Assembly: GCA_965249055.1 (NCBI GenBank)
Contig: CBDFKX010000002.1
Location: 3,212,134 to 3,276,133 of the forward strand
Source: Candidatus Aldehydirespiratoraceae bacterium
GTDB taxonomy: Bacteria > Actinomycetota > Acidimicrobiia > Acidimicrobiales > Aldehydirespiratoraceae
Direction of reading: 5' to 3'
DNA length: 64,000 nucleotides
Shown: positions 1 to 64,000 of the stretch, piece by piece
Layout: each line of letters starts with the position of its first letter
Position numbering within the stretch: the first letter of the stretch is position 1
Made by a program: the position numbers and the translations under genes
The notes under the pieces: generated by a model
Seen by the model: the letters and a program-made list of their open reading frames with translations, nothing else
Databases searched by the model: none
Told to the model about the DNA's origin: nothing

Positions 1-1
1 T

Positions 2-751
2 GTCTGCCTGTTTGGCCTGCAACGGCGCGTGGACCGCACCATGGGCGTAATACAGGAAGAACGGTTTCGTTGGATGCGAGGAGCGAACCTCGTCGATCAT
101 CTTGATGGCCTGATCGGTGAGGTCGTCGGTGAAGTAATAGTCGTCGGGGTACTGGTCGATGTTTATGTGATGGTTGTCTTCGTAGAGCCGATGTGGCTGA
201 TGGAAGTTGGTGAATCCATCGAGGATTCCGTAATAGCGTTCGAAGCCCTTTTGGAGCGGCCAGGAGTTGCGAGGCCCGGCTTCGCTGAGACTGGAGTCCT
301 TGCAGAGGTGCCACTTGCCAACCATCAGCGAGGCCCAACCATGGTCCCGGAAGAGTTCGGCCATGGTCACGGCATCATCACGGATCTCATGCGCATAGCC
401 GGGAAATCCGGGATCGCTGTGCGCAACATGGCCCATACCGGCCAGGTGATGGTTGAGCCCGGTCAACATCGACGCCCGAGTCGGCGAACACATCGGGTTG
501 ACGTGGAAGTTGGTGTAGCGAACACCATTGACGGCTAGAGCATCCAGTTCGGGGGTGTCGATTTCAGATCCGTAACAGCCGAGGTCAGCAAAACCTAGAT
601 CGTCGGCCAGCATGACGATGATGTTGGGAGCACCTTCGGCAGCGGTGGGACGCGGCGGCCACGCTGGTTCAGAGGTTGAGAAGATGCGCCCGACTTCGCC
701 GTCAAACCCCGCGTAGGGCGCGGTTGAGTCCGGTACCGGGGTGGTTGACAC
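2..751 (-). CDS. arylsulfatase (N-terminal part, runs off window)
   Basis: Manual translation from GTG 751: PNIIVMLADDLGFADLGCYG, formylglycine motif CSPTRAS, GKWHL; absent from ORF track because it has no stop in the window. Confidence 0.9.
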   Translation of the reverse strand, partial: MSTTPVPDSTAPYAGFDGEVGRIFSTSEPAWPPRPTAAEGAPNIIVMLADDLGFADLGCYGSEIDTPELDALAVNGVRYTNFHVNPMCSPTRASMLTGLNHHLAGMGHVAHSDPGFPGYAHEIRDDAVTMAELFRDHGWASLMVGKWHLCKDSSLSEAGPRNSWPLQKGFERYYGILDGFTNFHQPHRLYEDNHHINIDQYPDDYYFTDDLTDQAIKMIDEVRSSHPTKPFFLYYAHGAVHAPLQAKQAD

Positions 752-752
752 G

Positions 753-1964
753 TCAGCTTTTGAAGAAAGCGGGGCTCGTCGCTTTGCGGGGTATCTCCGC
801 CAATGGAGTTGCCACCGCAGCAACCGACGGGCCGTGTTCGGCTCCGAGAGGTGCTAGCGCATCAAGATCAAAGCGGTACACATAAGCCGCGTTTTCGCTC
901 AGCACTCTGCGCATGTCTGATTCTTCCCAATGCGAGAACGACCGCTGCAGCGCTTCGAGCGAATAGGGGTAGGTGCCTTCGTGGTGGGGATAGTCAGAGC
1001 CCCACATGACTTTGTGGACTCCTAGAGTCCTGATCGCTTCGGCTTCTGCCGGCGACGGGAACGACGCTCCGATCCAGACATTGCGGTCGAAGTACTCGCT
1101 GGGTTTCATGGGGAGGACCACATCGGCCGAAAAGCCGAGTTCGCCGACGCGTCCGGCAGAAATCTGCATGTGATAGGCGTCCATGCGCCTCAGTTCGTCA
1201 ATGGCCCAAGCCGTACCTTGCTCGGTCATTACATACTTGAGTTGGGGGAAACGTTCGAACACGCCGCTCATGATCAGGTGAGACAGGTTCCGGTGGGCGA
1301 AGAACGGCACCTCCATCAAGAAGATCAGTCCCGAAGCGGGATCGCTGCCATAGTTCGGCGTGCCGTTGCCGCCGTGTTGGGTGATCACCAGATCGAGGTC
1401 GGAGATAGCCGCCCACAGTCGATCCCAGTGCGGTGACCAAAGACCGGGCAAGTCAACATCGGGTGCAACATGGGGCATCATGAAGCTCCGGAATCCCTCC
1501 GCTGCGGCCCATTCGAGGGTGCTGATTGCGTCGTCAAGGTCTTCTAAGAAGATCTGTGGCAGGCCGCAGCGTTGCGTCGGATACAGATCGCACCAATCCT
1601 TGAGCCAGCGGTTGTGGGCCTCAATGCCGGCCCGGCGACGCTCGTATTCTTCTCGGTCGCGTGGTGGGTAGGCGATCAGCATCCCGGTTGGGTAGAACGG
1701 CGGCACAGTGTTCGGAAAGGTGATCTCAGCAACGATGCCGTCTGCATACTGTTCGCTCAGCCGCCGCTCGTTGTCCCAGTTCCGGGTCCGGCCGTCGTCT
1801 TGGAGGTCTCGGTAGGGGTTGCTGTACGCACCCCGCCACTCGGCAAAGGCCTCTTTCCACTCGGACGCAAGGTACTCCTCATACATGGCCATGTTGCCGC
1901 CCGCATGGCTGTCCGCCGTGATGATCGTGTAGTTGTCACTCATGGGGGTCAGCCTAGGGGCCAA
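753..1964 (-). CDS. amidohydrolase family protein (Amidohydro_2)
   Basis: ITADSH metal-binding start and MWGSDYPHHEGT motif. Confidence 0.85.
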   Translation of the reverse strand: MAPRLTPMSDNYTIITADSHAGGNMAMYEEYLASEWKEAFAEWRGAYSNPYRDLQDDGRTRNWDNERRLSEQYADGIVAEITFPNTVPPFYPTGMLIAYPPRDREEYERRRAGIEAHNRWLKDWCDLYPTQRCGLPQIFLEDLDDAISTLEWAAAEGFRSFMMPHVAPDVDLPGLWSPHWDRLWAAISDLDLVITQHGGNGTPNYGSDPASGLIFLMEVPFFAHRNLSHLIMSGVFERFPQLKYVMTEQGTAWAIDELRRMDAYHMQISAGRVGELGFSADVVLPMKPSEYFDRNVWIGASFPSPAEAEAIRTLGVHKVMWGSDYPHHEGTYPYSLEALQRSFSHWEESDMRRVLSENAAYVYRFDLDALAPLGAEHGPSVAAVATPLAEIPRKATSPAFFKS

Positions 1965-2024
1965 GCGAGCACCCTAAGGAATCCGTCACGACTATCTCTG
2001 AGGTGGCACGCCAATGAAGCCTCG

Positions 2025-2861
2025 CTACGTGGTTTCGTCGACCTGTTCATCCTCGCGCAGATGAACGGCACGACTCGGTAGTCCCACCAAGACGCCGCCG
2101 ACGATGTTTCCCAGCGTGACCGGAATCAGGTTGCCGAATACCCCGGCCCAGGTGAGTTGCTCCACGTCGCCGGCCACGAGTCCGGCCGCTTCGATTGCAC
2201 CCGGCTCTGACGAAATCAACACTCCGACCGGCGTGAAATACATGTTGGCGATGCTGTGCTCGAACCCCCCGGTGACGAAGGCAGCGATGGGCAACAGCAC
2301 CCCGAACATCTTGTCGGTGACGGTGCGACCCGCCGCGGCCGTCCACACAGCGAGGCAGACCAAGATGTTGGCCAAGACACCTCTCAGGAAAGCCTCCACG
2401 AATCCCAGGTTCACCTTGGCATTGGCGGTCGACACCGCTTCCGCGGCGAACGACATGTCGCCCTGTTCCCACCAGCGGCTGTAGAACACCAGCAGCACTA
2501 GCGCTATAGAGCCGACGAAGTTGCCTACGTAAACCAGTGTCCAGTTACGGGCCACCCCAATAAAGCGCACTTGGTGAGTGATGAGACTCGTGACCATCAA
2601 GTTGTTGCCGGTGAACAATTCGGCTCCGAGCACCACCACAAACAGCAGGCCCACCGAGAAGCCCATGCCCATCAGCAACCGCGTCGGCCCGAGGCCGAGT
2701 GCCGAGCCTGCCCCGATGCTGCTGGCGAACATGGCACCGAGAGCGATGAAAACGCCTGCCGCGACGGCGAGCATCAGCGTCGCGACTGTCTCGGCTTGGG
2801 CCTTGAGCGCTCCAGAACTCGCTACCTCGCGTGAGAGTTCCTCTGGTGTCGGCGCGGTCAC
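2025..2861 (-). CDS. formate/nitrite transporter (FNT family)
   Basis: GAELFTGN, GNFVG, FEHSIANM, GNIVGG motifs; hydrophobic helices. Confidence 0.9.
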   Translation of the reverse strand: MTAPTPEELSREVASSGALKAQAETVATLMLAVAAGVFIALGAMFASSIGAGSALGLGPTRLLMGMGFSVGLLFVVVLGAELFTGNNLMVTSLITHQVRFIGVARNWTLVYVGNFVGSIALVLLVFYSRWWEQGDMSFAAEAVSTANAKVNLGFVEAFLRGVLANILVCLAVWTAAAGRTVTDKMFGVLLPIAAFVTGGFEHSIANMYFTPVGVLISSEPGAIEAAGLVAGDVEQLTWAGVFGNLIPVTLGNIVGGVLVGLPSRAVHLREDEQVDETT

Positions 2862-3010
2862 GACGCCACTTTAGACGCTGCCAAGCCTGACAACCGGTTC
2901 GCTACGGAAGTCAACCCGTATCGGGGCGATGAGCCACGTAAACCGGGCTCGAAACACCTCTGGGCCGAAAGCAGGTTTGTGACCGTCGGATTGGCGACGT
3001 TGGATTTCTC

Positions 3011-3198
3011 GGGTCACCAACGGCCCACCGAAGCAGTCAACAACCTGATCAAACGCGTCAAACGCGCCGCCTACGGGTTCCGACGATTCACCCACTACCG
3101 GATACGAGCACTCCTCTACGCCGACAAACCAAACTGGGAACTCCTCAACACCATCACTCCCCGCTAATACGCGAAGAGCCGCTAATACGCGAAGAGCC
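3011..3198 (+). mobile_element. ISL3-family remnant (transposase C-terminus plus right end)
   Basis: TEAVNNLIKRVKRAAYGFRRFTHYRIRALL typical of ISL3 C-termini; ends in GCGAAGAGCC (rc GGCTCTTCGC). Confidence 0.75.
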
Positions 3199-3200
3199 GC
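3161..3200. repeat. 18-bp tandem duplication CCGCTAATACGCGAAGAG x2
   Basis: Exact copies at 3161-3178 and 3179-3196, then CCGC. Confidence 0.9.
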
Positions 3201-3268
3201 GATCAGCATTCACACCGTTGCCGCACCCGGCCAGCAGACCCGACAACGCCAACACAGCGCACGCCGAC

Positions 3269-3553
3269 TTAAGCCGCGTCATCGGTCCGCGGAACCGCCG
3301 TGCCAGCAGCGTTGCTGGTCGTCCAGCGATCAGCTAGGCGCACGGTCGCCCAACGGATGGCCAGAAGGCCAGCGTACGCAAGCGCCGCCACTGCAGCGCC
3401 CCTACCCACCGCGGCGGACATCGTGTAACCGTCGGAGTGAAACGACAGCGCAGATACCACGCCGCCGGTCACGGCTCCGGCGACAAACCCAAGGAGCGTA
3501 GATACCGGGTGCTTCCGATACAAACTCTCCATATTGGTAACGAATTTCCTCAT
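3269..3553 (-). CDS. small two-TM membrane protein (hypothetical)
   Basis: AGGAG RBS before ATG 3553; two hydrophobic Gly/Ala helices. Confidence 0.55.
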   Translation of the reverse strand: MRKFVTNMESLYRKHPVSTLLGFVAGAVTGGVVSALSFHSDGYTMSAAVGRGAAVAALAYAGLLAIRWATVRLADRWTTSNAAGTAVPRTDDAA

Positions 3554-3601
3554 AGCGATACTCCTTCTCATATTTCTCTAATTCTTTCGATCTCTTTCAT
3601 C

Positions 3602-3892
3602 TTATGCCACCCAGATGACCGACGGAATCCAACTGCAGACCCGCTTGTTCACCCAGTGCCCTGCTACTGCTCCTGCGCCAGCGCCGACAGACCCACCGGC
3701 GATGCCACCGACGACAGTGCCCGCCCCAGGCGCAACGCCAGAGCCAACGGCCATGCCCGCGAGAGTCCCGACCCCCGTGCCAGCCGCGGTCGTCGCAGCG
3801 ATCACGAAGACTTGGACGTACTCACAAACCTCGCTGCTGATATGCCAGTGGTTCCTGCTCACCGTTACGTAATAGGTAACCCACTCGCACAC
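3602..3892 (-). CDS. glycine-zipper small protein (hypothetical, may be 5'-truncated)
   Basis: GxxxG repeats GTGVGTLAGMAVGSGVAPGAGTVVGGIAGGSVGAGAG flanked by Cys/Trp-containing segments. Confidence 0.55.
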   Translation of the reverse strand: MCEWVTYYVTVSRNHWHISSEVCEYVQVFVIAATTAAGTGVGTLAGMAVGSGVAPGAGTVVGGIAGGSVGAGAGAVAGHWVNKRVCSWIPSVIWVA

Positions 3893-3994
3893 ACCGCGCG
3901 TGACCTCGAAACGACAACGAGACCGCGCCGAGGAGCCATCGAGACCCGCTCCCCTGCAAGGCGTCGATTTCGACTTTTTCTTCCACCGCTCAGG

Positions 3995-4810
3995 TCAGGC
4001 TAGTTCCAATCGAACTCTTATGTCTCGAGCTCCCGTCGGGGCGAGACCCGAAATGAGAAACGAAACAAGCCAGCCAATGCAGTTCAGTGAAAACTCAGGC
4101 AGGGTCGCGGTTGCAGTCAGGTGAAACGGACTCAGCGGTGAGGTAGCTTCGGCCTTCCCTCGCGATGGTTGATTCTCGAATTCGACTCTGAACGGGTCTA
4201 TGGGTCGCCTCGTGAAGTTCAATTCAAGGTCCAACTCTGGATTGTTCGGATCGGCGTGCCAGTCAAGTTGTGCCCGAACGTTCACGGTATGAGTTGAATC
4301 GTACGAGCGGAACAGACCCAAACTGTCGAGGAGGCAAAACAGGTTCCACCGCGCTTCGCCTGGTTCGTACGTGAGTTCAATCTTCTTCGGCTCGAAGATC
4401 CCGAACCGCGCCAGCGATGTTTCGGCGCAGTGAAAGAATTGAGGGATAGCCCCGCTGGAACGGCTGTTCTCACCGGCAAAATCCGAATTCAGTCCCACCT
4501 GGAACTCCGCTATCGCAATCGGATCGAGCTGTAAGAACCCGGCGAGGTTCATTCCCCAGAGCCCGTCTCGGTTGGCATAGGTGTGCCCGTCCTTGGCTTT
4601 GTGGCGCACTGACGAATCAAATCCGAGGTACTCGGCGGTTGAATGAAAAACGCCGTAGAGGTCTACACCGTGAAGTTCTTCACCATGTCCATCCTCATCG
4701 AGTTCCTCATGCCAAACCAGCCCAGGCACCCCATCCAGTGATCCTTCCAATCGCAGGTGAAGCGTTTCAGTAGGTTTTCCAAGCCCTATGGCCACATCCT
4801 TAAAGAGCAC
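3995..4810 (-). CDS. hypothetical protein
   Basis: 271-aa ORF with protein-like composition, start overlaps upstream stop; no recognised motif. Confidence 0.55.
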   Translation of the reverse strand: MLFKDVAIGLGKPTETLHLRLEGSLDGVPGLVWHEELDEDGHGEELHGVDLYGVFHSTAEYLGFDSSVRHKAKDGHTYANRDGLWGMNLAGFLQLDPIAIAEFQVGLNSDFAGENSRSSGAIPQFFHCAETSLARFGIFEPKKIELTYEPGEARWNLFCLLDSLGLFRSYDSTHTVNVRAQLDWHADPNNPELDLELNFTRRPIDPFRVEFENQPSRGKAEATSPLSPFHLTATATLPEFSLNCIGWLVSFLISGLAPTGARDIRVRLELA

Positions 4811-5819
4811 TGTCTACCACACGGCTATCGCGGCGATCGTGCCTTTCTGTCAGTCGGGTTCGCTGTTCGGCGAGGGTTTTGCCGGCGGCCCAATTGTTGG
4901 CCTCTAGGGCCTTGAGGATTCCTACCAGGTTGCGGTCTCGGATGCGTTCCAGTTCGCGGGGCGTGTATTGGCCGGACTGAGTGTCGGACTGAGCAACCAG
5001 CGTGTCGACAAGTTCATCGCTGAGGTCGGGGACGTCGGTCAACTTGCTCCACGGAAGCGCCAACGTCGGGCCGAACTGACGGATGAAGTGAGCGAAACCG
5101 CCTTCTCCCCCGGCCGCGCGGTAGGTCTCAAAGAGTCCCATCTGAGCCCAGCGCAGACCGAAACCGAATCGAATCGCGTCATCAATCTCTCCGGTGGTGG
5201 CAACACCGTCGTTTACCAGCCATAGCGCCTCGCGCCAGACGGCTTCAAGCAGGCGATCAGCGATGAAGGCATCGATCTCGACACGGACATGCAACGGCTT
5301 CATGGAGATCGATGAATAAGTCTCCATAGCCGCAGCAATCGCCGACTCTGCGGTCTGTTCTCCACCGCAAACCTCCACCAGCGGCAAGAGATACACGGGA
5401 TTGAATGGATGGCCTACAAGCAAACGCTCCGGGTGAGCCAAGGGGGCTTGAAGGTAGGTGGGCTTGATCCCCGACGTGGACGATGCGATCACCGTGTCGG
5501 GCGGGGCGTGCTGATCGATCTCGGCAAGGATGCCCCTCTTGACATCAAGGTTTTCGGGAGCACTTTCCTGCACGTGGTGCGCCTCTGCGACAGCTTCGGC
5601 GATTGAGTCGACGACGGTCACGGTGCCCTCGTTGGTGGGTGGCAGTTCAAGGTCACCCCACGCGGCGCGGGCGTTGGCAAATACCTCGTCGATGATCCGC
5701 GCAGTGTCGGGGTTGGGGTCGGCAACCAACACGTCAACCCCGTGCAGGGCGAACCGAGCGGCCCATGCGGAACCAATCACACCGGCGCCAACAACGGCAA
5801 CTGTCTCCATTGAAGCCAC
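4800..5819 (-). CDS. lcdH: L-carnitine dehydrogenase (3-hydroxyacyl-CoA dehydrogenase family)
   Basis: GAGVIG, QESAPE, GHPFNPVYLLPLVE, GLRWAQMG; context with BKACE and GBB dioxygenase. Confidence 0.8.
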   Translation of the reverse strand: MASMETVAVVGAGVIGSAWAARFALHGVDVLVADPNPDTARIIDEVFANARAAWGDLELPPTNEGTVTVVDSIAEAVAEAHHVQESAPENLDVKRGILAEIDQHAPPDTVIASSTSGIKPTYLQAPLAHPERLLVGHPFNPVYLLPLVEVCGGEQTAESAIAAAMETYSSISMKPLHVRVEIDAFIADRLLEAVWREALWLVNDGVATTGEIDDAIRFGFGLRWAQMGLFETYRAAGGEGGFAHFIRQFGPTLALPWSKLTDVPDLSDELVDTLVAQSDTQSGQYTPRELERIRDRNLVGILKALEANNWAAGKTLAEQRTRLTERHDRRDSRVVDSAL

Positions 5820-5850
5820 GCAGACTGCCCCTTCCTGTCCTTAGGGCTCG

Positions 5851-6738
5851 TCAGGTTCTCTTGGTCACACCGAGCATGTCCCGAACCTCGGCGGGACCCA
5901 TGACATCGATATTGAGGCAGTCGAGGATCTGCACGGCACGGTCGACGAGCATGCCGTTGGTGGCCAGTACGCCCTTTTCGAGATACAGGTTGTCCTCGAG
6001 GCCGACGCGCACGTTGCCTCCCACCAAGACCGCGGCAGCCACATATTCGAGTTGCCTGCGCCCGATTGAGAAGGTGGAGAAGGTCCAATGGTCAGGGGTG
6101 TTGTTGACCATCGCCATCAGAGTGTTCATGTCGTCGGGAGCGCCCCACGGAACACCCATGCACAACTGCGCCATGATCGGGGGTTCCAGCAGGCCCCGCG
6201 CTTCCATTTGCTTGGCGTACCAGAGATGACCGGTGTCGAAACATTCGAGTTCAGGCATCACATCGATCTCGGCGAACTGGCGGGCAATCTCATCTAGCTG
6301 CGAGGTGGAGTTGGTCATGATGTAGTCGCCCTCTCCAAAGTTCATAGTCCCCATGTCGATCGTGGCGATCTCGGGCATGCACTCACGCACATGGGCCATC
6401 CGTTCGGTGGCACCGGCCATGTCGGTGCCCTCCTCGTTGAGGGGAAGAGGATTCTCAACGCCACCGAGAGTCAGATCGGCACCGGTTCCCCCCGTGAGAT
6501 TGATGACCACATCGGTGTCCGACGAGCGAATTCGGTCGGTCACCTCTTTATAGAGGTCGACGTCACGGCTCTGCTTGCCCGTGGCCAGATCTCGGACATG
6601 GCAATGCACGATTGCAGCGCCAGCTTTGGCCGCTTCGATCGCGGCGTTGGCGATCTCTTCGGGTGTGACCGGAATGTGAACGGACCTGCTGGCCGTGTCA
6701 CCGCCTCCGGTAACAGCACAAGTGATGAACGTGCTCAT
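5851..6738 (-). CDS. beta-keto acid cleavage enzyme (BKACE; likely 3-dehydrocarnitine cleavage)
   Basis: ITCAVTG, HCHVRD, RVGLEDNLY motifs. Confidence 0.85.
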   Translation of the reverse strand: MSTFITCAVTGGGDTASRSVHIPVTPEEIANAAIEAAKAGAAIVHCHVRDLATGKQSRDVDLYKEVTDRIRSSDTDVVINLTGGTGADLTLGGVENPLPLNEEGTDMAGATERMAHVRECMPEIATIDMGTMNFGEGDYIMTNSTSQLDEIARQFAEIDVMPELECFDTGHLWYAKQMEARGLLEPPIMAQLCMGVPWGAPDDMNTLMAMVNNTPDHWTFSTFSIGRRQLEYVAAAVLVGGNVRVGLEDNLYLEKGVLATNGMLVDRAVQILDCLNIDVMGPAEVRDMLGVTKRT

Positions 6739-6750
6739 TGGATCCCCTCT

Positions 6751-7941
6751 CTATTCGGGTCTTCTTGACATCGGAGCGGTCTGGCGGCGGCGCATCAAGA
6801 CTCGCAGTCGCGAATACACCTCATCGTGATCGACATAGGCGCCTCGCAGCACTCTTCGGCCTGTGGTTTCGCTGAACGGACCGCGTCCGTGCAGGATTCG
6901 CCGGTTGTCGAAGGCAACGAGTTCGCCCGGAGAGAAAACGGAGCGAAGTTGGAACTCGTCGCTACGAGCCAGCTGAGAGAAACGCCGCAGAGCTTCATAG
7001 GCGAAGGGAAGATCCTCTTCGGCCATGTCGGGGAAGGCCCTCACAGGGTGAAACGTCCTAAATGTCAAAGGACTGCCAGGTCCCCCGTGATCAATCAGTG
7101 GGCCACTCCAACGATGGTCATGCTCGGGTGAACGGTTGAAGAAGATCCAGTTGGCGCGGCAGAGAATCTCATAGACCTCAGGTTCATTGTCGCGAAGGTG
7201 CCGAGCCACTGCGTAGCCGTCGGTCATATGGCTCAATCCCCCGGTGCAGTCGTTCACTTGACAGTGCAGAAGCTGGTATCCAGGCGGAATCTCGCGGGTC
7301 GGAAGATCAGCATGGGGAGCTAAGGGCAGAGCGGTGTTGGCCACCGAACCCGGATCCAGATCAGCGCTGACCGACCAAGTGGTACCAAAGTTGGTGTCGC
7401 GCAGCGCGCCGATTCGAAGGCCCAGATCGGTAACCACATCCTCTTGGGTTCCGAGTCCAACAAGGCGGGCGATACCCGACTCGACAAGCGTTGTCAGCCA
7501 TTGTCTCAACGCATCGTCGTCTTTGAGCACCCGCGGGCCGTCGAAGGTCGGCAGTTCCGGCAGGGTGGCAACTGTCCAGGTTTGAACTGCAGGGATGTGG
7601 GCGTTGTGGGCATGCCGACCCTCATGCACATGACGCAACCATCCGGAGTGGTATAGCGAAATCGGGTATCCCTCCCAGGTCACCTCCAGATCGCCATTGT
7701 CCGCAACAGCGACTCCTTTGAGCGTGTCCGGCAGCGGCAGATCCGCGGGGTCGAGTCTGTTCTCCCTGGTTTGTTCATCGATCGACTCGTCGCCCATGCG
7801 ATTCTCAAACAGCCAAAGCGCGTAAGCGCGCATCTCTGCCCCATCGGGCCAGCGAATCACCACAAAATCTCCGTCTCGCTGAGCACCAGAAATCGGATGC
7901 TCAACGTAGCGATAGAAATCTGGTGTCCTACCTAGAGACAC
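6751..7941 (-). CDS. gamma-butyrobetaine dioxygenase-like (TauD/TfdA family)
   Basis: HADLP HxD, DNRRILHGR, LRGAYVD; GBBH-like N-terminal domain. Confidence 0.8.
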   Translation of the reverse strand: MSLGRTPDFYRYVEHPISGAQRDGDFVVIRWPDGAEMRAYALWLFENRMGDESIDEQTRENRLDPADLPLPDTLKGVAVADNGDLEVTWEGYPISLYHSGWLRHVHEGRHAHNAHIPAVQTWTVATLPELPTFDGPRVLKDDDALRQWLTTLVESGIARLVGLGTQEDVVTDLGLRIGALRDTNFGTTWSVSADLDPGSVANTALPLAPHADLPTREIPPGYQLLHCQVNDCTGGLSHMTDGYAVARHLRDNEPEVYEILCRANWIFFNRSPEHDHRWSGPLIDHGGPGSPLTFRTFHPVRAFPDMAEEDLPFAYEALRRFSQLARSDEFQLRSVFSPGELVAFDNRRILHGRGPFSETTGRRVLRGAYVDHDEVYSRLRVLMRRRQTAPMSRRPE

Positions 7942-7965
7942 GACCTGCTGTATATGCGCAGTGTA

Positions 7966-8835
7966 TCAGTTATCGCGGAGCAGTTCGATGAGCGAACTTG
8001 AGTCCCAGCGACCGTGCCCTTGGCGCTGGAGACGAGCGTAGAACTGGTCAACCAATGCGGTTACCGGCAAATGGGCTCCGATGCGGTCGGCCTGGGCCAG
8101 ACAGATGCCCAGATCCTTGCGCATCCAGTCGAGAGCGAAGCCGTGATCGAACTTGCGTTCAGCCATTGTTTGGCTGCGGTTCTCCATTTGCCAGGAACCG
8201 GCGGCTCCTTTGGAGATGGTTTCGACGACATCGCCGACATCGAGTCCCGCCCGAATAGCGAAGTCAAGCCCCTCGCTGAGTCCCTGGATCAGCCCCGCTA
8301 TGCAAATTTGGTTGACCATCTTGGTTAGTTGTCCCGAACCGGGCCCGCCGAGAAGACGACAAGCCCGCGAGTAGGCGGCAATCAGCGGCGCTGCACGGTC
8401 GAAGTCGGCGCGCTCGCCTCCGCACATCACCGTAAGCACACCGTTCTCGGCACCCGCCTGACCTCCGGATATGGGCGCGTCGACGAAACCGACTCCTACC
8501 GCCGCTGCCGCAGCGTGTACTTCTTGAGCCAGATCAGCCGATGCGGTCGTGTGGTCGACTAGCACCGAACCGGATTTCATCGCCGAAAGAACTCCGCCGG
8601 CAGCGGTGGTGACGGCCCGAACATCAGGATCGTCGCCCACGCACACCATCACGAATTCAGCTCCCTCAGCGGCTGCCGCCGGTGTCGGTGCATGGGATCC
8701 GCCGTGCTCTTCGACCCAAGACTGCGCGCGGGCCGCCGTGCGGTTGTAGACGGTAACGCTGTGTCCGGCCGCCTGCAGATGCCCTGCCATCGGATACCCC
8801 ATTACTCCCAACCCGACAAATGCACAATTGCTCAT
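7966..8835 (-). CDS. 3-hydroxyisobutyrate dehydrogenase-family oxidoreductase
   Basis: GLGVMG, DAPISGG, KMVNQ, MRKDL motifs. Confidence 0.85.
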   Translation of the reverse strand: MSNCAFVGLGVMGYPMAGHLQAAGHSVTVYNRTAARAQSWVEEHGGSHAPTPAAAAEGAEFVMVCVGDDPDVRAVTTAAGGVLSAMKSGSVLVDHTTASADLAQEVHAAAAAVGVGFVDAPISGGQAGAENGVLTVMCGGERADFDRAAPLIAAYSRACRLLGGPGSGQLTKMVNQICIAGLIQGLSEGLDFAIRAGLDVGDVVETISKGAAGSWQMENRSQTMAERKFDHGFALDWMRKDLGICLAQADRIGAHLPVTALVDQFYARLQRQGHGRWDSSSLIELLRDN

Positions 8836-8892
8836 GGGTGCAGGCTAGAGGGGCAACTCCGGCAGGTGGCAGTCTGGGTTAAGGTCGAACCC

Positions 8893-9519
8893 ATGACCGA
8901 ACCGGTACGGATCGTTGTCTGGTCCGACTTTCTTTGACCATGGTGTTATGTCGGGACAGTTCGTCTCGACCAGCTCAAGGAGCGCTTTGGCGATCAGCTA
9001 AGCGTTGCTTGGCGGTCGTTTCTGTTGAGAACCGAGCCGAAGGCAGCATCGCTTGAGAAGTTCGTCCAATACACGAAGTCTTGGCGACGCCCTGGCGAGA
9101 TGGAGCCTGCAGTGGTGTTCAACGAGTGGGCCTCGGCAAACGAACCGCCTTCGTCAAGTTTGCCGGCTCAGGTGGCTGCCAAGTCGATGGAGATTCTTGC
9201 TCCTGAGAATGTTGACGCTTTTCATCATCGGCTTCTTCAGGCCTACTTCACCGAGAACCAGACCATCTCGGACTGGTCTGTGTTGGGTGCGGTTGCGAGA
9301 GACGTTGGCGTTGACGCAGACGAGTTTCTGTCAGTGACTCAACAGCGTGATCGCTCACTCACCGAGGACGTGATAGCGGACCACAACGAGGCCATCAATA
9401 GAGGCATCACAGGTGTGCCGGCGATGATCTTCAACGACACGTTCCCGATCCAGGGAGCCCAAGACTTCGACAGTCTGTCGACATGGATTCAGCGCCTGCT
9501 CGATCGTCAGTCTGGGTGA
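8893..9519 (+). CDS. DsbA/FrnE-family thiol-disulfide oxidoreductase, probable selenoprotein (UPWC)
   Basis: MTEPVRIVVWSDFL-TGA-PWCYVG continues in frame into ORF 9025..9519 (GITGVP, IQGAQ); TGA 8935-8937 replaces first Cys of CPWC. Confidence 0.85.
8950..8970 (+). promoter_or_regulatory. bacterial SECIS-like hairpin
   Basis: GTCGGGAC-AGTTC-GTCTCGAC 8-bp stem (one G-U) with G-containing loop about 21 nt after the UGA. Confidence 0.65.
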
Positions 9520-9531
9520 GGGGCCAACTTA

Positions 9532-10125
9532 CTAGTCAGCGCGCCGGGTGAGAGCCGCTACCACCGCTATCACCCGCGTCGCGCCGGCGTCTTGGAGTAG
9601 TCGCGCAAGGTAACGCAGGGTCGTCCCCGTCAGTACAACGTCATCGACTAGTACTATCCCGTGGCCACCAACCGGGCTCTTGACCTCATAACCAGCCGCT
9701 TCGACAACAGCGAGCCGCTGCTGTAGTGGAGTGTCCCGTAATCTGGCCGTGGCTTCACCCCGCGTCAGAGCCCCGCACACCCTTGCGCCCATGGCATCGG
9801 CGACGGCACTGGCCAGCGCCGGGACTAGATGTCGGTTGCTGCCATTTCCATTCGGAACTGGAACCACCAATGTGCTGCTCGGAGTATCGCTGACGGTGCC
9901 ACCTGAAGGTGTTTCCAAGTTGTGGGCAAAGTTCGACAACTGCTCTTGGAGCTTGGTCACCGCCGTCTCCGAGTCGTGATCCTTGGCAGCGGCGATCAGT
10001 TCGCCCAGCGGCGTTGGCGAGTTGTTGTCTTCGCACCAATAGGTGCCCATTACGTGAACCCGTTCAAGCACGATGGCTGACCCTAACCAATGAGACATAC
10101 AACAAGTGCGAACTTTTGTAAGCAT
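9532..10125 (-). CDS. ComF-like phosphoribosyltransferase domain protein (start uncertain)
   Basis: LVVPVP and IVLVDDVVLTGTTL PRPP-binding motif. Confidence 0.7.
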   Translation of the reverse strand: MLTKVRTCCMSHWLGSAIVLERVHVMGTYWCEDNNSPTPLGELIAAAKDHDSETAVTKLQEQLSNFAHNLETPSGGTVSDTPSSTLVVPVPNGNGSNRHLVPALASAVADAMGARVCGALTRGEATARLRDTPLQQRLAVVEAAGYEVKSPVGGHGIVLVDDVVLTGTTLRYLARLLQDAGATRVIAVVAALTRRAD

Positions 10126-10254
10126 TATTGCGAAATAAGGTTGTAACTAGAAGGAGTGCTAACTATAGTACGCATGTCGGGTTACAAGAGTTTCTGCTCT
10201 TCACTGACAATCCCCGACAATCCCCCACCCCCCAATATCAATCCAGGAGTCAAA

Positions 10255-10701
10255 ATGTCTGAAGTTCTCGAACGGGTGAAGTCCGCCGCTTACACGTCGG
10301 TCGGAGTCAACCTCTTGGTCACCGACGCAATCGTCGGACGCGAGCTTCCTGCCCCCGAATTCATCGAGGAGCACGCCACTCTCGCCCGCAAACACGCCAC
10401 CAAAGCTCTCAAAGATTTCCGTGCCTTTGCTGAGCCGCGCGCCATCAAACTCACCGAGCAACTGCCCTCGTCGGTCGCCGAAGCAATCACCGACAACCGC
10501 AACAAAGCGTGGGATTTCATCGGCATCGAAGCCCCAGCGGTAGCCACCAAGAGCACGACCACCAAGCGTCCCACCGCCAAGGTGAAAAAGCCAGCCACCA
10601 GCACCAAGACCGCTGCAAAGGCAAGTAAGCCCGCCGCCGCCGCCACGAAGACCGCCGCCGCTGAGTCCGGGAAAACCAATGGCGGCAAAGCCCAAGCCTA
10701 A
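10255..10701 (+). CDS. HBHA/phasin-like protein with Lys/Ala/Thr-rich tail
   Basis: AGGAG RBS; helical N-terminus AAYTSVG; basic KPA/TAAK tail; next to Rv0474-like XRE regulator. Confidence 0.55.
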   Translation: MSEVLERVKSAAYTSVGVNLLVTDAIVGRELPAPEFIEEHATLARKHATKALKDFRAFAEPRAIKLTEQLPSSVAEAITDNRNKAWDFIGIEAPAVATKSTTTKRPTAKVKKPATSTKTAAKASKPAAAATKTAAAESGKTNGGKAQA

Positions 10702-10731
10702 CAGCCGTCAAGTCGTTTCTCAGGTGCCCCA

Positions 10732-11127
10732 GTGGTAACCCGAAGAAACCTCGATCCTCTCAAGGATCTCGGCGAGTACATACGCGAACAACGGCGCCAG
10801 GCCGAGCTCAGCCTTCGCAAACTGGCTGACTTGGCCCAAGTCTCAGATCCCTACCTCTCCCAAATCGAACGGGGTCTCAAGCGTCCTTCTGCAGAAATCC
10901 TCCAACAGATAGCCCGTGCGTTGGAGGTATCTGCGGAGTCACTGTATGTCCGAGCCGGGATCCTTGATGAGGATCGAGACAGCAATTTGATTGCTACTAT
11001 CCGCGCTCAGTCAGATCTGACCACAGAGCAGAAACAAGTCCTCATCAGGATCTATCGCTCGTTCCTTTTGGAAAACGAAGAACCGGACCCCGACACCGAC
11101 GAAGCACCAACCGAAGAGGAGTTATGA
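10732..11127 (+). CDS. XRE-family HTH regulator (Rv0474-like)
   Basis: LGEYIREQR..SLRKLA..YLSQIERGLKRPSAEIL. Confidence 0.9.
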   Translation: MVTRRNLDPLKDLGEYIREQRRQAELSLRKLADLAQVSDPYLSQIERGLKRPSAEILQQIARALEVSAESLYVRAGILDEDRDSNLIATIRAQSDLTTEQKQVLIRIYRSFLLENEEPDPDTDEAPTEEEL

Positions 11128-11529
11128 CCCGCCGGCGGGCATCTCGGGCGTGCCGTAGCCCCCGTCCACTACACCCTCGGTAAAGAACGTTTCCCACATC
11201 AGGCCATGCGGGTCCGTGACCCACGATTTGTGTTGAAGTTGGTAGCCGCACACCAGGTCGTCTTGGTCGGCGCGAGCCATTCCTGCCGTGTCGATGTGGT
11301 CCCGCATCTCTTCGAGTTCGTCCTGGCTATCAACTTGGATCCCGTAGTGCGCCGAACCAGCCTCACCCTCGCCATGGGTGTCTAGCGAGAAGTTGACTCG
11401 GGGATCCTCAAGCATCCACTTGGCATAGTCATCGCGTCTGAGGGTGGGCTCAACCCCGAACAATCGCGTGTAGAACTCGACGCTCTCGTCAAGGTCGTCA
11501 ACCTGCAATCCGATGTGCATGCGCCGCAA
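11122..11529 (-). CDS. ArsI/CadI-family VOC metalloenzyme
   Basis: YAKWMLEDPRVNF, HYGIQV, KSWVTDP..WETF. Confidence 0.8.
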   Translation of the reverse strand: MRRMHIGLQVDDLDESVEFYTRLFGVEPTLRRDDYAKWMLEDPRVNFSLDTHGEGEAGSAHYGIQVDSQDELEEMRDHIDTAGMARADQDDLVCGYQLQHKSWVTDPHGLMWETFFTEGVVDGGYGTPEMPAGGS

Positions 11530-11596
11530 CTGAGTCTCCTATTTGGCCGGTCGCCTACCTTCACTCGGCCAAGACTAGGCCCTAACCTGCCAGTTG

Positions 11597-12415
11597 ATGA
11601 AGCGTGTCGCGCCCGAACTGTTGTTTATGTCAGGTGCGGTATCGCAGTATCTGGGCGCAGTCGTAGCGGTGGGGTTGTTTGCGGAACTCTCTCCCGGGGG
11701 AACCGCGTGGCTACGGGTGTTGGGGGCTGCCGCGATAATCGTCATTCTTCGCCGGTCCTGGCGTCGCAGTTGGAATCCCGAAGCACTATGGAACGCCGCC
11801 AAGTTCGGGGTGGCGCTGGCAGCGATGAACCTGTCGTTTTATCTGGCGATTGACGAACTACCGCTGGGCAATGCCGTTGCTATCGAGTTTCTCGGACCAC
11901 TCACAGTGGCCGCGATCGGCACCCGAACCCTGCGCGCCGGCGGCGCGCTGATGTTGGCAGTGGTGGGCGTGGTGATATTGGCTGGCGTGGAGGCCGAGGG
12001 CACGGTTCGCGGAGTGAGCTTCGCCCTGCTGGCTGGCTTCTTTTGGGCAATGTATATAGTGCTCGGCCATCGTGTAGCACGCAGCCCGGCAGCAATCGAC
12101 GGTTTGGGCCTTGGGATGCTTGCAGGCGCGATAGCGATCAGCCCCTTCGGAGTGCCCGATGTGACTCCGGCGCTGGAAACACCTTGGCTATTAGTCCTCG
12201 GTCTGGCCACTGGTTTGCTGTCAAACGTAATCCCTTACCGAATCGACCAGACCGTCATGCAACAAATCGACCAACGTCGTTTCGCTCTGCTGCAAGCGAT
12301 GCTACCTGTAACCGCCACGCTGGTCGGCTTAATCTTCCTGGTGCAGGTGCCAAGCCTGCGTGACCTAGCCGGCATCACCTTGGTAATCGTCTCCATTGCC
12401 TTCAGCCGCTCCTGA
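11597..12415 (+). CDS. EamA/RhtA-family transporter
   Basis: MNLSFYLAIDELPLGNAVAIEFLGPL; multiple TM helices. Confidence 0.85.
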   Translation: MKRVAPELLFMSGAVSQYLGAVVAVGLFAELSPGGTAWLRVLGAAAIIVILRRSWRRSWNPEALWNAAKFGVALAAMNLSFYLAIDELPLGNAVAIEFLGPLTVAAIGTRTLRAGGALMLAVVGVVILAGVEAEGTVRGVSFALLAGFFWAMYIVLGHRVARSPAAIDGLGLGMLAGAIAISPFGVPDVTPALETPWLLVLGLATGLLSNVIPYRIDQTVMQQIDQRRFALLQAMLPVTATLVGLIFLVQVPSLRDLAGITLVIVSIAFSRS

Positions 12416-12496
12416 GGTCACAAGATCAACAACGGTCGGCGGATACTTAGACTGCGGGGGCGAACAGCTTTGCGACTCTGGCGATGGGAGACAGAC

Positions 12497-13924
12497 GTGA
12501 ACACGGGATTGCTGATTGGTGGGGAGCGCGTCGATGGTGCTGAAGGCGAACGGATCGTGGTGCTCAACCCCGCTACCAGCGAGCCGATCACCGATGTTGC
12601 TGCTGGAACGCCAAACGACGCCTCACACGCGGTGGAAGTAGCAGCCGAGGCACAACAGGTTGGGCGAAAACAGCGCCGCGTGTCCGGTCAGAGATCTTGC
12701 GGGCAGCTTGGCAATCGATGGTGGACCACACTGAGGAGCTAGCTGCACTCATCGTCACCGAACACGGCAAACCGCTCGCCGACGCCAAGGGTGAAGTCGC
12801 ATACGCTGCGGAGTTCTTCAGATGGAGCGCCGAGGAAACGGTGCGCATTCAAGGGTCTCTTGGCACGTCGCCGGGCGGCGACAAGAAAATAATCGTGCAT
12901 CACCCGCCCATGGGAGTGGTGGTCATGGTCACGCCTTGGAACTTCCCGGCCGCCATGATCACCCGCAAATTGGCCCCCGCCCTCGGCGCCGGCAACGCAG
13001 TGGTCATCAAACCGCCCCGCGAAACACCCCTGACCGCACTTCGTATCGGTGAACTCCTAGAGGACGTGGGACTACCACCAGGGCTGGTCAACATCGTGGC
13101 GACATCGAACTCTGGGGCGTGGTTCGACGCGGCGGTGGACAACATCCACACCCGCATGGTTTCGTTCACTGGTTCCACCGAAGTAGGCAGGGTGCTGCTG
13201 CGCCGTTGCGCGGACCGTGTGCTCAAGACCGTGATGGAACTCGGAGGCAATGCCCCCTTCGTCGTGTTCAACGACGCCGATCTCGAAGCCGCCGTCGAGG
13301 GCGCCATGGTCGCCAAAATGAGGCACTCGGCGGAAACCTGCACAGCCGCAAATCGCTTCTACGTGGAGTCCGGTATTGCCCCAGAATTCACTTCTGCACT
13401 CGCTGAGGCCATGGGCGCTGTCAAGATCGGCAGTGGTTTTGACGAGTCGGTCACGTGCGGGCCCATGATCAACGAGCGTGCCATTGAAGACATCGACGGG
13501 TTGGTGAAAGGGGCGGTCGCCGCCGGTGCTCACGCGGTTATCGGAGGTGGGCCGGTCGAGGGTCCCGGTTTCTTTTATGAGCCGACGGTTTTGGAAGGAG
13601 TCGATCATGGTTTTCCGATCGCTCGGGAGGAGATCTTCGGGCCGGTCGCTCCGGTAATCCCTTTCGACGACACCGACGCCATGATCGATCAGGCAAACGA
13701 CACCGAGATGGGACTCACCGGCTACGTCTACACCCGCGACCTGGCCCGCGGGCTACGGGTCAGCGAACGCATCCACGCTGGGATGATCGGTCTCAACCGA
13801 GGCGCGGTGTCTGACCCAGCCGCTCCTTTCGGGGGCATGAAGCAATCAGGTCTGGGCCGCGAAGGGGCCAGCGAGGGGATCTACGAGTTCTGTGAAACTC
13901 AGTACATCGCCACCAAACTGGTGA
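12497..13924 (+). pseudogene. gabD: NAD(P)-dependent succinate-semialdehyde dehydrogenase, frameshifted
   Basis: ALDH motifs TPWNFP, FTGSTEVG, MELGGNAP, EEIFGP; 1-nt loss near 12658 and extra A near 13916 hiding ATNW-TGA end. Confidence 0.7.
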
Positions 13925-13962
13925 CTCGGTCTGGCCAACGATTCCGTTGGCTGAACGAGGAC

Positions 13963-15387
13963 TTACCCCAATACGAAACGCTGGAGTTCTTCGTCAAACA
14001 CGAACAACGCCGTGCCTGCGTCGATGTAGTCGCGCTTGCCTGGGCCCAGGGAACCACCGAGCACACCAGTAACGGTGAACGCTCCGATCTCATCTGCCGC
14101 GGCGTCAAAGGAGTCGTTGGTGAGGTCAGGGCCAGCGAGTTCGGCTATCGCCTTGAAGAGCTCTAGTGCTTGACAGGAGCGAACGATCAGACCGACCACG
14201 CCGGTTCGCAGATCCTCCGGGCGCAACTCGACAGGGGCGTCGTCGTCGAACGCGTTGTCGAAGGTGTCGATGCATTCCTTCACGCCGGCCTGACCAGCTT
14301 CATACAAGGCCGCGTTGTCCGCCGGGACGATGGCGATTGAACCGACGAGCGCTTCGGCCCCATAGCCGAAGCCCTCAAGCAGGCCAAGGTCAGTACCCGG
14401 AGTGTCGGTTATGACATACGCGCCATCCCAACCGTTGCGCGACAACGCGCCAGTGGTCGGAACTGCCGCACCGGGCACGGCAACCACCGCATCGGCACCT
14501 TCCGACGCCCATCTCTCAAAGTTGACATCCATCTCATTGTCAATAGCGAACTGATCGGACGACGGACTCTGAAAGTTCGTAACCGACACAACTTCGATAC
14601 CAGCGTCCCCCAAGATCTGGCTCATCGTGTCGGCCAACTCGATTGTGGTTGGGGTCGCCGACAGCGCGACCTTGCGATCTTGGAGCCGACCCGAGTCGAT
14701 CAGCGTCGCTAGTTGCGCCTCTACGGAGCGCTCGGCAAGGGGAAGGAAACCGATCATGGGGGCCACAGACTGTTCGAAGATCGAGGGCAGCGTCTGGTAC
14801 GTGTTTATTGTGATTGTGTCGTGCAGCAGCGTGTAGCACAGCGGAGTCTCATTGCGGATAACGCCCATCGCAACAAACACTTCTTCGTCTTCGGTGAGTT
14901 CAACACACGCTGCTTCTTGGGCCACCGCGTCGACAGGACTCACGCCGATCGTCACAAGTTCGATCATGCGACCAAGCACACCGCCTTGCGAGTTGATCGT
15001 GTCCGCCGCCACCTGCCAGATCAAGGTTGCTTCGTGGCTCGGTTCCCAACCAATAAAGGTCACGTCCGAATAGGGCACACCGATCTTGATGCTCTCGGCG
15101 GTGACTCCCCGATGCGAAGCAGTCAACACGATGGGTGCTTCGGTCGTTGTCGTGGGTGCCGCCGTCGTCGTGGGTGTCTCTTCTTCTTCGGCCGCGGGCG
15201 CCTCGGTGGTTGCGGGCGCTTCAGTTGTCTCGGGCGCCTCAGTGGTTGCAGGTGCCTCGGTCGTAGTGGTCTGGTCGCTCGTCTCACCGCCGTCGTCGTC
15301 ACCGCCGCACGCGGCAGCGAGCAGTGCGAGCGCTAGCAAGACGATGACTACGGGATTCCGGCGTGGACGACGCGGGTTTTTGGACAT
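13963..15387 (-). CDS. ABC substrate-binding lipoprotein (PBP1/Liv-like)
   Basis: Lipobox LAAAC, TTEAP linker repeats, RGVTAESIKIG, INSQGGVLGR. Confidence 0.8.
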   Translation of the reverse strand: MSKNPRRPRRNPVVIVLLALALLAAACGGDDDGGETSDQTTTTEAPATTEAPETTEAPATTEAPAAEEEETPTTTAAPTTTTEAPIVLTASHRGVTAESIKIGVPYSDVTFIGWEPSHEATLIWQVAADTINSQGGVLGRMIELVTIGVSPVDAVAQEAACVELTEDEEVFVAMGVIRNETPLCYTLLHDTITINTYQTLPSIFEQSVAPMIGFLPLAERSVEAQLATLIDSGRLQDRKVALSATPTTIELADTMSQILGDAGIEVVSVTNFQSPSSDQFAIDNEMDVNFERWASEGADAVVAVPGAAVPTTGALSRNGWDGAYVITDTPGTDLGLLEGFGYGAEALVGSIAIVPADNAALYEAGQAGVKECIDTFDNAFDDDAPVELRPEDLRTGVVGLIVRSCQALELFKAIAELAGPDLTNDSFDAAADEIGAFTVTGVLGGSLGPGKRDYIDAGTALFVFDEELQRFVLG

Positions 15388-15586
15388 TTTTCCCCCAAGT
15401 TGAAATGTCGGAGCCGACTCGGCATCAGGAGCCTAGCCCATTACTATGATTGGCGAAAGTCACAATCTTCCTAACTGAGAACTACGTTTCCGCTCCAGTC
15501 TGAATTGAGTCAATCTGACCGGTACCGACCGTTCAATGGCAGGTCTGGCCCAGGCATATAGCATGAAGCCGCCCGAATGCCGGAGA

Positions 15587-16702
15587 CTAGTGGTCTGTCG
15601 CGGATTTGGTTGGGTGGTTGAGGGCGGCGCGGCCTCGGCGGACTTTGGTGATGATTTCTTCGGCGGTTCGGTGCCAGATGAAGGGTTTGGGGTTTTGGTT
15701 CCAGTGGGCGGTCCAGGTTTCGATGGCGTCGATGAGTTCGTTCACGCTGGTGAAGCTGTCGCGGCGTAGTCGTTTGTCGGTGAGTTCTTTGAACCAGCGT
15801 TCGACGAGGTTCAGCCACGACGCGGAGGTGGGCGTGTAGTGGATGTGCCAGCGGTCCTTGCGCCGGGGGCCTTGGAGCCACTTCGTGACGTTTTCGTGTT
15901 TGTGCGCCGCGTAGTTGTCGATGACGAGGTGCACATCCAACTCGGCGGGGACGTGGCGTTCGATCAGTTTCAGGAATCCCAGGAACTCCTGGTGGCGGTG
16001 CCGGGGCCGGCAGTCGGTGAGAACCTCGCCGGTCGCGGCGTTCAGCGCGGCGAACAGCGTCGTCGTGCCGTGGCGCTTGTAATCGTGGGTCATCGCGACC
16101 GCGCGACCGCGCGTCAGCGGCAGCGACGGCTGGGACCGCTCCAGGGCCTGACACTGGGACTTCTCGTCCACGCACAACACCACCGCGGACTCCGGGGGAT
16201 CCAGGTACAACCCGACGACATCGACGAGTTTGGCCTCGAAGTGCAGATCGTTGGACAACTTGAACGTCTCCACCCGCCACGGGCGCAACTCCCGCGCCCG
16301 CCACAGACGCGCCACCGTGTCCTTCCCAACACCGTGGCGCGCCGCCATGGCCCGCGTCGACCAATGCGTCGCGCCACCCGCCGGGCGCCCCCCCAACGTG
16401 TCCGCCGCGATCGCCTCGACGACCTCAGCGGGAATCTCCGGCTTGCGCCCCCGCCCCGGACGCACCCGACCCACCGCCGCGACACCGTCGGCGGCGAACC
16501 GAACCCGCCACGCCCGCACCGTGTCGGTCTTCACCCCCACCGCACGAGCGATCGCCCCGTTCGCCACCCCGTCGGCGGCCATCACCAACGCCGACGCCTG
16601 ACGCACCTGCCGATACGGCAACGAATCCGACCGCGCCATCACCTCCAACTCCTCACGATGCTCAACCGACATCTCCAACGGGGGCGCAATCACCACAGGC
16701 AT
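15587..16702 (-). CDS. IS630 transposase
   Basis: CVDEKS, HDYKRHGT, IDNYAAH, SWLNLVERWF DDE motifs. Confidence 0.93.
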   Translation of the reverse strand: MPVVIAPPLEMSVEHREELEVMARSDSLPYRQVRQASALVMAADGVANGAIARAVGVKTDTVRAWRVRFAADGVAAVGRVRPGRGRKPEIPAEVVEAIAADTLGGRPAGGATHWSTRAMAARHGVGKDTVARLWRARELRPWRVETFKLSNDLHFEAKLVDVVGLYLDPPESAVVLCVDEKSQCQALERSQPSLPLTRGRAVAMTHDYKRHGTTTLFAALNAATGEVLTDCRPRHRHQEFLGFLKLIERHVPAELDVHLVIDNYAAHKHENVTKWLQGPRRKDRWHIHYTPTSASWLNLVERWFKELTDKRLRRDSFTSVNELIDAIETWTAHWNQNPKPFIWHRTAEEIITKVRRGRAALNHPTKSATDH

Positions 16703-16745
16703 ACCCAACCCTAACCCACCCAACCATTTGAGCGACGGACCACTA
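15588..16745 (-). mobile_element. IS630-family insertion sequence, complete
   Basis: Inverted ends TAGTGGTCTGTCGC / GCGACGGACCACTA; CTAG at 15587 and 16743 (TA duplication). Confidence 0.92.
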
Positions 16746-16750
16746 GGAAT

Positions 16751-18460
16751 GTGACTTCTATGTTGAGAAACGAGCACAACGGGTTCCGTTGGACTGCAAT
16801 CCTGATAGCGCTGGTCTTGCTGGCCGCCGCGTGTGGCGGCGACGAGCAAGACGACCAACCCCTCGTTGAACCCAGCCAACCCCTCGATGAATCGACCGAC
16901 GAGGCCGCGACTTCCACGACCTCGAATCCATCAAGCGAACCCACCTCGGTGGTGATCGGCTTGGAGCAGGAACTCACCAACTTCAACAACCTGACCGCTG
17001 GCGACAACCTCCTGGCCGGCCGACAGATCATCCGGGCTGTCTGGCCGACATGCGTTCGCACTCTTCCAAACTCGACCTTCGAGCCGCACTTCTGCGAGTC
17101 GCTGCCGACCATCGTCAACGAAGACCCATTAGTGGTGGAGTACAAACTGCGCGCCGACGCCAACTGGAGCGATGGCACCCCCGTCAGCTCTGACGACCTG
17201 GTTTTCTACTTTGAGAACTGCAACGAGCCCTCAGACGACTGCGCCGCCACTGCTGGTTTCGACAGCGCCGAACTTGAGGTGGTGGACGACAAGACCGTAC
17301 GGCTGAGCTGGCCTTAGGGTCAGCCCTTCGTGGAGTACATCGCACTGTTCTCCGGTCCGTTTCCGCCCGCGCACCTGGGCCTGGACTGGACCGAGGGTTT
17401 CCAGGAGGATCCCATCTTGGCCGCCGGCCCTTATCAGGTCGACGAATACAATCCGGGCAGCGATATGACTTTGGTGCCCAACCCCACCTGGTTCGGCGAC
17501 GGCCCCCACATCGACGAAGTCACGTTCCGTTTCATCAGCGATGTCGGCAACCTTCCACTCGCCCTTGAAAATGGCGAGGTTGATGTGATCTACCCCCAAC
17601 CCCAGGTCGACTTGGATGATCAGATCGCCGGTCTCGACAGCGTGGCTTCCACGATCACCTTCGGACCCACTTGGGAGCACATCACGTTCAACACCGCGAC
17701 GGTGTCCCCCGAGGTTCGGCGTGCTGTCGCTCTGGCGTTGGACCGCGAACTTATCGTGGCCGCACTGATGCGCCCCTTTTCTGATAGTGCGGAGCCGCTT
17801 GGCAATAGGGTCTACATGAACGGTCAAGCACAGTACCAGGACAACACCCCTGCGGAGTTTCGCACTCGGGATGTCGCCGCAGCCCGAGCCGCGTTGGAAC
17901 AGGGCGGCTGGACCGCGGGTGACGACGGGGTCTACACCATGGACGGGAGACGTCTGAGCCTGCGGATTCGCACCACTGGCGGGAATCCCCGCCGAGAACA
18001 GTTCCAAGAACTCGTGCAGAACCAACTTGGAGGAGCGGGGATCAAGATCACCATCGACAACTTGCCCGGCGGAGAGATATTCGGCCCGGTGTTCGGTTCC
18101 GAGAACGACCCACCAGGCCCTCCAGGTGATTTCGACCTTGTGATTTTCGCCTGGGTTGGCGGACCCCTTCCTGCCAGTTCGACCCTGCAGGCATTTGGAA
18201 CCGGTAGCGACGCCAATCCCGGCGCTTACGTCGATGACCAGGTCAACGACTTGTTGACCGAAGCCACATTCACCTTGGACCTTGATCGGCAAGCCGAATT
18301 GCTCAACCAAGCCGACGCTTTGATGTGGCAGTCCCTGCCGAGCGTTCCTGTCTACCAGCTTCCCTTCTTATTGGCGTGGAACGACGCCCTCGACAATCTC
18401 GAGGACAATCCCACCCTGGAGAGCTTCACCTGGAACCTGGAGGAGTGGACCATCTCCTAA
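16751..18460 (+). pseudogene. peptide ABC substrate-binding protein (OppA family) with in-frame TAG
   Basis: Lipobox LAAAC, WSDGTPV, GPY; TAG 17315-17317 joins ORFs 16751 and 17330 in the same frame. Confidence 0.8.
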
Positions 18461-18499
18461 CCCGCCACCCAGCATCCAGCGATATAAAGTTGCGGGTCA

Positions 18500-18895
18500 G
18501 TGCTCGCCTACGCAACACGCAAGCTGCTGATTTCAATACCAGTCTTGTTCTTCGCGACCTTGGTGGCGTTCCTGCTGGTTGCGACCGTAGATCCAATCGC
18601 CGAGCGGCGGGTCTTCTTGTTGTCTCAACCCGGCGGCGCTGAGCAGGTCGCCCGTCTCGAAGCCTCTCTCGGCTTGGACAAGCCATTGATCGAGCGTTAC
18701 GGAAGCTGGGTGAGCGACCTGATTCACGGAGACATGGGCTCCTCCAGCGAGAATGGCCGTGCAGTCACGACGCTGCTGGGCGAAGCCGTTCCGGTGACGA
18801 TGCGGTTAGTGGTCGCCGCCACTGTGATCTCGGTGATATTCGGGGTGGCCATCGGAGTGATCAGCGCGGTGCGCAAATACAGCGTTTTCGACAAT
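18500..18895 (+). pseudogene. OppB/DppB permease, 3'-truncated
   Basis: LGLDKPLIERY..GDMG..GVISAVRKYSVFDN followed by unrelated sequence. Confidence 0.75.
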
Positions 18896-18977
18896 GGGCA
18901 GACGAAGCCTCGGCGATCATCGATGTGGCGAACACCGGTAACACCGAACACCGCAGTGTGATCGCGTGGGGGTTCAG

Positions 18978-19122
18978 GTCGGAGGGGCGACACAAACCCC
19001 AAGTACATGGAACCCGTGGACCGGCGCCTACGAGGCTGCCTGAGGCAAAGCCCCTGGTCACGAGCACAGCCCTTAACCCACGCCACCGGAGCCGATGGCT
19101 CACGCTGGCGGCACCGGCGTGA
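18978..19122 (+). repeat. att-like/recombinase-tail motif copy A (plus second tail A2)
   Basis: GTCGGAGGGGCGACACAAACCCCAAGTACA similar to 41668; CCCTTAACCCACGCCAC 19070-19086 identical to 43075-43091. Confidence 0.6.
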
Positions 19123-19133
19123 CTCCCTGGTCG

Positions 19134-19451
19134 TCAGCAGTCCGCAAGCGCACGTAGTGCTCGGCAGATCTCGTCGACTTCCTCGATCTGGAGTTCGCCG
19201 GCCCGCTGCGTGAGAAACGAACGCCGTATCGGCTGCAGGTTGTCAAACGACGCCACACACTCCTCAGGGAGCCCGTGACTCGCGCTGAGTCGGACCTCCG
19301 TCGGAATCTGGCGAATGGTACGAGTCACTGGCGCGACGATGACCCACGTCAGCACTGGCACCGCATCGCTGCGTGTCACGATCAACACCGGTCGCCGTTT
19401 GTCCTCGGCTTCGGCCCACCAGACCTCGCCCTGCGTCGGCGTCACGCTCAC
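19134..19451 (-). CDS. mazF: MazF/PemK toxin
   Basis: QGEVWWA..KRRPVLIV..VAPVT..FDNLQ; GTGA overlap with antitoxin. Confidence 0.85.
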   Translation of the reverse strand: MSVTPTQGEVWWAEAEDKRRPVLIVTRSDAVPVLTWVIVAPVTRTIRQIPTEVRLSASHGLPEECVASFDNLQPIRRSFLTQRAGELQIEEVDEICRALRALADC

Positions 19452-19696
19452 CAAGGTTCCTCGGCGATCATCCGCACGGAAGACTCATCCGCCCACGCGA
19501 CCTCGGCGTCGCCTTGCGGACGCTCTCGATATCCGCGGGCGATTCGCGCCCCGATCTCATCGCGACGGCAGCGGTCGACAAGCTGTTCGAGACCAAGCCG
19601 CACCGCCTCGGAACGACTCGCAACGACTCCAGCCTCTACGAGCTGATCGACCGCAGCCGCAAGGTCGTCCTCTACCCGGGTCACCAGTTGCGCCAT
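19448..19696 (-). CDS. RHH/CopG antitoxin (MazE-like)
   Basis: MAQLVTRVEDDL..SRSEAVR..GYRERPQ..MIAEEPW. Confidence 0.8.
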   Translation of the reverse strand: MAQLVTRVEDDLAAAVDQLVEAGVVASRSEAVRLGLEQLVDRCRRDEIGARIARGYRERPQGDAEVAWADESSVRMIAEEPW

Positions 19697-19714
19697 GCAA
19701 ATAGCATAGATAAT

Positions 19715-19735
19715 TGCAATGCGTTTCGCAATGCA
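19715..19735. promoter_or_regulatory. imperfect palindrome, probable mazEF operator
   Basis: TGCAATGCG-TTT-CGCAATGCA (8/9) just upstream of antitoxin ATG. Confidence 0.45.
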
Positions 19736-19826
19736 CGCCAGCCACGACACAATATTCGGCCCCAACACGCATCGCGACACCCTCGCCGCCGCCCACCCTT
19801 CCGCCAACGCAACAGAGCCTGCGGCT

Positions 19827-20876
19827 TCACCTGCCCGGCGCTGAGAGCATCGCGTGTGCCTGCTCGATGAGGTGCGGCACATGTTCGCCGAGGCTGCCGA
19901 GTCGCTCGTCTCCGCTGTGACCATCAGCGAACCGTTGGTACAGCTGCTGGAGCACGACGGCGAGCTTCCACGTGGCGAACGCCTCATACCAGTCGACGTG
20001 ATCGACGCCGTGGCCCGCGGCTGCATACCGATTCACGAGGGCCGCTCGGGACGGGAAGCCTGACATGTCGAGGGCGATGGTTGGGGCCCGGTTGATCTCG
20101 TCGTCGGGATCTTGCCAGTAGCTCAGGAGGGTCCCGAGGTCGACCAGAGGGTCACCGAGCGTGGCCATGTCCCAGTCAAAGATCGACGTCACCCGATCGG
20201 GTTCACCTGACGCGAACATGCAGTTGTCGAACTTGAAGTCATTGTGAACCAGCGAAACTCGCGAGTCTCGGGGTCGGGCGGCGACGAGCCGGGTGTGCAC
20301 CTCATCGAACAGCGGAATCGGCCCTGCGTTCAGCCGTCGCCAACGTTCGTGCCAACCGGCGACCTGACGCTCGAGAAAACCATCCGGTCGACCCAATGTT
20401 TCCAACCCGGCGCTGGCGGGTTCAACCGAGTGGAACTCCGCGAGCGCGTCAATGAGCGCGTCTGACACCCGACGCTTCACGTTGGGCAGTCCAGCGAGCG
20501 ACTCGGGGAGGCTGTCTCGGACCACTTCGCCGCGACGGCGTTCGATCACGACAAACGGAGCACCGATTACAGAGAGGTCGTCGCAAAAAGCGAGCGCCCG
20601 GGGAGCACGATCGAATACCGGTGCGAGCCCGTTCAGCACTCGGTACTCCCGCGCCATGTCGTGTGCCCCAGGGGCGATCGTTCCGAAGGGCGGGCGGCGA
20701 AGGACAAGCTCCTGCCGGCCGAACGATACGCAGTAGGTAAGGTTCGCGTGCCCGCCGGTGAACTGCTTCGCCTCCATCTCGGAATCGAGACCCGGGAGGT
20801 AGCTGCGAAGCCACGCCTCGAGGCCCGCCCAGTCAAGGGGGTCGACCACTGGGGCCGTGTCGGTTGGGGAATCCAT
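19827..20876 (-). CDS. APH-family phosphotransferase (ACAD10/11 kinase-like)
   Basis: GGHANLTY, LRRPP, HNDFKFDN, DWDMATLGDP. Confidence 0.88.
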   Translation of the reverse strand: MDSPTDTAPVVDPLDWAGLEAWLRSYLPGLDSEMEAKQFTGGHANLTYCVSFGRQELVLRRPPFGTIAPGAHDMAREYRVLNGLAPVFDRAPRALAFCDDLSVIGAPFVVIERRRGEVVRDSLPESLAGLPNVKRRVSDALIDALAEFHSVEPASAGLETLGRPDGFLERQVAGWHERWRRLNAGPIPLFDEVHTRLVAARPRDSRVSLVHNDFKFDNCMFASGEPDRVTSIFDWDMATLGDPLVDLGTLLSYWQDPDDEINRAPTIALDMSGFPSRAALVNRYAAAGHGVDHVDWYEAFATWKLAVVLQQLYQRFADGHSGDERLGSLGEHVPHLIEQAHAMLSAPGR

Positions 20877-20892
20877 TGTCAGACGCAGGCTC

Positions 20893-21621
20893 CTACATCA
20901 GTGTGATTCCGCCGTCGACAAGCAGCATCTGGCCGGTGATGTACGACGCCATGGGTGACGCGAGGAACAGCGCCGCGTCCCCCATCTCCTCGGGCAGTCC
21001 CCATCGCCGCAGCGGGATCCGGCGGATGGTCGCGTCGTAGACGTCTGGGTCGTCGTGACTTCGGCGAGTGAGCTTCGTGTTCACGAAGCCCGGTGCGACA
21101 CCGTTGACCCGGATCCCGTCGCCGGCCCATGCATGGGCAAGGGATTTGGTCAACGTGACGAGCGCTCCCTTACTCGCCGAGTAGGCGGGCTGCCCGGGCG
21201 TGGCGACATAGCTCGACGTGGAACCGATCATCACCACGCTCGCCCCCTCGGTACTCGCGATCTTCGGGCGGAAAGCGGTGCACAGCGCCATCACACCGTT
21301 GAGGTTGACCTCTATGACCTTGCGAAACGTGTTGATGTCGAATTCGGCACCGCCATAAGCGACCGTTCCAACACTGGGAACCAGGACATCGATCTCACCG
21401 ATCTCCATAGCGAGCGGCTCTGCCCCTCCGGGATCGGTAACGTCGAGATGATGAAAGAGCAAGCCCTCCAGGTCGCTGTCCGAGTAATCGGCCGCGCGGG
21501 ATCGGGTGCCGGTGATGTGGACCCTGGCGCCGGCGGTTTCGAACCGTCGGGCAATGCCGAGGCCGATTCCGCTGCTTCCGCCGGCAACGAGGACGGTCCG
21601 GCCTGTGAAGTCGATCAGCAC
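20893..21621 (-). CDS. SDR oxidoreductase
   Basis: GGSSGIG, YSASK, NGVAPG, VDGG. Confidence 0.9.
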   Translation of the reverse strand: MLIDFTGRTVLVAGGSSGIGLGIARRFETAGARVHITGTRSRAADYSDSDLEGLLFHHLDVTDPGGAEPLAMEIGEIDVLVPSVGTVAYGGAEFDINTFRKVIEVNLNGVMALCTAFRPKIASTEGASVVMIGSTSSYVATPGQPAYSASKGALVTLTKSLAHAWAGDGIRVNGVAPGFVNTKLTRRSHDDPDVYDATIRRIPLRRWGLPEEMGDAALFLASPMASYITGQMLLVDGGITLM

Positions 21622-21652
21622 GGCGAGAGGAAGTCAGTCGTCGAGGAAATCG

Positions 21653-22099
21653 TCAGGAGCTCTCTAATCGGCTGATGACCTCAGCGACGACCTTGGCTCG
21701 CTCGCTGCTAGTTCCCGGCGCGTACGTCCGGTCGCTGATGATCACGCCGTCGGCATACTCGAGGACCGAGCACATGTTGATCCGGGTAACAGAGGAATCG
21801 GCGTCGTCGCCGCTGTACGTGCCACTCCAGACGCTCTCCACAACGACTGTGCTCCCGGAGACGATCCGCCGGGTCGCGGTGATCTGACGATCTGGATATG
21901 CCTCGAGCATCGCCGCCTCGATCTGCTTCACCCGTGCTCGGCCCTCGATCGTGTCCGAGTTGGCCATCGAGGTGACGACACAGTTCTCGGCGTAGCACTC
22001 GTCACACATACGCTGGGGATCCTCGTTGAACAGGCGCTCCCAGCGGAGGGTGGCGTCGTGGAGCGCGATCTCGTCCGGTGTCATTTCGTGTCGCGCCAT
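21653..22099 (-). CDS. SnoaL/NTF2-like protein
   Basis: CYAEN, IEGR, GSTVVVE, DGVI..DRTY pattern. Confidence 0.75.
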   Translation of the reverse strand: MARHEMTPDEIALHDATLRWERLFNEDPQRMCDECYAENCVVTSMANSDTIEGRARVKQIEAAMLEAYPDRQITATRRIVSGSTVVVESVWSGTYSGDDADSSVTRINMCSVLEYADGVIISDRTYAPGTSSERAKVVAEVISRLESS

Positions 22100-22116
22100 G
22101 TTCCCATCTCCGCGGG

Positions 22117-22806
22117 CTATTCGCTCGGCTCCGCGGCAACACCGCGGAGCAGGGAGGCCACGACCATCGTCACGTGCGAAACATCGGCCACGCCCCGCTG
22201 GCAACGACGGTACATCGAGAAGGCGCCGGCGTAGAGGAAGTCGACCGTTAGCACAGGATCGACCACGCGGAGCGAACCGTCCTCCATGCCATCGCGGACG
22301 ATCGTCAGGAGCCGGGCGCGCTGACGTTGGTCCTTCACCGTGATCTCAGCCCGGCGCTCCTCGCCCAGCGCGTACATCATCCGCAACGGGAGCGGCGGTC
22401 CGCCGGGTGCCTCGGCCAGCATCTGGCTGATGAAGGCTTGCAGGCGCTGCAGGCCGCTGCCGCGGCGCTCCTCCGCCATGTCGAGGTAGGCGTCGATCCG
22501 ATCGAGTGCACGGTCTGAGCAGACGAACGCCAGCTCTTCCTTGCTTCTGAAGTAGTGGTAAAGCGCATTGTTGGTGATGCCGATCTCCCGGGCGATGTCG
22601 GCCAACGACACTCCAGCAAACCCGCGCGTTTCGAACAGCGCCGACGCCACTGTGATGACGGCGTCGCGACGAGCGTTGAACTGTTGCGATCGCGCACCCT
22701 CCCAAGCCGTCCGGCCCTGAACGACGAGGGCTGGGACCCCGGTCTCGTCGCCCTCGAGGCCGGGGTCCTCTGCCGCGTGCGCTCGGGAGCTCCCGCCACT
22801 AGTCAT
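22117..22806 (-). CDS. TetR-family regulator
   Basis: LFETRGF..SLADIA..LYHYFRSKEEL. Confidence 0.88.
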   Translation of the reverse strand: MTSGGSSRAHAAEDPGLEGDETGVPALVVQGRTAWEGARSQQFNARRDAVITVASALFETRGFAGVSLADIAREIGITNNALYHYFRSKEELAFVCSDRALDRIDAYLDMAEERRGSGLQRLQAFISQMLAEAPGGPPLPLRMMYALGEERRAEITVKDQRQRARLLTIVRDGMEDGSLRVVDPVLTVDFLYAGAFSMYRRCQRGVADVSHVTMVVASLLRGVAAEPSE

Positions 22807-22921
22807 GTTCGGGTCTCTTGCTCTATTCCGCCTCTATTCCGCATCGGCGAGTCACCGGTCGGTCCCAGTATGGCTGCTACCGGCGTTTGGGGCGGGCAGT
22901 CCGTCGCCTTCATCGAGCGAA

Positions 22922-24451
22922 TCACCGCGCCTGGTCTCGGAGCACTCGCTTGAGGATCTTGCCCGTAGCGTTCCGAGGCAGCTCATCGATGAATACCACT
23001 GACTTAGGCACCTTGTACCGAGCGAGGTTGGCACGGCAGTGATCGACGACGGCCTGCTCGCTGAGTTGATGGCCGGGCTTGAGCATGACAAAGGCTCGCC
23101 CGACCTCCACCCATCGCTCGTCGGGGACGCCCACGACCGCGACCTCGGCGATTGCATCGATTTCGTAGAGCACGTTCTCCACCTCCGACGGATACACATT
23201 CTCGCCACCGCTGATGTACATGTCCTTCCAACGGTCGACGATGTAGTAGAAGCCATCCTCGTCACACCGTGCGGCGTCCCCGGTGTGCAGCCAGCCGTCG
23301 GTGATGGCCTCGCTCGTCGCCTCGGGGTTGTTCCAGTACCCAGGCGTCACGTTGAGGCCCCGGACCCACAGCTCGCCGGTCTCGCCGGGCGCGACGTCCT
23401 TTGCGTCGTCTCCGACGATACGTACCTCGTTGTGCACCGCCTCCTGTCCGGCCGAACCAATCCGGGTAGCGGCGTCGGCACGAGCGAGCGCCATCACTGT
23501 GGGGCTGGTCTCGGTCATGCCGTACACCTGCTGCAGCGCCACGCCCTTGTCCAACCATGTGTCGATGATGGTCGTTGGCGTAGGTGACCCGCCGACACTG
23601 ACACACTCGAGCGTCGGGAAGGTCGCGTCGGCGAAGTCCGGCTCGCCGCTCATCATCAGGAAGTTTGCCGGGACGCCGACCGTGTGTGTGATCCCGCTTT
23701 CGTGTGACCGAAGCACCGAGAGCGCCTCGGCCGGGTCGAAGGCAGGCATCACGACGTTGCACCCGCCGAAGTAGACGGCTGGATTCGCGAACAGGTTGAG
23801 CCCGGCGATGTGGAAGAGCGGGAGAAAGACGAGGTTGACCATCCCGGGGCGAAGCCCGAAGAACTCGAGCTGGTTCGCTACGTTCCAGAAGACCATCCCA
23901 TGGGTGATCATCGCCCCCTTCGGATTCCCGGTGGTCCCCGAGGTGTACATGATCAGCAGCGCATCGTCGTGGTCGACTTGCGTGGGAGCCGGCAGAGGCG
24001 ACGCTGCGGCGAGCGCTCCTTCATAGGAGAGCACCGGACCCTGGTCCGATCCGCCCCAACGGAGCCTCGGTGATGACCCGTGACGAATCGAGAGCTCCGC
24101 GGCCACGTCGTCTAGCTCGCTCCCATGGACGATCACGCTCGGCTTGCAATCGGACCAGATGTAGTCGAGCTCTCGCAGGGTCAACCGGCAGTTGGCGGGC
24201 ACCATGATGGCGCCGATAGCCGCGCACGCGAACTGCACCTCGAGGCAGTTCGTGGTGTTGTGGGCGAGCACCGCTACACGGTCGCCACGACCAACGCCGA
24301 ACTCGTCGGCGAGGACTGCGGCGAGCCGCGCCGCTCGTTCCCCGACTTGCGCCCAGGTGAACCTGCGTCCCGATCCGAGGTCGACCAGCGCCACCTGGTC
24401 GCCCCGGTTCCGCGCATGATGCGCCACCCAATCGTTCACTCGTAGCGACAT
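22922..24451 (-). CDS. acyl-CoA synthetase (AMP-forming)
   Basis: YTSGTTGNPKG, YGMTE, TGD, SGGENVYP, GKI. Confidence 0.92.
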   Translation of the reverse strand: MSLRVNDWVAHHARNRGDQVALVDLGSGRRFTWAQVGERAARLAAVLADEFGVGRGDRVAVLAHNTTNCLEVQFACAAIGAIMVPANCRLTLRELDYIWSDCKPSVIVHGSELDDVAAELSIRHGSSPRLRWGGSDQGPVLSYEGALAAASPLPAPTQVDHDDALLIMYTSGTTGNPKGAMITHGMVFWNVANQLEFFGLRPGMVNLVFLPLFHIAGLNLFANPAVYFGGCNVVMPAFDPAEALSVLRSHESGITHTVGVPANFLMMSGEPDFADATFPTLECVSVGGSPTPTTIIDTWLDKGVALQQVYGMTETSPTVMALARADAATRIGSAGQEAVHNEVRIVGDDAKDVAPGETGELWVRGLNVTPGYWNNPEATSEAITDGWLHTGDAARCDEDGFYYIVDRWKDMYISGGENVYPSEVENVLYEIDAIAEVAVVGVPDERWVEVGRAFVMLKPGHQLSEQAVVDHCRANLARYKVPKSVVFIDELPRNATGKILKRVLRDQAR

Positions 24452-24481
24452 CAGCGCTCGACCGTATTCATCAGACCGACC

Positions 24482-25363
24482 TCACGCCGGGCCAACCCGA
24501 CTCGCGTCGACACCGGACGTCTCTCGTTCTCCGACCTCGTTACGGAGCACGCCGATGCCCTCGATTTCGGCGACGAGGACGTCGCCGGGCTCGAGGTAGC
24601 CGTCGCCGCGCTCATAGGCAGTGCCCGCCGGCGTCCCAGTGAACAGGATGTCACCGGCGCGCAACCGGTTCCTTTCGTCCATGTAGGCGAGCAGCTCGTC
24701 GATGTCGAAGAGCACGTTCTTCGTGTTGTCTGTCTGGCGGAGCTCACCGTTGCGCGACAGCGTTATCTCCAGGGCCGGCTGACCTGGGCCGCCGAGCTCG
24801 TCCGGGGTCACGATCCACGGGCCGATCGGCGAGATCCCATCAGCCGCCTTCATCACGTACAAGTCGAAACCGCCGAGGGGTCCTGGAGCATCGCGGACGC
24901 TCATGTCGTTGCCGACCGTGTAGCCGAGCAGCGCAGCCGACGGAGCTTCGCCCGCCCGCAGAGGCCGACCGATCACGCCCACCAACTCCACCTCGTAGTC
25001 GAGCTGCTCGGTGTAGCTGGGATAGCGGATAGCCACCTCGGGACCGATGATGCTGGAGTCGACCTTCAGATAGGTGACGGGCGCTTTCGGTGGATCATCG
25101 AGGAATCCGGCGTCCCGCAGGTGTTCGATGTAGTTGCCGCCACAGGCAAAAACCCGGCCCGGCAGATCGAAAGGTGCGAGCACGGTGAGAACCTCGAGAG
25201 GTAGCGACTCCTCCGCCGTCGTCACCGCGTCGATCCCCTCGTCGACCACTAGGGGCGCCCACGCCGGTAGCGGGCCGGCGATGGCCTGTATGGAGCCGTC
25301 TGGACCCACGACACCCCAGAACGGTGTCTCGTGCCCTCCTCCGACGAACCGCCCGATCTTCAC
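24482..25363 (-). CDS. fumarylacetoacetate hydrolase family protein
   Basis: GGNY..H, DYEVEL, ND.SVRD, GDILFTGTP; GTG start overlapping upstream TGA. Confidence 0.88.
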   Translation of the reverse strand: MKIGRFVGGGHETPFWGVVGPDGSIQAIAGPLPAWAPLVVDEGIDAVTTAEESLPLEVLTVLAPFDLPGRVFACGGNYIEHLRDAGFLDDPPKAPVTYLKVDSSIIGPEVAIRYPSYTEQLDYEVELVGVIGRPLRAGEAPSAALLGYTVGNDMSVRDAPGPLGGFDLYVMKAADGISPIGPWIVTPDELGGPGQPALEITLSRNGELRQTDNTKNVLFDIDELLAYMDERNRLRAGDILFTGTPAGTAYERGDGYLEPGDVLVAEIEGIGVLRNEVGERETSGVDASRVGPA

Positions 25364-25839
25364 CCGTCGCTCTCGTGCTCGTCGGCTCCGCCTGACGGAT
25401 GCCTCGAGGGCGTCTGAACGTTGAACTTCGCTACGGCTACGACCTGGTCGTCGGCGTCGATCGCCTCCGCCGATACAACGACCCAACTCTTGCCATCGTG
25501 GCGCGGATGCAGCTCCCACACCGAAGCCTCGTACCGAACGGTCTGGCCGACCGGAACAGGTTTGGTGAACTTCGATTCCATGCTCGTGATTGCCGCGCCG
25601 GACTCACTCCAAGCTCGCGTGATGACGGACGCCATCTGCGACAGGGTGAACATGCCATGGATCACGGTGAGGGGAGTGCCCAGCACCTGTGCCCGTGATG
25701 CCCACTCTGGCTTCGTGTGCAGAGGGTTGAAGTCGAAGTGAGCCAGAGCCGTCTTATCGATGATTTCTTGCGTGATGGTCGTCTCGAATGCCGGCAGCTT
25801 GTCACCGATCTTCAGGTCCTCGAAATGCAGATCTGACAT
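25360..25839 (-). CDS. MaoC-family dehydratase
   Basis: DFNPLH, IHGM, KFTKPV..G hot-dog motifs. Confidence 0.85.
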   Translation of the reverse strand: MSDLHFEDLKIGDKLPAFETTITQEIIDKTALAHFDFNPLHTKPEWASRAQVLGTPLTVIHGMFTLSQMASVITRAWSESGAAITSMESKFTKPVPVGQTVRYEASVWELHPRHDGKSWVVVSAEAIDADDQVVAVAKFNVQTPSRHPSGGADEHESDG

Positions 25840-25852
25840 GTGTTCTTGCCCC

Positions 25853-26401
25853 TTACAGCGCTAGGAACCCGAGTATCTCGTCGCGGGACCTAGGCACCAG
25901 CAAGCGCAGGTGCCAAGTCGCCTTGAGAGTGCCGTGTTCGTTGTAGAAATCCCACTGGTCCTCGAGGTAGTACCGCCTACGACGAATCCACTTGTCCTTG
26001 TGGGTGATCCTGGCAGAGATCTCCTCCCCGACCTTGAACTGCTCGAAGAGCTCGATCCGCTGCCCGGGATTCGACGCCCCAGGCGTGCGGATCCAGCTGC
26101 CCATGCCGGTCTCAATGCAGTAGAAAGCGATTGGCACCACGAAGAGAGGGTGGGGAACGACGCCACCGTTCTGGCGTGCGTGATCGGCGTCGACCATCGC
26201 TGGGTCGGTCTCAAGCGAGGCGATGTTGAAGCTGAGGACGTCCTCCTCCTCGATCCGGAACGTCTGAGCGCCCTCGCCGGTCGCTCCGATTTCGATCTCG
26301 TCCCAGACCTCGTAGTCCTCGGCACCCTTGGCGAAGTCCCACTCGAACCGCCGCTGCTTTGCCGTCGAGGGGTACTGCTTCAACCGGTCGAGCTCGTTCA
26401 T
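25853..26401 (-). CDS. MaoC-like hot-dog protein (probable partner subunit)
   Basis: Hot-dog pattern GQRIELFEQFKVGE..DKWIRR..YNEHG; lacks canonical D..H motif. Confidence 0.65.
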   Translation of the reverse strand: MNELDRLKQYPSTAKQRRFEWDFAKGAEDYEVWDEIEIGATGEGAQTFRIEEEDVLSFNIASLETDPAMVDADHARQNGGVVPHPLFVVPIAFYCIETGMGSWIRTPGASNPGQRIELFEQFKVGEEISARITHKDKWIRRRRYYLEDQWDFYNEHGTLKATWHLRLLVPRSRDEILGFLAL

Positions 26402-26594
26402 GTACTCCTCGTTTCAGCACGTGTGCCTTGCGCCCGGCTGTGGACTGTCCGGTCGCCTTGGCTATAGGTCAAGCTGCGCTTGTTGGTACCCAGGTCGAAG
26501 TTGGGTCGCTTGATAGACCGATTGTATCGTCACGTAGTAGCCAAGCAAGTGGCGTCGCTTGTGGCGATGGTGACATCCACCTACGTTTGTTCGT

Positions 26595-26897
26595 GTGATC
26601 CGTCACATTGTGGTGTTCAGGTTCGAAAAGCACGTGACGGCAGAAGCGCAAACTCAGCTGCTCGGTGAGCTCGCTGAATTGCCAGATCGGTTTCCGAACA
26701 TGTTGCGGTTCGCTATTGGTCAGAACCGAAGCGTGCGTGACGATCGTTTCACTCACGCGCTCTCTACGGAGTTCCATGACTTGGACACGTTGAACGCATA
26801 CTTGAGCAGTGCCGAACATGACGCATTTGTCCGGGATCGTTTCACTCCATTGATCGCGGAGCGAGCCATCGTGTCGTTCAGCGACGACCGGGGCTGA
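26595..26897 (+). CDS. Dabb (stress-responsive A/B barrel) protein
   Basis: MIRHIVVFRF..F..LNAYL...H. Confidence 0.8.
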   Translation: MIRHIVVFRFEKHVTAEAQTQLLGELAELPDRFPNMLRFAIGQNRSVRDDRFTHALSTEFHDLDTLNAYLSSAEHDAFVRDRFTPLIAERAIVSFSDDRG

Positions 26898-26925
26898 TCC
26901 CGACATCCATCCCGCAACCGGATGA

Positions 26926-27240
26926 TCAATCGCTGGCTGGCAGAGGCGTGGCGCCCTTGGCGTGGAGGACTTCGCCATCGACTGCAGGGAGGCCTTCGCC
27001 CGCGGAGATGCACAGCAGCTCCACCGTCCCCGCCGTGTTGACGTAGCGCTTGCCGAGCAAGGAGCCACCGCCGTGCCCATCGACGATGTCGTTCCCGGAG
27101 GGTGCGCCCGTCTCTTCGGCCGTTGGCGGGGCACCGCCAATCATGGCGTCGATCGGTTCGGCGGGCGTCTTCACCGCGATCATGATGGTCGAACAGACCG
27201 TGCTGCACAACCGCCCACCGACTTCGATCACGGTCGGCAT
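26926..27240 (-). CDS. small hypothetical protein
   Basis: AAGGAGG RBS; STVCST..LGKRY..ELLC..GEG..PLPASD. Confidence 0.65.
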   Translation of the reverse strand: MPTVIEVGGRLCSTVCSTIMIAVKTPAEPIDAMIGGAPPTAEETGAPSGNDIVDGHGGGSLLGKRYVNTAGTVELLCISAGEGLPAVDGEVLHAKGATPLPASD

Positions 27241-27301
27241 GCGATTCCTCCTTCGCTGGCGCAACTCACCGTCGCGATGGCGACAGCGCAACGGTTCGGC
27301 A

Positions 27302-28516
27302 TCACGCCACCACGTTCTTGAGCTTCAGGTCGAGGATCTCCTCGATTTCGAGCCCGAGCTCACCGAGGATACCGTCGCCGTGAGCATTGAACGTCGGTGC
27401 CGGCCGCACCTTGGCCGGCTGCTCGTCGAACTGCACGGGCGGAGCGACGAGTAGCACTTCATCATCGCCGTCGCTGGACGCCACCGATACGAGGTAGCCG
27501 TTCTCGAGCGCCTGGCGATCGGTCGTCACGTCCAAGGTGTCCTGGACCCGCGTCCAGCGGATGCGAGATCGGCTGAGCTTGTCGCGCCAGTGCTCGTAGG
27601 GCTGTTGGCCGAACGCGTCGACGAGGATCCTGGCGACGGCGGGCCGGCCCTCGGCCAGGTTCTCCGACAGGTACCACTCGTAGTCAGCGAGGTCAGGCCG
27701 ATCGATCACCGCGCACACGTCCGGCCAGAAGTCCTGGGCCTGCAGACATGCGAGACAGAGCCAGGTCCCATCGCTCGTCTGGTACTGGTTGACCAGCGGG
27801 TTCACTGCAGAGCCAGCCGGCTCCTGCTGAGACGGCACCTCGTAGATCGCGGATTGCGTGATCCCCCCGCTGATGGTCCACATGCCGGCGGCCAGCAGCG
27901 ATGCGCTCACCGTCAGCGCTTCACCCGTGCGCTCGCGGTGGAACAGCGCTGAGGCGATCCCGCCCACTGTGTACATGGCGCCCGTGAAATCCCCGTAGCC
28001 GCTGCTCGGCATGAACGGCAGGAAGTCGGCCTCGACGGCCTTGGTGCCCAGGGCGATGCCGCTGCGGTTCCAGAAGTCGAGAATGTCGAACCCGCCGGTG
28101 CCGCCTTCGGGTCCTCGTTCGCCGTGCCCGCTGCCCTTCACGTAGATGAGGTCCGGGTTCGCGCGCCGGAGGTCTTCCACAGAGAACCCGAGCTTGCGGC
28201 GTGTCGCCTCGAGCTTGCTGGTGATGAAGACGTCGGATCCCTCGACCAACTGGTACAAGATGTCTCGCCCCTCCTGAGTAGCCAGGTTGAGGCCGATGCT
28301 CCGCTTGCCGCGGTTGGCAGCCTCGAGAACCGCGTTGGCCTTCGGCACCACGTCGGCAGAGCCGAAGAAGGCGCTCACTCCCCGAAGTGGATCGCCGGTC
28401 TCGTGGTGCTCGATCTTGATCACATCAGCGCCCCAGTCGGCGAGCACGCCTCCTGTCGCCGGGATGAACACGTAGTCGGCGATCTCGACCACCCTGATGC
28501 CGTCCATTGTCCCCAT
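27302..28516 (-). CDS. family III CoA-transferase (CaiB/BaiF)
   Basis: LADWGADVIKIE, NRGKRSI, GD motif. Confidence 0.9.
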   Translation of the reverse strand: MGTMDGIRVVEIADYVFIPATGGVLADWGADVIKIEHHETGDPLRGVSAFFGSADVVPKANAVLEAANRGKRSIGLNLATQEGRDILYQLVEGSDVFITSKLEATRRKLGFSVEDLRRANPDLIYVKGSGHGERGPEGGTGGFDILDFWNRSGIALGTKAVEADFLPFMPSSGYGDFTGAMYTVGGIASALFHRERTGEALTVSASLLAAGMWTISGGITQSAIYEVPSQQEPAGSAVNPLVNQYQTSDGTWLCLACLQAQDFWPDVCAVIDRPDLADYEWYLSENLAEGRPAVARILVDAFGQQPYEHWRDKLSRSRIRWTRVQDTLDVTTDRQALENGYLVSVASSDGDDEVLLVAPPVQFDEQPAKVRPAPTFNAHGDGILGELGLEIEEILDLKLKNVVA

Positions 28517-28580
28517 GAGACTCTCCTCTACTGTGACCCGCGACCAGGTCGTTTCCGAGCGACGCTAGTCGACCGATGAA

Positions 28581-29426
28581 TCAATTGCGGGTGCGGATTT
28601 CCGGCGCCGGGTCCGCAGCCCGGCATCTGTTGCGCATCTTGCCAATGCCGGAGATCGTGCTGGTCAGAACCTGACCGGCCCGCAGATAGACAGGCGGGTC
28701 GCGGCGGAACCCGACGCCTCCTGGCGTGCCGGTGGTCACGATGTCACCGGGCTCCAGCGGAACGATCTCCGAGATGTAAGACACGAGCCAAGCCGGTGTG
28801 AAAATCATGTCATCCGTCCGAGCGTGCTGCATCACCACATCATCGACCGCGCAGGACAGCGTGACCGTCATGGGATCGAGCTCATCGCTCGTCACCACCT
28901 CCGGACCAAGGGGGCTCGTCCGATCGAACGTCTTGCCCTGCAGGACCTCGGGAGTACGGCGCTGCCAGTCCCGGGCGCTCACGTCGTTGAGGATCGTGTA
29001 GCCGCCGATCGCGGTGCGTGCTTCGACCTCGCTAGCTCGATGGACATGGCGGCCGATCACCACGGCCAGCTCCACCTCCCAGTCGACGGCCTCGGAGACC
29101 GCGGGAAGGACGATGTCGTCCTCAGGCCCGACCAGCGAGCAGGCGAACTTAGCGAAGAGCGTAGGAAACTCGGGCAGCGGCCGTCCTAACTCCGCCGCGT
29201 GACTCCGGTAGTTGGTGCCGACACCGATGATCTTGCCTGGCTGGAGTACCGGCGCCAGCAACCGAACGCTCGCGAAGGCGTACCGTCTGCCGGTCTGCAG
29301 ATGGGACGGGTCCGTGCCCTGTCCGAAGACGTCCCCGACGTCGGCTGCCGCCAGCTCGACGTACTCGCCGGCATCGACCAGCGCGGCTCGGCTCCCACGG
29401 CCGTCGTCGATCGTGACGAGCCTCAT
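28581..29426 (-). CDS. fumarylacetoacetate hydrolase family protein
   Basis: GTNYRSH, DWEVEL, NDVSARDWQ, GKTFD, TGTPGG. Confidence 0.9.
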   Translation of the reverse strand: MRLVTIDDGRGSRAALVDAGEYVELAAADVGDVFGQGTDPSHLQTGRRYAFASVRLLAPVLQPGKIIGVGTNYRSHAAELGRPLPEFPTLFAKFACSLVGPEDDIVLPAVSEAVDWEVELAVVIGRHVHRASEVEARTAIGGYTILNDVSARDWQRRTPEVLQGKTFDRTSPLGPEVVTSDELDPMTVTLSCAVDDVVMQHARTDDMIFTPAWLVSYISEIVPLEPGDIVTTGTPGGVGFRRDPPVYLRAGQVLTSTISGIGKMRNRCRAADPAPEIRTRN

Positions 29427-29472
29427 CGCACTATCAAGAGGTCGGTACCGCCCCGATCGACCCGGCACGCGC

Positions 29473-30669
29473 TCATGTGTCCTCCCTTGCGCTGAAGAGG
29501 ATCGCCACCCCTTCGTTTATCGGCGTGGCGAACGTCGACAATCCGGTCTCCGCGCCGGGGATCTGCCGCCCCTCTGCTCGTCCCGAGAGCTGGAGGTAGC
29601 ACTCGAGGATCTGCTGCACGCCGTGAATCCGGCCCCAGCCCTGACTTCCGCCCCCGGACAGGAGTGGAAACGGGCCGTCGACTGCGATCCGACCGTCCTG
29701 GATGAACTGCCATGCCTCGCCGACACCGCAGAAGCCCATGACCTCGAGCCACAGGTAGACGAGCGGGGTGAAACCGTCGTAGAGCTGCACGACGTCGATG
29801 TCGTCGGGGCGCCACCCACTGCGATCCCACAGCCGGCGCTGGATATCGAATCCGGCCTCGTAGTGGTAGTCGAGCGGACCGAATGTCATCGGAGGGACAG
29901 ACCTGGAGCCCAACGTCTCGGCCCACGCTGTGACGTAGACCGCGCTATGCCGCAGATCGGCCGCACGTTCCGCGCTCGTGATGACCAAAGACACCGATGC
30001 GTTGACCGGGATGTCGGCGTCAAAGAGGCACATCGGCTCGCTGATCATCCTGCATGCCATGTAGTCCGCGAACGTGAGCGACTGACCGTTCCAGTACGTC
30101 TGAGGAACCGCCTGCGCGTTCTCGCGGAGTTGGAGGGCGAGAGTGGCCATGTGCTCGCGGCGAGCGCCAAAGCGCTGCTGGTACTCCATGTAGGTCATGG
30201 CGATGGCGTTGACAGGGGCAATAGACCCGTAGGGCGCAGTCCATTGGTTGACGCCCGACGCCACCGGCTCGTCGAAGGCATAGTACCGACCGCGCGGCTG
30301 GTGGACCGTCCGGTTCACCAGAGCGTACGTCGAGGCTCCGGAGGCCACCGAGTGCACCGCCGCGAGCAGCGCCGGGGCAAACGACTCATGGTCGAACGAC
30401 CACTCCACATCCAGCGGGAGGTGGGTAGCCAGGAACTGACTGGTCACGAGATCCACGCCGTCGCGGTCCCCGTGGTCGACCCCGTAAACAGGCAGGCCGG
30501 CGCCACACGCAACACCATCCAACTGGGCAATGAGCACGCCTGCATCCTCCAAAGCCGCGCGCGACGCGTCGATCGCCAGCGCCGCCACGGGGACCCCGGT
30601 GTTGCGGCTCGCGTTGGTGAAGCCGGCTCCGACGATCGCCACTCGGTTCCGAAGCTGCGCACTGTCCAC
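29473..30669 (-). CDS. thiolase-like (SCP-x/Ltp2-type) protein
   Basis: VAIVGAG, QLYDGFT, GGG..IHG; no catalytic Cys seen. Confidence 0.8.
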   Translation of the reverse strand: MDSAQLRNRVAIVGAGFTNASRNTGVPVAALAIDASRAALEDAGVLIAQLDGVACGAGLPVYGVDHGDRDGVDLVTSQFLATHLPLDVEWSFDHESFAPALLAAVHSVASGASTYALVNRTVHQPRGRYYAFDEPVASGVNQWTAPYGSIAPVNAIAMTYMEYQQRFGARREHMATLALQLRENAQAVPQTYWNGQSLTFADYMACRMISEPMCLFDADIPVNASVSLVITSAERAADLRHSAVYVTAWAETLGSRSVPPMTFGPLDYHYEAGFDIQRRLWDRSGWRPDDIDVVQLYDGFTPLVYLWLEVMGFCGVGEAWQFIQDGRIAVDGPFPLLSGGGSQGWGRIHGVQQILECYLQLSGRAEGRQIPGAETGLSTFATPINEGVAILFSAREDT

Positions 30670-30675
30670 GGCTCG

Positions 30676-32538
30676 TCACGCCCCTTCGCTGTGGCTGGAC
30701 CAAGACTGATCGACATTTGGCCATGGAGAGAACTCGAGCCCGGCGAAGCCACCGTCCGCGCGCCAGCCAGCCAGAATCTCGTAGAACTCGGGCGCGGTGC
30801 CGCCGTAGAAGACGTTCTGCGGCGGCAAGTCGTCCAGGTGGCCCTCGTTGTTCAAGTACCCGGGCGTGCATTGGTTCAGAAACTCGCTCCCCTGGCGCGA
30901 CGAAGCAGACTTGCGTTGAGAACGGTCGAGAATGGTCTCGACCCAACTCGCCTCGGCCTGCACCGACACCTCGAAGGAGCACTGCTTCTCGAGGCAACTG
31001 GCCTGGATGTGCGCCGCGTGAATCGCGAACTCCCACAGAGCGTGCACGAAGTTGATCACGAACGTCGCGAACTGGCCGTTCAGAGCAGGAGTGAACATCA
31101 GATTCGGGAAGCCGTTGGACATCATTCCGTGAAGCGTCCAGAGCCCGTCCGCCCACTTGTCGGACAACGTGACGCCGTCTCGGCCAACGACGTCGTAGCC
31201 GGCGCGCCGTGTTCGCGGGGAGTTGTACTCGAACCCGGTGGCGAAGATAAGGCAGTCGACCTCGCGCTCGACGCCGTCGACGATCGGACCACGACGGCCG
31301 ATCGCTGTCACGCCGAGTCCGTCGGTGTCGACAAGCGTGACGTTCGCCTGGTTGAACGATTCAAGGTACTCGTCGTGGAAACACGGGCGCTTGCAGAAGT
31401 AGTCGTACCAAGGCTTCAGGGCGTCCCGCGTGTTGGGATCGGCAACGATCTGCTCCACCCGAGCTCGAAGTTCCTCGCCGTGTCGGAAGTCGGCCAGCTC
31501 CGCGAGCGCCGCCACCTCATCCCCGTTCGAGGCCGCCAGAAGTGGCTCGACCACGAGTTTCTTGAAGGCGTAGGTCCATCCGTCGTCCACCAGGTCGACC
31601 GGCTCGGGAGATCCCAAGAGCACTGCCATGTAGTTGTCCATACGCTCTCGTTGCCAGCCCGGCTCGAGCCGCGCCGCCCAATTCGGATCGGTCAGCTTGT
31701 TATTGCGCGGTGCTACCGTGGACGGCGTGCGCTGGAAGACGTACAGGTGCTTGGCCGACCGGGCGACGTGTGGTACGACCTGCACCGCGCTGGCGCCCGT
31801 GCCGACAATCCCGACGACTTTGTCGCTCAGCCCATCAAGATTCCCCATGCTCCCGCCGCCCGTATATGCGTAGTCCCACCGACTGGTGTGGAACCAATGG
31901 CCTTCGTAGCGCTCCACTCCAGCGATCGAGGGGAGTCGGGGCTTGTCCATGGGCCCGTTGGCCATGCAGACGAAGCGAGCCCGGATGTGATCGCCACGGT
32001 CGGTGTCGATGGTCCACCGCTCCTGTTCGTCCCACGTCAAACCTGTCACCTGCGTCTGGAAGCAGGCGTTTCGGTACAGGCCGTACTGCCGCCCCAGCGA
32101 CTTGGCATACTCGAAGATCTCTGGCTGCCGCGCATACTTCTCACTCGGCATGAACCCCGACTCTTCGAGCATCGGCAGGTAGATGTACGACTCGACGTCG
32201 CACTGGGCACCCGGGTACCGATTCCAGTACCAGGTTCCGCCGAAGTCGCCGGCCTGGTCGATCATCCGGATCGACTCCACGCCTCGCACGCGCAGCTGCG
32301 CACCAAGGAGGATCCCGGCGAATCCCGCCCCGATGATCGCGACGTCGACCTCGTCGGTCAGCGGTTCGCGGATGATGGGCGATGAGTACTCATCTTGTTG
32401 GTCGAGCTCACTGGTCTCGGCGAGAACCGCAGGCGACCGATCCACGCGCAGGCGTTTGTCCCGCTCGGCGTCGTACCGTCGGCGGAGCTCGCCGGCGTCG
32501 AAGTCCGATCGGTTCGGGAGCGAAGGCATCTCATCCAC
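30676..32538 (-). CDS. Baeyer-Villiger monooxygenase
   Basis: GAGFAG, GGTWYWNRYPG, fingerprint YEGHWFHTSRW, GTGASA, ATGF. Confidence 0.92.
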   Translation of the reverse strand: MDEMPSLPNRSDFDAGELRRRYDAERDKRLRVDRSPAVLAETSELDQQDEYSSPIIREPLTDEVDVAIIGAGFAGILLGAQLRVRGVESIRMIDQAGDFGGTWYWNRYPGAQCDVESYIYLPMLEESGFMPSEKYARQPEIFEYAKSLGRQYGLYRNACFQTQVTGLTWDEQERWTIDTDRGDHIRARFVCMANGPMDKPRLPSIAGVERYEGHWFHTSRWDYAYTGGGSMGNLDGLSDKVVGIVGTGASAVQVVPHVARSAKHLYVFQRTPSTVAPRNNKLTDPNWAARLEPGWQRERMDNYMAVLLGSPEPVDLVDDGWTYAFKKLVVEPLLAASNGDEVAALAELADFRHGEELRARVEQIVADPNTRDALKPWYDYFCKRPCFHDEYLESFNQANVTLVDTDGLGVTAIGRRGPIVDGVEREVDCLIFATGFEYNSPRTRRAGYDVVGRDGVTLSDKWADGLWTLHGMMSNGFPNLMFTPALNGQFATFVINFVHALWEFAIHAAHIQASCLEKQCSFEVSVQAEASWVETILDRSQRKSASSRQGSEFLNQCTPGYLNNEGHLDDLPPQNVFYGGTAPEFYEILAGWRADGGFAGLEFSPWPNVDQSWSSHSEGA

Positions 32539-32641
32539 TCGTCAGGAGGCGGGTCTCATCCCACGCGGTTGGGTTCGTAACGTCGTCGGCGAGATCGAAC
32601 TCGCGTTGAGCGGGCAGACGGATCCGGCCCTGGGAGGCGAA

Positions 32642-33790
32642 CTAGTTCTTGCCCCACAGTTCGGTGTAGTGCTCGATCAGGCCCTCGGTTGTCGGCACGT
32701 ACGCCGTGGCGTTCGGTAGCGTCTCGGAGGTAATGAGCCAGTGCGGAGTCGCAAGCGCCGGGAGGACCTCCTGGCCCGCAAACTCTCGGGCGAACGCATC
32801 GACGGCACCGAATGTTGTCTCGTAGAAGGGGAACAGCATGGTGCCGGCCTGCGCGCTCTGATCGATGAGGCTGAGGTTCAGCAGACCCGGCGAGTTGCCG
32901 AACATGGTGATCTCGAGCCCGGCCGCCTCGGCCGCCGAAGGGATGCCCTGGCCGAGGGAGTCGGCCGACATCACCACGTACCCGATATCCGGGTTGGCCC
33001 GGAGGGCTGACACGACCATGTCGGGGATCATCGGGATGTCAGCGATGCCGATCCCGAGGTTCACGTTGGTGCAGCCGGGGCACAGCCGATCGAAGGTCTC
33101 GGCAAACCGCTCGGCCATCGGGGTGACGATCGGGATCTCCGGCAGGTCGACGTAGACCACTCCCGGAGTCGCATTGCCTTTGCTGGCTGCGTCGTCGATC
33201 ACCCAGGCCGCCATCCCCTCGCCCATTGGCAGCATGTCGTCGGGGCCGAAGCTCGTCCAGAGGACCTCGTCGGACTGCGGTTCCCACATCGAGATGTTGG
33301 CAATCAGCGTGCCGTTAGCGCTCAGCTCCTCGAGATACTGGCCGACCTGCGAGTAGGGGACGGACGAGTACGCGATAGCGTCCGGGGGGTCGCGCAGCAG
33401 AGTTTCGAACACCGCGTTGACGCTGCCGGGCGAGCCGTCAGTGGGTATGACCGTCGTCTCCCAGCCCAGGATATCGCCGGCCTCCGCCATCAGGTTGCCC
33501 AGCTGCTCGCACGCCTCGGGCCCACACGAGATGTAACTGACCGTCTTGCCCGTCGGGATCTCACCCTCGATGGGCACCTCGATCAGTTGCACCGCTTCCG
33601 GGCGCGTGGAGTATCGCTCGACGATCTCTCTGGCCTCAGCCGCACCAGCCGGAGCCGCTTCTTCTGGAGCCGGAGCCTCAGCTTCCGAAGCCGGAGCCTC
33701 GGTGCTCGTGTCGTCGTCGTCCCCGCACGCGGCGAAGATGAGGCTTCCGACCGCGAGTACTCCGAAACATGTTCGTGTCAGCCTGCGCAT
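32642..33790 (-). CDS. sugar-type ABC substrate-binding lipoprotein
   Basis: Lipobox FAAC; PBP1 pattern; clustered with permease and ATPase. Confidence 0.8.
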   Translation of the reverse strand: MRRLTRTCFGVLAVGSLIFAACGDDDDTSTEAPASEAEAPAPEEAAPAGAAEAREIVERYSTRPEAVQLIEVPIEGEIPTGKTVSYISCGPEACEQLGNLMAEAGDILGWETTVIPTDGSPGSVNAVFETLLRDPPDAIAYSSVPYSQVGQYLEELSANGTLIANISMWEPQSDEVLWTSFGPDDMLPMGEGMAAWVIDDAASKGNATPGVVYVDLPEIPIVTPMAERFAETFDRLCPGCTNVNLGIGIADIPMIPDMVVSALRANPDIGYVVMSADSLGQGIPSAAEAAGLEITMFGNSPGLLNLSLIDQSAQAGTMLFPFYETTFGAVDAFAREFAGQEVLPALATPHWLITSETLPNATAYVPTTEGLIEHYTELWGKN

Positions 33791-33847
33791 CGTCTTGTCT
33801 CCTATGTAGGTGTGCCCGGCACTTTACCAGGTTTATGGTTATCAGGT

Positions 33848-34942
33848 TTATGGAGGTGAGTCCGTCGCGTTATCAGCCTCGGCCTCAGGTGTCATGGCCC
33901 GGCCCGTTGCGGTGCGGCTCCCCGCTCTTCGGACCTCGAGCCCGGTCAGCGCCAACGCCGAGATCAGGACCAACCCGGTAATCATGCGCTGGACCCAAAG
34001 GTCGACCTGCTTGAGGCCCAGGCCGGTCGTCAGGGTGCCCAGTAGCAGGATCGAGACCATCGTTCCCCAGACGTTGATCCGCCCGCTCTTGAACTGCGTG
34101 GCACCAAGGAACACCGCTGCGAACGCGGGAAGGAGGAAGGGCGCGCTCGAGCTCGGCGATCCCGCGCCGATGTTCGACGTCAGCACGATCCCCGCGAAGC
34201 CGGCGATCGTCGACGAGATCAGCAACGTGCCGAAGCGAAGGACGTCGGTCCGCACTCCGGCGAGACGGGCGGCGTCCAGGTTGAAGCCGGTGGCATAGAT
34301 CTTCCGTCCGATGGCTCGGTGCTCGAGCAAGTACCAAAGGACGAGGGCGACGAACAACGTGTAGAACACGGGCCGGGTCAAACCCCACAAGGGCCGGTCG
34401 ATTGCCAGGTCCTGGAAGGCACCGATGAGCTCCGGGCTCGTCACCGTCCGGTTGTCCGAGCGCCACTGAACCACGGCTGTGATAACAAACCCTCCGGCCA
34501 AGGTGCCGATCAGCGAGTCGATCTTGAGGAACACGACGATGATGCCGTTGAACACGCCCACTGCGACGCTGGTGAGCACGGCGAGCAGCACCGCCAGCCA
34601 GATCGGCAAGCCGGAGTGGACGATGAGGCTCGCAGCCATGACCCCCGACAGCGCCATGGTGAAAGACATCGAGATGTCGAACACGCCCGCGGACAGTGGG
34701 ACGACGAGGCTCAACGCGGCGAGGGCGGCGATGGCGTTGCCGTTGAGGATCTGCCGAACGGTGGCTGCGTTGGGGAAGATGTCCGGCATCATCAGCGAGA
34801 AGATGACAATCAGCCCGATCAGGACGTAGATCACGCCGATGCGGGCCGGCGACAAGGCATGCCTCAGCCGCCGAACCATCGGCTTCGTGACGCGGCGGCT
34901 TTGGGGGACGACGTCGGGGGCGCCTTCGGCTGCGGGCGTCAT
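33848..34942 (-). CDS. sugar-type ABC permease (RbsC-like)
   Basis: GVFDIS, GRKIYATG.N..AARLAG, AAVFLG. Confidence 0.88.
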   Translation of the reverse strand: MTPAAEGAPDVVPQSRRVTKPMVRRLRHALSPARIGVIYVLIGLIVIFSLMMPDIFPNAATVRQILNGNAIAALAALSLVVPLSAGVFDISMSFTMALSGVMAASLIVHSGLPIWLAVLLAVLTSVAVGVFNGIIVVFLKIDSLIGTLAGGFVITAVVQWRSDNRTVTSPELIGAFQDLAIDRPLWGLTRPVFYTLFVALVLWYLLEHRAIGRKIYATGFNLDAARLAGVRTDVLRFGTLLISSTIAGFAGIVLTSNIGAGSPSSSAPFLLPAFAAVFLGATQFKSGRINVWGTMVSILLLGTLTTGLGLKQVDLWVQRMITGLVLISALALTGLEVRRAGSRTATGRAMTPEAEADNATDSPP

Positions 34943-36555
34943 GACCTAGCCACCGCACCAAGCGGATTCACGAGACCGTTCATCTCGACATCGCCCAGCC
35001 CTTCCGCGGCCCTGACCATGTTGTGCTCCGTGATCTCCGAGCCGACCAGCTCCGTGACGATCGACCCGCTCTTGAACACCAACACCCTCGAGCACAGCGC
35101 GACGAGGTCGTCGAGCTCGGCGGACACCACGATGGCGCCGAGTCCGGCGGTTGCCTTATCGAGCACGAACCGGCGGATCGCGGCCCGGGCGCCGACGTCC
35201 ACACCCGCGGTCGGCTCGCACAGCACGAGGACGTCGGGATTCGTCACCAGCACGCGACCGATGAGCACCTTCTGCTGGTTGCCGCCGCTCAGTGTGGCCA
35301 CGGGCAACGTGGGATCGCTGGTCTGGATCTCGAACTCGCCGACGGCGCTGTCGACGAACCGTGCCTCGAGCTTGCGGCTCACCCCGAGCGCGGTCGTCAA
35401 TGGGCCCAGTGTCGACAACGTCAGATTCTCGGCGATGCTCATGGGCGCGATGACACCCTCCGACGCCCTGTCCGGGGGTACGAGCGCGATCTTCGTACCT
35501 CGGTAGCGGGCGATGTCGCATGGGGCAGCATCGTTCAGGTGGAGCGTCCCTCCGGTCGCCTCGTGTCGACGATCCGTCAGAAGCCGTGTGACTTCGTCAT
35601 GACCGGAGCCCGGCAGCCCGGCGAACCCGAGCACCTCGCCTCGGTGGAGCGTGAAGTCGACGTTCGACGCGTCCGCGCCCGACAGCCCCCGGACAGTCAG
35701 CAGCGGCTCATCGTTGACGGCGCGCTCATCGGGTGCGATGGCATCCTCGAGGCCGGCGCCGAGCATTTGATGCACGAGATCGGCCTTCGTGAGCCCGGCG
35801 ATCTCGGTCGTGATCACCTTCCGGCCGTCGCGCAGCACCGAAACACGGTCGGATAACTCGAGTACCTCGTCGAGGCGGTGCGAGATGTAGACCACGCCGG
35901 CGCCGTCGGCGCGTACGTTTCGCAGGATCTCGTGGAGCAGGTGAACCTCGTGGGCAGGCAGGACCGCCGTGGGCTCGTCGAGCACCAGCACGCCGCCAGC
36001 GCTGGACCAACCCTGCAAGGCAGCAGCGACCGCGATGATGGTCCGATCGAGTGGGGCCAACTTCCCGACCGGGGCCCGGAGATCGAAGTCGACCCCGAAG
36101 GGGGCGAGCCGCCGTTCAGTGAGGCGCTCTTGCTCTCGCCAACGGACCCGACCCCAGCGGCTCCGGATGAAGCCGCTCGACAACGCCAGGTTCTCCACTG
36201 CGCTCATTTCGGCGACCAAACCGAGGTCCTGGTGAACGAAGCTCAAGTGGTCATGGCGACCCCGCAGAGCGGCGAACTTCACGGACTCGCTCTTGAACGA
36301 GCACGCGGCACCAGGATCGGGATGGTGGAAGCCGGCCAGGATCTTGGTCAGCGTCGACTTCCCCGAGCCGTTGTGGCCGATGAGGGCGTGAATCTCGCCC
36401 GCCTGCACGTCGAAGTCGACATCGTCGAGAGCCAAGCAGCCGGGAAACGTCTTGGAGACGTTCGACACACGCAACAGCTCACTCCGCACCACAAGGGAGT
36501 CGCCATCAGCGGCAGTCCGATCGCCTGCGTCCAGCGAGCTGTCGTCGTGTTGCAT
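34939..36555 (-). CDS. sugar ABC ATP-binding protein (two NBDs)
   Basis: GHNGSGKST, LDEPT, LSGGNQQK; start set at ATG 36555. Confidence 0.9.
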   Translation of the reverse strand: MQHDDSSLDAGDRTAADGDSLVVRSELLRVSNVSKTFPGCLALDDVDFDVQAGEIHALIGHNGSGKSTLTKILAGFHHPDPGAACSFKSESVKFAALRGRHDHLSFVHQDLGLVAEMSAVENLALSSGFIRSRWGRVRWREQERLTERRLAPFGVDFDLRAPVGKLAPLDRTIIAVAAALQGWSSAGGVLVLDEPTAVLPAHEVHLLHEILRNVRADGAGVVYISHRLDEVLELSDRVSVLRDGRKVITTEIAGLTKADLVHQMLGAGLEDAIAPDERAVNDEPLLTVRGLSGADASNVDFTLHRGEVLGFAGLPGSGHDEVTRLLTDRRHEATGGTLHLNDAAPCDIARYRGTKIALVPPDRASEGVIAPMSIAENLTLSTLGPLTTALGVSRKLEARFVDSAVGEFEIQTSDPTLPVATLSGGNQQKVLIGRVLVTNPDVLVLCEPTAGVDVGARAAIRRFVLDKATAGLGAIVVSAELDDLVALCSRVLVFKSGSIVTELVGSEITEHNMVRAAEGLGDVEMNGLVNPLGAVARS

Positions 36556-36563
36556 CGGCCCCG

Positions 36564-37457
36564 TCAGAACGCCGCGGGACCCGGGACGCGGACGCGGCAC
36601 CGGTAAAGTGTCGTGCTGGCGCAGATGTACAGCGTCCGCATATCGTCGTCTCCGAACGCGAAATTCGCCACGGGCTCTGGCACCCCCAGCACGCCGAGGC
36701 AGATCGCGTCCGGGTCGAACACGTGGATCCCGCCTGGACCGGTGCAATAGAGGTTTCCGGCCTGATCGAGCTTCATCCCATCTGGATGACCGTCGCCCTC
36801 GCCGACGGTGGTCGCCCAGACGCCAGCGTCGTCGAACCGGTCGCCGTCGCGGACGAACCGGCGGATGTGATCCTTCGCCGTGTCGTTCACGTAAAGCGCC
36901 GTCTCGTCCAGCGAGAAGCACAGGCCGTTGGGCAGGTCCAGATCAGCTGACACCAAGGCCGGTTCGTCATCTCCCGGCTGGAGCCCATAGACCCCACAGA
37001 AGTCCAACTCGAGCTCCCGGACCACCCCGAACCCTTCCACAGTGCGACCGAATGGCGGATCTGTGAAGTACACGCCACCCCAGGACGACACGACCACGTC
37101 GTTGGGACTGTTCAGGCCCTTACCGCCGAATGACTCCGCCAAAACCTCGATCGCACCGTCGTCGTTCTCCCGCACCACTCGGCTCGTCCCATGCTCGCAG
37201 GTAACGAGACGGCCCGACCGGTCGTAGGCGCTACCGTTCGCGTGGTTGCTTGGCTCCCGATAGACGGCCGCCTGCCCGTTGGACCATGAGTGCATCGTGG
37301 AGCCAGGGATGTCGCTGAAGACGAGGTCACGGCGGGCCGGATGCCACACCGGTCCCTCGAGGAACCCGAATCCGCCGGCCAGTGCCTCGAGCGACTCGTC
37401 GCCGACCACGTCGTCGAAGCGAGCGTCGCGCCTCTCGTTCAACGCTGCGTTATCCAT
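36564..37457 (-). CDS. SMP-30/gluconolactonase family protein
   Basis: EGPVW, FSDIP, NSPND, PNG, PDGM. Confidence 0.9.
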   Translation of the reverse strand: MDNAALNERRDARFDDVVGDESLEALAGGFGFLEGPVWHPARRDLVFSDIPGSTMHSWSNGQAAVYREPSNHANGSAYDRSGRLVTCEHGTSRVVRENDDGAIEVLAESFGGKGLNSPNDVVVSSWGGVYFTDPPFGRTVEGFGVVRELELDFCGVYGLQPGDDEPALVSADLDLPNGLCFSLDETALYVNDTAKDHIRRFVRDGDRFDDAGVWATTVGEGDGHPDGMKLDQAGNLYCTGPGGIHVFDPDAICLGVLGVPEPVANFAFGDDDMRTLYICASTTLYRCRVRVPGPAAF

Positions 37458-37942
37458 TTCGATCCACCCCTCTGACTACGGTCGACGTGGTCGACCTGCT
37501 CCAACCTGAACTGCGGGAGGCCGACCTGGGCGTTGACGTCCCTGAACTCAACCTCAACCGTCGCCCCGACGGCGAGCGGGGCGTCCGGGCCGTCCACCAA
37601 CGTGGCCGCGTACAGCAACCCCTCCTGGTCTTCCAGTTCCACCAGCGCATGAACCCAGGGCTCAGGGCCAAACCCTCGAACCATCGCGTCGTGAACTACG
37701 GTCCAGTTCACGAGCCGTCCGCGACCGGTGACCTCCTCGTAGGCGAACGCCGGCTCGTCGACGCGATGACATGTGCCGCAGAAGTCAACCGCCGGATGGG
37801 CGAACGTGCCGCAATGGCAGCACCGCTGGAAGGTGAGTCGATGCTGAGCGGCAGCTGCCCAGAAGGGTGCGCTCATTTCGTCGGGCTGCGGCACGGGGGG
37901 GTCGGCCCGTCCAACGGGCTCGGGAACCGGGCTATCGGACAT
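37439..37942 (-). CDS. DUF35 Zn-ribbon/OB-fold protein
   Basis: PFW..QRCCHCG..HP..CGTC, GRG, ALVELEDQ. Confidence 0.85.
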   Translation of the reverse strand: MSDSPVPEPVGRADPPVPQPDEMSAPFWAAAAQHRLTFQRCCHCGTFAHPAVDFCGTCHRVDEPAFAYEEVTGRGRLVNWTVVHDAMVRGFGPEPWVHALVELEDQEGLLYAATLVDGPDAPLAVGATVEVEFRDVNAQVGLPQFRLEQVDHVDRSQRGGSKWITQR

Positions 37943-37965
37943 GCCACGTACCTCGCCTTCGAGGG

Positions 37966-39663
37966 TCAGCCGGTGCCGTGTCGGAGTAGCCGGCCGGGGA
38001 GGTTCCCCGTGGGTTCTCCGTCCACGAAGGTGGTCTGACCGTTCACGAGCACGTGCTTGTAGCCGTCGGCTTTGCGGATGCGGCGCCACTCGCCCTCAGG
38101 GAGGTCGTAGGCGACTTCTTCATCGAGGAGCTTGAGCCCCTCGAAGTCGTACACTATTACGTCGGCCCAGGCGCCCTCGGTCAGGGTGCCACGGTCATGG
38201 AACCCGGCGGTCTGGGCGTGCAAGTTCGACAACCGCCAGTGCGCCTCCTCGAGCTCCACGACGCCGCGCTCACGCACGAACTTGATGATGCCCTCGGTCG
38301 GATATGAGCCCATGGTGATGAACTTCGTGTGAGCCCCGCCATCTGACACACCCCACAGCCCGTACGGCATCGTGGCCAGCTCGTTCTCGACCACCGGGTC
38401 GCTGTTCGTGTGCGGCACCTGAAACAACGTCTTGAGCTCGTCGGCCACAACCATGTCCAACAGCAGGTCGACCATGTGGTCGTACCCCAGGATTCGGCAC
38501 GCATCAGGCAACCTCGTGCCCTTGACCGGCAAGAACTTGTCCGTAAACGTCCGCAGGATCGTCACATTGTCCAACACGAAGATCGTCGGCACGTTGTCGC
38601 GCAACCCCGAACGCCTTGCTGGATCACCCAACTTCGCAAGCCGCTCAGCAGTAGAACCCAGGGTCGCCTCACGCCACTCCTCGACCTCGTCCCACATGTT
38701 CCACTCTTCGAACGTGAAGGTGAACTCCTCACCAGTGGTGATCATCTGGGGAGACACCTGAATGCCACGTTCCCGGCAGCTACGGATCCAGTCCATCGCG
38801 TCGTGATGCAGGTCCGAACGACCCGGGAAACTCCCGATTGCGTTGTGCAACACGATCCCACCCGACTCGATCGCCAGCTGCTCCAGATGGTGGCGATCGG
38901 ACTCCACCCCATCGGGGGTGCTCATCGCGATCTGAATGAACGTGTGATCGAACTCTGCCAACACCCGAGCGAACGCCAACGCCGTGCGGTTCGACATCAG
39001 ATCACTTGCGAATGGCGACCCGTCGTAATCCCGCTGCACATCCAAACCACCACCCGGCGCAGTGACCTGCGCCGACCAGCCGCATGCACCGGCACGCATC
39101 CCCTCACGCAACAGATCACACAGACGCGCGAGCTCCTCATCAGTCGTGTCCCGAGACTTGGCCGCCTCCAACCCCATGACGTGCACGAGCAAGGGGTTCA
39201 CCGGCACATACGTCAACATATTCAGACCCTTGGGCCTGGCATCCAATACGTCCATCCACTCCGGGAACGTCTCCCACGTCCACGGCAAAGCCGCCTCGAT
39301 ACACACCGCCGGGATCGCCTCCACCCGGCTCAACGACTTCATCAAATACTCACGATCCTCGGGCTTTGCTGGCGCAAAACCGAACCCGCAATTCCCGATC
39401 GCGACCGACGTCACCCCGTGCCAACCCGAGATCGTGCAATACGGATCCCAGAACAACTGCGCGTCATAATGCGTGTGCAAATCCACAAAACCAGGCGCAA
39501 CGATGAGATCCGACGCATCGATTACCTCATCTGCCTCACCCCGCGACACTCGCCCCACCTTCGCGACCCGACCATCCTTGATCGCCACATCCGCGCGGCG
39601 ACGCGGCAGATTCTGACCGTCAACGACGATCCCATTCGCAATCACCGTGTCGTAAGATGCCAT
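37966..39663 (-). CDS. N-acyl-D-amino-acid deacylase-like amidohydrolase
   Basis: APGFVDLHTHYD, GNCG, SDGGAH, DRG..G..AD. Confidence 0.88.
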   Translation of the reverse strand: MASYDTVIANGIVVDGQNLPRRRADVAIKDGRVAKVGRVSRGEADEVIDASDLIVAPGFVDLHTHYDAQLFWDPYCTISGWHGVTSVAIGNCGFGFAPAKPEDREYLMKSLSRVEAIPAVCIEAALPWTWETFPEWMDVLDARPKGLNMLTYVPVNPLLVHVMGLEAAKSRDTTDEELARLCDLLREGMRAGACGWSAQVTAPGGGLDVQRDYDGSPFASDLMSNRTALAFARVLAEFDHTFIQIAMSTPDGVESDRHHLEQLAIESGGIVLHNAIGSFPGRSDLHHDAMDWIRSCRERGIQVSPQMITTGEEFTFTFEEWNMWDEVEEWREATLGSTAERLAKLGDPARRSGLRDNVPTIFVLDNVTILRTFTDKFLPVKGTRLPDACRILGYDHMVDLLLDMVVADELKTLFQVPHTNSDPVVENELATMPYGLWGVSDGGAHTKFITMGSYPTEGIIKFVRERGVVELEEAHWRLSNLHAQTAGFHDRGTLTEGAWADVIVYDFEGLKLLDEEVAYDLPEGEWRRIRKADGYKHVLVNGQTTFVDGEPTGNLPGRLLRHGTG

Positions 39664-40061
39664 GCTTTGATCCTCGTGCTTTTGAGGTGTATCACTATGC
39701 AGCTGCCGCCGCTCCGCGTACAGTGAGGAGACTATACCGGGGATGTCAGCACCTGTACATAGGGATCCGTTGGCGTCCCGCGGCTAGACGCCGAGCCGAG
39801 ATCGATGCCGTAGCCGTGAGGGTCAGCCCAGCGAAGAGCGCAAGGCCGCTGGTCGAGTCGCGCCGTCGGACCTGGGTGCTGGGACCGAAAACGAGGTCCT
39901 CAAAAGGTCCGCCGCGTTCTTGGCTCCGGAGAACTTGCGCGTCGCTGCGCCGGCTGATCGGTCGCCCGGGTGAGCCACGAGATTCGACACGCCGACGGTG
40001 TCTCCCGCGATCGCTGGAAATCTGGGCCCACAAGAGCCCCCAAAAACGAAGCCAGCGCGGG

Positions 40062-40484
40062 TCAGGCCCGGCCCTTCACACTGACTTGCTTCCGGATGAA
40101 CTGCCAGCGGGTGCCATCCCACCGCAGTTCATCGTCGTAGTGGGCGAGCGCCAAAATCTTCGGCGCATCGTCCACCACGTCGGTGAAGAGAATGTCCGCC
40201 GAGGAGGTGCCCGTATTGCCGTCGACCTTGATCAGGTGGTTGACCAGCACGTGCGTGCCGGAACCCTGCAGCTCCTGGGCAAGCCCGGCCACGATGGCCT
40301 CCCTCCCTCGCCACTGGTCACCTGTCGGCATGACGAAGACGGCATCCTCAGCGAAGTGAGCGCCGATCGCGTCGAGATCACTTCGGTCCATTGCATCGGC
40401 AAAGGAGCTGATGAGCTGACTCGCCGCACACGTCCGGCACGCGTCTGGCGCCGGTGGCTTGCCATCGCTGACTCCGTTTGACAT
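40062..40484 (-). CDS. SnoaL/NTF2-like protein
   Basis: HFAEDA, GREAI, THVLVN, HYDDEL..WQF. Confidence 0.75.
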   Translation of the reverse strand: MSNGVSDGKPPAPDACRTCAASQLISSFADAMDRSDLDAIGAHFAEDAVFVMPTGDQWRGREAIVAGLAQELQGSGTHVLVNHLIKVDGNTGTSSADILFTDVVDDAPKILALAHYDDELRWDGTRWQFIRKQVSVKGRA

Positions 40485-40537
40485 CTGCTGTCCTCTCGTC
40501 CTCTTGAAATCGCTCTCGCACGGTGCGATGAGGAGGC

Positions 40538-40577
40538 ATTGTTAAAGGACCTGACAACGAAGTCAAGGAATTGACTT
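40538..40577 (-). promoter_or_regulatory. sigma70-like promoter with overlapping palindromic operator
   Basis: Minus strand TTGACT-N17-AACAAT; perfect IR AAGTCAA-N4-TTGACTT at 40560-40577. Confidence 0.55.
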
Positions 40578-40887
40578 GGTACCAGTCCCTTGGCGTGGTG
40601 GGGTTTCGGTCCGGGTCCACCGTGGGGTGAGTCACCGGCGTGAGGCTCGGTGTGTAACTACCAAATTGCACACCAAGGAGACCACGTCGATGACTCTGTC
40701 TGCGTCTGCCATCAACGAATTACTTGCCGTTCTCGATCAGGGCGGCGGTGCCGATCTGGTTCGTCAGCTCGCCCAGTTCGGGATCCAGGAACTGATCGAG
40801 GCCGAAGCAACCGAGGCGATCGGCGCGGCGGTGTGGGAACGGGCGCCGGATCGGGTGACGCATCGCAACGGCCACCGCCCCCGAACC
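40578..40887 (+). mobile_element. IS256-family 5' remnant
   Basis: ATG 40690: QELIEAEATEAIGA..ER..RNGHRPR, cut at 40888. Confidence 0.75.
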
Positions 40888-41224
40888 TGTGCGGGCCCGA
40901 AACTCGGTCGTGTCCATTGACCAGGCACAACGCGGGCCGATCAGAGAAGCTCCATGTTTCGTATCTTGTGCCGTTCTCTCGCGTCGGTGGCACGTTTGGC
41001 TGTTCGTTCGGGCCGCTCCAAGGATCTCGAGATCATCGTCTTGCGTCACCAACTCGGCTTGCTGAACCGACAGTTGGACCGACCTCAACTCGCCGACGAC
41101 GACCGGACCCTGCGCGGCGCGATCGGTCAGGCCCTGCCCCGCTGCCTGCGTACGGGTTCGCTGGTGAGTCCTGACACGTTCCTGCCTTGGCATCGTCGTC
41201 GAGTCGCCCGTCGATTGGGGTGGG
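40888..41224 (+). mobile_element. IS481-like (rve integrase) 5' remnant
   Basis: TGT end similar to 43948; KDLEIIVLRHQL..WHRR. Confidence 0.7.
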
Positions 41225-41593
41225 TCAAATGGCGAACCCTGTTCCGGCGGTGCGATAGGCCTCTCGCGGGGGTGCGAAGATGTCGAGGATCTTCGCACCG
41301 GTTGGGCCGGCGATGAAGCCGTGTTCGACGTCGCCCGGCGTGCACCAGAAGTCGCCCTTTTCGACCGGGACCTCCACACCGTTTTGCATGCGGACGCCGC
41401 TGCCTTCCAGCAGTACCCCCCATTGTTCCTCTGCATGACCGTGGACTGTGCCTGCGCTGTGCGGGGCGAGGGTCACGACAGAAAGCATGGCGCGCTGGCC
41501 GACGAAGACTCGGGTGGCGATGCCGGGGGCCAGGGTGCGGGCGATACCTTCGCTCAGATCGTCGAGGTTGAAGAAGTTGTCGGGTCGGGCCAT
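41225..41593 (-). CDS. cupin domain protein
   Basis: AGGAGG RBS; HGHAEEQ..G, PGDVEH, DIFAPPRE. Confidence 0.85.
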   Translation of the reverse strand: MARPDNFFNLDDLSEGIARTLAPGIATRVFVGQRAMLSVVTLAPHSAGTVHGHAEEQWGVLLEGSGVRMQNGVEVPVEKGDFWCTPGDVEHGFIAGPTGAKILDIFAPPREAYRTAGTGFAI

Positions 41594-41667
41594 GTTGGTG
41601 TGTCCTCCTGTGGTGCCGAGTCGAGGCGCGCTCAGCAGCGTCGAGCGGCACCGAGTAGCAATTTCGT

Positions 41668-41842
41668 GTCGGACGGGCGAGTCTAACCCAAAGTACACGC
41701 GCCCCCTGGAGAATCGAGCTGGCCGCTGCATGAGCGTTTTGCCTGGTCAGAGGCTCACGGCCGCACGCGTGGGGGCCCGGGCTATGACCGCATGAGCCCA
41801 ACCACAGAAAATCTGACAGACCCGCTGGAGGCGGCGGCCTGA
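41668..41842 (+). repeat. att-like/recombinase-tail motif copy B (plus second tail B2)
   Basis: GTCGGACGGGCGAGTCTAACCCAAAGTACA; 21-codon tail ending AAA-stop as in copy A; CCGCTGGAGGCGGCGGCCTGA resembles end of copy C. Confidence 0.6.
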
Positions 41843-41881
41843 GGCCCAGCTCACGACGCCGCCAGATCCGAGACTCGCCGA

Positions 41882-41901
41882 TGTAGCACAGACGTGCTAC
41901 A
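41882..41901. promoter_or_regulatory. palindromic operator of vapBC-like pair
   Basis: TGTAGCAC-AGAC-GTGCTACA perfect IR 9 nt before ATG. Confidence 0.6.
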
Positions 41902-41910
41902 GTCCAAGTC

Positions 41911-42144
41911 ATGAGCACCACGACCGTCCGACTCGACGACGAGGACGAAGCCCTCCTCGACATGCTCGCACCTGAATACGGAGGGCGCTCCAGTGCGATC
42001 CGCCAAGCCCTCCGCACCCTCGCAGCCGATCGGAAACGCCGGAACGCCCTCAACGCGTTCCTCGCCGAATGGGACACCGAAGAAGGTCCGATCGATGAGG
42101 AAGCCGTCGCCGCGATGGCCGAACGATACGCCTGTGATTCTTGA
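41911..42144 (+). CDS. RHH/CopG antitoxin (VapB-like)
   Basis: MSTTTVRLDDED..GRSSAIRQAL; upstream of PIN gene. Confidence 0.75.
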   Translation: MSTTTVRLDDEDEALLDMLAPEYGGRSSAIRQALRTLAADRKRRNALNAFLAEWDTEEGPIDEEAVAAMAERYACDS

Positions 42145-42508
42145 CGCCGCGTTCCTCATCTCGATCGATCGAAGCGAGCGCACCGCCCACGCGTTCCTGA
42201 CTGCTGCCAGCAGATCCGAAACGGATCTTCACACCACCGACCCCGTCGTAGCGCAGGTGTGGCGGAACGGATCCCGACAAGCCCGGCTCGCGGCATTCCT
42301 CAAGACCATCTCGATCCACCCACTTGATGACGGTCGCCCAGTCGGACAGCTTCTCGCTCAGACCCAAACAGCAGACGTCGTTGACGCCCACCTGGTGATC
42401 ACCGCCCTTCGCCTCGGCGACGACATCCTCACCGGCGACCCCGACGACCTCGCGACCCTCAGCGCAGTGCTCGGCCCAGCAACGCCCGCCGTCCACGCGT
42501 GGCCGTGA
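42134..42508 (+). CDS. PIN-domain toxin (VapC-like)
   Basis: VILDAAFL, VVAQVWR, DVVDAH, ILTGDPDDL. Confidence 0.8.
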   Translation: MILDAAFLISIDRSERTAHAFLTAASRSETDLHTTDPVVAQVWRNGSRQARLAAFLKTISIHPLDDGRPVGQLLAQTQTADVVDAHLVITALRLGDDILTGDPDDLATLSAVLGPATPAVHAWP

Positions 42509-43055
42509 ACCCCAGTTCCCGAGGGTTCACCGTTCGGTCCTCGCTCTAGGCCCAGCTGGCGGTCGAGATCCTCGACGACCCGGCGCGGGATCCGCTCACG
42601 AGTTCGCACCGACAGTTCTGAACAAACCTCCCCCACCCCGCATCCAGCGTTGCCCATCGACTGTTCACACTCACGCAGGATCCGGCTCAGGCACGATGAT
42701 CTCCTGGAAGTTCCAGTAGCCACGGACCGAGAAGACGCTCGCGACCCCACCCGGTGTGAACCGCATGCTCGGGCACCTCGATGCCGATGAGCTGGCGGCC
42801 GCCGGCAAGAAATACCAAGAGGTTCTCGACGCAACCCGACGGTACGAGTCCGAGTCCGGATTCGATCCTGCACTGCCGGACCGGACGATCGTCTCCCAGA
42901 CGGTTCCTTCGGCCGTGAGGGGTCGCGCTACGCAGTGACTCGTCGCGCACTTCTCGCCTTGACGTCTGTACGCCCCCACCTGACACAAACGAGTTGGTCC
43001 GGCCGTGGACGTTCCCCTGTCATCTGCATTGCGCGCAGATCGAAAACCTGTTCGT

Positions 43056-43127
43056 GTCGGAGGGGGGAATGCAACCCTTAACCCACGCCACGGCAGCGGC
43101 TGGGTCCCGCTACCGGAGGCGGCCTGA
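43056..43127 (+). repeat. att-like/recombinase-tail motif copy C
   Basis: GTGTCGGAGGGGGGAATGCAACCC (from 43054) matches complement of the tRNA-Val 3' end at 17/24; encodes VGGGNATLNPR..EAA-stop. Confidence 0.6.
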
Positions 43128-43176
43128 ACCGGTCCCCCGGATACGACTCGCACGGCAGCCCGCATCGAGTGAGACC

Positions 43177-43204
43177 TTGGCAATTGTTGCCAAAGCGCTA
43201 TACT
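43177..43204 (+). promoter_or_regulatory. parDE promoter/operator
   Basis: TTGGCAA-TTG-TTGCCAA palindrome; TTGGCA-N16-TATACT 7 nt before ATG (leaderless). Confidence 0.6.
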
Positions 43205-43211
43205 GGTGGTC

Positions 43212-43445
43212 ATGACCACGATGAACGTGTCACTCCCAGACGAACTCAGGAGCTTCGTCAATTCCCAGGTCAACCATGGCAACTACGGATCGACAAGCGA
43301 ATACGTGCGCGATCTAATCCGCCGCGACCACGACCGCCGCCAACTCCGAACCGCACTGCTCGAAGGCGCCCGCTCCTCCATCGCCGGCCCCGCCGACGCC
43401 GCCTACTTCGCATCACTCAGAGCCCGAGCCGAAACCGACAGCTGA
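43212..43445 (+). CDS. parD: ParD-family antitoxin
   Basis: MNVSLPDEL..YGSTSEYVRDLIR..LLEG. Confidence 0.88.
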   Translation: MTTMNVSLPDELRSFVNSQVNHGNYGSTSEYVRDLIRRDHDRRQLRTALLEGARSSIAGPADAAYFASLRARAETDS

Positions 43446-43455
43446 GCACACACCA

Positions 43456-43782
43456 GTGCAAGCCGACATCCGCGCCCTCGCCGCAACCGACATCGAGGCC
43501 GCGGTGACCTACTACCGCTCCGAAGCCGGCCCCACAACCGCGCTCGACTTCGTCAACGCGCTTGAAGCCGCGATCAACCACCTCTGCCAACATCCGCTCA
43601 CTGGATCGCTCAGATTCGCCTTCGAACTGGAGATCCCAGATCTGCGGAACTGGTCCCTCCAGAAGTTCCCCTACCTCATCTTCTATGTCGCCGAAGACGA
43701 CCGCATCGACATCTGGCGCGTCCTACACGCCCGACGAGACATCCCGGCCTACCTAGCGCCAGACCCACACCCACCGGGGTGA
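43456..43782 (+). CDS. parE: ParE/RelE-family toxin
   Basis: A.DIE..YY, HP..GS.R, FPYLIFY, IWRVLHARRDI. Confidence 0.88.
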   Translation: MQADIRALAATDIEAAVTYYRSEAGPTTALDFVNALEAAINHLCQHPLTGSLRFAFELEIPDLRNWSLQKFPYLIFYVAEDDRIDIWRVLHARRDIPAYLAPDPHPPG

Positions 43783-43947
43783 TCATGGCACGGTGGTCAC
43801 ATCATCGCCGTCAGCCTCGGTGGCTTTGCGTCGGGGCCAATCCTCTTCCCCCAGTCGGCGAATTTCAACCAGTCCGCGTTTGCCCACCTTGAGCACGGAT
43901 GGCGCGACGCGCTCCGCGACGGCGTGACAGTTGGCGTTGATATCGCC

Positions 43948-44640
43948 TGTGGGGGCCGGAAACTGCGTCGTGATGGTTGACCAGGGCAAACGCGCCTCCA
44001 TCCTGAGCGTGCCGAGAACGCGTCGCTGCAGGTCACAGCATTGGCGGCCGGTATCGTCACCGGCTGTGTCATCGATCCTCTCGCACATGTTTCGGCTGCT
44101 GATCGCTCGTCTCGGGCTGCTGTTGGTGTCTGGTGACAAGCGTGACGCAGAGATACTCGCTCTTCGCCATCAGGTCCTGGTGCTGCAGCGCCAGATCGAT
44201 CAGCCGAGGTTCACGCCCGCTGACCGGACCGTGCTCGCCGTGCTATCGCGGGCATCTGATCGCCGACGACTGGGCCAGGTCATCTTGCTCGTGAAACCGG
44301 CGACGGTAATCGGATGGCATCGACGCCTCGTCGCGCGTCACTGGACCCAACCACCTGTGCCCCGAACCGGACGGCCACCCACATCAGCAGAGCTTCGCCG
44401 GCTGGTGTTGCGCGTTGACGCCGAGAACCCGAACTGGGGCTACCGCCGCATCCATGGCGAGATGCGCCGTCTCGGGCACCGACTAGCCGCGTCGACAGTA
44501 TGGAAGATCCTGCGAGACTCCGGACGTGAGCGCACCCCGAACCGCACCGGACCTTCGTGGAGCGAGTTCATTGCCAGCCAAGCCCATGCTCTTGTCGCGA
44601 CCGATTTCTTCTGCGTCGATACCGTCACGCTGCGCCGGTT
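43948..44640 (+). mobile_element. IS481-like (rve integrase) element, 3'-truncated
   Basis: TGT left end; EILALRHQ, ENPNWGYRRIHGE, ATDFFCVDT then breaks next to the tRNA. Confidence 0.8.
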
Positions 44641-44663
44641 CTCTGACCTGGTATTATGCATTG

Positions 44664-44737
44664 TGGGCGATGGGGGACTTGAACCCTCGACCTCTGCCGT
44701 GTGAAGGCAGCGCTCTAGCCGTCTGAGCTAATCGCCC
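44664..44737 (-). tRNA. tRNA-Val(CAC)
   Basis: GGGCGATTAGCTCAG..CTGCC-TTCACAC-GGCAG..GTTCAAGTC..ATCGCCCA cloverleaf. Confidence 0.95.
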
Positions 44738-44788
44738 GGCACGACGACGATACAGCCTCAAAGCTCTACTGCGATCCGCTCTAGGCCA

Positions 44789-46195
44789 TCAAGCAACGTC
44801 GGGAGCTACCGGGTTCAGGTCGAGCAGATCTTCGATCCAGGCGGTGACTTCAAGCACGCGGCCGTCGTCGTTTTGGTGGCCGACAACTTGCAGACCGACC
44901 GGCATGCCGTCAGACGTATAGCCAGATGCCGTGGTACCAGCGGGACGGCGCGTGACGTTGAGCGGGTAGGTGTTGCCGATCCACATATCGGTTTCTTCTC
45001 CGTTGATCATTCCCGGCCCTTCACAAAAGGGTGTCTGGCCGACAACGGTCGGGCTGAGCAACGCATCAAAACCAGACATCACCTCGGCAAGTCGAAGCGA
45101 CGCGGCCTGCGCTTGCTTGCGGGCGTCCTCTATGGCGTCAGGGGTCAAACGCTCGTCCGCTCCTTCGAGAATGTTCCGAAGCCCCGGAGTGATTTCTTCG
45201 AATGCAGGTGTGCCGAAGAGTTCCCGGTAAGTGGGAACCATGCCACCGTAAAAGAGCAACACGAACGGGCCGATTATTTCTGGCATGACCGGTTCAATGT
45301 CGACGACCTCCACCCCGGCCTGCTTCATGCGCTCAACCGCGCCCAAACAGCTAGCGAGGATCTCGTCGTCGACTGGGCTCCCTTCAATGTTCGGGCACCA
45401 CAGAACGCGCGCCGGAGCGGGCGGATCATCGAGCCGCGGACGTAGCGGCGCGATCGGGTCGAGCGAGCGCAGGTCACCCGGTGATGGGCCGCTTACTACG
45501 TCGAGCACCGTGGCAACGTCACGAATACGACGTGCCAACGGCCCCACCGTCGACAAGTCGCTTGCTCCCATCGGTGCCGGTCCGCTCGGTACTCGACCTT
45601 GCGTGGGCTTGTGCCCTGACAGGCCGGTGAGCGAAGACGGTATGCGGATCGATCCGCCTCCATCGGAACCGGTCCCCAACGGGATCATCCCCGAGCTGAT
45701 AGCGGCTGAGGTGCCTCCTGATGAACCGCCGGGCGAACGGTTGCTGCCCCAAGGGCTCACGGTCGCACCAAACACTGAATTGAACGTGTCGCCTGTCCAG
45801 CCGGCTTCCGGGGTGTTGGTCTTGCCGAGAATCACGCAACCCGCGGCGCGCATCCTGGCTACCTCGGTCGAGTCTTCGCGAGCTGGTGCCACATCGGCGA
45901 GATGCATGGCTCCGCGAGTTGTTTGGAAACCAGTTGCGTCGGCGAGGTCTTTCACTCCTATTGGTACTCCGGCCAAGGGACCGACCTCAGATCCGGCGTC
46001 CAATGCGCGGTCGATGTCGGCAGCTTGAGTTCGTGCAGCATCGGCGTCCACAGCAACAAAGGCGTTGAGCGCCGAGTTGAGGAGTTCAATACGTTCAAGC
46101 GCGGCGTTGGTGACCTCTGTGGCGCTCAACTCACGGGATTTGATGCGGCGCACCAATTCCTCAACGGTGATTGATCGAAAATCTGGGACGGTCAT
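44789..46195 (-). CDS. amidase signature family protein
   Basis: GVKDL, GKTNTPE, GGSSGG, GSDGGGSIRIP. Confidence 0.92.
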   Translation of the reverse strand: MTVPDFRSITVEELVRRIKSRELSATEVTNAALERIELLNSALNAFVAVDADAARTQAADIDRALDAGSEVGPLAGVPIGVKDLADATGFQTTRGAMHLADVAPAREDSTEVARMRAAGCVILGKTNTPEAGWTGDTFNSVFGATVSPWGSNRSPGGSSGGTSAAISSGMIPLGTGSDGGGSIRIPSSLTGLSGHKPTQGRVPSGPAPMGASDLSTVGPLARRIRDVATVLDVVSGPSPGDLRSLDPIAPLRPRLDDPPAPARVLWCPNIEGSPVDDEILASCLGAVERMKQAGVEVVDIEPVMPEIIGPFVLLFYGGMVPTYRELFGTPAFEEITPGLRNILEGADERLTPDAIEDARKQAQAASLRLAEVMSGFDALLSPTVVGQTPFCEGPGMINGEETDMWIGNTYPLNVTRRPAGTTASGYTSDGMPVGLQVVGHQNDDGRVLEVTAWIEDLLDLNPVAPDVA

Positions 46196-46309
46196 GCTGC
46201 CTCACGGTCCGGTGTTGGTTGGTTACAGAAGAACAAAGATACGCTATCGCCCGCTCTTGTTCGCTTCGCTCACCGGGCCGCTCGGGCCACGGGTCGCTAG
46301 CCTTCAGAG

Positions 46310-46630
46310 GTGCCTATCGTCGCCTGTCCGCACTGCGAGGAAGAAGAAAACCTCAAGGGCAACAATGTTGACGGCACCATTACCGTGACTTGCGGCGAAT
46401 GCGGTTTGGTTTGGGAGCGGGACATGAATCCACGCTGCCCACAGTGCCAAACAACCAATGTGAGAGCCGCCTGGCAGGCCACGCTCGACAAGAGCCGTGG
46501 CACTCAACTTTCCATTCAGTCACTCAATATCGTCTGGCTCTGCGGGGATTGCGACGCTGAGAAACTGCGCCGTTACCTCGACTCCAACGTGCCCTTGCCT
46601 CCTGACACGTTGCCCGTAAACCCAGACTGA
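46310..46630 (+). CDS. Cys-rich zinc-ribbon hypothetical protein
   Basis: Four CxxC pairs (CPHC, CGEC, CPQC, CGDC). Confidence 0.7.
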   Translation: MPIVACPHCEEEENLKGNNVDGTITVTCGECGLVWERDMNPRCPQCQTTNVRAAWQATLDKSRGTQLSIQSLNIVWLCGDCDAEKLRRYLDSNVPLPPDTLPVNPD

Positions 46631-46674
46631 GGGGCCTGTCAACCCAGACTGAGGGGCCTGTCAACCCAGACTGA
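46619..46674. repeat. 22-bp tandem repeat AACCCAGACTGAGGGGCCTGTC x2.5
   Basis: Exact copies at 46619 and 46641, partial at 46663. Confidence 0.9.
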
Positions 46675-46695
46675 AGATCGTGAGCAGCAAAAGCG

Positions 46696-47313
46696 CTATT
46701 GCGAGGGCGCAGGCGAGTCCGTGGGGGCAAGGGCGGCGCGCAGAAAGCGGGTCAGCTCCGTGCGGCGGACGACGGTAGCGCGCCGGGATGGGGGAATGCC
46801 CATTGCTCGCTGAACTTCGAGTTCGCTGGCAACACCAACCACGGTTGAGTACAGAGACAACAGAAGCATCGAGGGATCGGAGCGGCGCAGGCGGCCTGCG
46901 GTCATCTCACGCTCAAGGAACTCGCGGGCCCGGTGGACAGTCGGGCCGACGTGAGCGCTGAGGCGTCCCACCGTTATCGATCCCGGGCGGGTGACTTCTC
47001 TGACCAGCCCCAGAAGTTCAGGCCGGTTGACCGCTAGCCGGAAGATTCGACGAACGATTGCCTCTACTTGATCAATACCGGTCAGGCCCCGCGATGCCTC
47101 CTGTTCAAAAAGTTCAACAAGGTCTTCCGCGGCGGCATCGATCACCGAATCAAACAGCACCTGTTTCGATGGGAAGTAGTAGAGAATGGTCTGCTTTCGC
47201 ACACCCAGTTGGTCGGCCAAGGCGTCTAGTGAGGTGGCCGCATAGCCGTCGGTACCGTACGCCAGCAGTGCCGCATCCAGCACACGCTGACGGGTCGGCA
47301 CAAAATTGTTCAT
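46696..47313 (-). CDS. TetR-family regulator
   Basis: TSLDALA..GVRKQTILYYFPSK. Confidence 0.88.
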   Translation of the reverse strand: MNNFVPTRQRVLDAALLAYGTDGYAATSLDALADQLGVRKQTILYYFPSKQVLFDSVIDAAAEDLVELFEQEASRGLTGIDQVEAIVRRIFRLAVNRPELLGLVREVTRPGSITVGRLSAHVGPTVHRAREFLEREMTAGRLRRSDPSMLLLSLYSTVVGVASELEVQRAMGIPPSRRATVVRRTELTRFLRAALAPTDSPAPSQ

Positions 47314-47318
47314 GCCTT

Positions 47319-47352
47319 CTCTCTACCATTTGGTAGAGAGTTTTGCTATAAC
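47319..47352. promoter_or_regulatory. probable TetR operator and extended -10
   Basis: Perfect IR CTCTCTACCA-TT-TGGTAGAGAG; TGC-TATAAC 7 nt before GTG 47360. Confidence 0.65.
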
Positions 47353-47359
47353 AAGTACT

Positions 47360-49786
47360 GTGATTTCAAAGGAGTTGAACAAGACGCGCATCGCCATTAC
47401 CGGCGCAACCGGCTTTTTGGGCACCGCGCTTGTCGAACGATTCCTTCGCGCGGTCCCTGAAAGCGAACTGGTTCTGGTAGTGCGACCCGGACGCCGGGGA
47501 GCACAGAACCGGGTGGATCGAGACATCTTCCGCAACGACGCCTTCGAGCGGATTCGACACACCTTCGACGATGAGAGCGACGAGACCTTTGAGGAGATGT
47601 GCAAACGCCGAGTCTTTGCTGTGGCAGGCGATGTTGGTGTCGACGGGTTGGGTCTTGACCCCGAAGGCCTTCGGTTGCTCTCCACCTGCGACATCGTCAT
47701 TCACTCCGCTGCCACAGTCAGTTTCGACTCAGCTCTTGATGATGCGGTTGAGATCAACCTGCTCGGGCCAATGAGAGTCGCCGCGGCCATACGCCAAGCG
47801 GCGGCCGTACGCGAAGAACCCACTCGAGGGGGACTCGCTAACGGCGAACCGGCACATCTGATCGCGGTGTCCACCTGTTATGTAGCAGGCAGTCGCCGCG
47901 GTAGCGCTCCCGAAGAACTCCTTGATGAGTCGCCATTCTTCGTGGATGTGGCTTGGCAGACTGAAGTCGAAAGCGCCCGGCGCGCCCGAATCGATGCCGA
48001 ACAGGCAAGTCGCACGCCCGATCGCCTCAGCGAACTGGCAAAACAGGCTCGCAGAAGTCTTGGTGCTGCCGGTGGCCCAGCCCTCACCGACAAGGTCGAA
48101 CAACTCCGCCAAAAGTGGGTCGGACAACAGTTGACGAACGCGGGCCGATCGCGGGCTGGCAGCCTGGGCTTTCCGGATGCCTACGCATTCACCAAGGCTC
48201 TTGGAGAGCGCGCCCTCGTCGAAACCAGCGAAGGCGTACCGGTGAGCATCGTTCGCCCGTCGATCATCGAGTCGGCGTTCGCGGAACCGTCACCTGGATG
48301 GATTCGGGGCTTCCGTATGGCCGAACCGGTCATCGCCGCTTATGCCCGCGGTCTGCTGAAGGAGTTCCCGGGTATTCCCGAAGGTGTGGTCGACATCATT
48401 CCCGTCGATCTAGTTGTCGCCACGATTCTCGCGGTCGCGGCTCGTGGCCCAGAACGCGACGAAGCGCAGGTGCCCAAACCTGATGTCGTGCAGATCGCCT
48501 CGGGCGCGGCAAACCCGCTGATGTACGGGCAGTTGGTTGACCTGGTTCGTAGCTGGTTCAACGAACACCCGGTCTACGACGAAAGAAATCAGCCGATTTC
48601 GGTTCCCGAATGGTCGTTTCCAGGGCGCGGTCGGGTGGTTCGCCAACTGGGGCGCGCTCGCAAAAGTCTCGATCTGACAGAGCGAGTTCTCCACGTGCTC
48701 CCGCTGAGGGGCAAGCAGGCGGACTTCAGTGCCGAACTAGAGGAGCGCAAAGAGCAGCTTGAGCGGGCCAACGGATACGTCGAGCTTTACGGGGCTTACG
48801 CAGAATGCGAAGCGCTCTATCGGCTTGACCGGATGTATGCGCTTTGGGAATCACTCGACGCAGAAGACCGGCGTGATTTCTGCATGGACCCGCGAGTCAT
48901 TGATTGGCCGATCTATGTTCAGACTGTTCATCTCCCGGCGATGGTGAAACAGGCCCGCCTCAAGATGCAACCTGGCGCCAAGAGCAGCGAGTCGCGGTCC
49001 ACTCGTCTGCGCAAGCAGGTGCTCTCGCCCGAGCGGCAACTAGCCGTATTCGATCTGGAGAACACGCTGATCGCCAGCAACGTCGTGGCAAGTTACGCAT
49101 GGCTGGCCACTCGTCATCTCAATGTCGCCGACCGTATGAGCTTCACCGTGAAGACCTTGCGAGAAGCACCTGCGTTGCTTTCGCTGGACCGTCAGGATCG
49201 CAGCGATTTCCTGCGCTACTTTTACCGGCGTTTCGAGGGAGCTTCCGTTGAACTAATGGCTCGTGACTCGCGCGAGATGCTCAGCGACTTGTTGATCACC
49301 AAGTCGTTCCCCGCTGGTATTCGCAGGGTTCGTCAACATCGCGCTCTGGGCCACAAGACGTTGCTGATCACCGGGGCTTTGGACTTTGTAGTGGAACCGT
49401 TACGTCCTCTGTTTGATCACATGATCGCCGCAGAGATGACCACAACCAATGGTTCTTACGACGGTCAGCTCACCGCCGTTCCCCCGACCGGTGAGGCTCG
49501 CTATCAGACTCTTGTGGATTTTGCTGAGACTCACAATCTCGATCTGAGTCAAGCGGTGGCATATGCCGACAGCAGCTCAGATCTGCCGATGCTTGAAGCT
49601 GTCGGCTTCCCGGTGGCTGTCAACGCCGAAACGAAGCTCGCTTCGATCGCTCGTCGCCGAGGCTGGCTGATTGAGCACTGGACGAAATCCGCAGGTGCCC
49701 CCAATCGTTTGCTTCCCATCGGCCCTCGTGCCAACCGGGGCCCAGCGGCCCATCGACAAAGGGCGGTGACTGCTCATGCCGTCTGA
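47360..49786 (+). CDS. fatty acyl-CoA reductase (male-sterility type) fused to HAD-IB hydrolase
   Basis: TGATGFLG, YAFTK, RPSIIES, IPVD; C-terminal FDLENTL, ITGA, YADSSSD. Confidence 0.85.
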   Translation: MISKELNKTRIAITGATGFLGTALVERFLRAVPESELVLVVRPGRRGAQNRVDRDIFRNDAFERIRHTFDDESDETFEEMCKRRVFAVAGDVGVDGLGLDPEGLRLLSTCDIVIHSAATVSFDSALDDAVEINLLGPMRVAAAIRQAAAVREEPTRGGLANGEPAHLIAVSTCYVAGSRRGSAPEELLDESPFFVDVAWQTEVESARRARIDAEQASRTPDRLSELAKQARRSLGAAGGPALTDKVEQLRQKWVGQQLTNAGRSRAGSLGFPDAYAFTKALGERALVETSEGVPVSIVRPSIIESAFAEPSPGWIRGFRMAEPVIAAYARGLLKEFPGIPEGVVDIIPVDLVVATILAVAARGPERDEAQVPKPDVVQIASGAANPLMYGQLVDLVRSWFNEHPVYDERNQPISVPEWSFPGRGRVVRQLGRARKSLDLTERVLHVLPLRGKQADFSAELEERKEQLERANGYVELYGAYAECEALYRLDRMYALWESLDAEDRRDFCMDPRVIDWPIYVQTVHLPAMVKQARLKMQPGAKSSESRSTRLRKQVLSPERQLAVFDLENTLIASNVVASYAWLATRHLNVADRMSFTVKTLREAPALLSLDRQDRSDFLRYFYRRFEGASVELMARDSREMLSDLLITKSFPAGIRRVRQHRALGHKTLLITGALDFVVEPLRPLFDHMIAAEMTTTNGSYDGQLTAVPPTGEARYQTLVDFAETHNLDLSQAVAYADSSSDLPMLEAVGFPVAVNAETKLASIARRRGWLIEHWTKSAGAPNRLLPIGPRANRGPAAHRQRAVTAHAV

Positions 49787-51392
49787 TCCTCGCCGCAAAG
49801 CGCCTCGGCCAGGCTTCGTGCTTGACGTCGACAAGTCAACTCCCCCGATCCTGTTCCACCACGGCGAACAATTCCGGTTGGAAAAGCTGCCGGCAGACCG
49901 CAGTCGGGTGATATATCCAGCCGAACCGTTGCCCGGTCTTGATGACCCCGACGAGGCGATCCGTCAAGCCCTGCTCAACCCGCTGGATGAGGATCCGTTA
50001 CCGGCGCTGCTGTGGCCGGGCATGAAGTTGACGATTGCTTTTGATGATCTGTCGTTGCCGCTTCCTTCGATGCGCCAGCCCGACATCCGACAGCGGATCA
50101 TTGAGCAGGTTCTCGACATGGCAGCCGCGGCATCCGTCGACGATGTCCACTTGATCGCCGCTTTGGCTTTGCATCGCCGTATGACCGAAGCCGAGTTCCG
50201 TCACGCTCTCGGTGATCGCATCTACGACGCTTTCGCGCCCCACGAAACTCTCTACAACCATGACGCCGAAGATCCCGACGGCATGGTCGAGTTGGGCCTG
50301 ACCCGCCACGACGAGCAAGTGACCATGAACCGCCGAGCAGCCGAATCGGATCTGCTGATTTACGTCAACTTGAACATCGTCTCGATGGACGGCGGTTGGA
50401 AGTCAACAGCCACCGGACTATCGGACTACGCGGGTGTGCGCCATCACCACAATGTGGCGACGATGCAGAACTCGAAGAGTTTCATGGATCGCCACTCCTC
50501 GGAACTGCATCACTCAAACTGGCGCCAAGGCGAAGTGATCAAGGCTCATGGGCCCCGGATCTTCCAGATCGAGACAACCATCAACAACAACACTTTCGGC
50601 TACGACGGCCCCCTGTCGGTCTTGCAGAAACGCGAATGGGAGTGGTCGGCTCGCGACCGGGCGACCTTCATTGGTATGAAAAATGCCCTTGAAGTAATGC
50701 CCGCGGCCGCCCGGCGCAAGATTTTCCAGGCATGGGAGGCGCCCTATGAACTCACATCAGTGCAGGCTGGTGAGGTAGACGCCGTCCATCAGCAGACCCT
50801 GGAGAACGTCTTCGCGCAACACCTCGTGCCCGTTGAAGGGCAAACCGATGTGTTGACCTTCGGTCTCCCCTACATCTGTCCCTACAACGTCAACTCGGTG
50901 ATGAACCCGATCTTGGTCATGTGTCTCGGGCTCGGCTACTTCTTCAATCTGTACCGCGGCAAGCCTTTGGTGCGCGAAGGCGGTGTGGTGATTATGAGCC
51001 ATCCCACACCGTGGGAGTTCCATCCGGTCCATCACCCGAGTTACATCGATTTCTTTGAGCAGGTGCTGTCCGACACCACTGATCCGGCGGAGATCGAAAA
51101 ACGCTACGAGGAACAGTTCGCCTACGACGAGTGGTACATCCACCTGTATCGCAACAGCTACGCATACCACGGAGTTCACCCGTTTTATATGTGGTACTGG
51201 GGTGCCCATGCTTTGCAATGGCTCGGCCGGGTCATTGTTGTCGGCGGTGATCCGCGGTCGGTCCGCCGCCTCGGCTTTCAGCCAGCTTCGACCATGCAAG
51301 ACGCGCTGGAGATGGCCAGCGATGTGGTCGGCCCGCATCCATCGGTCACCCATTTGCACAACCCGCCGATTCTTATGGCAGACGTGACATGA
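49776..51392 (+). CDS. LarA-like (lactate racemase/DUF2088 domain) protein
   Basis: AL..P, FDDLSLP, ALALHRRMT, NHDA, GGWKS, REGGVVI. Confidence 0.75.
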   Translation: MPSDPRRKAPRPGFVLDVDKSTPPILFHHGEQFRLEKLPADRSRVIYPAEPLPGLDDPDEAIRQALLNPLDEDPLPALLWPGMKLTIAFDDLSLPLPSMRQPDIRQRIIEQVLDMAAAASVDDVHLIAALALHRRMTEAEFRHALGDRIYDAFAPHETLYNHDAEDPDGMVELGLTRHDEQVTMNRRAAESDLLIYVNLNIVSMDGGWKSTATGLSDYAGVRHHHNVATMQNSKSFMDRHSSELHHSNWRQGEVIKAHGPRIFQIETTINNNTFGYDGPLSVLQKREWEWSARDRATFIGMKNALEVMPAAARRKIFQAWEAPYELTSVQAGEVDAVHQQTLENVFAQHLVPVEGQTDVLTFGLPYICPYNVNSVMNPILVMCLGLGYFFNLYRGKPLVREGGVVIMSHPTPWEFHPVHHPSYIDFFEQVLSDTTDPAEIEKRYEEQFAYDEWYIHLYRNSYAYHGVHPFYMWYWGAHALQWLGRVIVVGGDPRSVRRLGFQPASTMQDALEMASDVVGPHPSVTHLHNPPILMADVT

Positions 51393-52342
51393 GCCGCCTA
51401 GCCAGGCAACTCAACCTGCCCCCTGTACCGAGCGGACTTTCAGCGATTCGCCGTTATCGGGCCCTCGGGTTTCCCTACCGGGCGCCGTCAACGCCTCGAG
51501 GCGTCGCTCCTGCTCCCAAGATCATCAACCGTGGTGCCGACTATGACGCTACCTGGGCTCGCAAGTACCCGGCTCGGTTGGCGAGGGCCGCGATCGTGGA
51601 AGGCCCGATGCGACTGGCCGTCTCTGGACTGGCAGCACCGGACCGTCGAGGACAGGACCGCTTGGCGTCGCTACGAGGCCCGGCCATCTTTGCCGCGAAC
51701 CATCACAGCCACCTCGACACGCCGTTGCTGTTGACGTCGATTCCCGAACCGTGGCGTCACCAGATCCTGGTGGGCGCCGCGGCCGACTACTTTTTTGGGA
51801 CGCGTTTGACTTCAGCGTTGTCTTCGTTGGTGATCGGCGCGATTCCGATCGAGCGCAGCCGGGTCAGCCGTCGTTCCGCAGATCAGGCGGCCGATCTGGT
51901 TGCACAAGGTTGGAGCCTGCTGCTGTTTCCCGAGGGCGGACGCAGTCCCGACGGTTGGGGTCAGCCGTTTCGGGGCGGAGCCGCATATTTGGCGCAAAAG
52001 TCTGGGAAACCTATTGTGCCGATCCACATTGAGGGCACTGGGCGAATACTGCGGAAAGGCAAATCGCTGCCCCGTCCCTCAACCACATCGGTCACTTTCG
52101 GCAGGCCGTTGCGGCCAAACCAAGACGAGAACACCGTTCGCTTCGCGGCCCGTATTGAGGCCGAGGTGTCAGCACTTGCCGATGAGGCTTCCTCGGATTG
52201 GTACCGAGCCCGCATCAGAGCCCACGCGGGCACCACGCCCGGACTTACCGGTCCCTCAACAGGAGCTTGGCGCAGGGCTTGGGCTCTTGGCGATCGCTCG
52301 CGTCGGGCGCGCCAACGAACTCGCCGCTGGCCCAATCTCTGA
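51389..52342 (+). CDS. PlsC-family acyltransferase
   Basis: NHHSHLD, FPEGGRS. Confidence 0.88.
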   Translation: MSRLARQLNLPPVPSGLSAIRRYRALGFPYRAPSTPRGVAPAPKIINRGADYDATWARKYPARLARAAIVEGPMRLAVSGLAAPDRRGQDRLASLRGPAIFAANHHSHLDTPLLLTSIPEPWRHQILVGAAADYFFGTRLTSALSSLVIGAIPIERSRVSRRSADQAADLVAQGWSLLLFPEGGRSPDGWGQPFRGGAAYLAQKSGKPIVPIHIEGTGRILRKGKSLPRPSTTSVTFGRPLRPNQDENTVRFAARIEAEVSALADEASSDWYRARIRAHAGTTPGLTGPSTGAWRRAWALGDRSRRARQRTRRWPNL

Positions 52343-52390
52343 GCGCGCCCGAACTTCTAGGGCGACCACCTCAGACGTTAGGCTCTTGTG

Positions 52391-53266
52391 ATGCGCTTCT
52401 CGTACGCGGAATCCATGATTGACCCAACAATGTATGCACCACTCGTGCAGGCGGCAGATGCTGCAGGATTCGACAATTTCGTCGTTCCCGACTCGATTTG
52501 TTACCCCCTCGACGCCGACACGAAGTACCCATACAACGCCGATGGCAGCCGCGAGTTTCTCGAGGGCAAACCGTTCATTGAGCCCTTCTCTTTGATCCCC
52601 GCTCTAGCAGCCATCACCGAACGCATCCGTTTCACCACGTTCGTCGTGAAACTTCCGATCCGTCACCCAGTGCTGGTAGCCAAGCAGGTCACGTCGGTGG
52701 GCGTGATTACCAACGGGCGTTTCCGGTTCGGCGTTGGCACCAGTCCCTGGCGCGAGGACTATGACGTGACCGGCGTGGGTTGGGCGCGGCGTGGCGCACG
52801 CATGGACGAGTGCATCGAGATCATCAACGGACTCCAAACCGGGGATTTCTTCGGTTACTCCGGCGAGTTTTACGAGGTTCCTGATGTTCAACTCTGTCCG
52901 GTTCCCGAACAGAGAGTTCCGATCTTGGTTGGCGGACATTCCGCAATGGCTCTTGAACGTGCTGGGCGGTTGGGAGACGGTTGGATCCACGCCGGAGGAG
53001 ACCCCGGCGAACTAGCGCGCATGATGTCGGTGGTTGAGGAGTCCCGCCAACGCCACGGTCGGGCCGATCTGCCCTTTGATGTCCTCGCCATCAGTGTCGA
53101 CGCCTACTCCCCCGAGGGTATAGAGCGTCTCGAAACCGCTGGTGTCACCGATGTGATCGTCGGTTTCCGCGACGCCTATTCGCCCGGACCCGACACCCAA
53201 TCCCTTGACGAAAAGCTCGGCGCACTGCAGTGGTACGCTGATGAGATCCTCGCCAAAGTCCGTTAG
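52391..53266 (+). CDS. LLM-class, probably F420-dependent oxidoreductase
   Basis: VPDS, RHPVLVAKQ, GRFRFGVG, PILVGG, RAGRLGDGW. Confidence 0.85.
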   Translation: MRFSYAESMIDPTMYAPLVQAADAAGFDNFVVPDSICYPLDADTKYPYNADGSREFLEGKPFIEPFSLIPALAAITERIRFTTFVVKLPIRHPVLVAKQVTSVGVITNGRFRFGVGTSPWREDYDVTGVGWARRGARMDECIEIINGLQTGDFFGYSGEFYEVPDVQLCPVPEQRVPILVGGHSAMALERAGRLGDGWIHAGGDPGELARMMSVVEESRQRHGRADLPFDVLAISVDAYSPEGIERLETAGVTDVIVGFRDAYSPGPDTQSLDEKLGALQWYADEILAKVR

Positions 53267-53361
53267 CACCACCTGCTTTTCTGCCCAACTACTCGACAAA
53301 TTGGAGCGAACCAAACCCGCCGGTCGGGTGTCGTTGAGTAGCGATTGAGAAAATTGCCGCC

Positions 53362-54703
53362 ATGTCAAACCAAGACCCGTCAGATCCGGAAGCAGCATCA
53401 GGCGAGTCAGAGGTCGGCAAGTTCGACGATTTCCACCCCATCGAAACCGAGGAGCCTGTCGGAACGGGCCGCCGAATCGTGGTTGGTATCGCCGCTTCAA
53501 TCACCCTGCTGGTAGGCGCTCTAGTCGTTTATAACGCGTTCGGTACCGACGAGCCCGGTACCGACGCCTCCGGTACCGGCGAGTCAGTTGATCCGACACT
53601 CATGTGGACCGAATACACGCCCAGTTGGACTGCCGCATACACCCCAAGTGGGACTGTCACCGACCAGCCTTATGTGTATTCAGTCGAGACGGTCGGTGAC
53701 GGTCGGGTACTCGCCCGTGCCTTCACCGATACCGGGACCATAATCATGATCTCTGAGAACGGCACGGACTGGACCCAAGCGGCCGTCCCGCACGGGATTT
53801 CTCCCGATTTCATTGACGTATCGGGTGATCGCTGGTTGATCGCGGGTCACGACGCAACCGGGTTTGGTCCCGCCGATCGAGCCTTCTATTCCGACAGCGG
53901 AGGTGAAGACTGGACCGAGTTGGCTTTGGACGAGGGTCCTGGAGACCAATCCTCAATAATCCTCTCGTTGGCGTCGGGTCAGAACATGGTGATTGTGTTC
54001 AAGATCAGCGATGACGCGCAGAACCCAGAAGAACCCCCGCCTGATGGGCAGCTCATGGTGTACACAAGCGATGGTGACACAACAACGAGGACCGGCGAGT
54101 ACGTGAGCGGCTACACCACGGGCTCCAGCAACGCCGAGGGCTTCCACATCGTCACTAACACCCCAGAAGAGCAGTTACTCCGCAAGCTCGGCCGACGGTT
54201 TCGCGTGGAGCGAGACTTCCACCTTGGACACAGTGTTCCCGGCCTCCGGATCCACCGGATTGCGATGGTTGAGCCATACCGACACCTGGTTCATCGAGGC
54301 GTACTCCGACGAGACCCGGGTGAAGTCCTTGGACCAGATCGGAGACCCGGAATCGGTCACCGCAACGATTCGTCCTGTGTCGCACCTGTTCTCCCTTGAT
54401 GTCGGACCCGCAGGTATGGTCGCGACAGCGGTGTCGAATTCGTCGCCGCGGGAGTTGCTCCTCGGCTGGTCGAGAGACGGGCGCAACTGGGAATGGTGGG
54501 ATCCATCTATGGCTTTCGGAGTCGACGGAGGTCCGGCAGGTTTGGGCTTTGCTGCCAGTGAGAACAGGCTGCGTGCTCCCGCGGTCGACTTCGCGATCGG
54601 CACCGACTTCGTGCTGGCGAGAGTGTCTGAGTTCGACACCGCGGTCGACACGGAGCACCCCCAGATCCGATCAATCAAGTGGTTCAAAGCAACTGTGGAA
54701 TAA
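53362..54703 (+). pseudogene. chimeric paralog of the anti-sigma-like protein, frameshifted near 54181
   Basis: Colinear with 55298..56854 (VVGIAASITLL, TTGSSNAEGF, SLDVGPAGMVA, WFKATV); extra C splits it into ORFs 53362 and 54224. Confidence 0.7.
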
Positions 54704-54748
54704 CCGACTCTCAATCTCAACAGGCTCCACAAGACGGACGAATTGGAG

Positions 54749-54774
54749 GGAACCAAACCAGTCGGTCGGGCGTC
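54749..54774 (+). promoter_or_regulatory. ECF (SigE-type) promoter; degenerate copy near 53308
   Basis: GGAAC, with AAC-N17-CGTC, 11 nt upstream of sigma ATG; copy GAAC, with AAC-N17-TGTC, upstream of paralog. Confidence 0.5.
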
Positions 54775-54785
54775 GTTGGGGTGTA

Positions 54786-55301
54786 ATGGAGACAGTTGCT
54801 GCTATGTCAAACAATGGCCCAACAATTTCGGTCGAGTCGGTCGACGGGTTTGTGGTCGGCAAGTTCGACGATCTCTACCGGACCGAATATGTGCCGATGG
54901 TCAAGCTTGCCCGAGGACTGGTGGACTCATCTGAGCGAGCCGAAGAAATCGTGCAGGACGCCTTCGCCAAGGTCTTCGAGCGTTGGAACCGTCTCAATGA
55001 GTCCGGCGGTTATTTGCGCGTCAGCGTGATCAACGGCTCTCGCAGCGAACTCCGCAGACGTGAAGTAAGCCGAAGATTCGGGTTGACGCGACGTGCTGAA
55101 GCCACCGCCCCCACCGAACAGGACTATCTGATCGACGCCCTCGATCAACTTCCCGTAAAACAAAAAACCGTCCTAGTGCTGCGTTTTTTTGCCGATATGT
55201 CGGAAAAAGAGATCGCCGACACTTTGAGCATTCGCCCGGGAACCGTAAAGAGCACGACATCACGGGGGCTGGCAAGACTGAGAAAGGCCCTTGAACAATG
55301 A
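54786..55301 (+). CDS. ECF sigma factor, actinobacterial SigE family
   Basis: AEEIVQDAF, LP..QKTVLVLRF..SEKEIA..GTVKS..SRGLARLR. Confidence 0.9.
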   Translation: METVAAMSNNGPTISVESVDGFVVGKFDDLYRTEYVPMVKLARGLVDSSERAEEIVQDAFAKVFERWNRLNESGGYLRVSVINGSRSELRRREVSRRFGLTRRAEATAPTEQDYLIDALDQLPVKQKTVLVLRFFADMSEKEIADTLSIRPGTVKSTTSRGLARLRKALEQ

Positions 55302-56854
55302 ACAGTAAACCGACCACCACGCAGGAACTAGCCGATGCCGACGAGGCGCTCGGTTCTGCGATCGGCGCCGCGATCAATGCTCGGGTCAACACACCTGTCG
55401 CACCGCCACCCGTATCGCTGATTGCCAAGCGAGCTGAAAAGCAGGCCCGCGCCCGAGCCGTTCAGCGAACGGTCGTAGGCATAGCTGCCTCGATCACGCT
55501 GTTGGCTGGCGGAGTTGCCGCATACAACGCGTTCGGGAGCGACAACGGCACCTCAACCGTCGCGACGGAACCCACCGTTACTGCCGACACCACCGTTCCC
55601 ACCACCGACCCACCCACGACCGATGTTGCCGACGAAGTCCCGTCCACTTCGGCGCTGACGTGGACCGAGGACGACCCGAGCGAGTTGTTCGGCGGCGAGC
55701 TCCTTGATGTCTACGAAGCCGAGACAGCGGGCAACGGACACGTTTTTGCCCGTGCCTGGAGCGATGCTGGTTCTCAGATCATCGTCTCCGAAGTCGTTGG
55801 CGACTGGACCCGGGTTGACATCCCGACCGGCGTATCACCCGACCATGTCGACATATCAGGTGATCGCTGGTTGCTCGCAGGCCAAGACGCAAGCCAGTTT
55901 GATGCCCTCGCTCGGGTCTTCTATTCAGACAACCGGGGCGCGGACTGGACTGAAGTGGCTATCGACCCGGTTCCCGAGGGCCAATCGTCGATAGTGATGG
56001 CTCTTACATCGGGGCAACAAATGGTGATCGTGCTCAAGATCCCCGCTGATCGCACCGCCCGCGATCTCCAAGTCCAAGCGCTGATTGCTGCCGAAGGTCT
56101 CGTGTCTGGCGAAACACCAATCGAAGGCTGGTCCTTGCAAGGCAACACGGTGAGCTTCTGGACAGCTGATTCATCTGACCCCCATAGCTTCGAGATCAGC
56201 GATGAAGAGCGCTCCGCTCTTGATGCAAGCGTGGGCGACGAGCAAATCCGGGTGTACTCAAGCGATGGCGGCACAGCCACTGCGACTGGCCAGTACGTGA
56301 GTTGGCATACGACGGGATCCAGCAACGCTGAGGGCTTCTACATCGCCATTACCACCCCGAATGACGAGTTGCTGCTCACCTCGGTCGATGGAGTCACATG
56401 GACCGAGACCTCCATCGACAACGCGGACGCCTTCGCTTCGGGATTACGAAGCGCAACCCGGGTGGACGAATGGTTCGTTGGTGGCTACGACGGCGAACTC
56501 CGCATCAAGTCTCTCGACCAACTAAATGATCCAGAATCGACCACCGCAACGATGGCGGGTATGAGGCACTTGATTTCTCTAGATGTCGGGCCAGCGGGCA
56601 TGGTCGCCGCGGCCTTCCCAGAAGGTTCCACTGGAACACAACCCGAGCCACTCCTTGGCTGGTCAACTGACGGCAACAACTGGGAATGGCTGACCCCTTC
56701 CGAAGCTTTCGGAATCGACGAAAACCAAGCATCGGTGAACTTCGCCGTCGGGACCGACTTCGTGCTGGCTCATGTGGTGGGATTCGCTGCCATCGCTGAT
56801 TCCGAGACCCTGGAGGCCCAACCACCGAGGTGGTTCAAAGCAACCGTGCAATAA
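55298..56854 (+). CDS. single-TM anti-sigma-like protein with Asp-box/beta-propeller ectodomain
   Basis: ATGA coupling to sigma; TM VVGIAASITLLAGG; Asp-boxes SDNRGADW, SVDGVTW, STDGNNW. Confidence 0.7.
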   Translation: MNSKPTTTQELADADEALGSAIGAAINARVNTPVAPPPVSLIAKRAEKQARARAVQRTVVGIAASITLLAGGVAAYNAFGSDNGTSTVATEPTVTADTTVPTTDPPTTDVADEVPSTSALTWTEDDPSELFGGELLDVYEAETAGNGHVFARAWSDAGSQIIVSEVVGDWTRVDIPTGVSPDHVDISGDRWLLAGQDASQFDALARVFYSDNRGADWTEVAIDPVPEGQSSIVMALTSGQQMVIVLKIPADRTARDLQVQALIAAEGLVSGETPIEGWSLQGNTVSFWTADSSDPHSFEISDEERSALDASVGDEQIRVYSSDGGTATATGQYVSWHTTGSSNAEGFYIAITTPNDELLLTSVDGVTWTETSIDNADAFASGLRSATRVDEWFVGGYDGELRIKSLDQLNDPESTTATMAGMRHLISLDVGPAGMVAAAFPEGSTGTQPEPLLGWSTDGNNWEWLTPSEAFGIDENQASVNFAVGTDFVLAHVVGFAAIADSETLEAQPPRWFKATVQ

Positions 56855-56866
56855 CCGTGCGACAAC

Positions 56867-56988
56867 CAAGTCCCCCAACCCCTGTGGGCGACCGCAAGCG
56901 CTTCCCCCCACGCTCCGGTCGCCCACAGTCGGGGTACAAACGTAGGAACTTCCTTTGAGTGGCGCGTTTGGGGTTTTTGGGGGACTTG
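56867..56988 (+). ncRNA. structured RNA-like element upstream of aconitase (family unassigned)
   Basis: Nested stems: 12 bp 56867-78/56977-88, 13 bp 56882-94/56916-28 with C6 loop, 6 bp 56937-42/56965-70. Confidence 0.45.
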
Positions 56989-57029
56989 TATCGTGGAAGC
57001 AAGAATTCGCTAACAGAACAGGTCTGACC

Positions 57030-59312
57030 ATGTCGGTTGCAGCAAGCACACCAATCGAACTTGTCAAAGGGGTGTACGCCACACTCGACCAGCGGATCGG
57101 CGAAGCCCGCATACGATTCGGCAGGCCGTTGACGCTTGCCGAGAAGATCTTGGTCAACCACCTCGACCGGCCTGATCAAGAACTTGAGCGAGGCGAGTCC
57201 TACGTCGACTATCGACCCGACCGTGTTGCGATGCAGGACGCCACCGCGCAGATGGCCTGGCTCCAGTTCATGACCACCGGACTTGATGAAGTCGCGGTGC
57301 CGACCACCACCCACTGCGACCATCTCATCCAAGCCCGCCAGGACGGCAAAACAGATCTCCTCGCCGCGGTCGACACCAACAAAGAGGTTTACGACTTTCT
57401 GGAATCGGTATCGGCCAAGTACGGCGGAGGGTTCTGGAAGCCCGGTTCGGGAATCATTCATCAGGTCGTACTCGAACAGTACGCCTTCCCTGGGGCCATG
57501 ATCGTCGGTACCGACAGCCACACCCCCAACGGCGGAGGCATCGGCATGGTGGCGGTCGGCGTCGGCGGCGCCGACGCCGTTGATGTGATGACCGGTTCAC
57601 CATGGAACAGCAAATGGCCGATGCTCATCGGCGTCAAGCTGACCGGTTCTCTCAATGGCTGGGCCGCCCCCAAAGACGTGATCTTGAAAGTGGCCGAGAT
57701 TCTCACCGTCAAGGGCGGGACCGGCGCGATCGTCGAGTATTTCGGGGATGGTGCCGCATCCTTGAGTTGCACAGGCAAAGCCACCATCTGCAACATGGGT
57801 GCCGAAATCGGTGCCACCACTTCCGTGTTTGCCTACGACGACGCCGTAGCCCGCTATTTGAAGAGTACAGGGCGCGAAGAGATCGCCGATGCGGCGAACT
57901 CAGTCGCACACCACCTTCGTTCTGACGACGAAGTGTTCGACAACCCGGCCAATTTCTATGACCGAGTGATCGAGATTGATCTCGACAAGCTCACACCGCA
58001 CATCAACGGCCCTCATACTCCAGACCTTGCCCGTGAGGTGGCCGAACTTGGTGAGGAGGCCGAAGCCAACGGCTGGCCCCTTGAAATCAGTGCCGCGCTG
58101 ATTGGCAGTTGCACCAACTCTTCGTACGAAGACATCACCCGCGCGGCTTCGATCGCTCGTGCCGCAGCAGCGAGGGGACTCAAGGCCAAAACACGGCTGC
58201 TGGTCACTCCTGGCTCTGAACAGGTACGGGCCACGATCGTGCGCGACGGTCTGCTAGCGGACTTCGAGGCGCTGGGTGCAACCGTGCTTGCCAACGCCTG
58301 CGGTCCCTGCATCGGCCAGTGGGACCGCTCCGAGGAATCGGGTCACCAGCGAGGTGTTCCCAACGTGATCGTAACGTCCTACAACCGCAATTTCCCCAAA
58401 CGCAACGACGGAGACGCCCAGACACTGGCTTTCGTCACCTCGCCAGAAACGGTAATCGCCTTGTCGCTCGCTGGCACGCTCGACTTCGATCCGATCAACG
58501 ACACGATCACCAATGGCGCTGGCGAGGAAGTGTCGCTTGCGACGCCTATCGGTCTTGAACTGCCTGAAGCGGGCTTCGATCCGGGTGACAACAAATTCGT
58601 TGCCCCACCGAGCGACCCGTCCAACATCGTCGTGGCGGTGTCTCCCACCTCAGATCGGCTTCAGCTTCTCGAAGCGTTCAAACCCTGGGACGGCAACGAC
58701 TACGAGGATCTCGCCGTCTTGGTCAAGGCGAAAGGAAAGTTCACCACCGACCACATTTCAATGGCAGGGCCGTGGCTGAAGTACCGCGGCCATCTGGAGA
58801 ACATTTCTGGGAATCTTTTTGCCGGAGCTGTCAACGCCTTCGACGGATACGAGGTCGGGCACGGTAAAAGCCAACTCGACGGTTCGGTCAAGGCTTTCCC
58901 CGAACTCGCCAAGGACTACCACGAAGCTGGCGTCCGCTGGGTGGTGATCGGCGACGAGAACATGGGTGAGGGATCAAGCCGTGAGCATGCTGCCATGGAA
59001 CCCCGCTTTCGCAACGGTGTGGTGGCTATCGCACGGAGCTTTGCTCGCATCCACGAAACCAACCTCAAAAAGCAGGGCATGTTGCCGCTGACCTTCGCTG
59101 ACCGCTCGGACTACGACCGCATCGGCGAAAATGATCGAATCGCGGTGCGGGGTCTGGCCGAGTTGGCCCCAGACACGCAAGTAACCGTCGAGGTGACTAC
59201 TCCCGATGGCGACACCTGGGCTTTTGCAGCCAACCACACCTTCTCCGCCGATCAAATTGAGTGGTTCAAAGCCGGTAGTGCTCTCAACATCATCCGCCAG
59301 AACCTCGCCTGA
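57030..59312 (+). CDS. acn: aconitate hydratase (mitochondrial-like type)
   Basis: [44 protein letters not shown]. Confidence 0.95.
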
Positions 59313-59354
59313 CACAGGCCTTAAGGTTTCGACCTTTGGCGGAGAGTTACAGGT

Positions 59355-60998
59355 CTAGATGAAGATGCGCAAACAGGCATCTCCAGCCCACATGCTGAGG
59401 ACACGCCCTCCGGGGGTCACATCCGACGTCGTTCCGTTGATCACTCCCCCCGAGGCCGGATTCGTCACCGAGAAGAGACCGATTTCCTCGCCTTCTATCG
59501 GCTGGACGACCTCAAACGAGCTTCCGTAGGTCACTTCTAGGAACCCGACCGTTGCCGAAACGCCGAGACCATCTTTGGTGACCAACCCAGTTGGATCGGT
59601 ATGGCCGGAGGCGTACCACTGTCCAAAAGTGCCCGTAGACGCCGGGATGAGCTCGGTGCCATCTCCACTGTTGTCTCCGTTTTCGTCCTCAGTATCACCG
59701 TCGGTAGTGCTTCCGGCTCCAGGATCGGCGGGAACCGCAACTGGCGGGTCCTGCACAAACACCAGCTCTAGTTCATCCCAGCGAACAGAACGCGCGCCTT
59801 GCCCGCAAGCGTCGGTGGTCCGAAAATTCGTTGCGCTGTCGGGATCACCGAGGACAGAGCTGACTTCGTCGATAACGGTGGCCATCGGTTGGTCGAAACG
59901 GACCACGCCGCCAGTGTCGAACTGCAATCCGGTTTCGACAAGAGTTACGGGGCCCGGTGTCCCTACAGCAACCGGAGTAGTGGTGGTTGTTGTCGAGCTT
60001 GTACTGCTGGTGGTCGAAGAGGTGGTGTCGGGAGCCTCGGTAGACCTCGGTTGGGTACTTGAAGGAGCGGTGGTCGGCGCGGTGGTGGCAGGAGTATTCG
60101 TAGTCGGAGGTTCTGTGACAACAGGTGTCGGTTCTGCTGAAAGGGTGGTCTCTGACGGGCGACTGTTGGGCGAGTCGTCACCAGCCAGAAAGATCAATAA
60201 CCCGCCAACAACGCCTACTAGAACAACCAAAGCCAAGGTGATCATGGCCTGGGAAGCCCCGCTACCAGGTTGCTTCTCCGACCTGACGGTCGCGGCTGGC
60301 GGGCCAACCGACCCCATGACCTGTGTTGCACCAAACTCTGGAGGATCCGTAGCCGACAGCTGTTCGGGACTGGGCCGAGCAGGATCGACCAACGACTCAT
60401 CATCGAACACCGAAACCGACTCGGGCCGCGGCACATCGGGGACGGGTACGACAGGGGTCTTCGAGGTGATCGGTTGGCCAAGGTCCTCACGGGTCACGAA
60501 ATGCGCCGAGGACAAACTCCCTGCCCGTGCAGCTCCTGCCGCTAGGACCGCCACACCCGTAACCGACGTGGGTTGTGCCGCTGCAGCCGCACGCGGCACC
60601 ACAATCGTGTCCGCCATCCCCGAAGCCACGCCCGCTTGCACTATTCGATCTCGCGCCGCACCCTGCCAGTCGTCGTCAACTATCACCGCCAAGCGAACTG
60701 GTGTCTTTCCATCAACCGCGGTAGCCCTGCGAATCACAAAGCCCAAGACCGCGGCGAGCGCACCTATTCTGCCTGTCGCCGCTCGTTGCAGGGGATTCGT
60801 GACGCGAGGTCCCTCTGTGACCAGTGCTGCTTCGTCGCCAACCAGCACCGAACTACCCTCGCCTTGGGCTACAACAGCCGCTGCGGCGACATCAGAATCA
60901 CCGAGCACGACCACTCGGGGCGGTTCCACCGATGAAGCGTCGAACCGAACCGCGGTGATATGCGATTCGCTGATGTGCACGCCGAGGGTATCGGTCAT
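59355..60998 (-). CDS. membrane-anchored hypothetical protein (degenerate Hsp70-like N-terminus, Thr-rich stalk)
   Basis: N-term LGVHIS..VLVGDEA..W..AR..AAAA; single TM; Thr/Ser/Pro linker. Confidence 0.6.
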   Translation of the reverse strand: MTDTLGVHISESHITAVRFDASSVEPPRVVVLGDSDVAAAAVVAQGEGSSVLVGDEAALVTEGPRVTNPLQRAATGRIGALAAVLGFVIRRATAVDGKTPVRLAVIVDDDWQGAARDRIVQAGVASGMADTIVVPRAAAAAQPTSVTGVAVLAAGAARAGSLSSAHFVTREDLGQPITSKTPVVPVPDVPRPESVSVFDDESLVDPARPSPEQLSATDPPEFGATQVMGSVGPPAATVRSEKQPGSGASQAMITLALVVLVGVVGGLLIFLAGDDSPNSRPSETTLSAEPTPVVTEPPTTNTPATTAPTTAPSSTQPRSTEAPDTTSSTTSSTSSTTTTTTPVAVGTPGPVTLVETGLQFDTGGVVRFDQPMATVIDEVSSVLGDPDSATNFRTTDACGQGARSVRWDELELVFVQDPPVAVPADPGAGSTTDGDTEDENGDNSGDGTELIPASTGTFGQWYASGHTDPTGLVTKDGLGVSATVGFLEVTYGSSFEVVQPIEGEEIGLFSVTNPASGGVINGTTSDVTPGGRVLSMWAGDACLRIFI

Positions 60999-62407
60999 GA
61001 CCCGTCTCCAGCCCCACTGGACTCACCCTCGCCGCGCCCTGGAGGAAACGTGCGAGCCAACTCTTCTGGGGTCGGATCGTGAGCGACCTTTCCTTGTCGC
61101 GGATGCAGGTCAAAGATTGACGACATCACCAACTCAGTGCCGTCTGCCAAGCCGATGCCATCGGGAAGCCATAGTGCCTCGCCGACCCTGACACGGACTT
61201 TCGGGGGGTGAACAATGCTGAACATGTTAGGAACGCGTGCTGAACGTGGCCACACGTTTTCGGTGCCCCACAACGAGATCGGCACTATCGGCGCGCCAGT
61301 CATGCGTTGCAATCGGACAACACCTGGCCGACCGGTCATCTGGGGATCGAAAAAAGCTCGACCTCGAGGGATAGTTCCCTGCGGCAAGATAACTACCACC
61401 TCACCCGCGTTCAGCGCTTCGGCCGCGGCGACCAGTGGTGCGTCCGAACCGCTACCACGGTCAACGGGTATCGCTCCAAAGGCCGTGACTATCGAGCCGA
61501 TTAGGGGAGCATCAAACATCTCTCGTTTGGACAGGAAGCGAGCCAGGCGACCTCTCTTCGACAAGACCGCCCCCAGCACATACACATCGAAATAGCTGCG
61601 ATGATTGGCAGCAATGATCGCTGGCCCCTGTTCGGGGATGTGTTTGAGCCCGGCGAAATCGAAGCGGGCATAGGGTGCCAGTTCGGGCCGAGCTAGCATC
61701 GCCAGAGCCTTCTGGGGTTCGATACCCGCCAGCTGTGGGACGCCTTCGGGAGAATCGAAGTGGCGCACCGGCCAACGGCGGGCTGTTGCGGCCACTGCCA
61801 GCCTGGGATCGGGGTTTACCGCGACAGGGTGTCCAACTGCTTTGAGCAACGGCAAGTCGTACCAGCTGTCGGAATAGGCGTAGCTTTCGGCCATATCAAT
61901 GCCGTTAGCGTCGGCCCACTCTTGGCTCGCAGCCAGTTTTCCTTTGCCCCAGACATAGTGGCCATCAACTTCACCCTCAAACACCCCGTCGGTGCGGGCG
62001 TAGTGGGTGGCAACGATGTCGTCGAAACCGAGAGCCTCAGCCAAGGGGCGAACCAGGTCATCAGGGCTGGTTGTGGCAATCACGAGCTTCCGGCCCTGGT
62101 TCCGGTGCATTTCCATTTCAGTGCGGGCGTAGGGCAGTACCTCGGTCACGAGTCGTGAAGCTGCGATCTCACCGGCTTCGGCTACGAGTCCGGCATCCCA
62201 TCCCTTCGAGAAACGCACACCCTGTCTAGCCAGCAACATGGAGGGCCTGGTTTCGCCGATGAGATCAAAGATGCCGAACAACAATCCCTCACCGGGGATC
62301 CGGCTCTCCGACAGGACTCCCACCTCTCGCAATGCTTGCGACAACGCTGGTCCCGAAGCCCGGGGCAACAGGGTCCGGTCAAGATCGAAGAAAGCGGCTG
62401 CGCTCAC
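60995..62407 (-). CDS. HAD-IB hydrolase / PlsC acyltransferase fusion
   Basis: FFDLDRTL, YSDSWYD, NHRSYFD, PQGT. Confidence 0.88.
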   Translation of the reverse strand: MSAAAFFDLDRTLLPRASGPALSQALREVGVLSESRIPGEGLLFGIFDLIGETRPSMLLARQGVRFSKGWDAGLVAEAGEIAASRLVTEVLPYARTEMEMHRNQGRKLVIATTSPDDLVRPLAEALGFDDIVATHYARTDGVFEGEVDGHYVWGKGKLAASQEWADANGIDMAESYAYSDSWYDLPLLKAVGHPVAVNPDPRLAVAATARRWPVRHFDSPEGVPQLAGIEPQKALAMLARPELAPYARFDFAGLKHIPEQGPAIIAANHRSYFDVYVLGAVLSKRGRLARFLSKREMFDAPLIGSIVTAFGAIPVDRGSGSDAPLVAAAEALNAGEVVVILPQGTIPRGRAFFDPQMTGRPGVVRLQRMTGAPIVPISLWGTENVWPRSARVPNMFSIVHPPKVRVRVGEALWLPDGIGLADGTELVMSSIFDLHPRQGKVAHDPTPEELARTFPPGRGEGESSGAGDGS

Positions 62408-62516
62408 GGCGAAAGGGTAGCCGGTCAGCGGCAAACAATCGTCGAAAGGCCTCTATCCTCGGGGCCTTTGTGATCGTTGTAACAGTTGCCTCGATTATCT
62501 GGCATCATTATCGGCG

Positions 62517-63449
62517 ATGGACCTCCGCCAACTCCACGCACTCCTCGCTGTCGCCGAGCACCATTCCTTTTCTGCTGCAGCCCGAGCGCTGCACACGGTG
62601 CAGTCCAACATCTCTACCCATGTTGCGCGGCTTGAACGTGAAGTCGGGGCGGTTCTCATCGACAGGGAGCGCAGCGAACTGACAACCGAAGGCGCAGTCG
62701 TCGCCAGTCGTGCCCGACGGATGATCGCAGAGCTTCGAGCCATCGAAGATGATCTGGTCGCCTTGCGTGACGAGTTGAGCGGTTCGGTGCGAGCCGGGGT
62801 TATCGGAACGACGGCTCGCTGGTTGGTTCCCGCGCTGTTGGACGCAGTGACCCAGAAGCACCCTCGTGTCAACCTGCAGATCATGGAAGCGACCACCACC
62901 ACGTTGGTACCACAGTTGCTCAGTGACCGTCTCGACATCGCAGTGGCCAACCTCCCTGTTGTTGATCCCGATATCGATACCGAGCCACTGTTTCTTGAGG
63001 ATCGCATTATTGTTGCGCCACTCGGTCATCCGTTGGCCAACTATCAGCGAGTCGACATCACCGACCTCGCTGATCACGAAATCTTGCTGCCACCCAAGGG
63101 GACCGCTTTTCGCGACGAGATCGACGCCGACGCCCGCCAAGCACGGATCAAACTCGCAATCCGAGCAGAAGTAGACGGATTGCGACTCCTTTCGTCGCTC
63201 GCCTTTCAGGGTTTCGCTCCCGCTCTGGTGCCGGCAAGTGCTGCACCAGCATGGCTGGAAGGCGATTTTCGCAGGGTCCCAGTAGACGGTTTCTCACGAC
63301 GCGAAGTCGGTTTGGCGCTGCGCCGCCGTTTCGCTCCTTCAGCCCCAACCCGAGCCGTTGCCGAACTCATCCGAAGTGTGGTCGCGGTCAACGGCGCTGA
63401 TCAAGGTGGTCTGACTCCTGCGCCGCGCATCGGAGCGGATATCGCATGA
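62517..63449 (+). CDS. LysR-family regulator
   Basis: MDLRQL..SFSAAARALH..QS..LE.EVG. Confidence 0.92.
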   Translation: MDLRQLHALLAVAEHHSFSAAARALHTVQSNISTHVARLEREVGAVLIDRERSELTTEGAVVASRARRMIAELRAIEDDLVALRDELSGSVRAGVIGTTARWLVPALLDAVTQKHPRVNLQIMEATTTTLVPQLLSDRLDIAVANLPVVDPDIDTEPLFLEDRIIVAPLGHPLANYQRVDITDLADHEILLPPKGTAFRDEIDADARQARIKLAIRAEVDGLRLLSSLAFQGFAPALVPASAAPAWLEGDFRRVPVDGFSRREVGLALRRRFAPSAPTRAVAELIRSVVAVNGADQGGLTPAPRIGADIA

Positions 63450-64000
63450 GCAACTATGAGGACGGCGCAGTCGATATCCGGGCGCGTGCCCAAGGATTCG
63501 TGCGGGTGCGTTCAATCAAGTTTGGTGGACGTCGCGTCGTTGAGGTCGATGCCCAAGGAGAGGACCTCGCCGGAGCGCTCTCTCCCTCCGATGGGCACTC
63601 AATCGCTGCGGCCGCCCGCTACAGCCGTGAGCAGCGCCTGCCGTTGTTGATCCGGCTAGCGTCAAGCGGTGCCAATCTGCAACAAGGTGTAGCCGCACTC
63701 GACGGCTGGGGCGGTGCGGCACTTGAACTCACGCGTTGTTCCGGGGTGATCCCAACGATGGTTATCGTTAGCGGGCCGACCGTTTCTGGACCTGCGCTGA
63801 TGCTTGGACTCGCGGACATTGTGGTCATGGTTAGCGACTCTTACGCGTTCGTTTCGGGGCCGGCGATGGTTAAGCAGTTCACCGGTGTTCCTGTCGACGG
63901 CGATGAACTCGGCGGTCCGGATGTCCATGAGAGAATCTCCGGCGTCGCTTCATTTGTGGCCGCCGATATGGCCGAGGCCGAGTCGATCATGGCCGACGCT
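63446..64000 (+). CDS. acyl-CoA carboxylase carboxyltransferase subunit (partial)
   Basis: Manual translation: SSGANLQQGVAALDGWG, GPALMLGLAD, FVSGP, ELGG. Confidence 0.8.
   Translation, partial: MSNYEDGAVDIRARAQGFVRVRSIKFGGRRVVEVDAQGEDLAGALSPSDGHSIAAAARYSREQRLPLLIRLASSGANLQQGVAALDGWGGAALELTRCSGVIPTMVIVSGPTVSGPALMLGLADIVVMVSDSYAFVSGPAMVKQFTGVPVDGDELGGPDVHERISGVASFVAADMAEAESIMADA

Follow-up and report, generated by a model that had tools for sequence, protein, structure and literature searches.

Orphan 3′ ends of large serine recombinase genes as probable scars of islands inserted into tRNA-Leu(GAG) in an Acidimicrobiales genome

Islands that target tRNA genes are ascribed to tyrosine integrases, both in textbooks and by genomic-island finders, and Streptococcus supplies examples both of cis-mobilisable elements and of accretion at att sites. 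The closest published case to the locus described here is that of the Dehalococcoides ssrA islands, for which the account of McMurdie et al. (2011, PMC3146451) presents a serine recombinase of ~540 aa, DsiB, whose gene always runs over the island junction with its 3′ end and so depends on the adjoining sequence for a stop codon; a second, small recombinase (DsiA) and a module of six genes also belong to the element. In that account, the authors suggest that the gene may be complete only on the circle or beside the fragment of another island, and they interpret islands that lack integration genes as cis-mobilisable, citing the concept of cis-mobilisable elements and of accretion at att sites. 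Genes that extend across attP have also been noted for phage Mx8 (IntP) and for the SSV-type integrases (Islander paper, PMC4383910, citing Tojo et al. 1996), and the same paper states that, as of 2014, no targeting of tRNA genes was known for the serine family. In the open-access full-text literature that we searched, serine recombinases at tRNA-Leu, or in Acidimicrobiia, were the subject of no paper, which is not proof of absence from print.

The window, by which we mean the whole stretch of 64,000 nucleotides that was analysed, holds three co-oriented copies (A, B and C) of a degenerate motif on its forward strand, at the positions and with the peptides that the initial annotation had reported (Table 1), the open tails running to 21, 21 and 23 codons before the stop. 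It is highly probable that these copies are junction scars of islands that large serine recombinases put into the 3′ end of tRNA-Leu(GAG). Each starts with a core of 10–12 nt that is identical to the complement of that 3′ end, and a profile made from the copies of relatives, when run against the 3.59-Mb genome, returned as its three best matches B (E-value 2e-24), A (5e-11, copy A possibly having been drawn into the profile during iteration) and C (4e-4), followed by tRNA-Leu(GAG) itself and its 26-nt repeat. Two additional tails, also foreseen, are present: the one that shares an exact 17-mer with copy C, when read in the frame of C, is a C-type tail minus its first codons and would be an older scar nested behind copy A, and the other ends at 41842. 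Copy B, which is 75–88% identical to copies in other genera, is an internal junction between two accreted units, and copy C is an older scar that holds the inserted island described below. A reading of the copies as pseudo-tRNAs was rejected because no Rfam model matched them, either at gathering thresholds over the whole window or in E-value mode over 18900–19200 and 41600–43200; a search of the IMG/VR viral contigs for an 18-mer of copy B gave no match.

Table 1. Features of the locus, in window coordinates.
Feature	Position	Strand	Description
Truncated ABC-transporter genes	17330..18961	+	Solute-binding protein and N-terminal part of permease; abut left junction
Composite island W	18978..43068	+	24.1 kb, without recombinase; collinear with G012 at 99.7–100%
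Copy A	18978..19043	+	Core and A-type tail, 21 codons + TGA; distal junction of the 24.1-kb island
Truncated C-type tail remnant	19066..19122	+	Without core; exact 17-mer common to copy C
mazEF-like pair	19134..19705	-	PemK toxin 19134–19454; RHH antitoxin 19448–19705
Copy B	41668..41763	+	Core and B-type tail (21 codons, TGA 41731–41733); conserved arm ending in CCTGGTCAGAGG motif
Further tail remnant	41800..41842	+	Ends ...EAAA + stop; aligns with end of C
Toxin-antitoxin-like two-gene module	41911..42508	+	RHH-like 41911–42144; weak PIN-like 42134–42508
Right arm of island W	42984..43055	+	~24 open codons ending ...RVGG, upstream of core C
Copy C	43056..43127	+	Core and C-type tail, 23 codons + TGA
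parDE pair	43206..43782	+	Pfam ParD 4.4e-8, ParE 4.3e-13; TIGR02606 5.2e-17
tRNA-Val(CAC)	44663..44737	-	Bystander; core not derived from it

Whether the core matches the 3′ end of a tRNA for leucine or valine had been put forward as a check, and of the two it is leucine that stands. Among 48 tRNAs, tRNA-Leu(GAG) is the best match, with alignment scores for A, B and C of 30, 28 and 37 as against 16, 16 and 25 for tRNA-Val(CAC); the latter was discarded as the source of C, since the resemblance is a generic likeness to the T-arm and tRNA-Leu(GAG) scores higher. The core is co-oriented with the target tRNA, and the genuine tRNA-Leu of this genome carries a 22-kb island whose end is the 26-nt repeat of the tRNA 3′ end. 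In the congener G012, the flank of copy C runs into an intact tRNA.

What the tails once belonged to is best seen in relatives, whose full-length genes bear out the proposal that each tail is the C-terminal end of a large serine recombinase gene, with the att core inside the gene at (R)VGG. At 8 of 20 loci fetched in Acidimicrobiales, ORFs of 486–627 aa read through the core in the same frame and end in ...VGGGT or ...VGEGT before the stop, five of them stopping within a tRNA-Leu called by ARAGORN. Three further ORFs with such ends were found in the family, and in family relatives of these recombinases the gene runs into tRNA-Val, tRNA-Pro, tRNA-Met or tRNA-Ser. Resolvase, Recombinase and Zn_ribbon_recom domains are present in all eight full-length ORFs tested, five of them from the VGGGT set and the other three lying beside tRNA-Leu(GAG) and ending in other frames or otherwise. 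Full-length genes run antisense into tRNA-Leu, at the tRNA-proximal end of intact elements that carry their own recombinase, with the displaced tail found at the opposite end of the island. Junctions of intact islands share only a short block of identity: 17 nt in G356, where a 13.2-kb island has both junctions, and 12 nt in G395, where two islands stand in tandem. In a decayed copy (locus L081), a C-terminal recombinase remnant is still fused in frame to the tail. Since the tail is displaced to the far end of the island and the genes end in ...VGGGT, the crossover site lies within the recombinase gene, at VGG.

A mechanism can be proposed in which the att site would sit inside the last codons of the element's own recombinase gene, with crossover within 12 nt (GTGTCGGAGGGG). 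In the free circular form, a tail of 21–23 codons would close the gene; after insertion, the gene body would lie beside the tRNA and meet a stop five codons on, read antisense from the T-loop as ...VGGGT, and the tail would be left at the opposite end of the island, following the displaced tRNA end. Further rounds of insertion would shove older islands outward, the recombinase genes would then decay, and what remained would be co-oriented, start-less tails together with loss-resistant cargo, often toxin-antitoxin pairs. The anatomy, the full-length recombinases of relatives and the exact breakpoints are direct observations; recombination at the core would have been catalysed by a large serine recombinase.

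The initial annotation had pictured separate small cassettes, which does not agree with the anatomy: a single 24.1-kb island, here called island W, is bounded by copies A and C and encloses copy B. It also carries a vapBC-like pair, a cluster of catabolic and ABC-transport genes, a cupin gene and a Mutator fragment, and its right arm is probably what is left of the 3′ end of a recombinase gene that the island has lost. In G012, island W has tRNA-Leu(GAG) on one side and a 22-kb paralogous island on the other; the same sequence starts there exactly at 18978 next to a different left flank, and collinearity stops at 43068. The island is 99.7–100% identical between the genome of the window (G000) and G012, as compared with 89–96% for the backbone. 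In G012, G000 and G015 alike, every breakpoint coincides exactly with a core: G015 has the A junction in common, and the 30-nt flank of core C is joined in G012 to an intact tRNA-Leu, in G015 to an A-type tail. The ABC operon homologous to the one truncated at the left junction continues in G012 for ~4 kb to tRNA-Val, without the island.

Public sequencing runs likewise differ at the cores, as the suggested look for rearranged junctions had anticipated. Contigs from two independent runs, X17 and X6, part from the window at core C (43050–43068), and a contig of X6 is without exactly 41842–42547, while a contig of run X15, which may be the source sample, spans 40500–44690 as in the window. All of the genomes are metagenome assemblies in which repeats may have been mis-joined, a concern countered by the X15 contig and by the A junction in G015. 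An 810-kb inversion between G000 and G012 with its ends in cores was rejected in favour of relocation, because G012 lacks the C tail and parDE and has the whole of 18978–43068 at tRNA-Leu. The scars seem to have been used recently, island W having apparently moved core to core between tRNA-Leu(GAG) and the older scar C near tRNA-Val, in a direction that we infer from the sequence comparison. If an island without a recombinase moved with such precision, then a recombinase supplied in trans must have acted.

No recombinase gene lies in the window, just as had been reported, and the G000 genome as a whole has no PF07508 (Recombinase-domain) gene and no match to the C-terminal piece of large serine recombinases. 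Such recombinases are absent from G000, G012, G015 and G096, so that the moving enzyme is not indicated here, and four of the five array-bearing genomes checked have none; in a genome without the enzyme, these copies amount to orphan scars rather than an active element. Co-oriented arrays after tRNA-Leu(GAG) are seen in relatives (six or more copies in G096 and one copy in G083), and G107 has three co-oriented copies on a contig without that tRNA or any other, in keeping with the claim that serial integration leaves start-less tails in co-oriented arrays.

Cassettes of 1–1.4 kb with a single toxin-antitoxin pair lie between copies in G107, in G019 and in the window between B and C, and one could take these as the products of an integron-like platform, in which the tails would be maintained sites and a trans-acting recombinase would capture and reshuffle small cassettes, mostly toxin-antitoxin. 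The precise shift at cores of a recombinase-less island and the ~95 nt over which the element is conserved across genera would also suit such a platform. We nevertheless consider it improbable. The fixed array end has neither a recombinase nor a promoter (that is, no IntI, attI and cassette promoter), the four PF00589 genes of the genome lie far from the arrays at 1.10, 2.02 and 2.10 Mb, large serine recombinases are missing from most of the array genomes checked, and most of the cargo is not toxin-antitoxin, 26 of 35 sites having no recognisable toxin-antitoxin gene within 1.5 kb. Moreover, the intact elements hold their own tRNA-proximal recombinase, so that the arrays are explained by accretion and decay. 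With no platform recombinase, no inverted sites and toxin-antitoxin genes at a minority of sites, the label "integron- or shufflon-like" finds no support; the overall process is tandem accretion and decay, with nothing in favour of an integron or a shufflon.

The tails themselves are conserved. Exactly 21 codons are found in 69 of 87 non-redundant copies and 23 codons in seven, and 23 of 41 rows comprising the loci of relatives and the window have 21 codons; the stops are TAG (43), TGA (35) and TAA (1), and 57 of 79 tails have an Ala-Ala end. The tail has a pN/pS of 0.62 and no stops in 20 rows, a value as low being reached in only 6 of 200 column shuffles; this coding signal is modest, and an antisense frame scores 0.66. 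The ~30 nt behind the tail stop, including CCTGGTCA, are conserved as DNA, so part of the constraint is not on the protein. In-frame upstream readings of orphan copies as intact genes were rejected as junk in the 14 and 11 longest cases, with two exceptions, namely the recombinase remnant at L081 and, at L133, an unrelated but real-looking ORF cut at the core. No intact recombinase with a B-type tail occurs among the 87 copies or the 41 rows, where a single remnant was found.

Direct repeats of tRNA 3′ ends and tandem arrays are typical of tRNA islands of tyrosine integrases, as presented in the Islander paper (PMC4383910), and at one locus (L120) a tyrosine integrase gene lies within 1.5 kb of a copy. 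The copies might then be scars of such islands, with the open tail a coincidence of shared descent, a view that we think very unlikely given that length, Trp and stop are retained across divergent tail types, that the identity blocks are short (12–17 nt) and that large serine recombinase domains were found in 8 of 8 genes tested at intact islands.

Each copy had been said to neighbour a mazEF, vapBC or parDE module, and this holds for mazEF (PemK 3.1e-14, RHH_1 4.7e-5) and parDE, which are above the Pfam cut-offs as type II toxin-antitoxin pairs, and less so for "vapBC". In the pair after B, the RHH-like antitoxin matches at 4e-4 to 7e-4, the PIN match (E 0.0042, 18.1 bits) is below the Pfam cut-off of 23.6, and BLASTP of the PIN-like ORF against the PIN protein from G019 gave no match. 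The suggested enrichment beside tails was borne out: scars of this kind show a roughly ten-fold enrichment in nearby toxin-antitoxin genes, which are nevertheless not universal. Their persistence there is presumably owed to resistance to loss. B and C sit 70–180 nt upstream of their pairs and in the same direction (parDE, absent from G012, lies ~80 nt beyond C), an arrangement that might suggest a cis-regulatory RNA or leader peptide of the modules. This is more doubtful still, since mazF begins 12 nt past the second tail of A and mazEF is convergent, on the opposite strand, Rfam has no matches, the 26 sites noted above lack such modules, those present elsewhere lie on either side, and the breakpoints in congeners are at the core. 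Inversion of the shufflon type is dismissed by the co-orientation of every copy, whether in the window or in relatives' arrays.

Within the preferred reading of the copies as scars of large serine recombinase islands, there is some room, if not much, for the tail to be a working, state-dependent part of the enzyme, full-length on the excised circle or when abutting the orphan tail of another island and clipped to ...VGGGT beside the tRNA, with orphan tails kept as landing pads and donors of C-termini. The tail has a conserved Trp, and its Ala-Ala end may be likened to the tmRNA degradation tag of this genome, which ends ...LVLAA. If this were so, recombinase-less, toxin-antitoxin-laden islands could be moved in trans, as island W seems to have been. 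The split-gene design itself gives the enzyme a C-terminus that differs between DNA states and might serve as a simple switch governing direction or stability. More generally, a clade of large serine recombinases appears to target tRNA genes across Acidimicrobiales, and its orphan tails are easy sequence markers of old insertions, which suggest that recombinase-less islands with catabolic and toxin-antitoxin genes still move between sites. Serine integrases are sought for genome engineering, and enzymes with a tRNA target conserved across an order would be useful.

With integrons and shufflons, these arrays have in common co-oriented repeated sites between small cassettes and the frequency of toxin-antitoxin cassettes; unlike them, they have no tyrosine recombinase of the IntI or Rci type, no attI or promoter platform and no inverted sites, their sites being pieces of recombinase genes. 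Mx8 IntP and the SSV-type integrases are tyrosine recombinases, whereas here the enzyme is a large serine recombinase. Shared with cis-mobilisable elements are att-bounded islands without their own recombinase, tandem stacks and movement by the enzyme of another element, although the evidence for movement here is comparative only, the same island being found at two att sites in congeners. The likeness to the Dehalococcoides ssrA islands, as described in PMC3146451, extends to a recombinase gene whose 3′ end lies over the junction and to tandem direct repeats of the target 3′ end. There, islands insert into the T-loop of the tmRNA gene, with a repeat of 20 bp, whereas here the target is a true tRNA, tRNA-Leu(GAG), with a 12–17-nt block in the acceptor and T-stem; and while the overlapping end is divergent in Dehalococcoides and its function is doubted in the authors' account, here its length and sequence are conserved across the order.

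The three co-oriented copies on the plus strand of the window, A, B and C (18978, 41668 and 43056), lie where the initial annotation had placed them and, as it had stated, read in one frame as peptides of 21, 21 and 23 codons followed by a stop. Short BLAST matches pointed to two sites elsewhere in genome G000, to which the window belongs. In A, B and C alike, the core reproduces the complement of the tRNA-Leu(GAG) 3′ end (C2:2445062-2445149). The expectation that the core would match the 3′ end of a tRNA was well founded, with Leu as the target: tRNA-Leu(GAG) was the best match among 48 tRNAs, A, B and C scoring 30, 28 and 37 versus 16, 16 and 25 for tRNA-Val(CAC), to which C had earlier been compared. 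The proposed profile scan, run over the whole G000 genome with a profile made from copies in relatives, returned B, A and C as its best three hits, followed by tRNA-Leu(GAG) and its repeat. This tRNA gene lies downstream of secG and bears a 22-kb island; at the island's end the tRNA terminus recurs as a direct repeat of 26 nt, and the island's genes are paralogues (68-76% at the nucleotide level) of those at 22-40 kb of the window. An orphan copy of the same 3′ end was also seen outside the window (G000:C2:492002), remote from any tRNA-Leu and beside IS-type genes; the genome further contains a tRNA-SeC gene and a tmRNA with a tag ending in LVLAA.

Upstream in-frame readings at the orphan copies were junk, except at locus L081, where a recombinase-like C-terminal remnant is continuous in frame with the tail, and at L133, where an unrelated, real-looking ORF in frame with the tail is cut at the core. 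By eye, the latter looks like the PLD-like N-terminal portion of some helicase, and the insertion there may have been into a protein-coding gene. Because these readings were mostly junk, genuine tRNA-Leu(GAG) loci were examined, the gene having turned up in 292 of the 301 genomes sampled from the order. Six of the 301 are flagged as unpublished, and none of these is the basis of a specific claim. At L154 the frame stays open up to the contig end and resembles a serine integrase at its coiled-coil end; as a query, this 130-aa piece had matches in 36 of the same 301 genomes and none in G000. Twenty fetched loci yielded eight ORFs of 486-627 aa ending in VGGGT-stop or VGEGT-stop, five of which terminate inside a tRNA-Leu called by ARAGORN. 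All eight full-length ORFs tested for domains (five from this set and three beside tRNA-Leu(GAG) that end in other frames or otherwise) contain Resolvase, Recombinase and Zn_ribbon_recom. Such an enzyme is present in 15 of 107 genomes of the family, three at tRNA-Leu(GAG), with others running in antisense into tRNA-Val, Pro, Met or Ser. The central idea of the initial annotation, that the orphan tails are C-terminal ends of recombinases with the att core inside the gene, was right. One locus, L166 (G313:C8:90000-105000), has two complete tRNA-Leu(GAG) genes 8.7 kb apart, with a decayed recombinase C-terminal remnant beside one and a junk frame beside the other.

Both junctions can be seen in intact islands. 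In the relative G356, a 562-aa recombinase gene terminates in tRNA-Leu(GAG), and 13.2 kb off there is a second core with a tail of 20 codons behind it; the junctions have 17 nt in common and diverge thereafter, so excision would add 15 residues to the recombinase. G395 carries two tandem islands, the outer recombinase gene crossing a core into the inner island, and here the identity block common to the junctions is 12 nt. These shared blocks place the crossover within GTGTCGGAGGGG, the element contributing no more than the last few tRNA bases.

Whether the tail is coding was judged from its conservation. Among 87 non-redundant copies drawn from loci with an exact 18-mer of B, the reading from GTC GGA up to the stop is exactly 21 codons long in 69 and 23 in seven. 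When relatives' loci and the window were aligned (41 rows), 21 codons were found in 23 rows, and five rows, with five codons each, are tRNA-Leu itself or its exact repeat. Seventy-nine tails stop at TAG (43), TGA (35) or TAA (1), with Trp at a constant position in 66 and an Ala-Ala end in 57, and tail length, Trp and ending are preserved despite nucleotide-divergent types, such as A versus C. For the tail frame, which has no internal stop, 20 gap-free rows give a pN/pS of 0.62, and as low a value arose in only 6 of 200 column shuffles; one antisense frame gave 0.66, but contains four stops. Some of the conservation is at the DNA level, particularly that of CCTGGTCA 3′ of the stop. We read the tail as being under real but weak protein-level constraint, plus constraint at the DNA level. 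To the right of many tails there is a CCTGGTCAGAGG motif (e.g., window 41742-41753), and its inverted counterpart, CTCTGACCAGG, precedes many cores by about 12 nt; both halves occur together as a hairpin just 3′ of the G000 tRNA-Leu (C2:2445150-2445200). The motif might serve as a terminator or bind a protein.

Features of the window around copies A, B and C
Feature	Position	Strand	Source or remark
IS630-type transposase	15587-16879		Pfam scan
Truncated ABC-transporter genes	end at 18961		Pfam scan
mazEF	just behind A	minus	Pfam scan
Catabolic and transport cluster, 20 kb	between mazEF and Mutator fragment		Pfam scan
Mutator fragment and cupin gene	after catabolic/transport cluster		Pfam scan
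Small two-gene module	behind B		Pfam scan
parDE	behind C		Pfam scan
IS3-like fragment	after parDE		Pfam scan
tRNA-Val(CAC)	44663-44737	minus	sole tRNA in window

The Pfam scan (39 ORFs, window 15.6-46.6 kb) found no recombinase, in agreement with the initial annotation, and Rfam found nothing in the window besides tRNA-Val(CAC). Of the toxin-antitoxin (TA) modules assigned to the copies, mazEF and parDE stand, and the "vapBC" behind B fared less well, its PIN match (E 0.0042) lying below the Pfam cut-off. The extra tails are likewise present, one behind A (19066-19122) having an exact 17-mer in common with C and a further remnant ending at 41842. Several other repeats were seen. The IS630-type insertion (15590-16943) is missing from an otherwise collinear stretch of G015 and has ~70% paralogues elsewhere in the genome, one within the 22-kb tRNA-Leu island; a ~48-nt repeat at 46241-46293, with a dozen or more genome copies at 88-98% identity, looks like a REP- or MITE-type element; a ~170-nt repeat at 3010-3190 has five other genome copies (85-88%); and neighbouring genes at 53295-56414 are mutual paralogues (67-76% nucleotide identity).

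The part of the window that opens with the first nucleotide of core A and ends in core C (18978-43068; island W) is collinear, at 99.7-100% identity, with the congener G012, where it has tRNA-Leu(GAG) on one side and the 22-kb paralogous island on the other. In G000, tRNA-Leu(GAG) is joined directly to the 22-kb island via the very same flank, and the 24.1-kb segment is flanked instead by a truncated ABC permease and by the C tail, which has parDE with it. The tRNA-Val locus of G012 has no such segment and its transporter operon continues; the C tail and parDE are absent from that genome. The two backbones are only 89-96% identical, so the island postdates the divergence of the lineages. The left junction of G000 is common to G015, in which the island's 30-nt right arm is joined to yet another tail. 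Contigs from public runs are in agreement: one from X15, possibly the sample behind the assembly itself, matches the window's arrangement across 40500-44690, and contigs of X17 and X6 depart from it at 43050-43068. One X6 contig is without exactly 41842-42547 (706 nt, vapBC-like genes), with 10-nt repeats at the joint; this pair is a presence/absence variant, and G023 has two copies of the module (86-87% identity). Thus A and C, initially viewed as separate dispersed cassettes, bound a single composite island that lacks a recombinase. B marks where its 22.7-kb part meets its 1.39-kb part, and the extra tails are older nested scars. Left of core C lie ~24 open codons ending in RVGG, presumably all that remains of the island's own recombinase gene. 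The sites have been used although G000, G012, G015 and G096 have no Recombinase-domain gene.

The element is widespread in the order. The first ~95 nt of B recur in other genera of the family (75-88% identity, 22 of 107 genomes), and its exact 18-mer occurs at 76 loci in a species-level genome collection, nearly all in Acidimicrobiales assemblies, including G012, which is labelled Candidatus Aldehydirespiratoraceae; viral contigs (IMG/VR) gave no match to it. Copies in relatives' arrays share one orientation: in G096 at least six copies extend over 32 kb beyond pgk-tpi-secG-tRNA-Leu(GAG), a copy lies 45 nt from tRNA-Leu(GAG) in G083, a vapBC and a mazEF pair are enclosed by three copies spaced ~1 kb in G107, and two copies precede vapBC and parD in G019.

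At the 35 sites with 1.5 kb of flanking sequence available left and right (72 right and 76 left ORFs scanned; two more left-side ORFs already in the right-side set were counted once), TA families were found in nine loci, one weakly, whether to the left or to the right of the copy. Matches to PIN or PemK made up 9 of the 148 ORFs, and the whole 3.59-Mb G000 genome has 22 PIN and 8 PemK matches. The anticipated TA enrichment is about ten-fold per kb, in a cross-genome comparison uncorrected for relatedness and with some overlapping sites. The remaining cargo is varied (regulators, SnoaL, cupin, monooxygenases, transporters), and addictive pairs are probably what outlasts island decay.

The integron- or shufflon-like framing found no support, and the closest published system found is that of the Dehalococcoides ssrA islands (PMC3146451). 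In the available text of that paper, a serine recombinase gene always overlaps the island junction at its 3′ end, tandem repeats occur, islands without integration genes are viewed as cis-mobilisable, and the authors suggest that the recombinase gene is possibly complete on the circle only. According to the corresponding part of the Islander paper (PMC4383910), attP is spanned by the genes for the Mx8 and SSV integrases, and tRNA-gene targeting by serine recombinases was not then known; the accessible portion of a 2026 integrase-prospecting paper (PMC12884075) holds no statement on such targeting. An arrangement of this kind is already on record in one system, which targets a tmRNA gene. The present case adds a true tRNA target, a tail conserved order-wide, and clean comparative evidence of a recombinase-less island moved from core to core.
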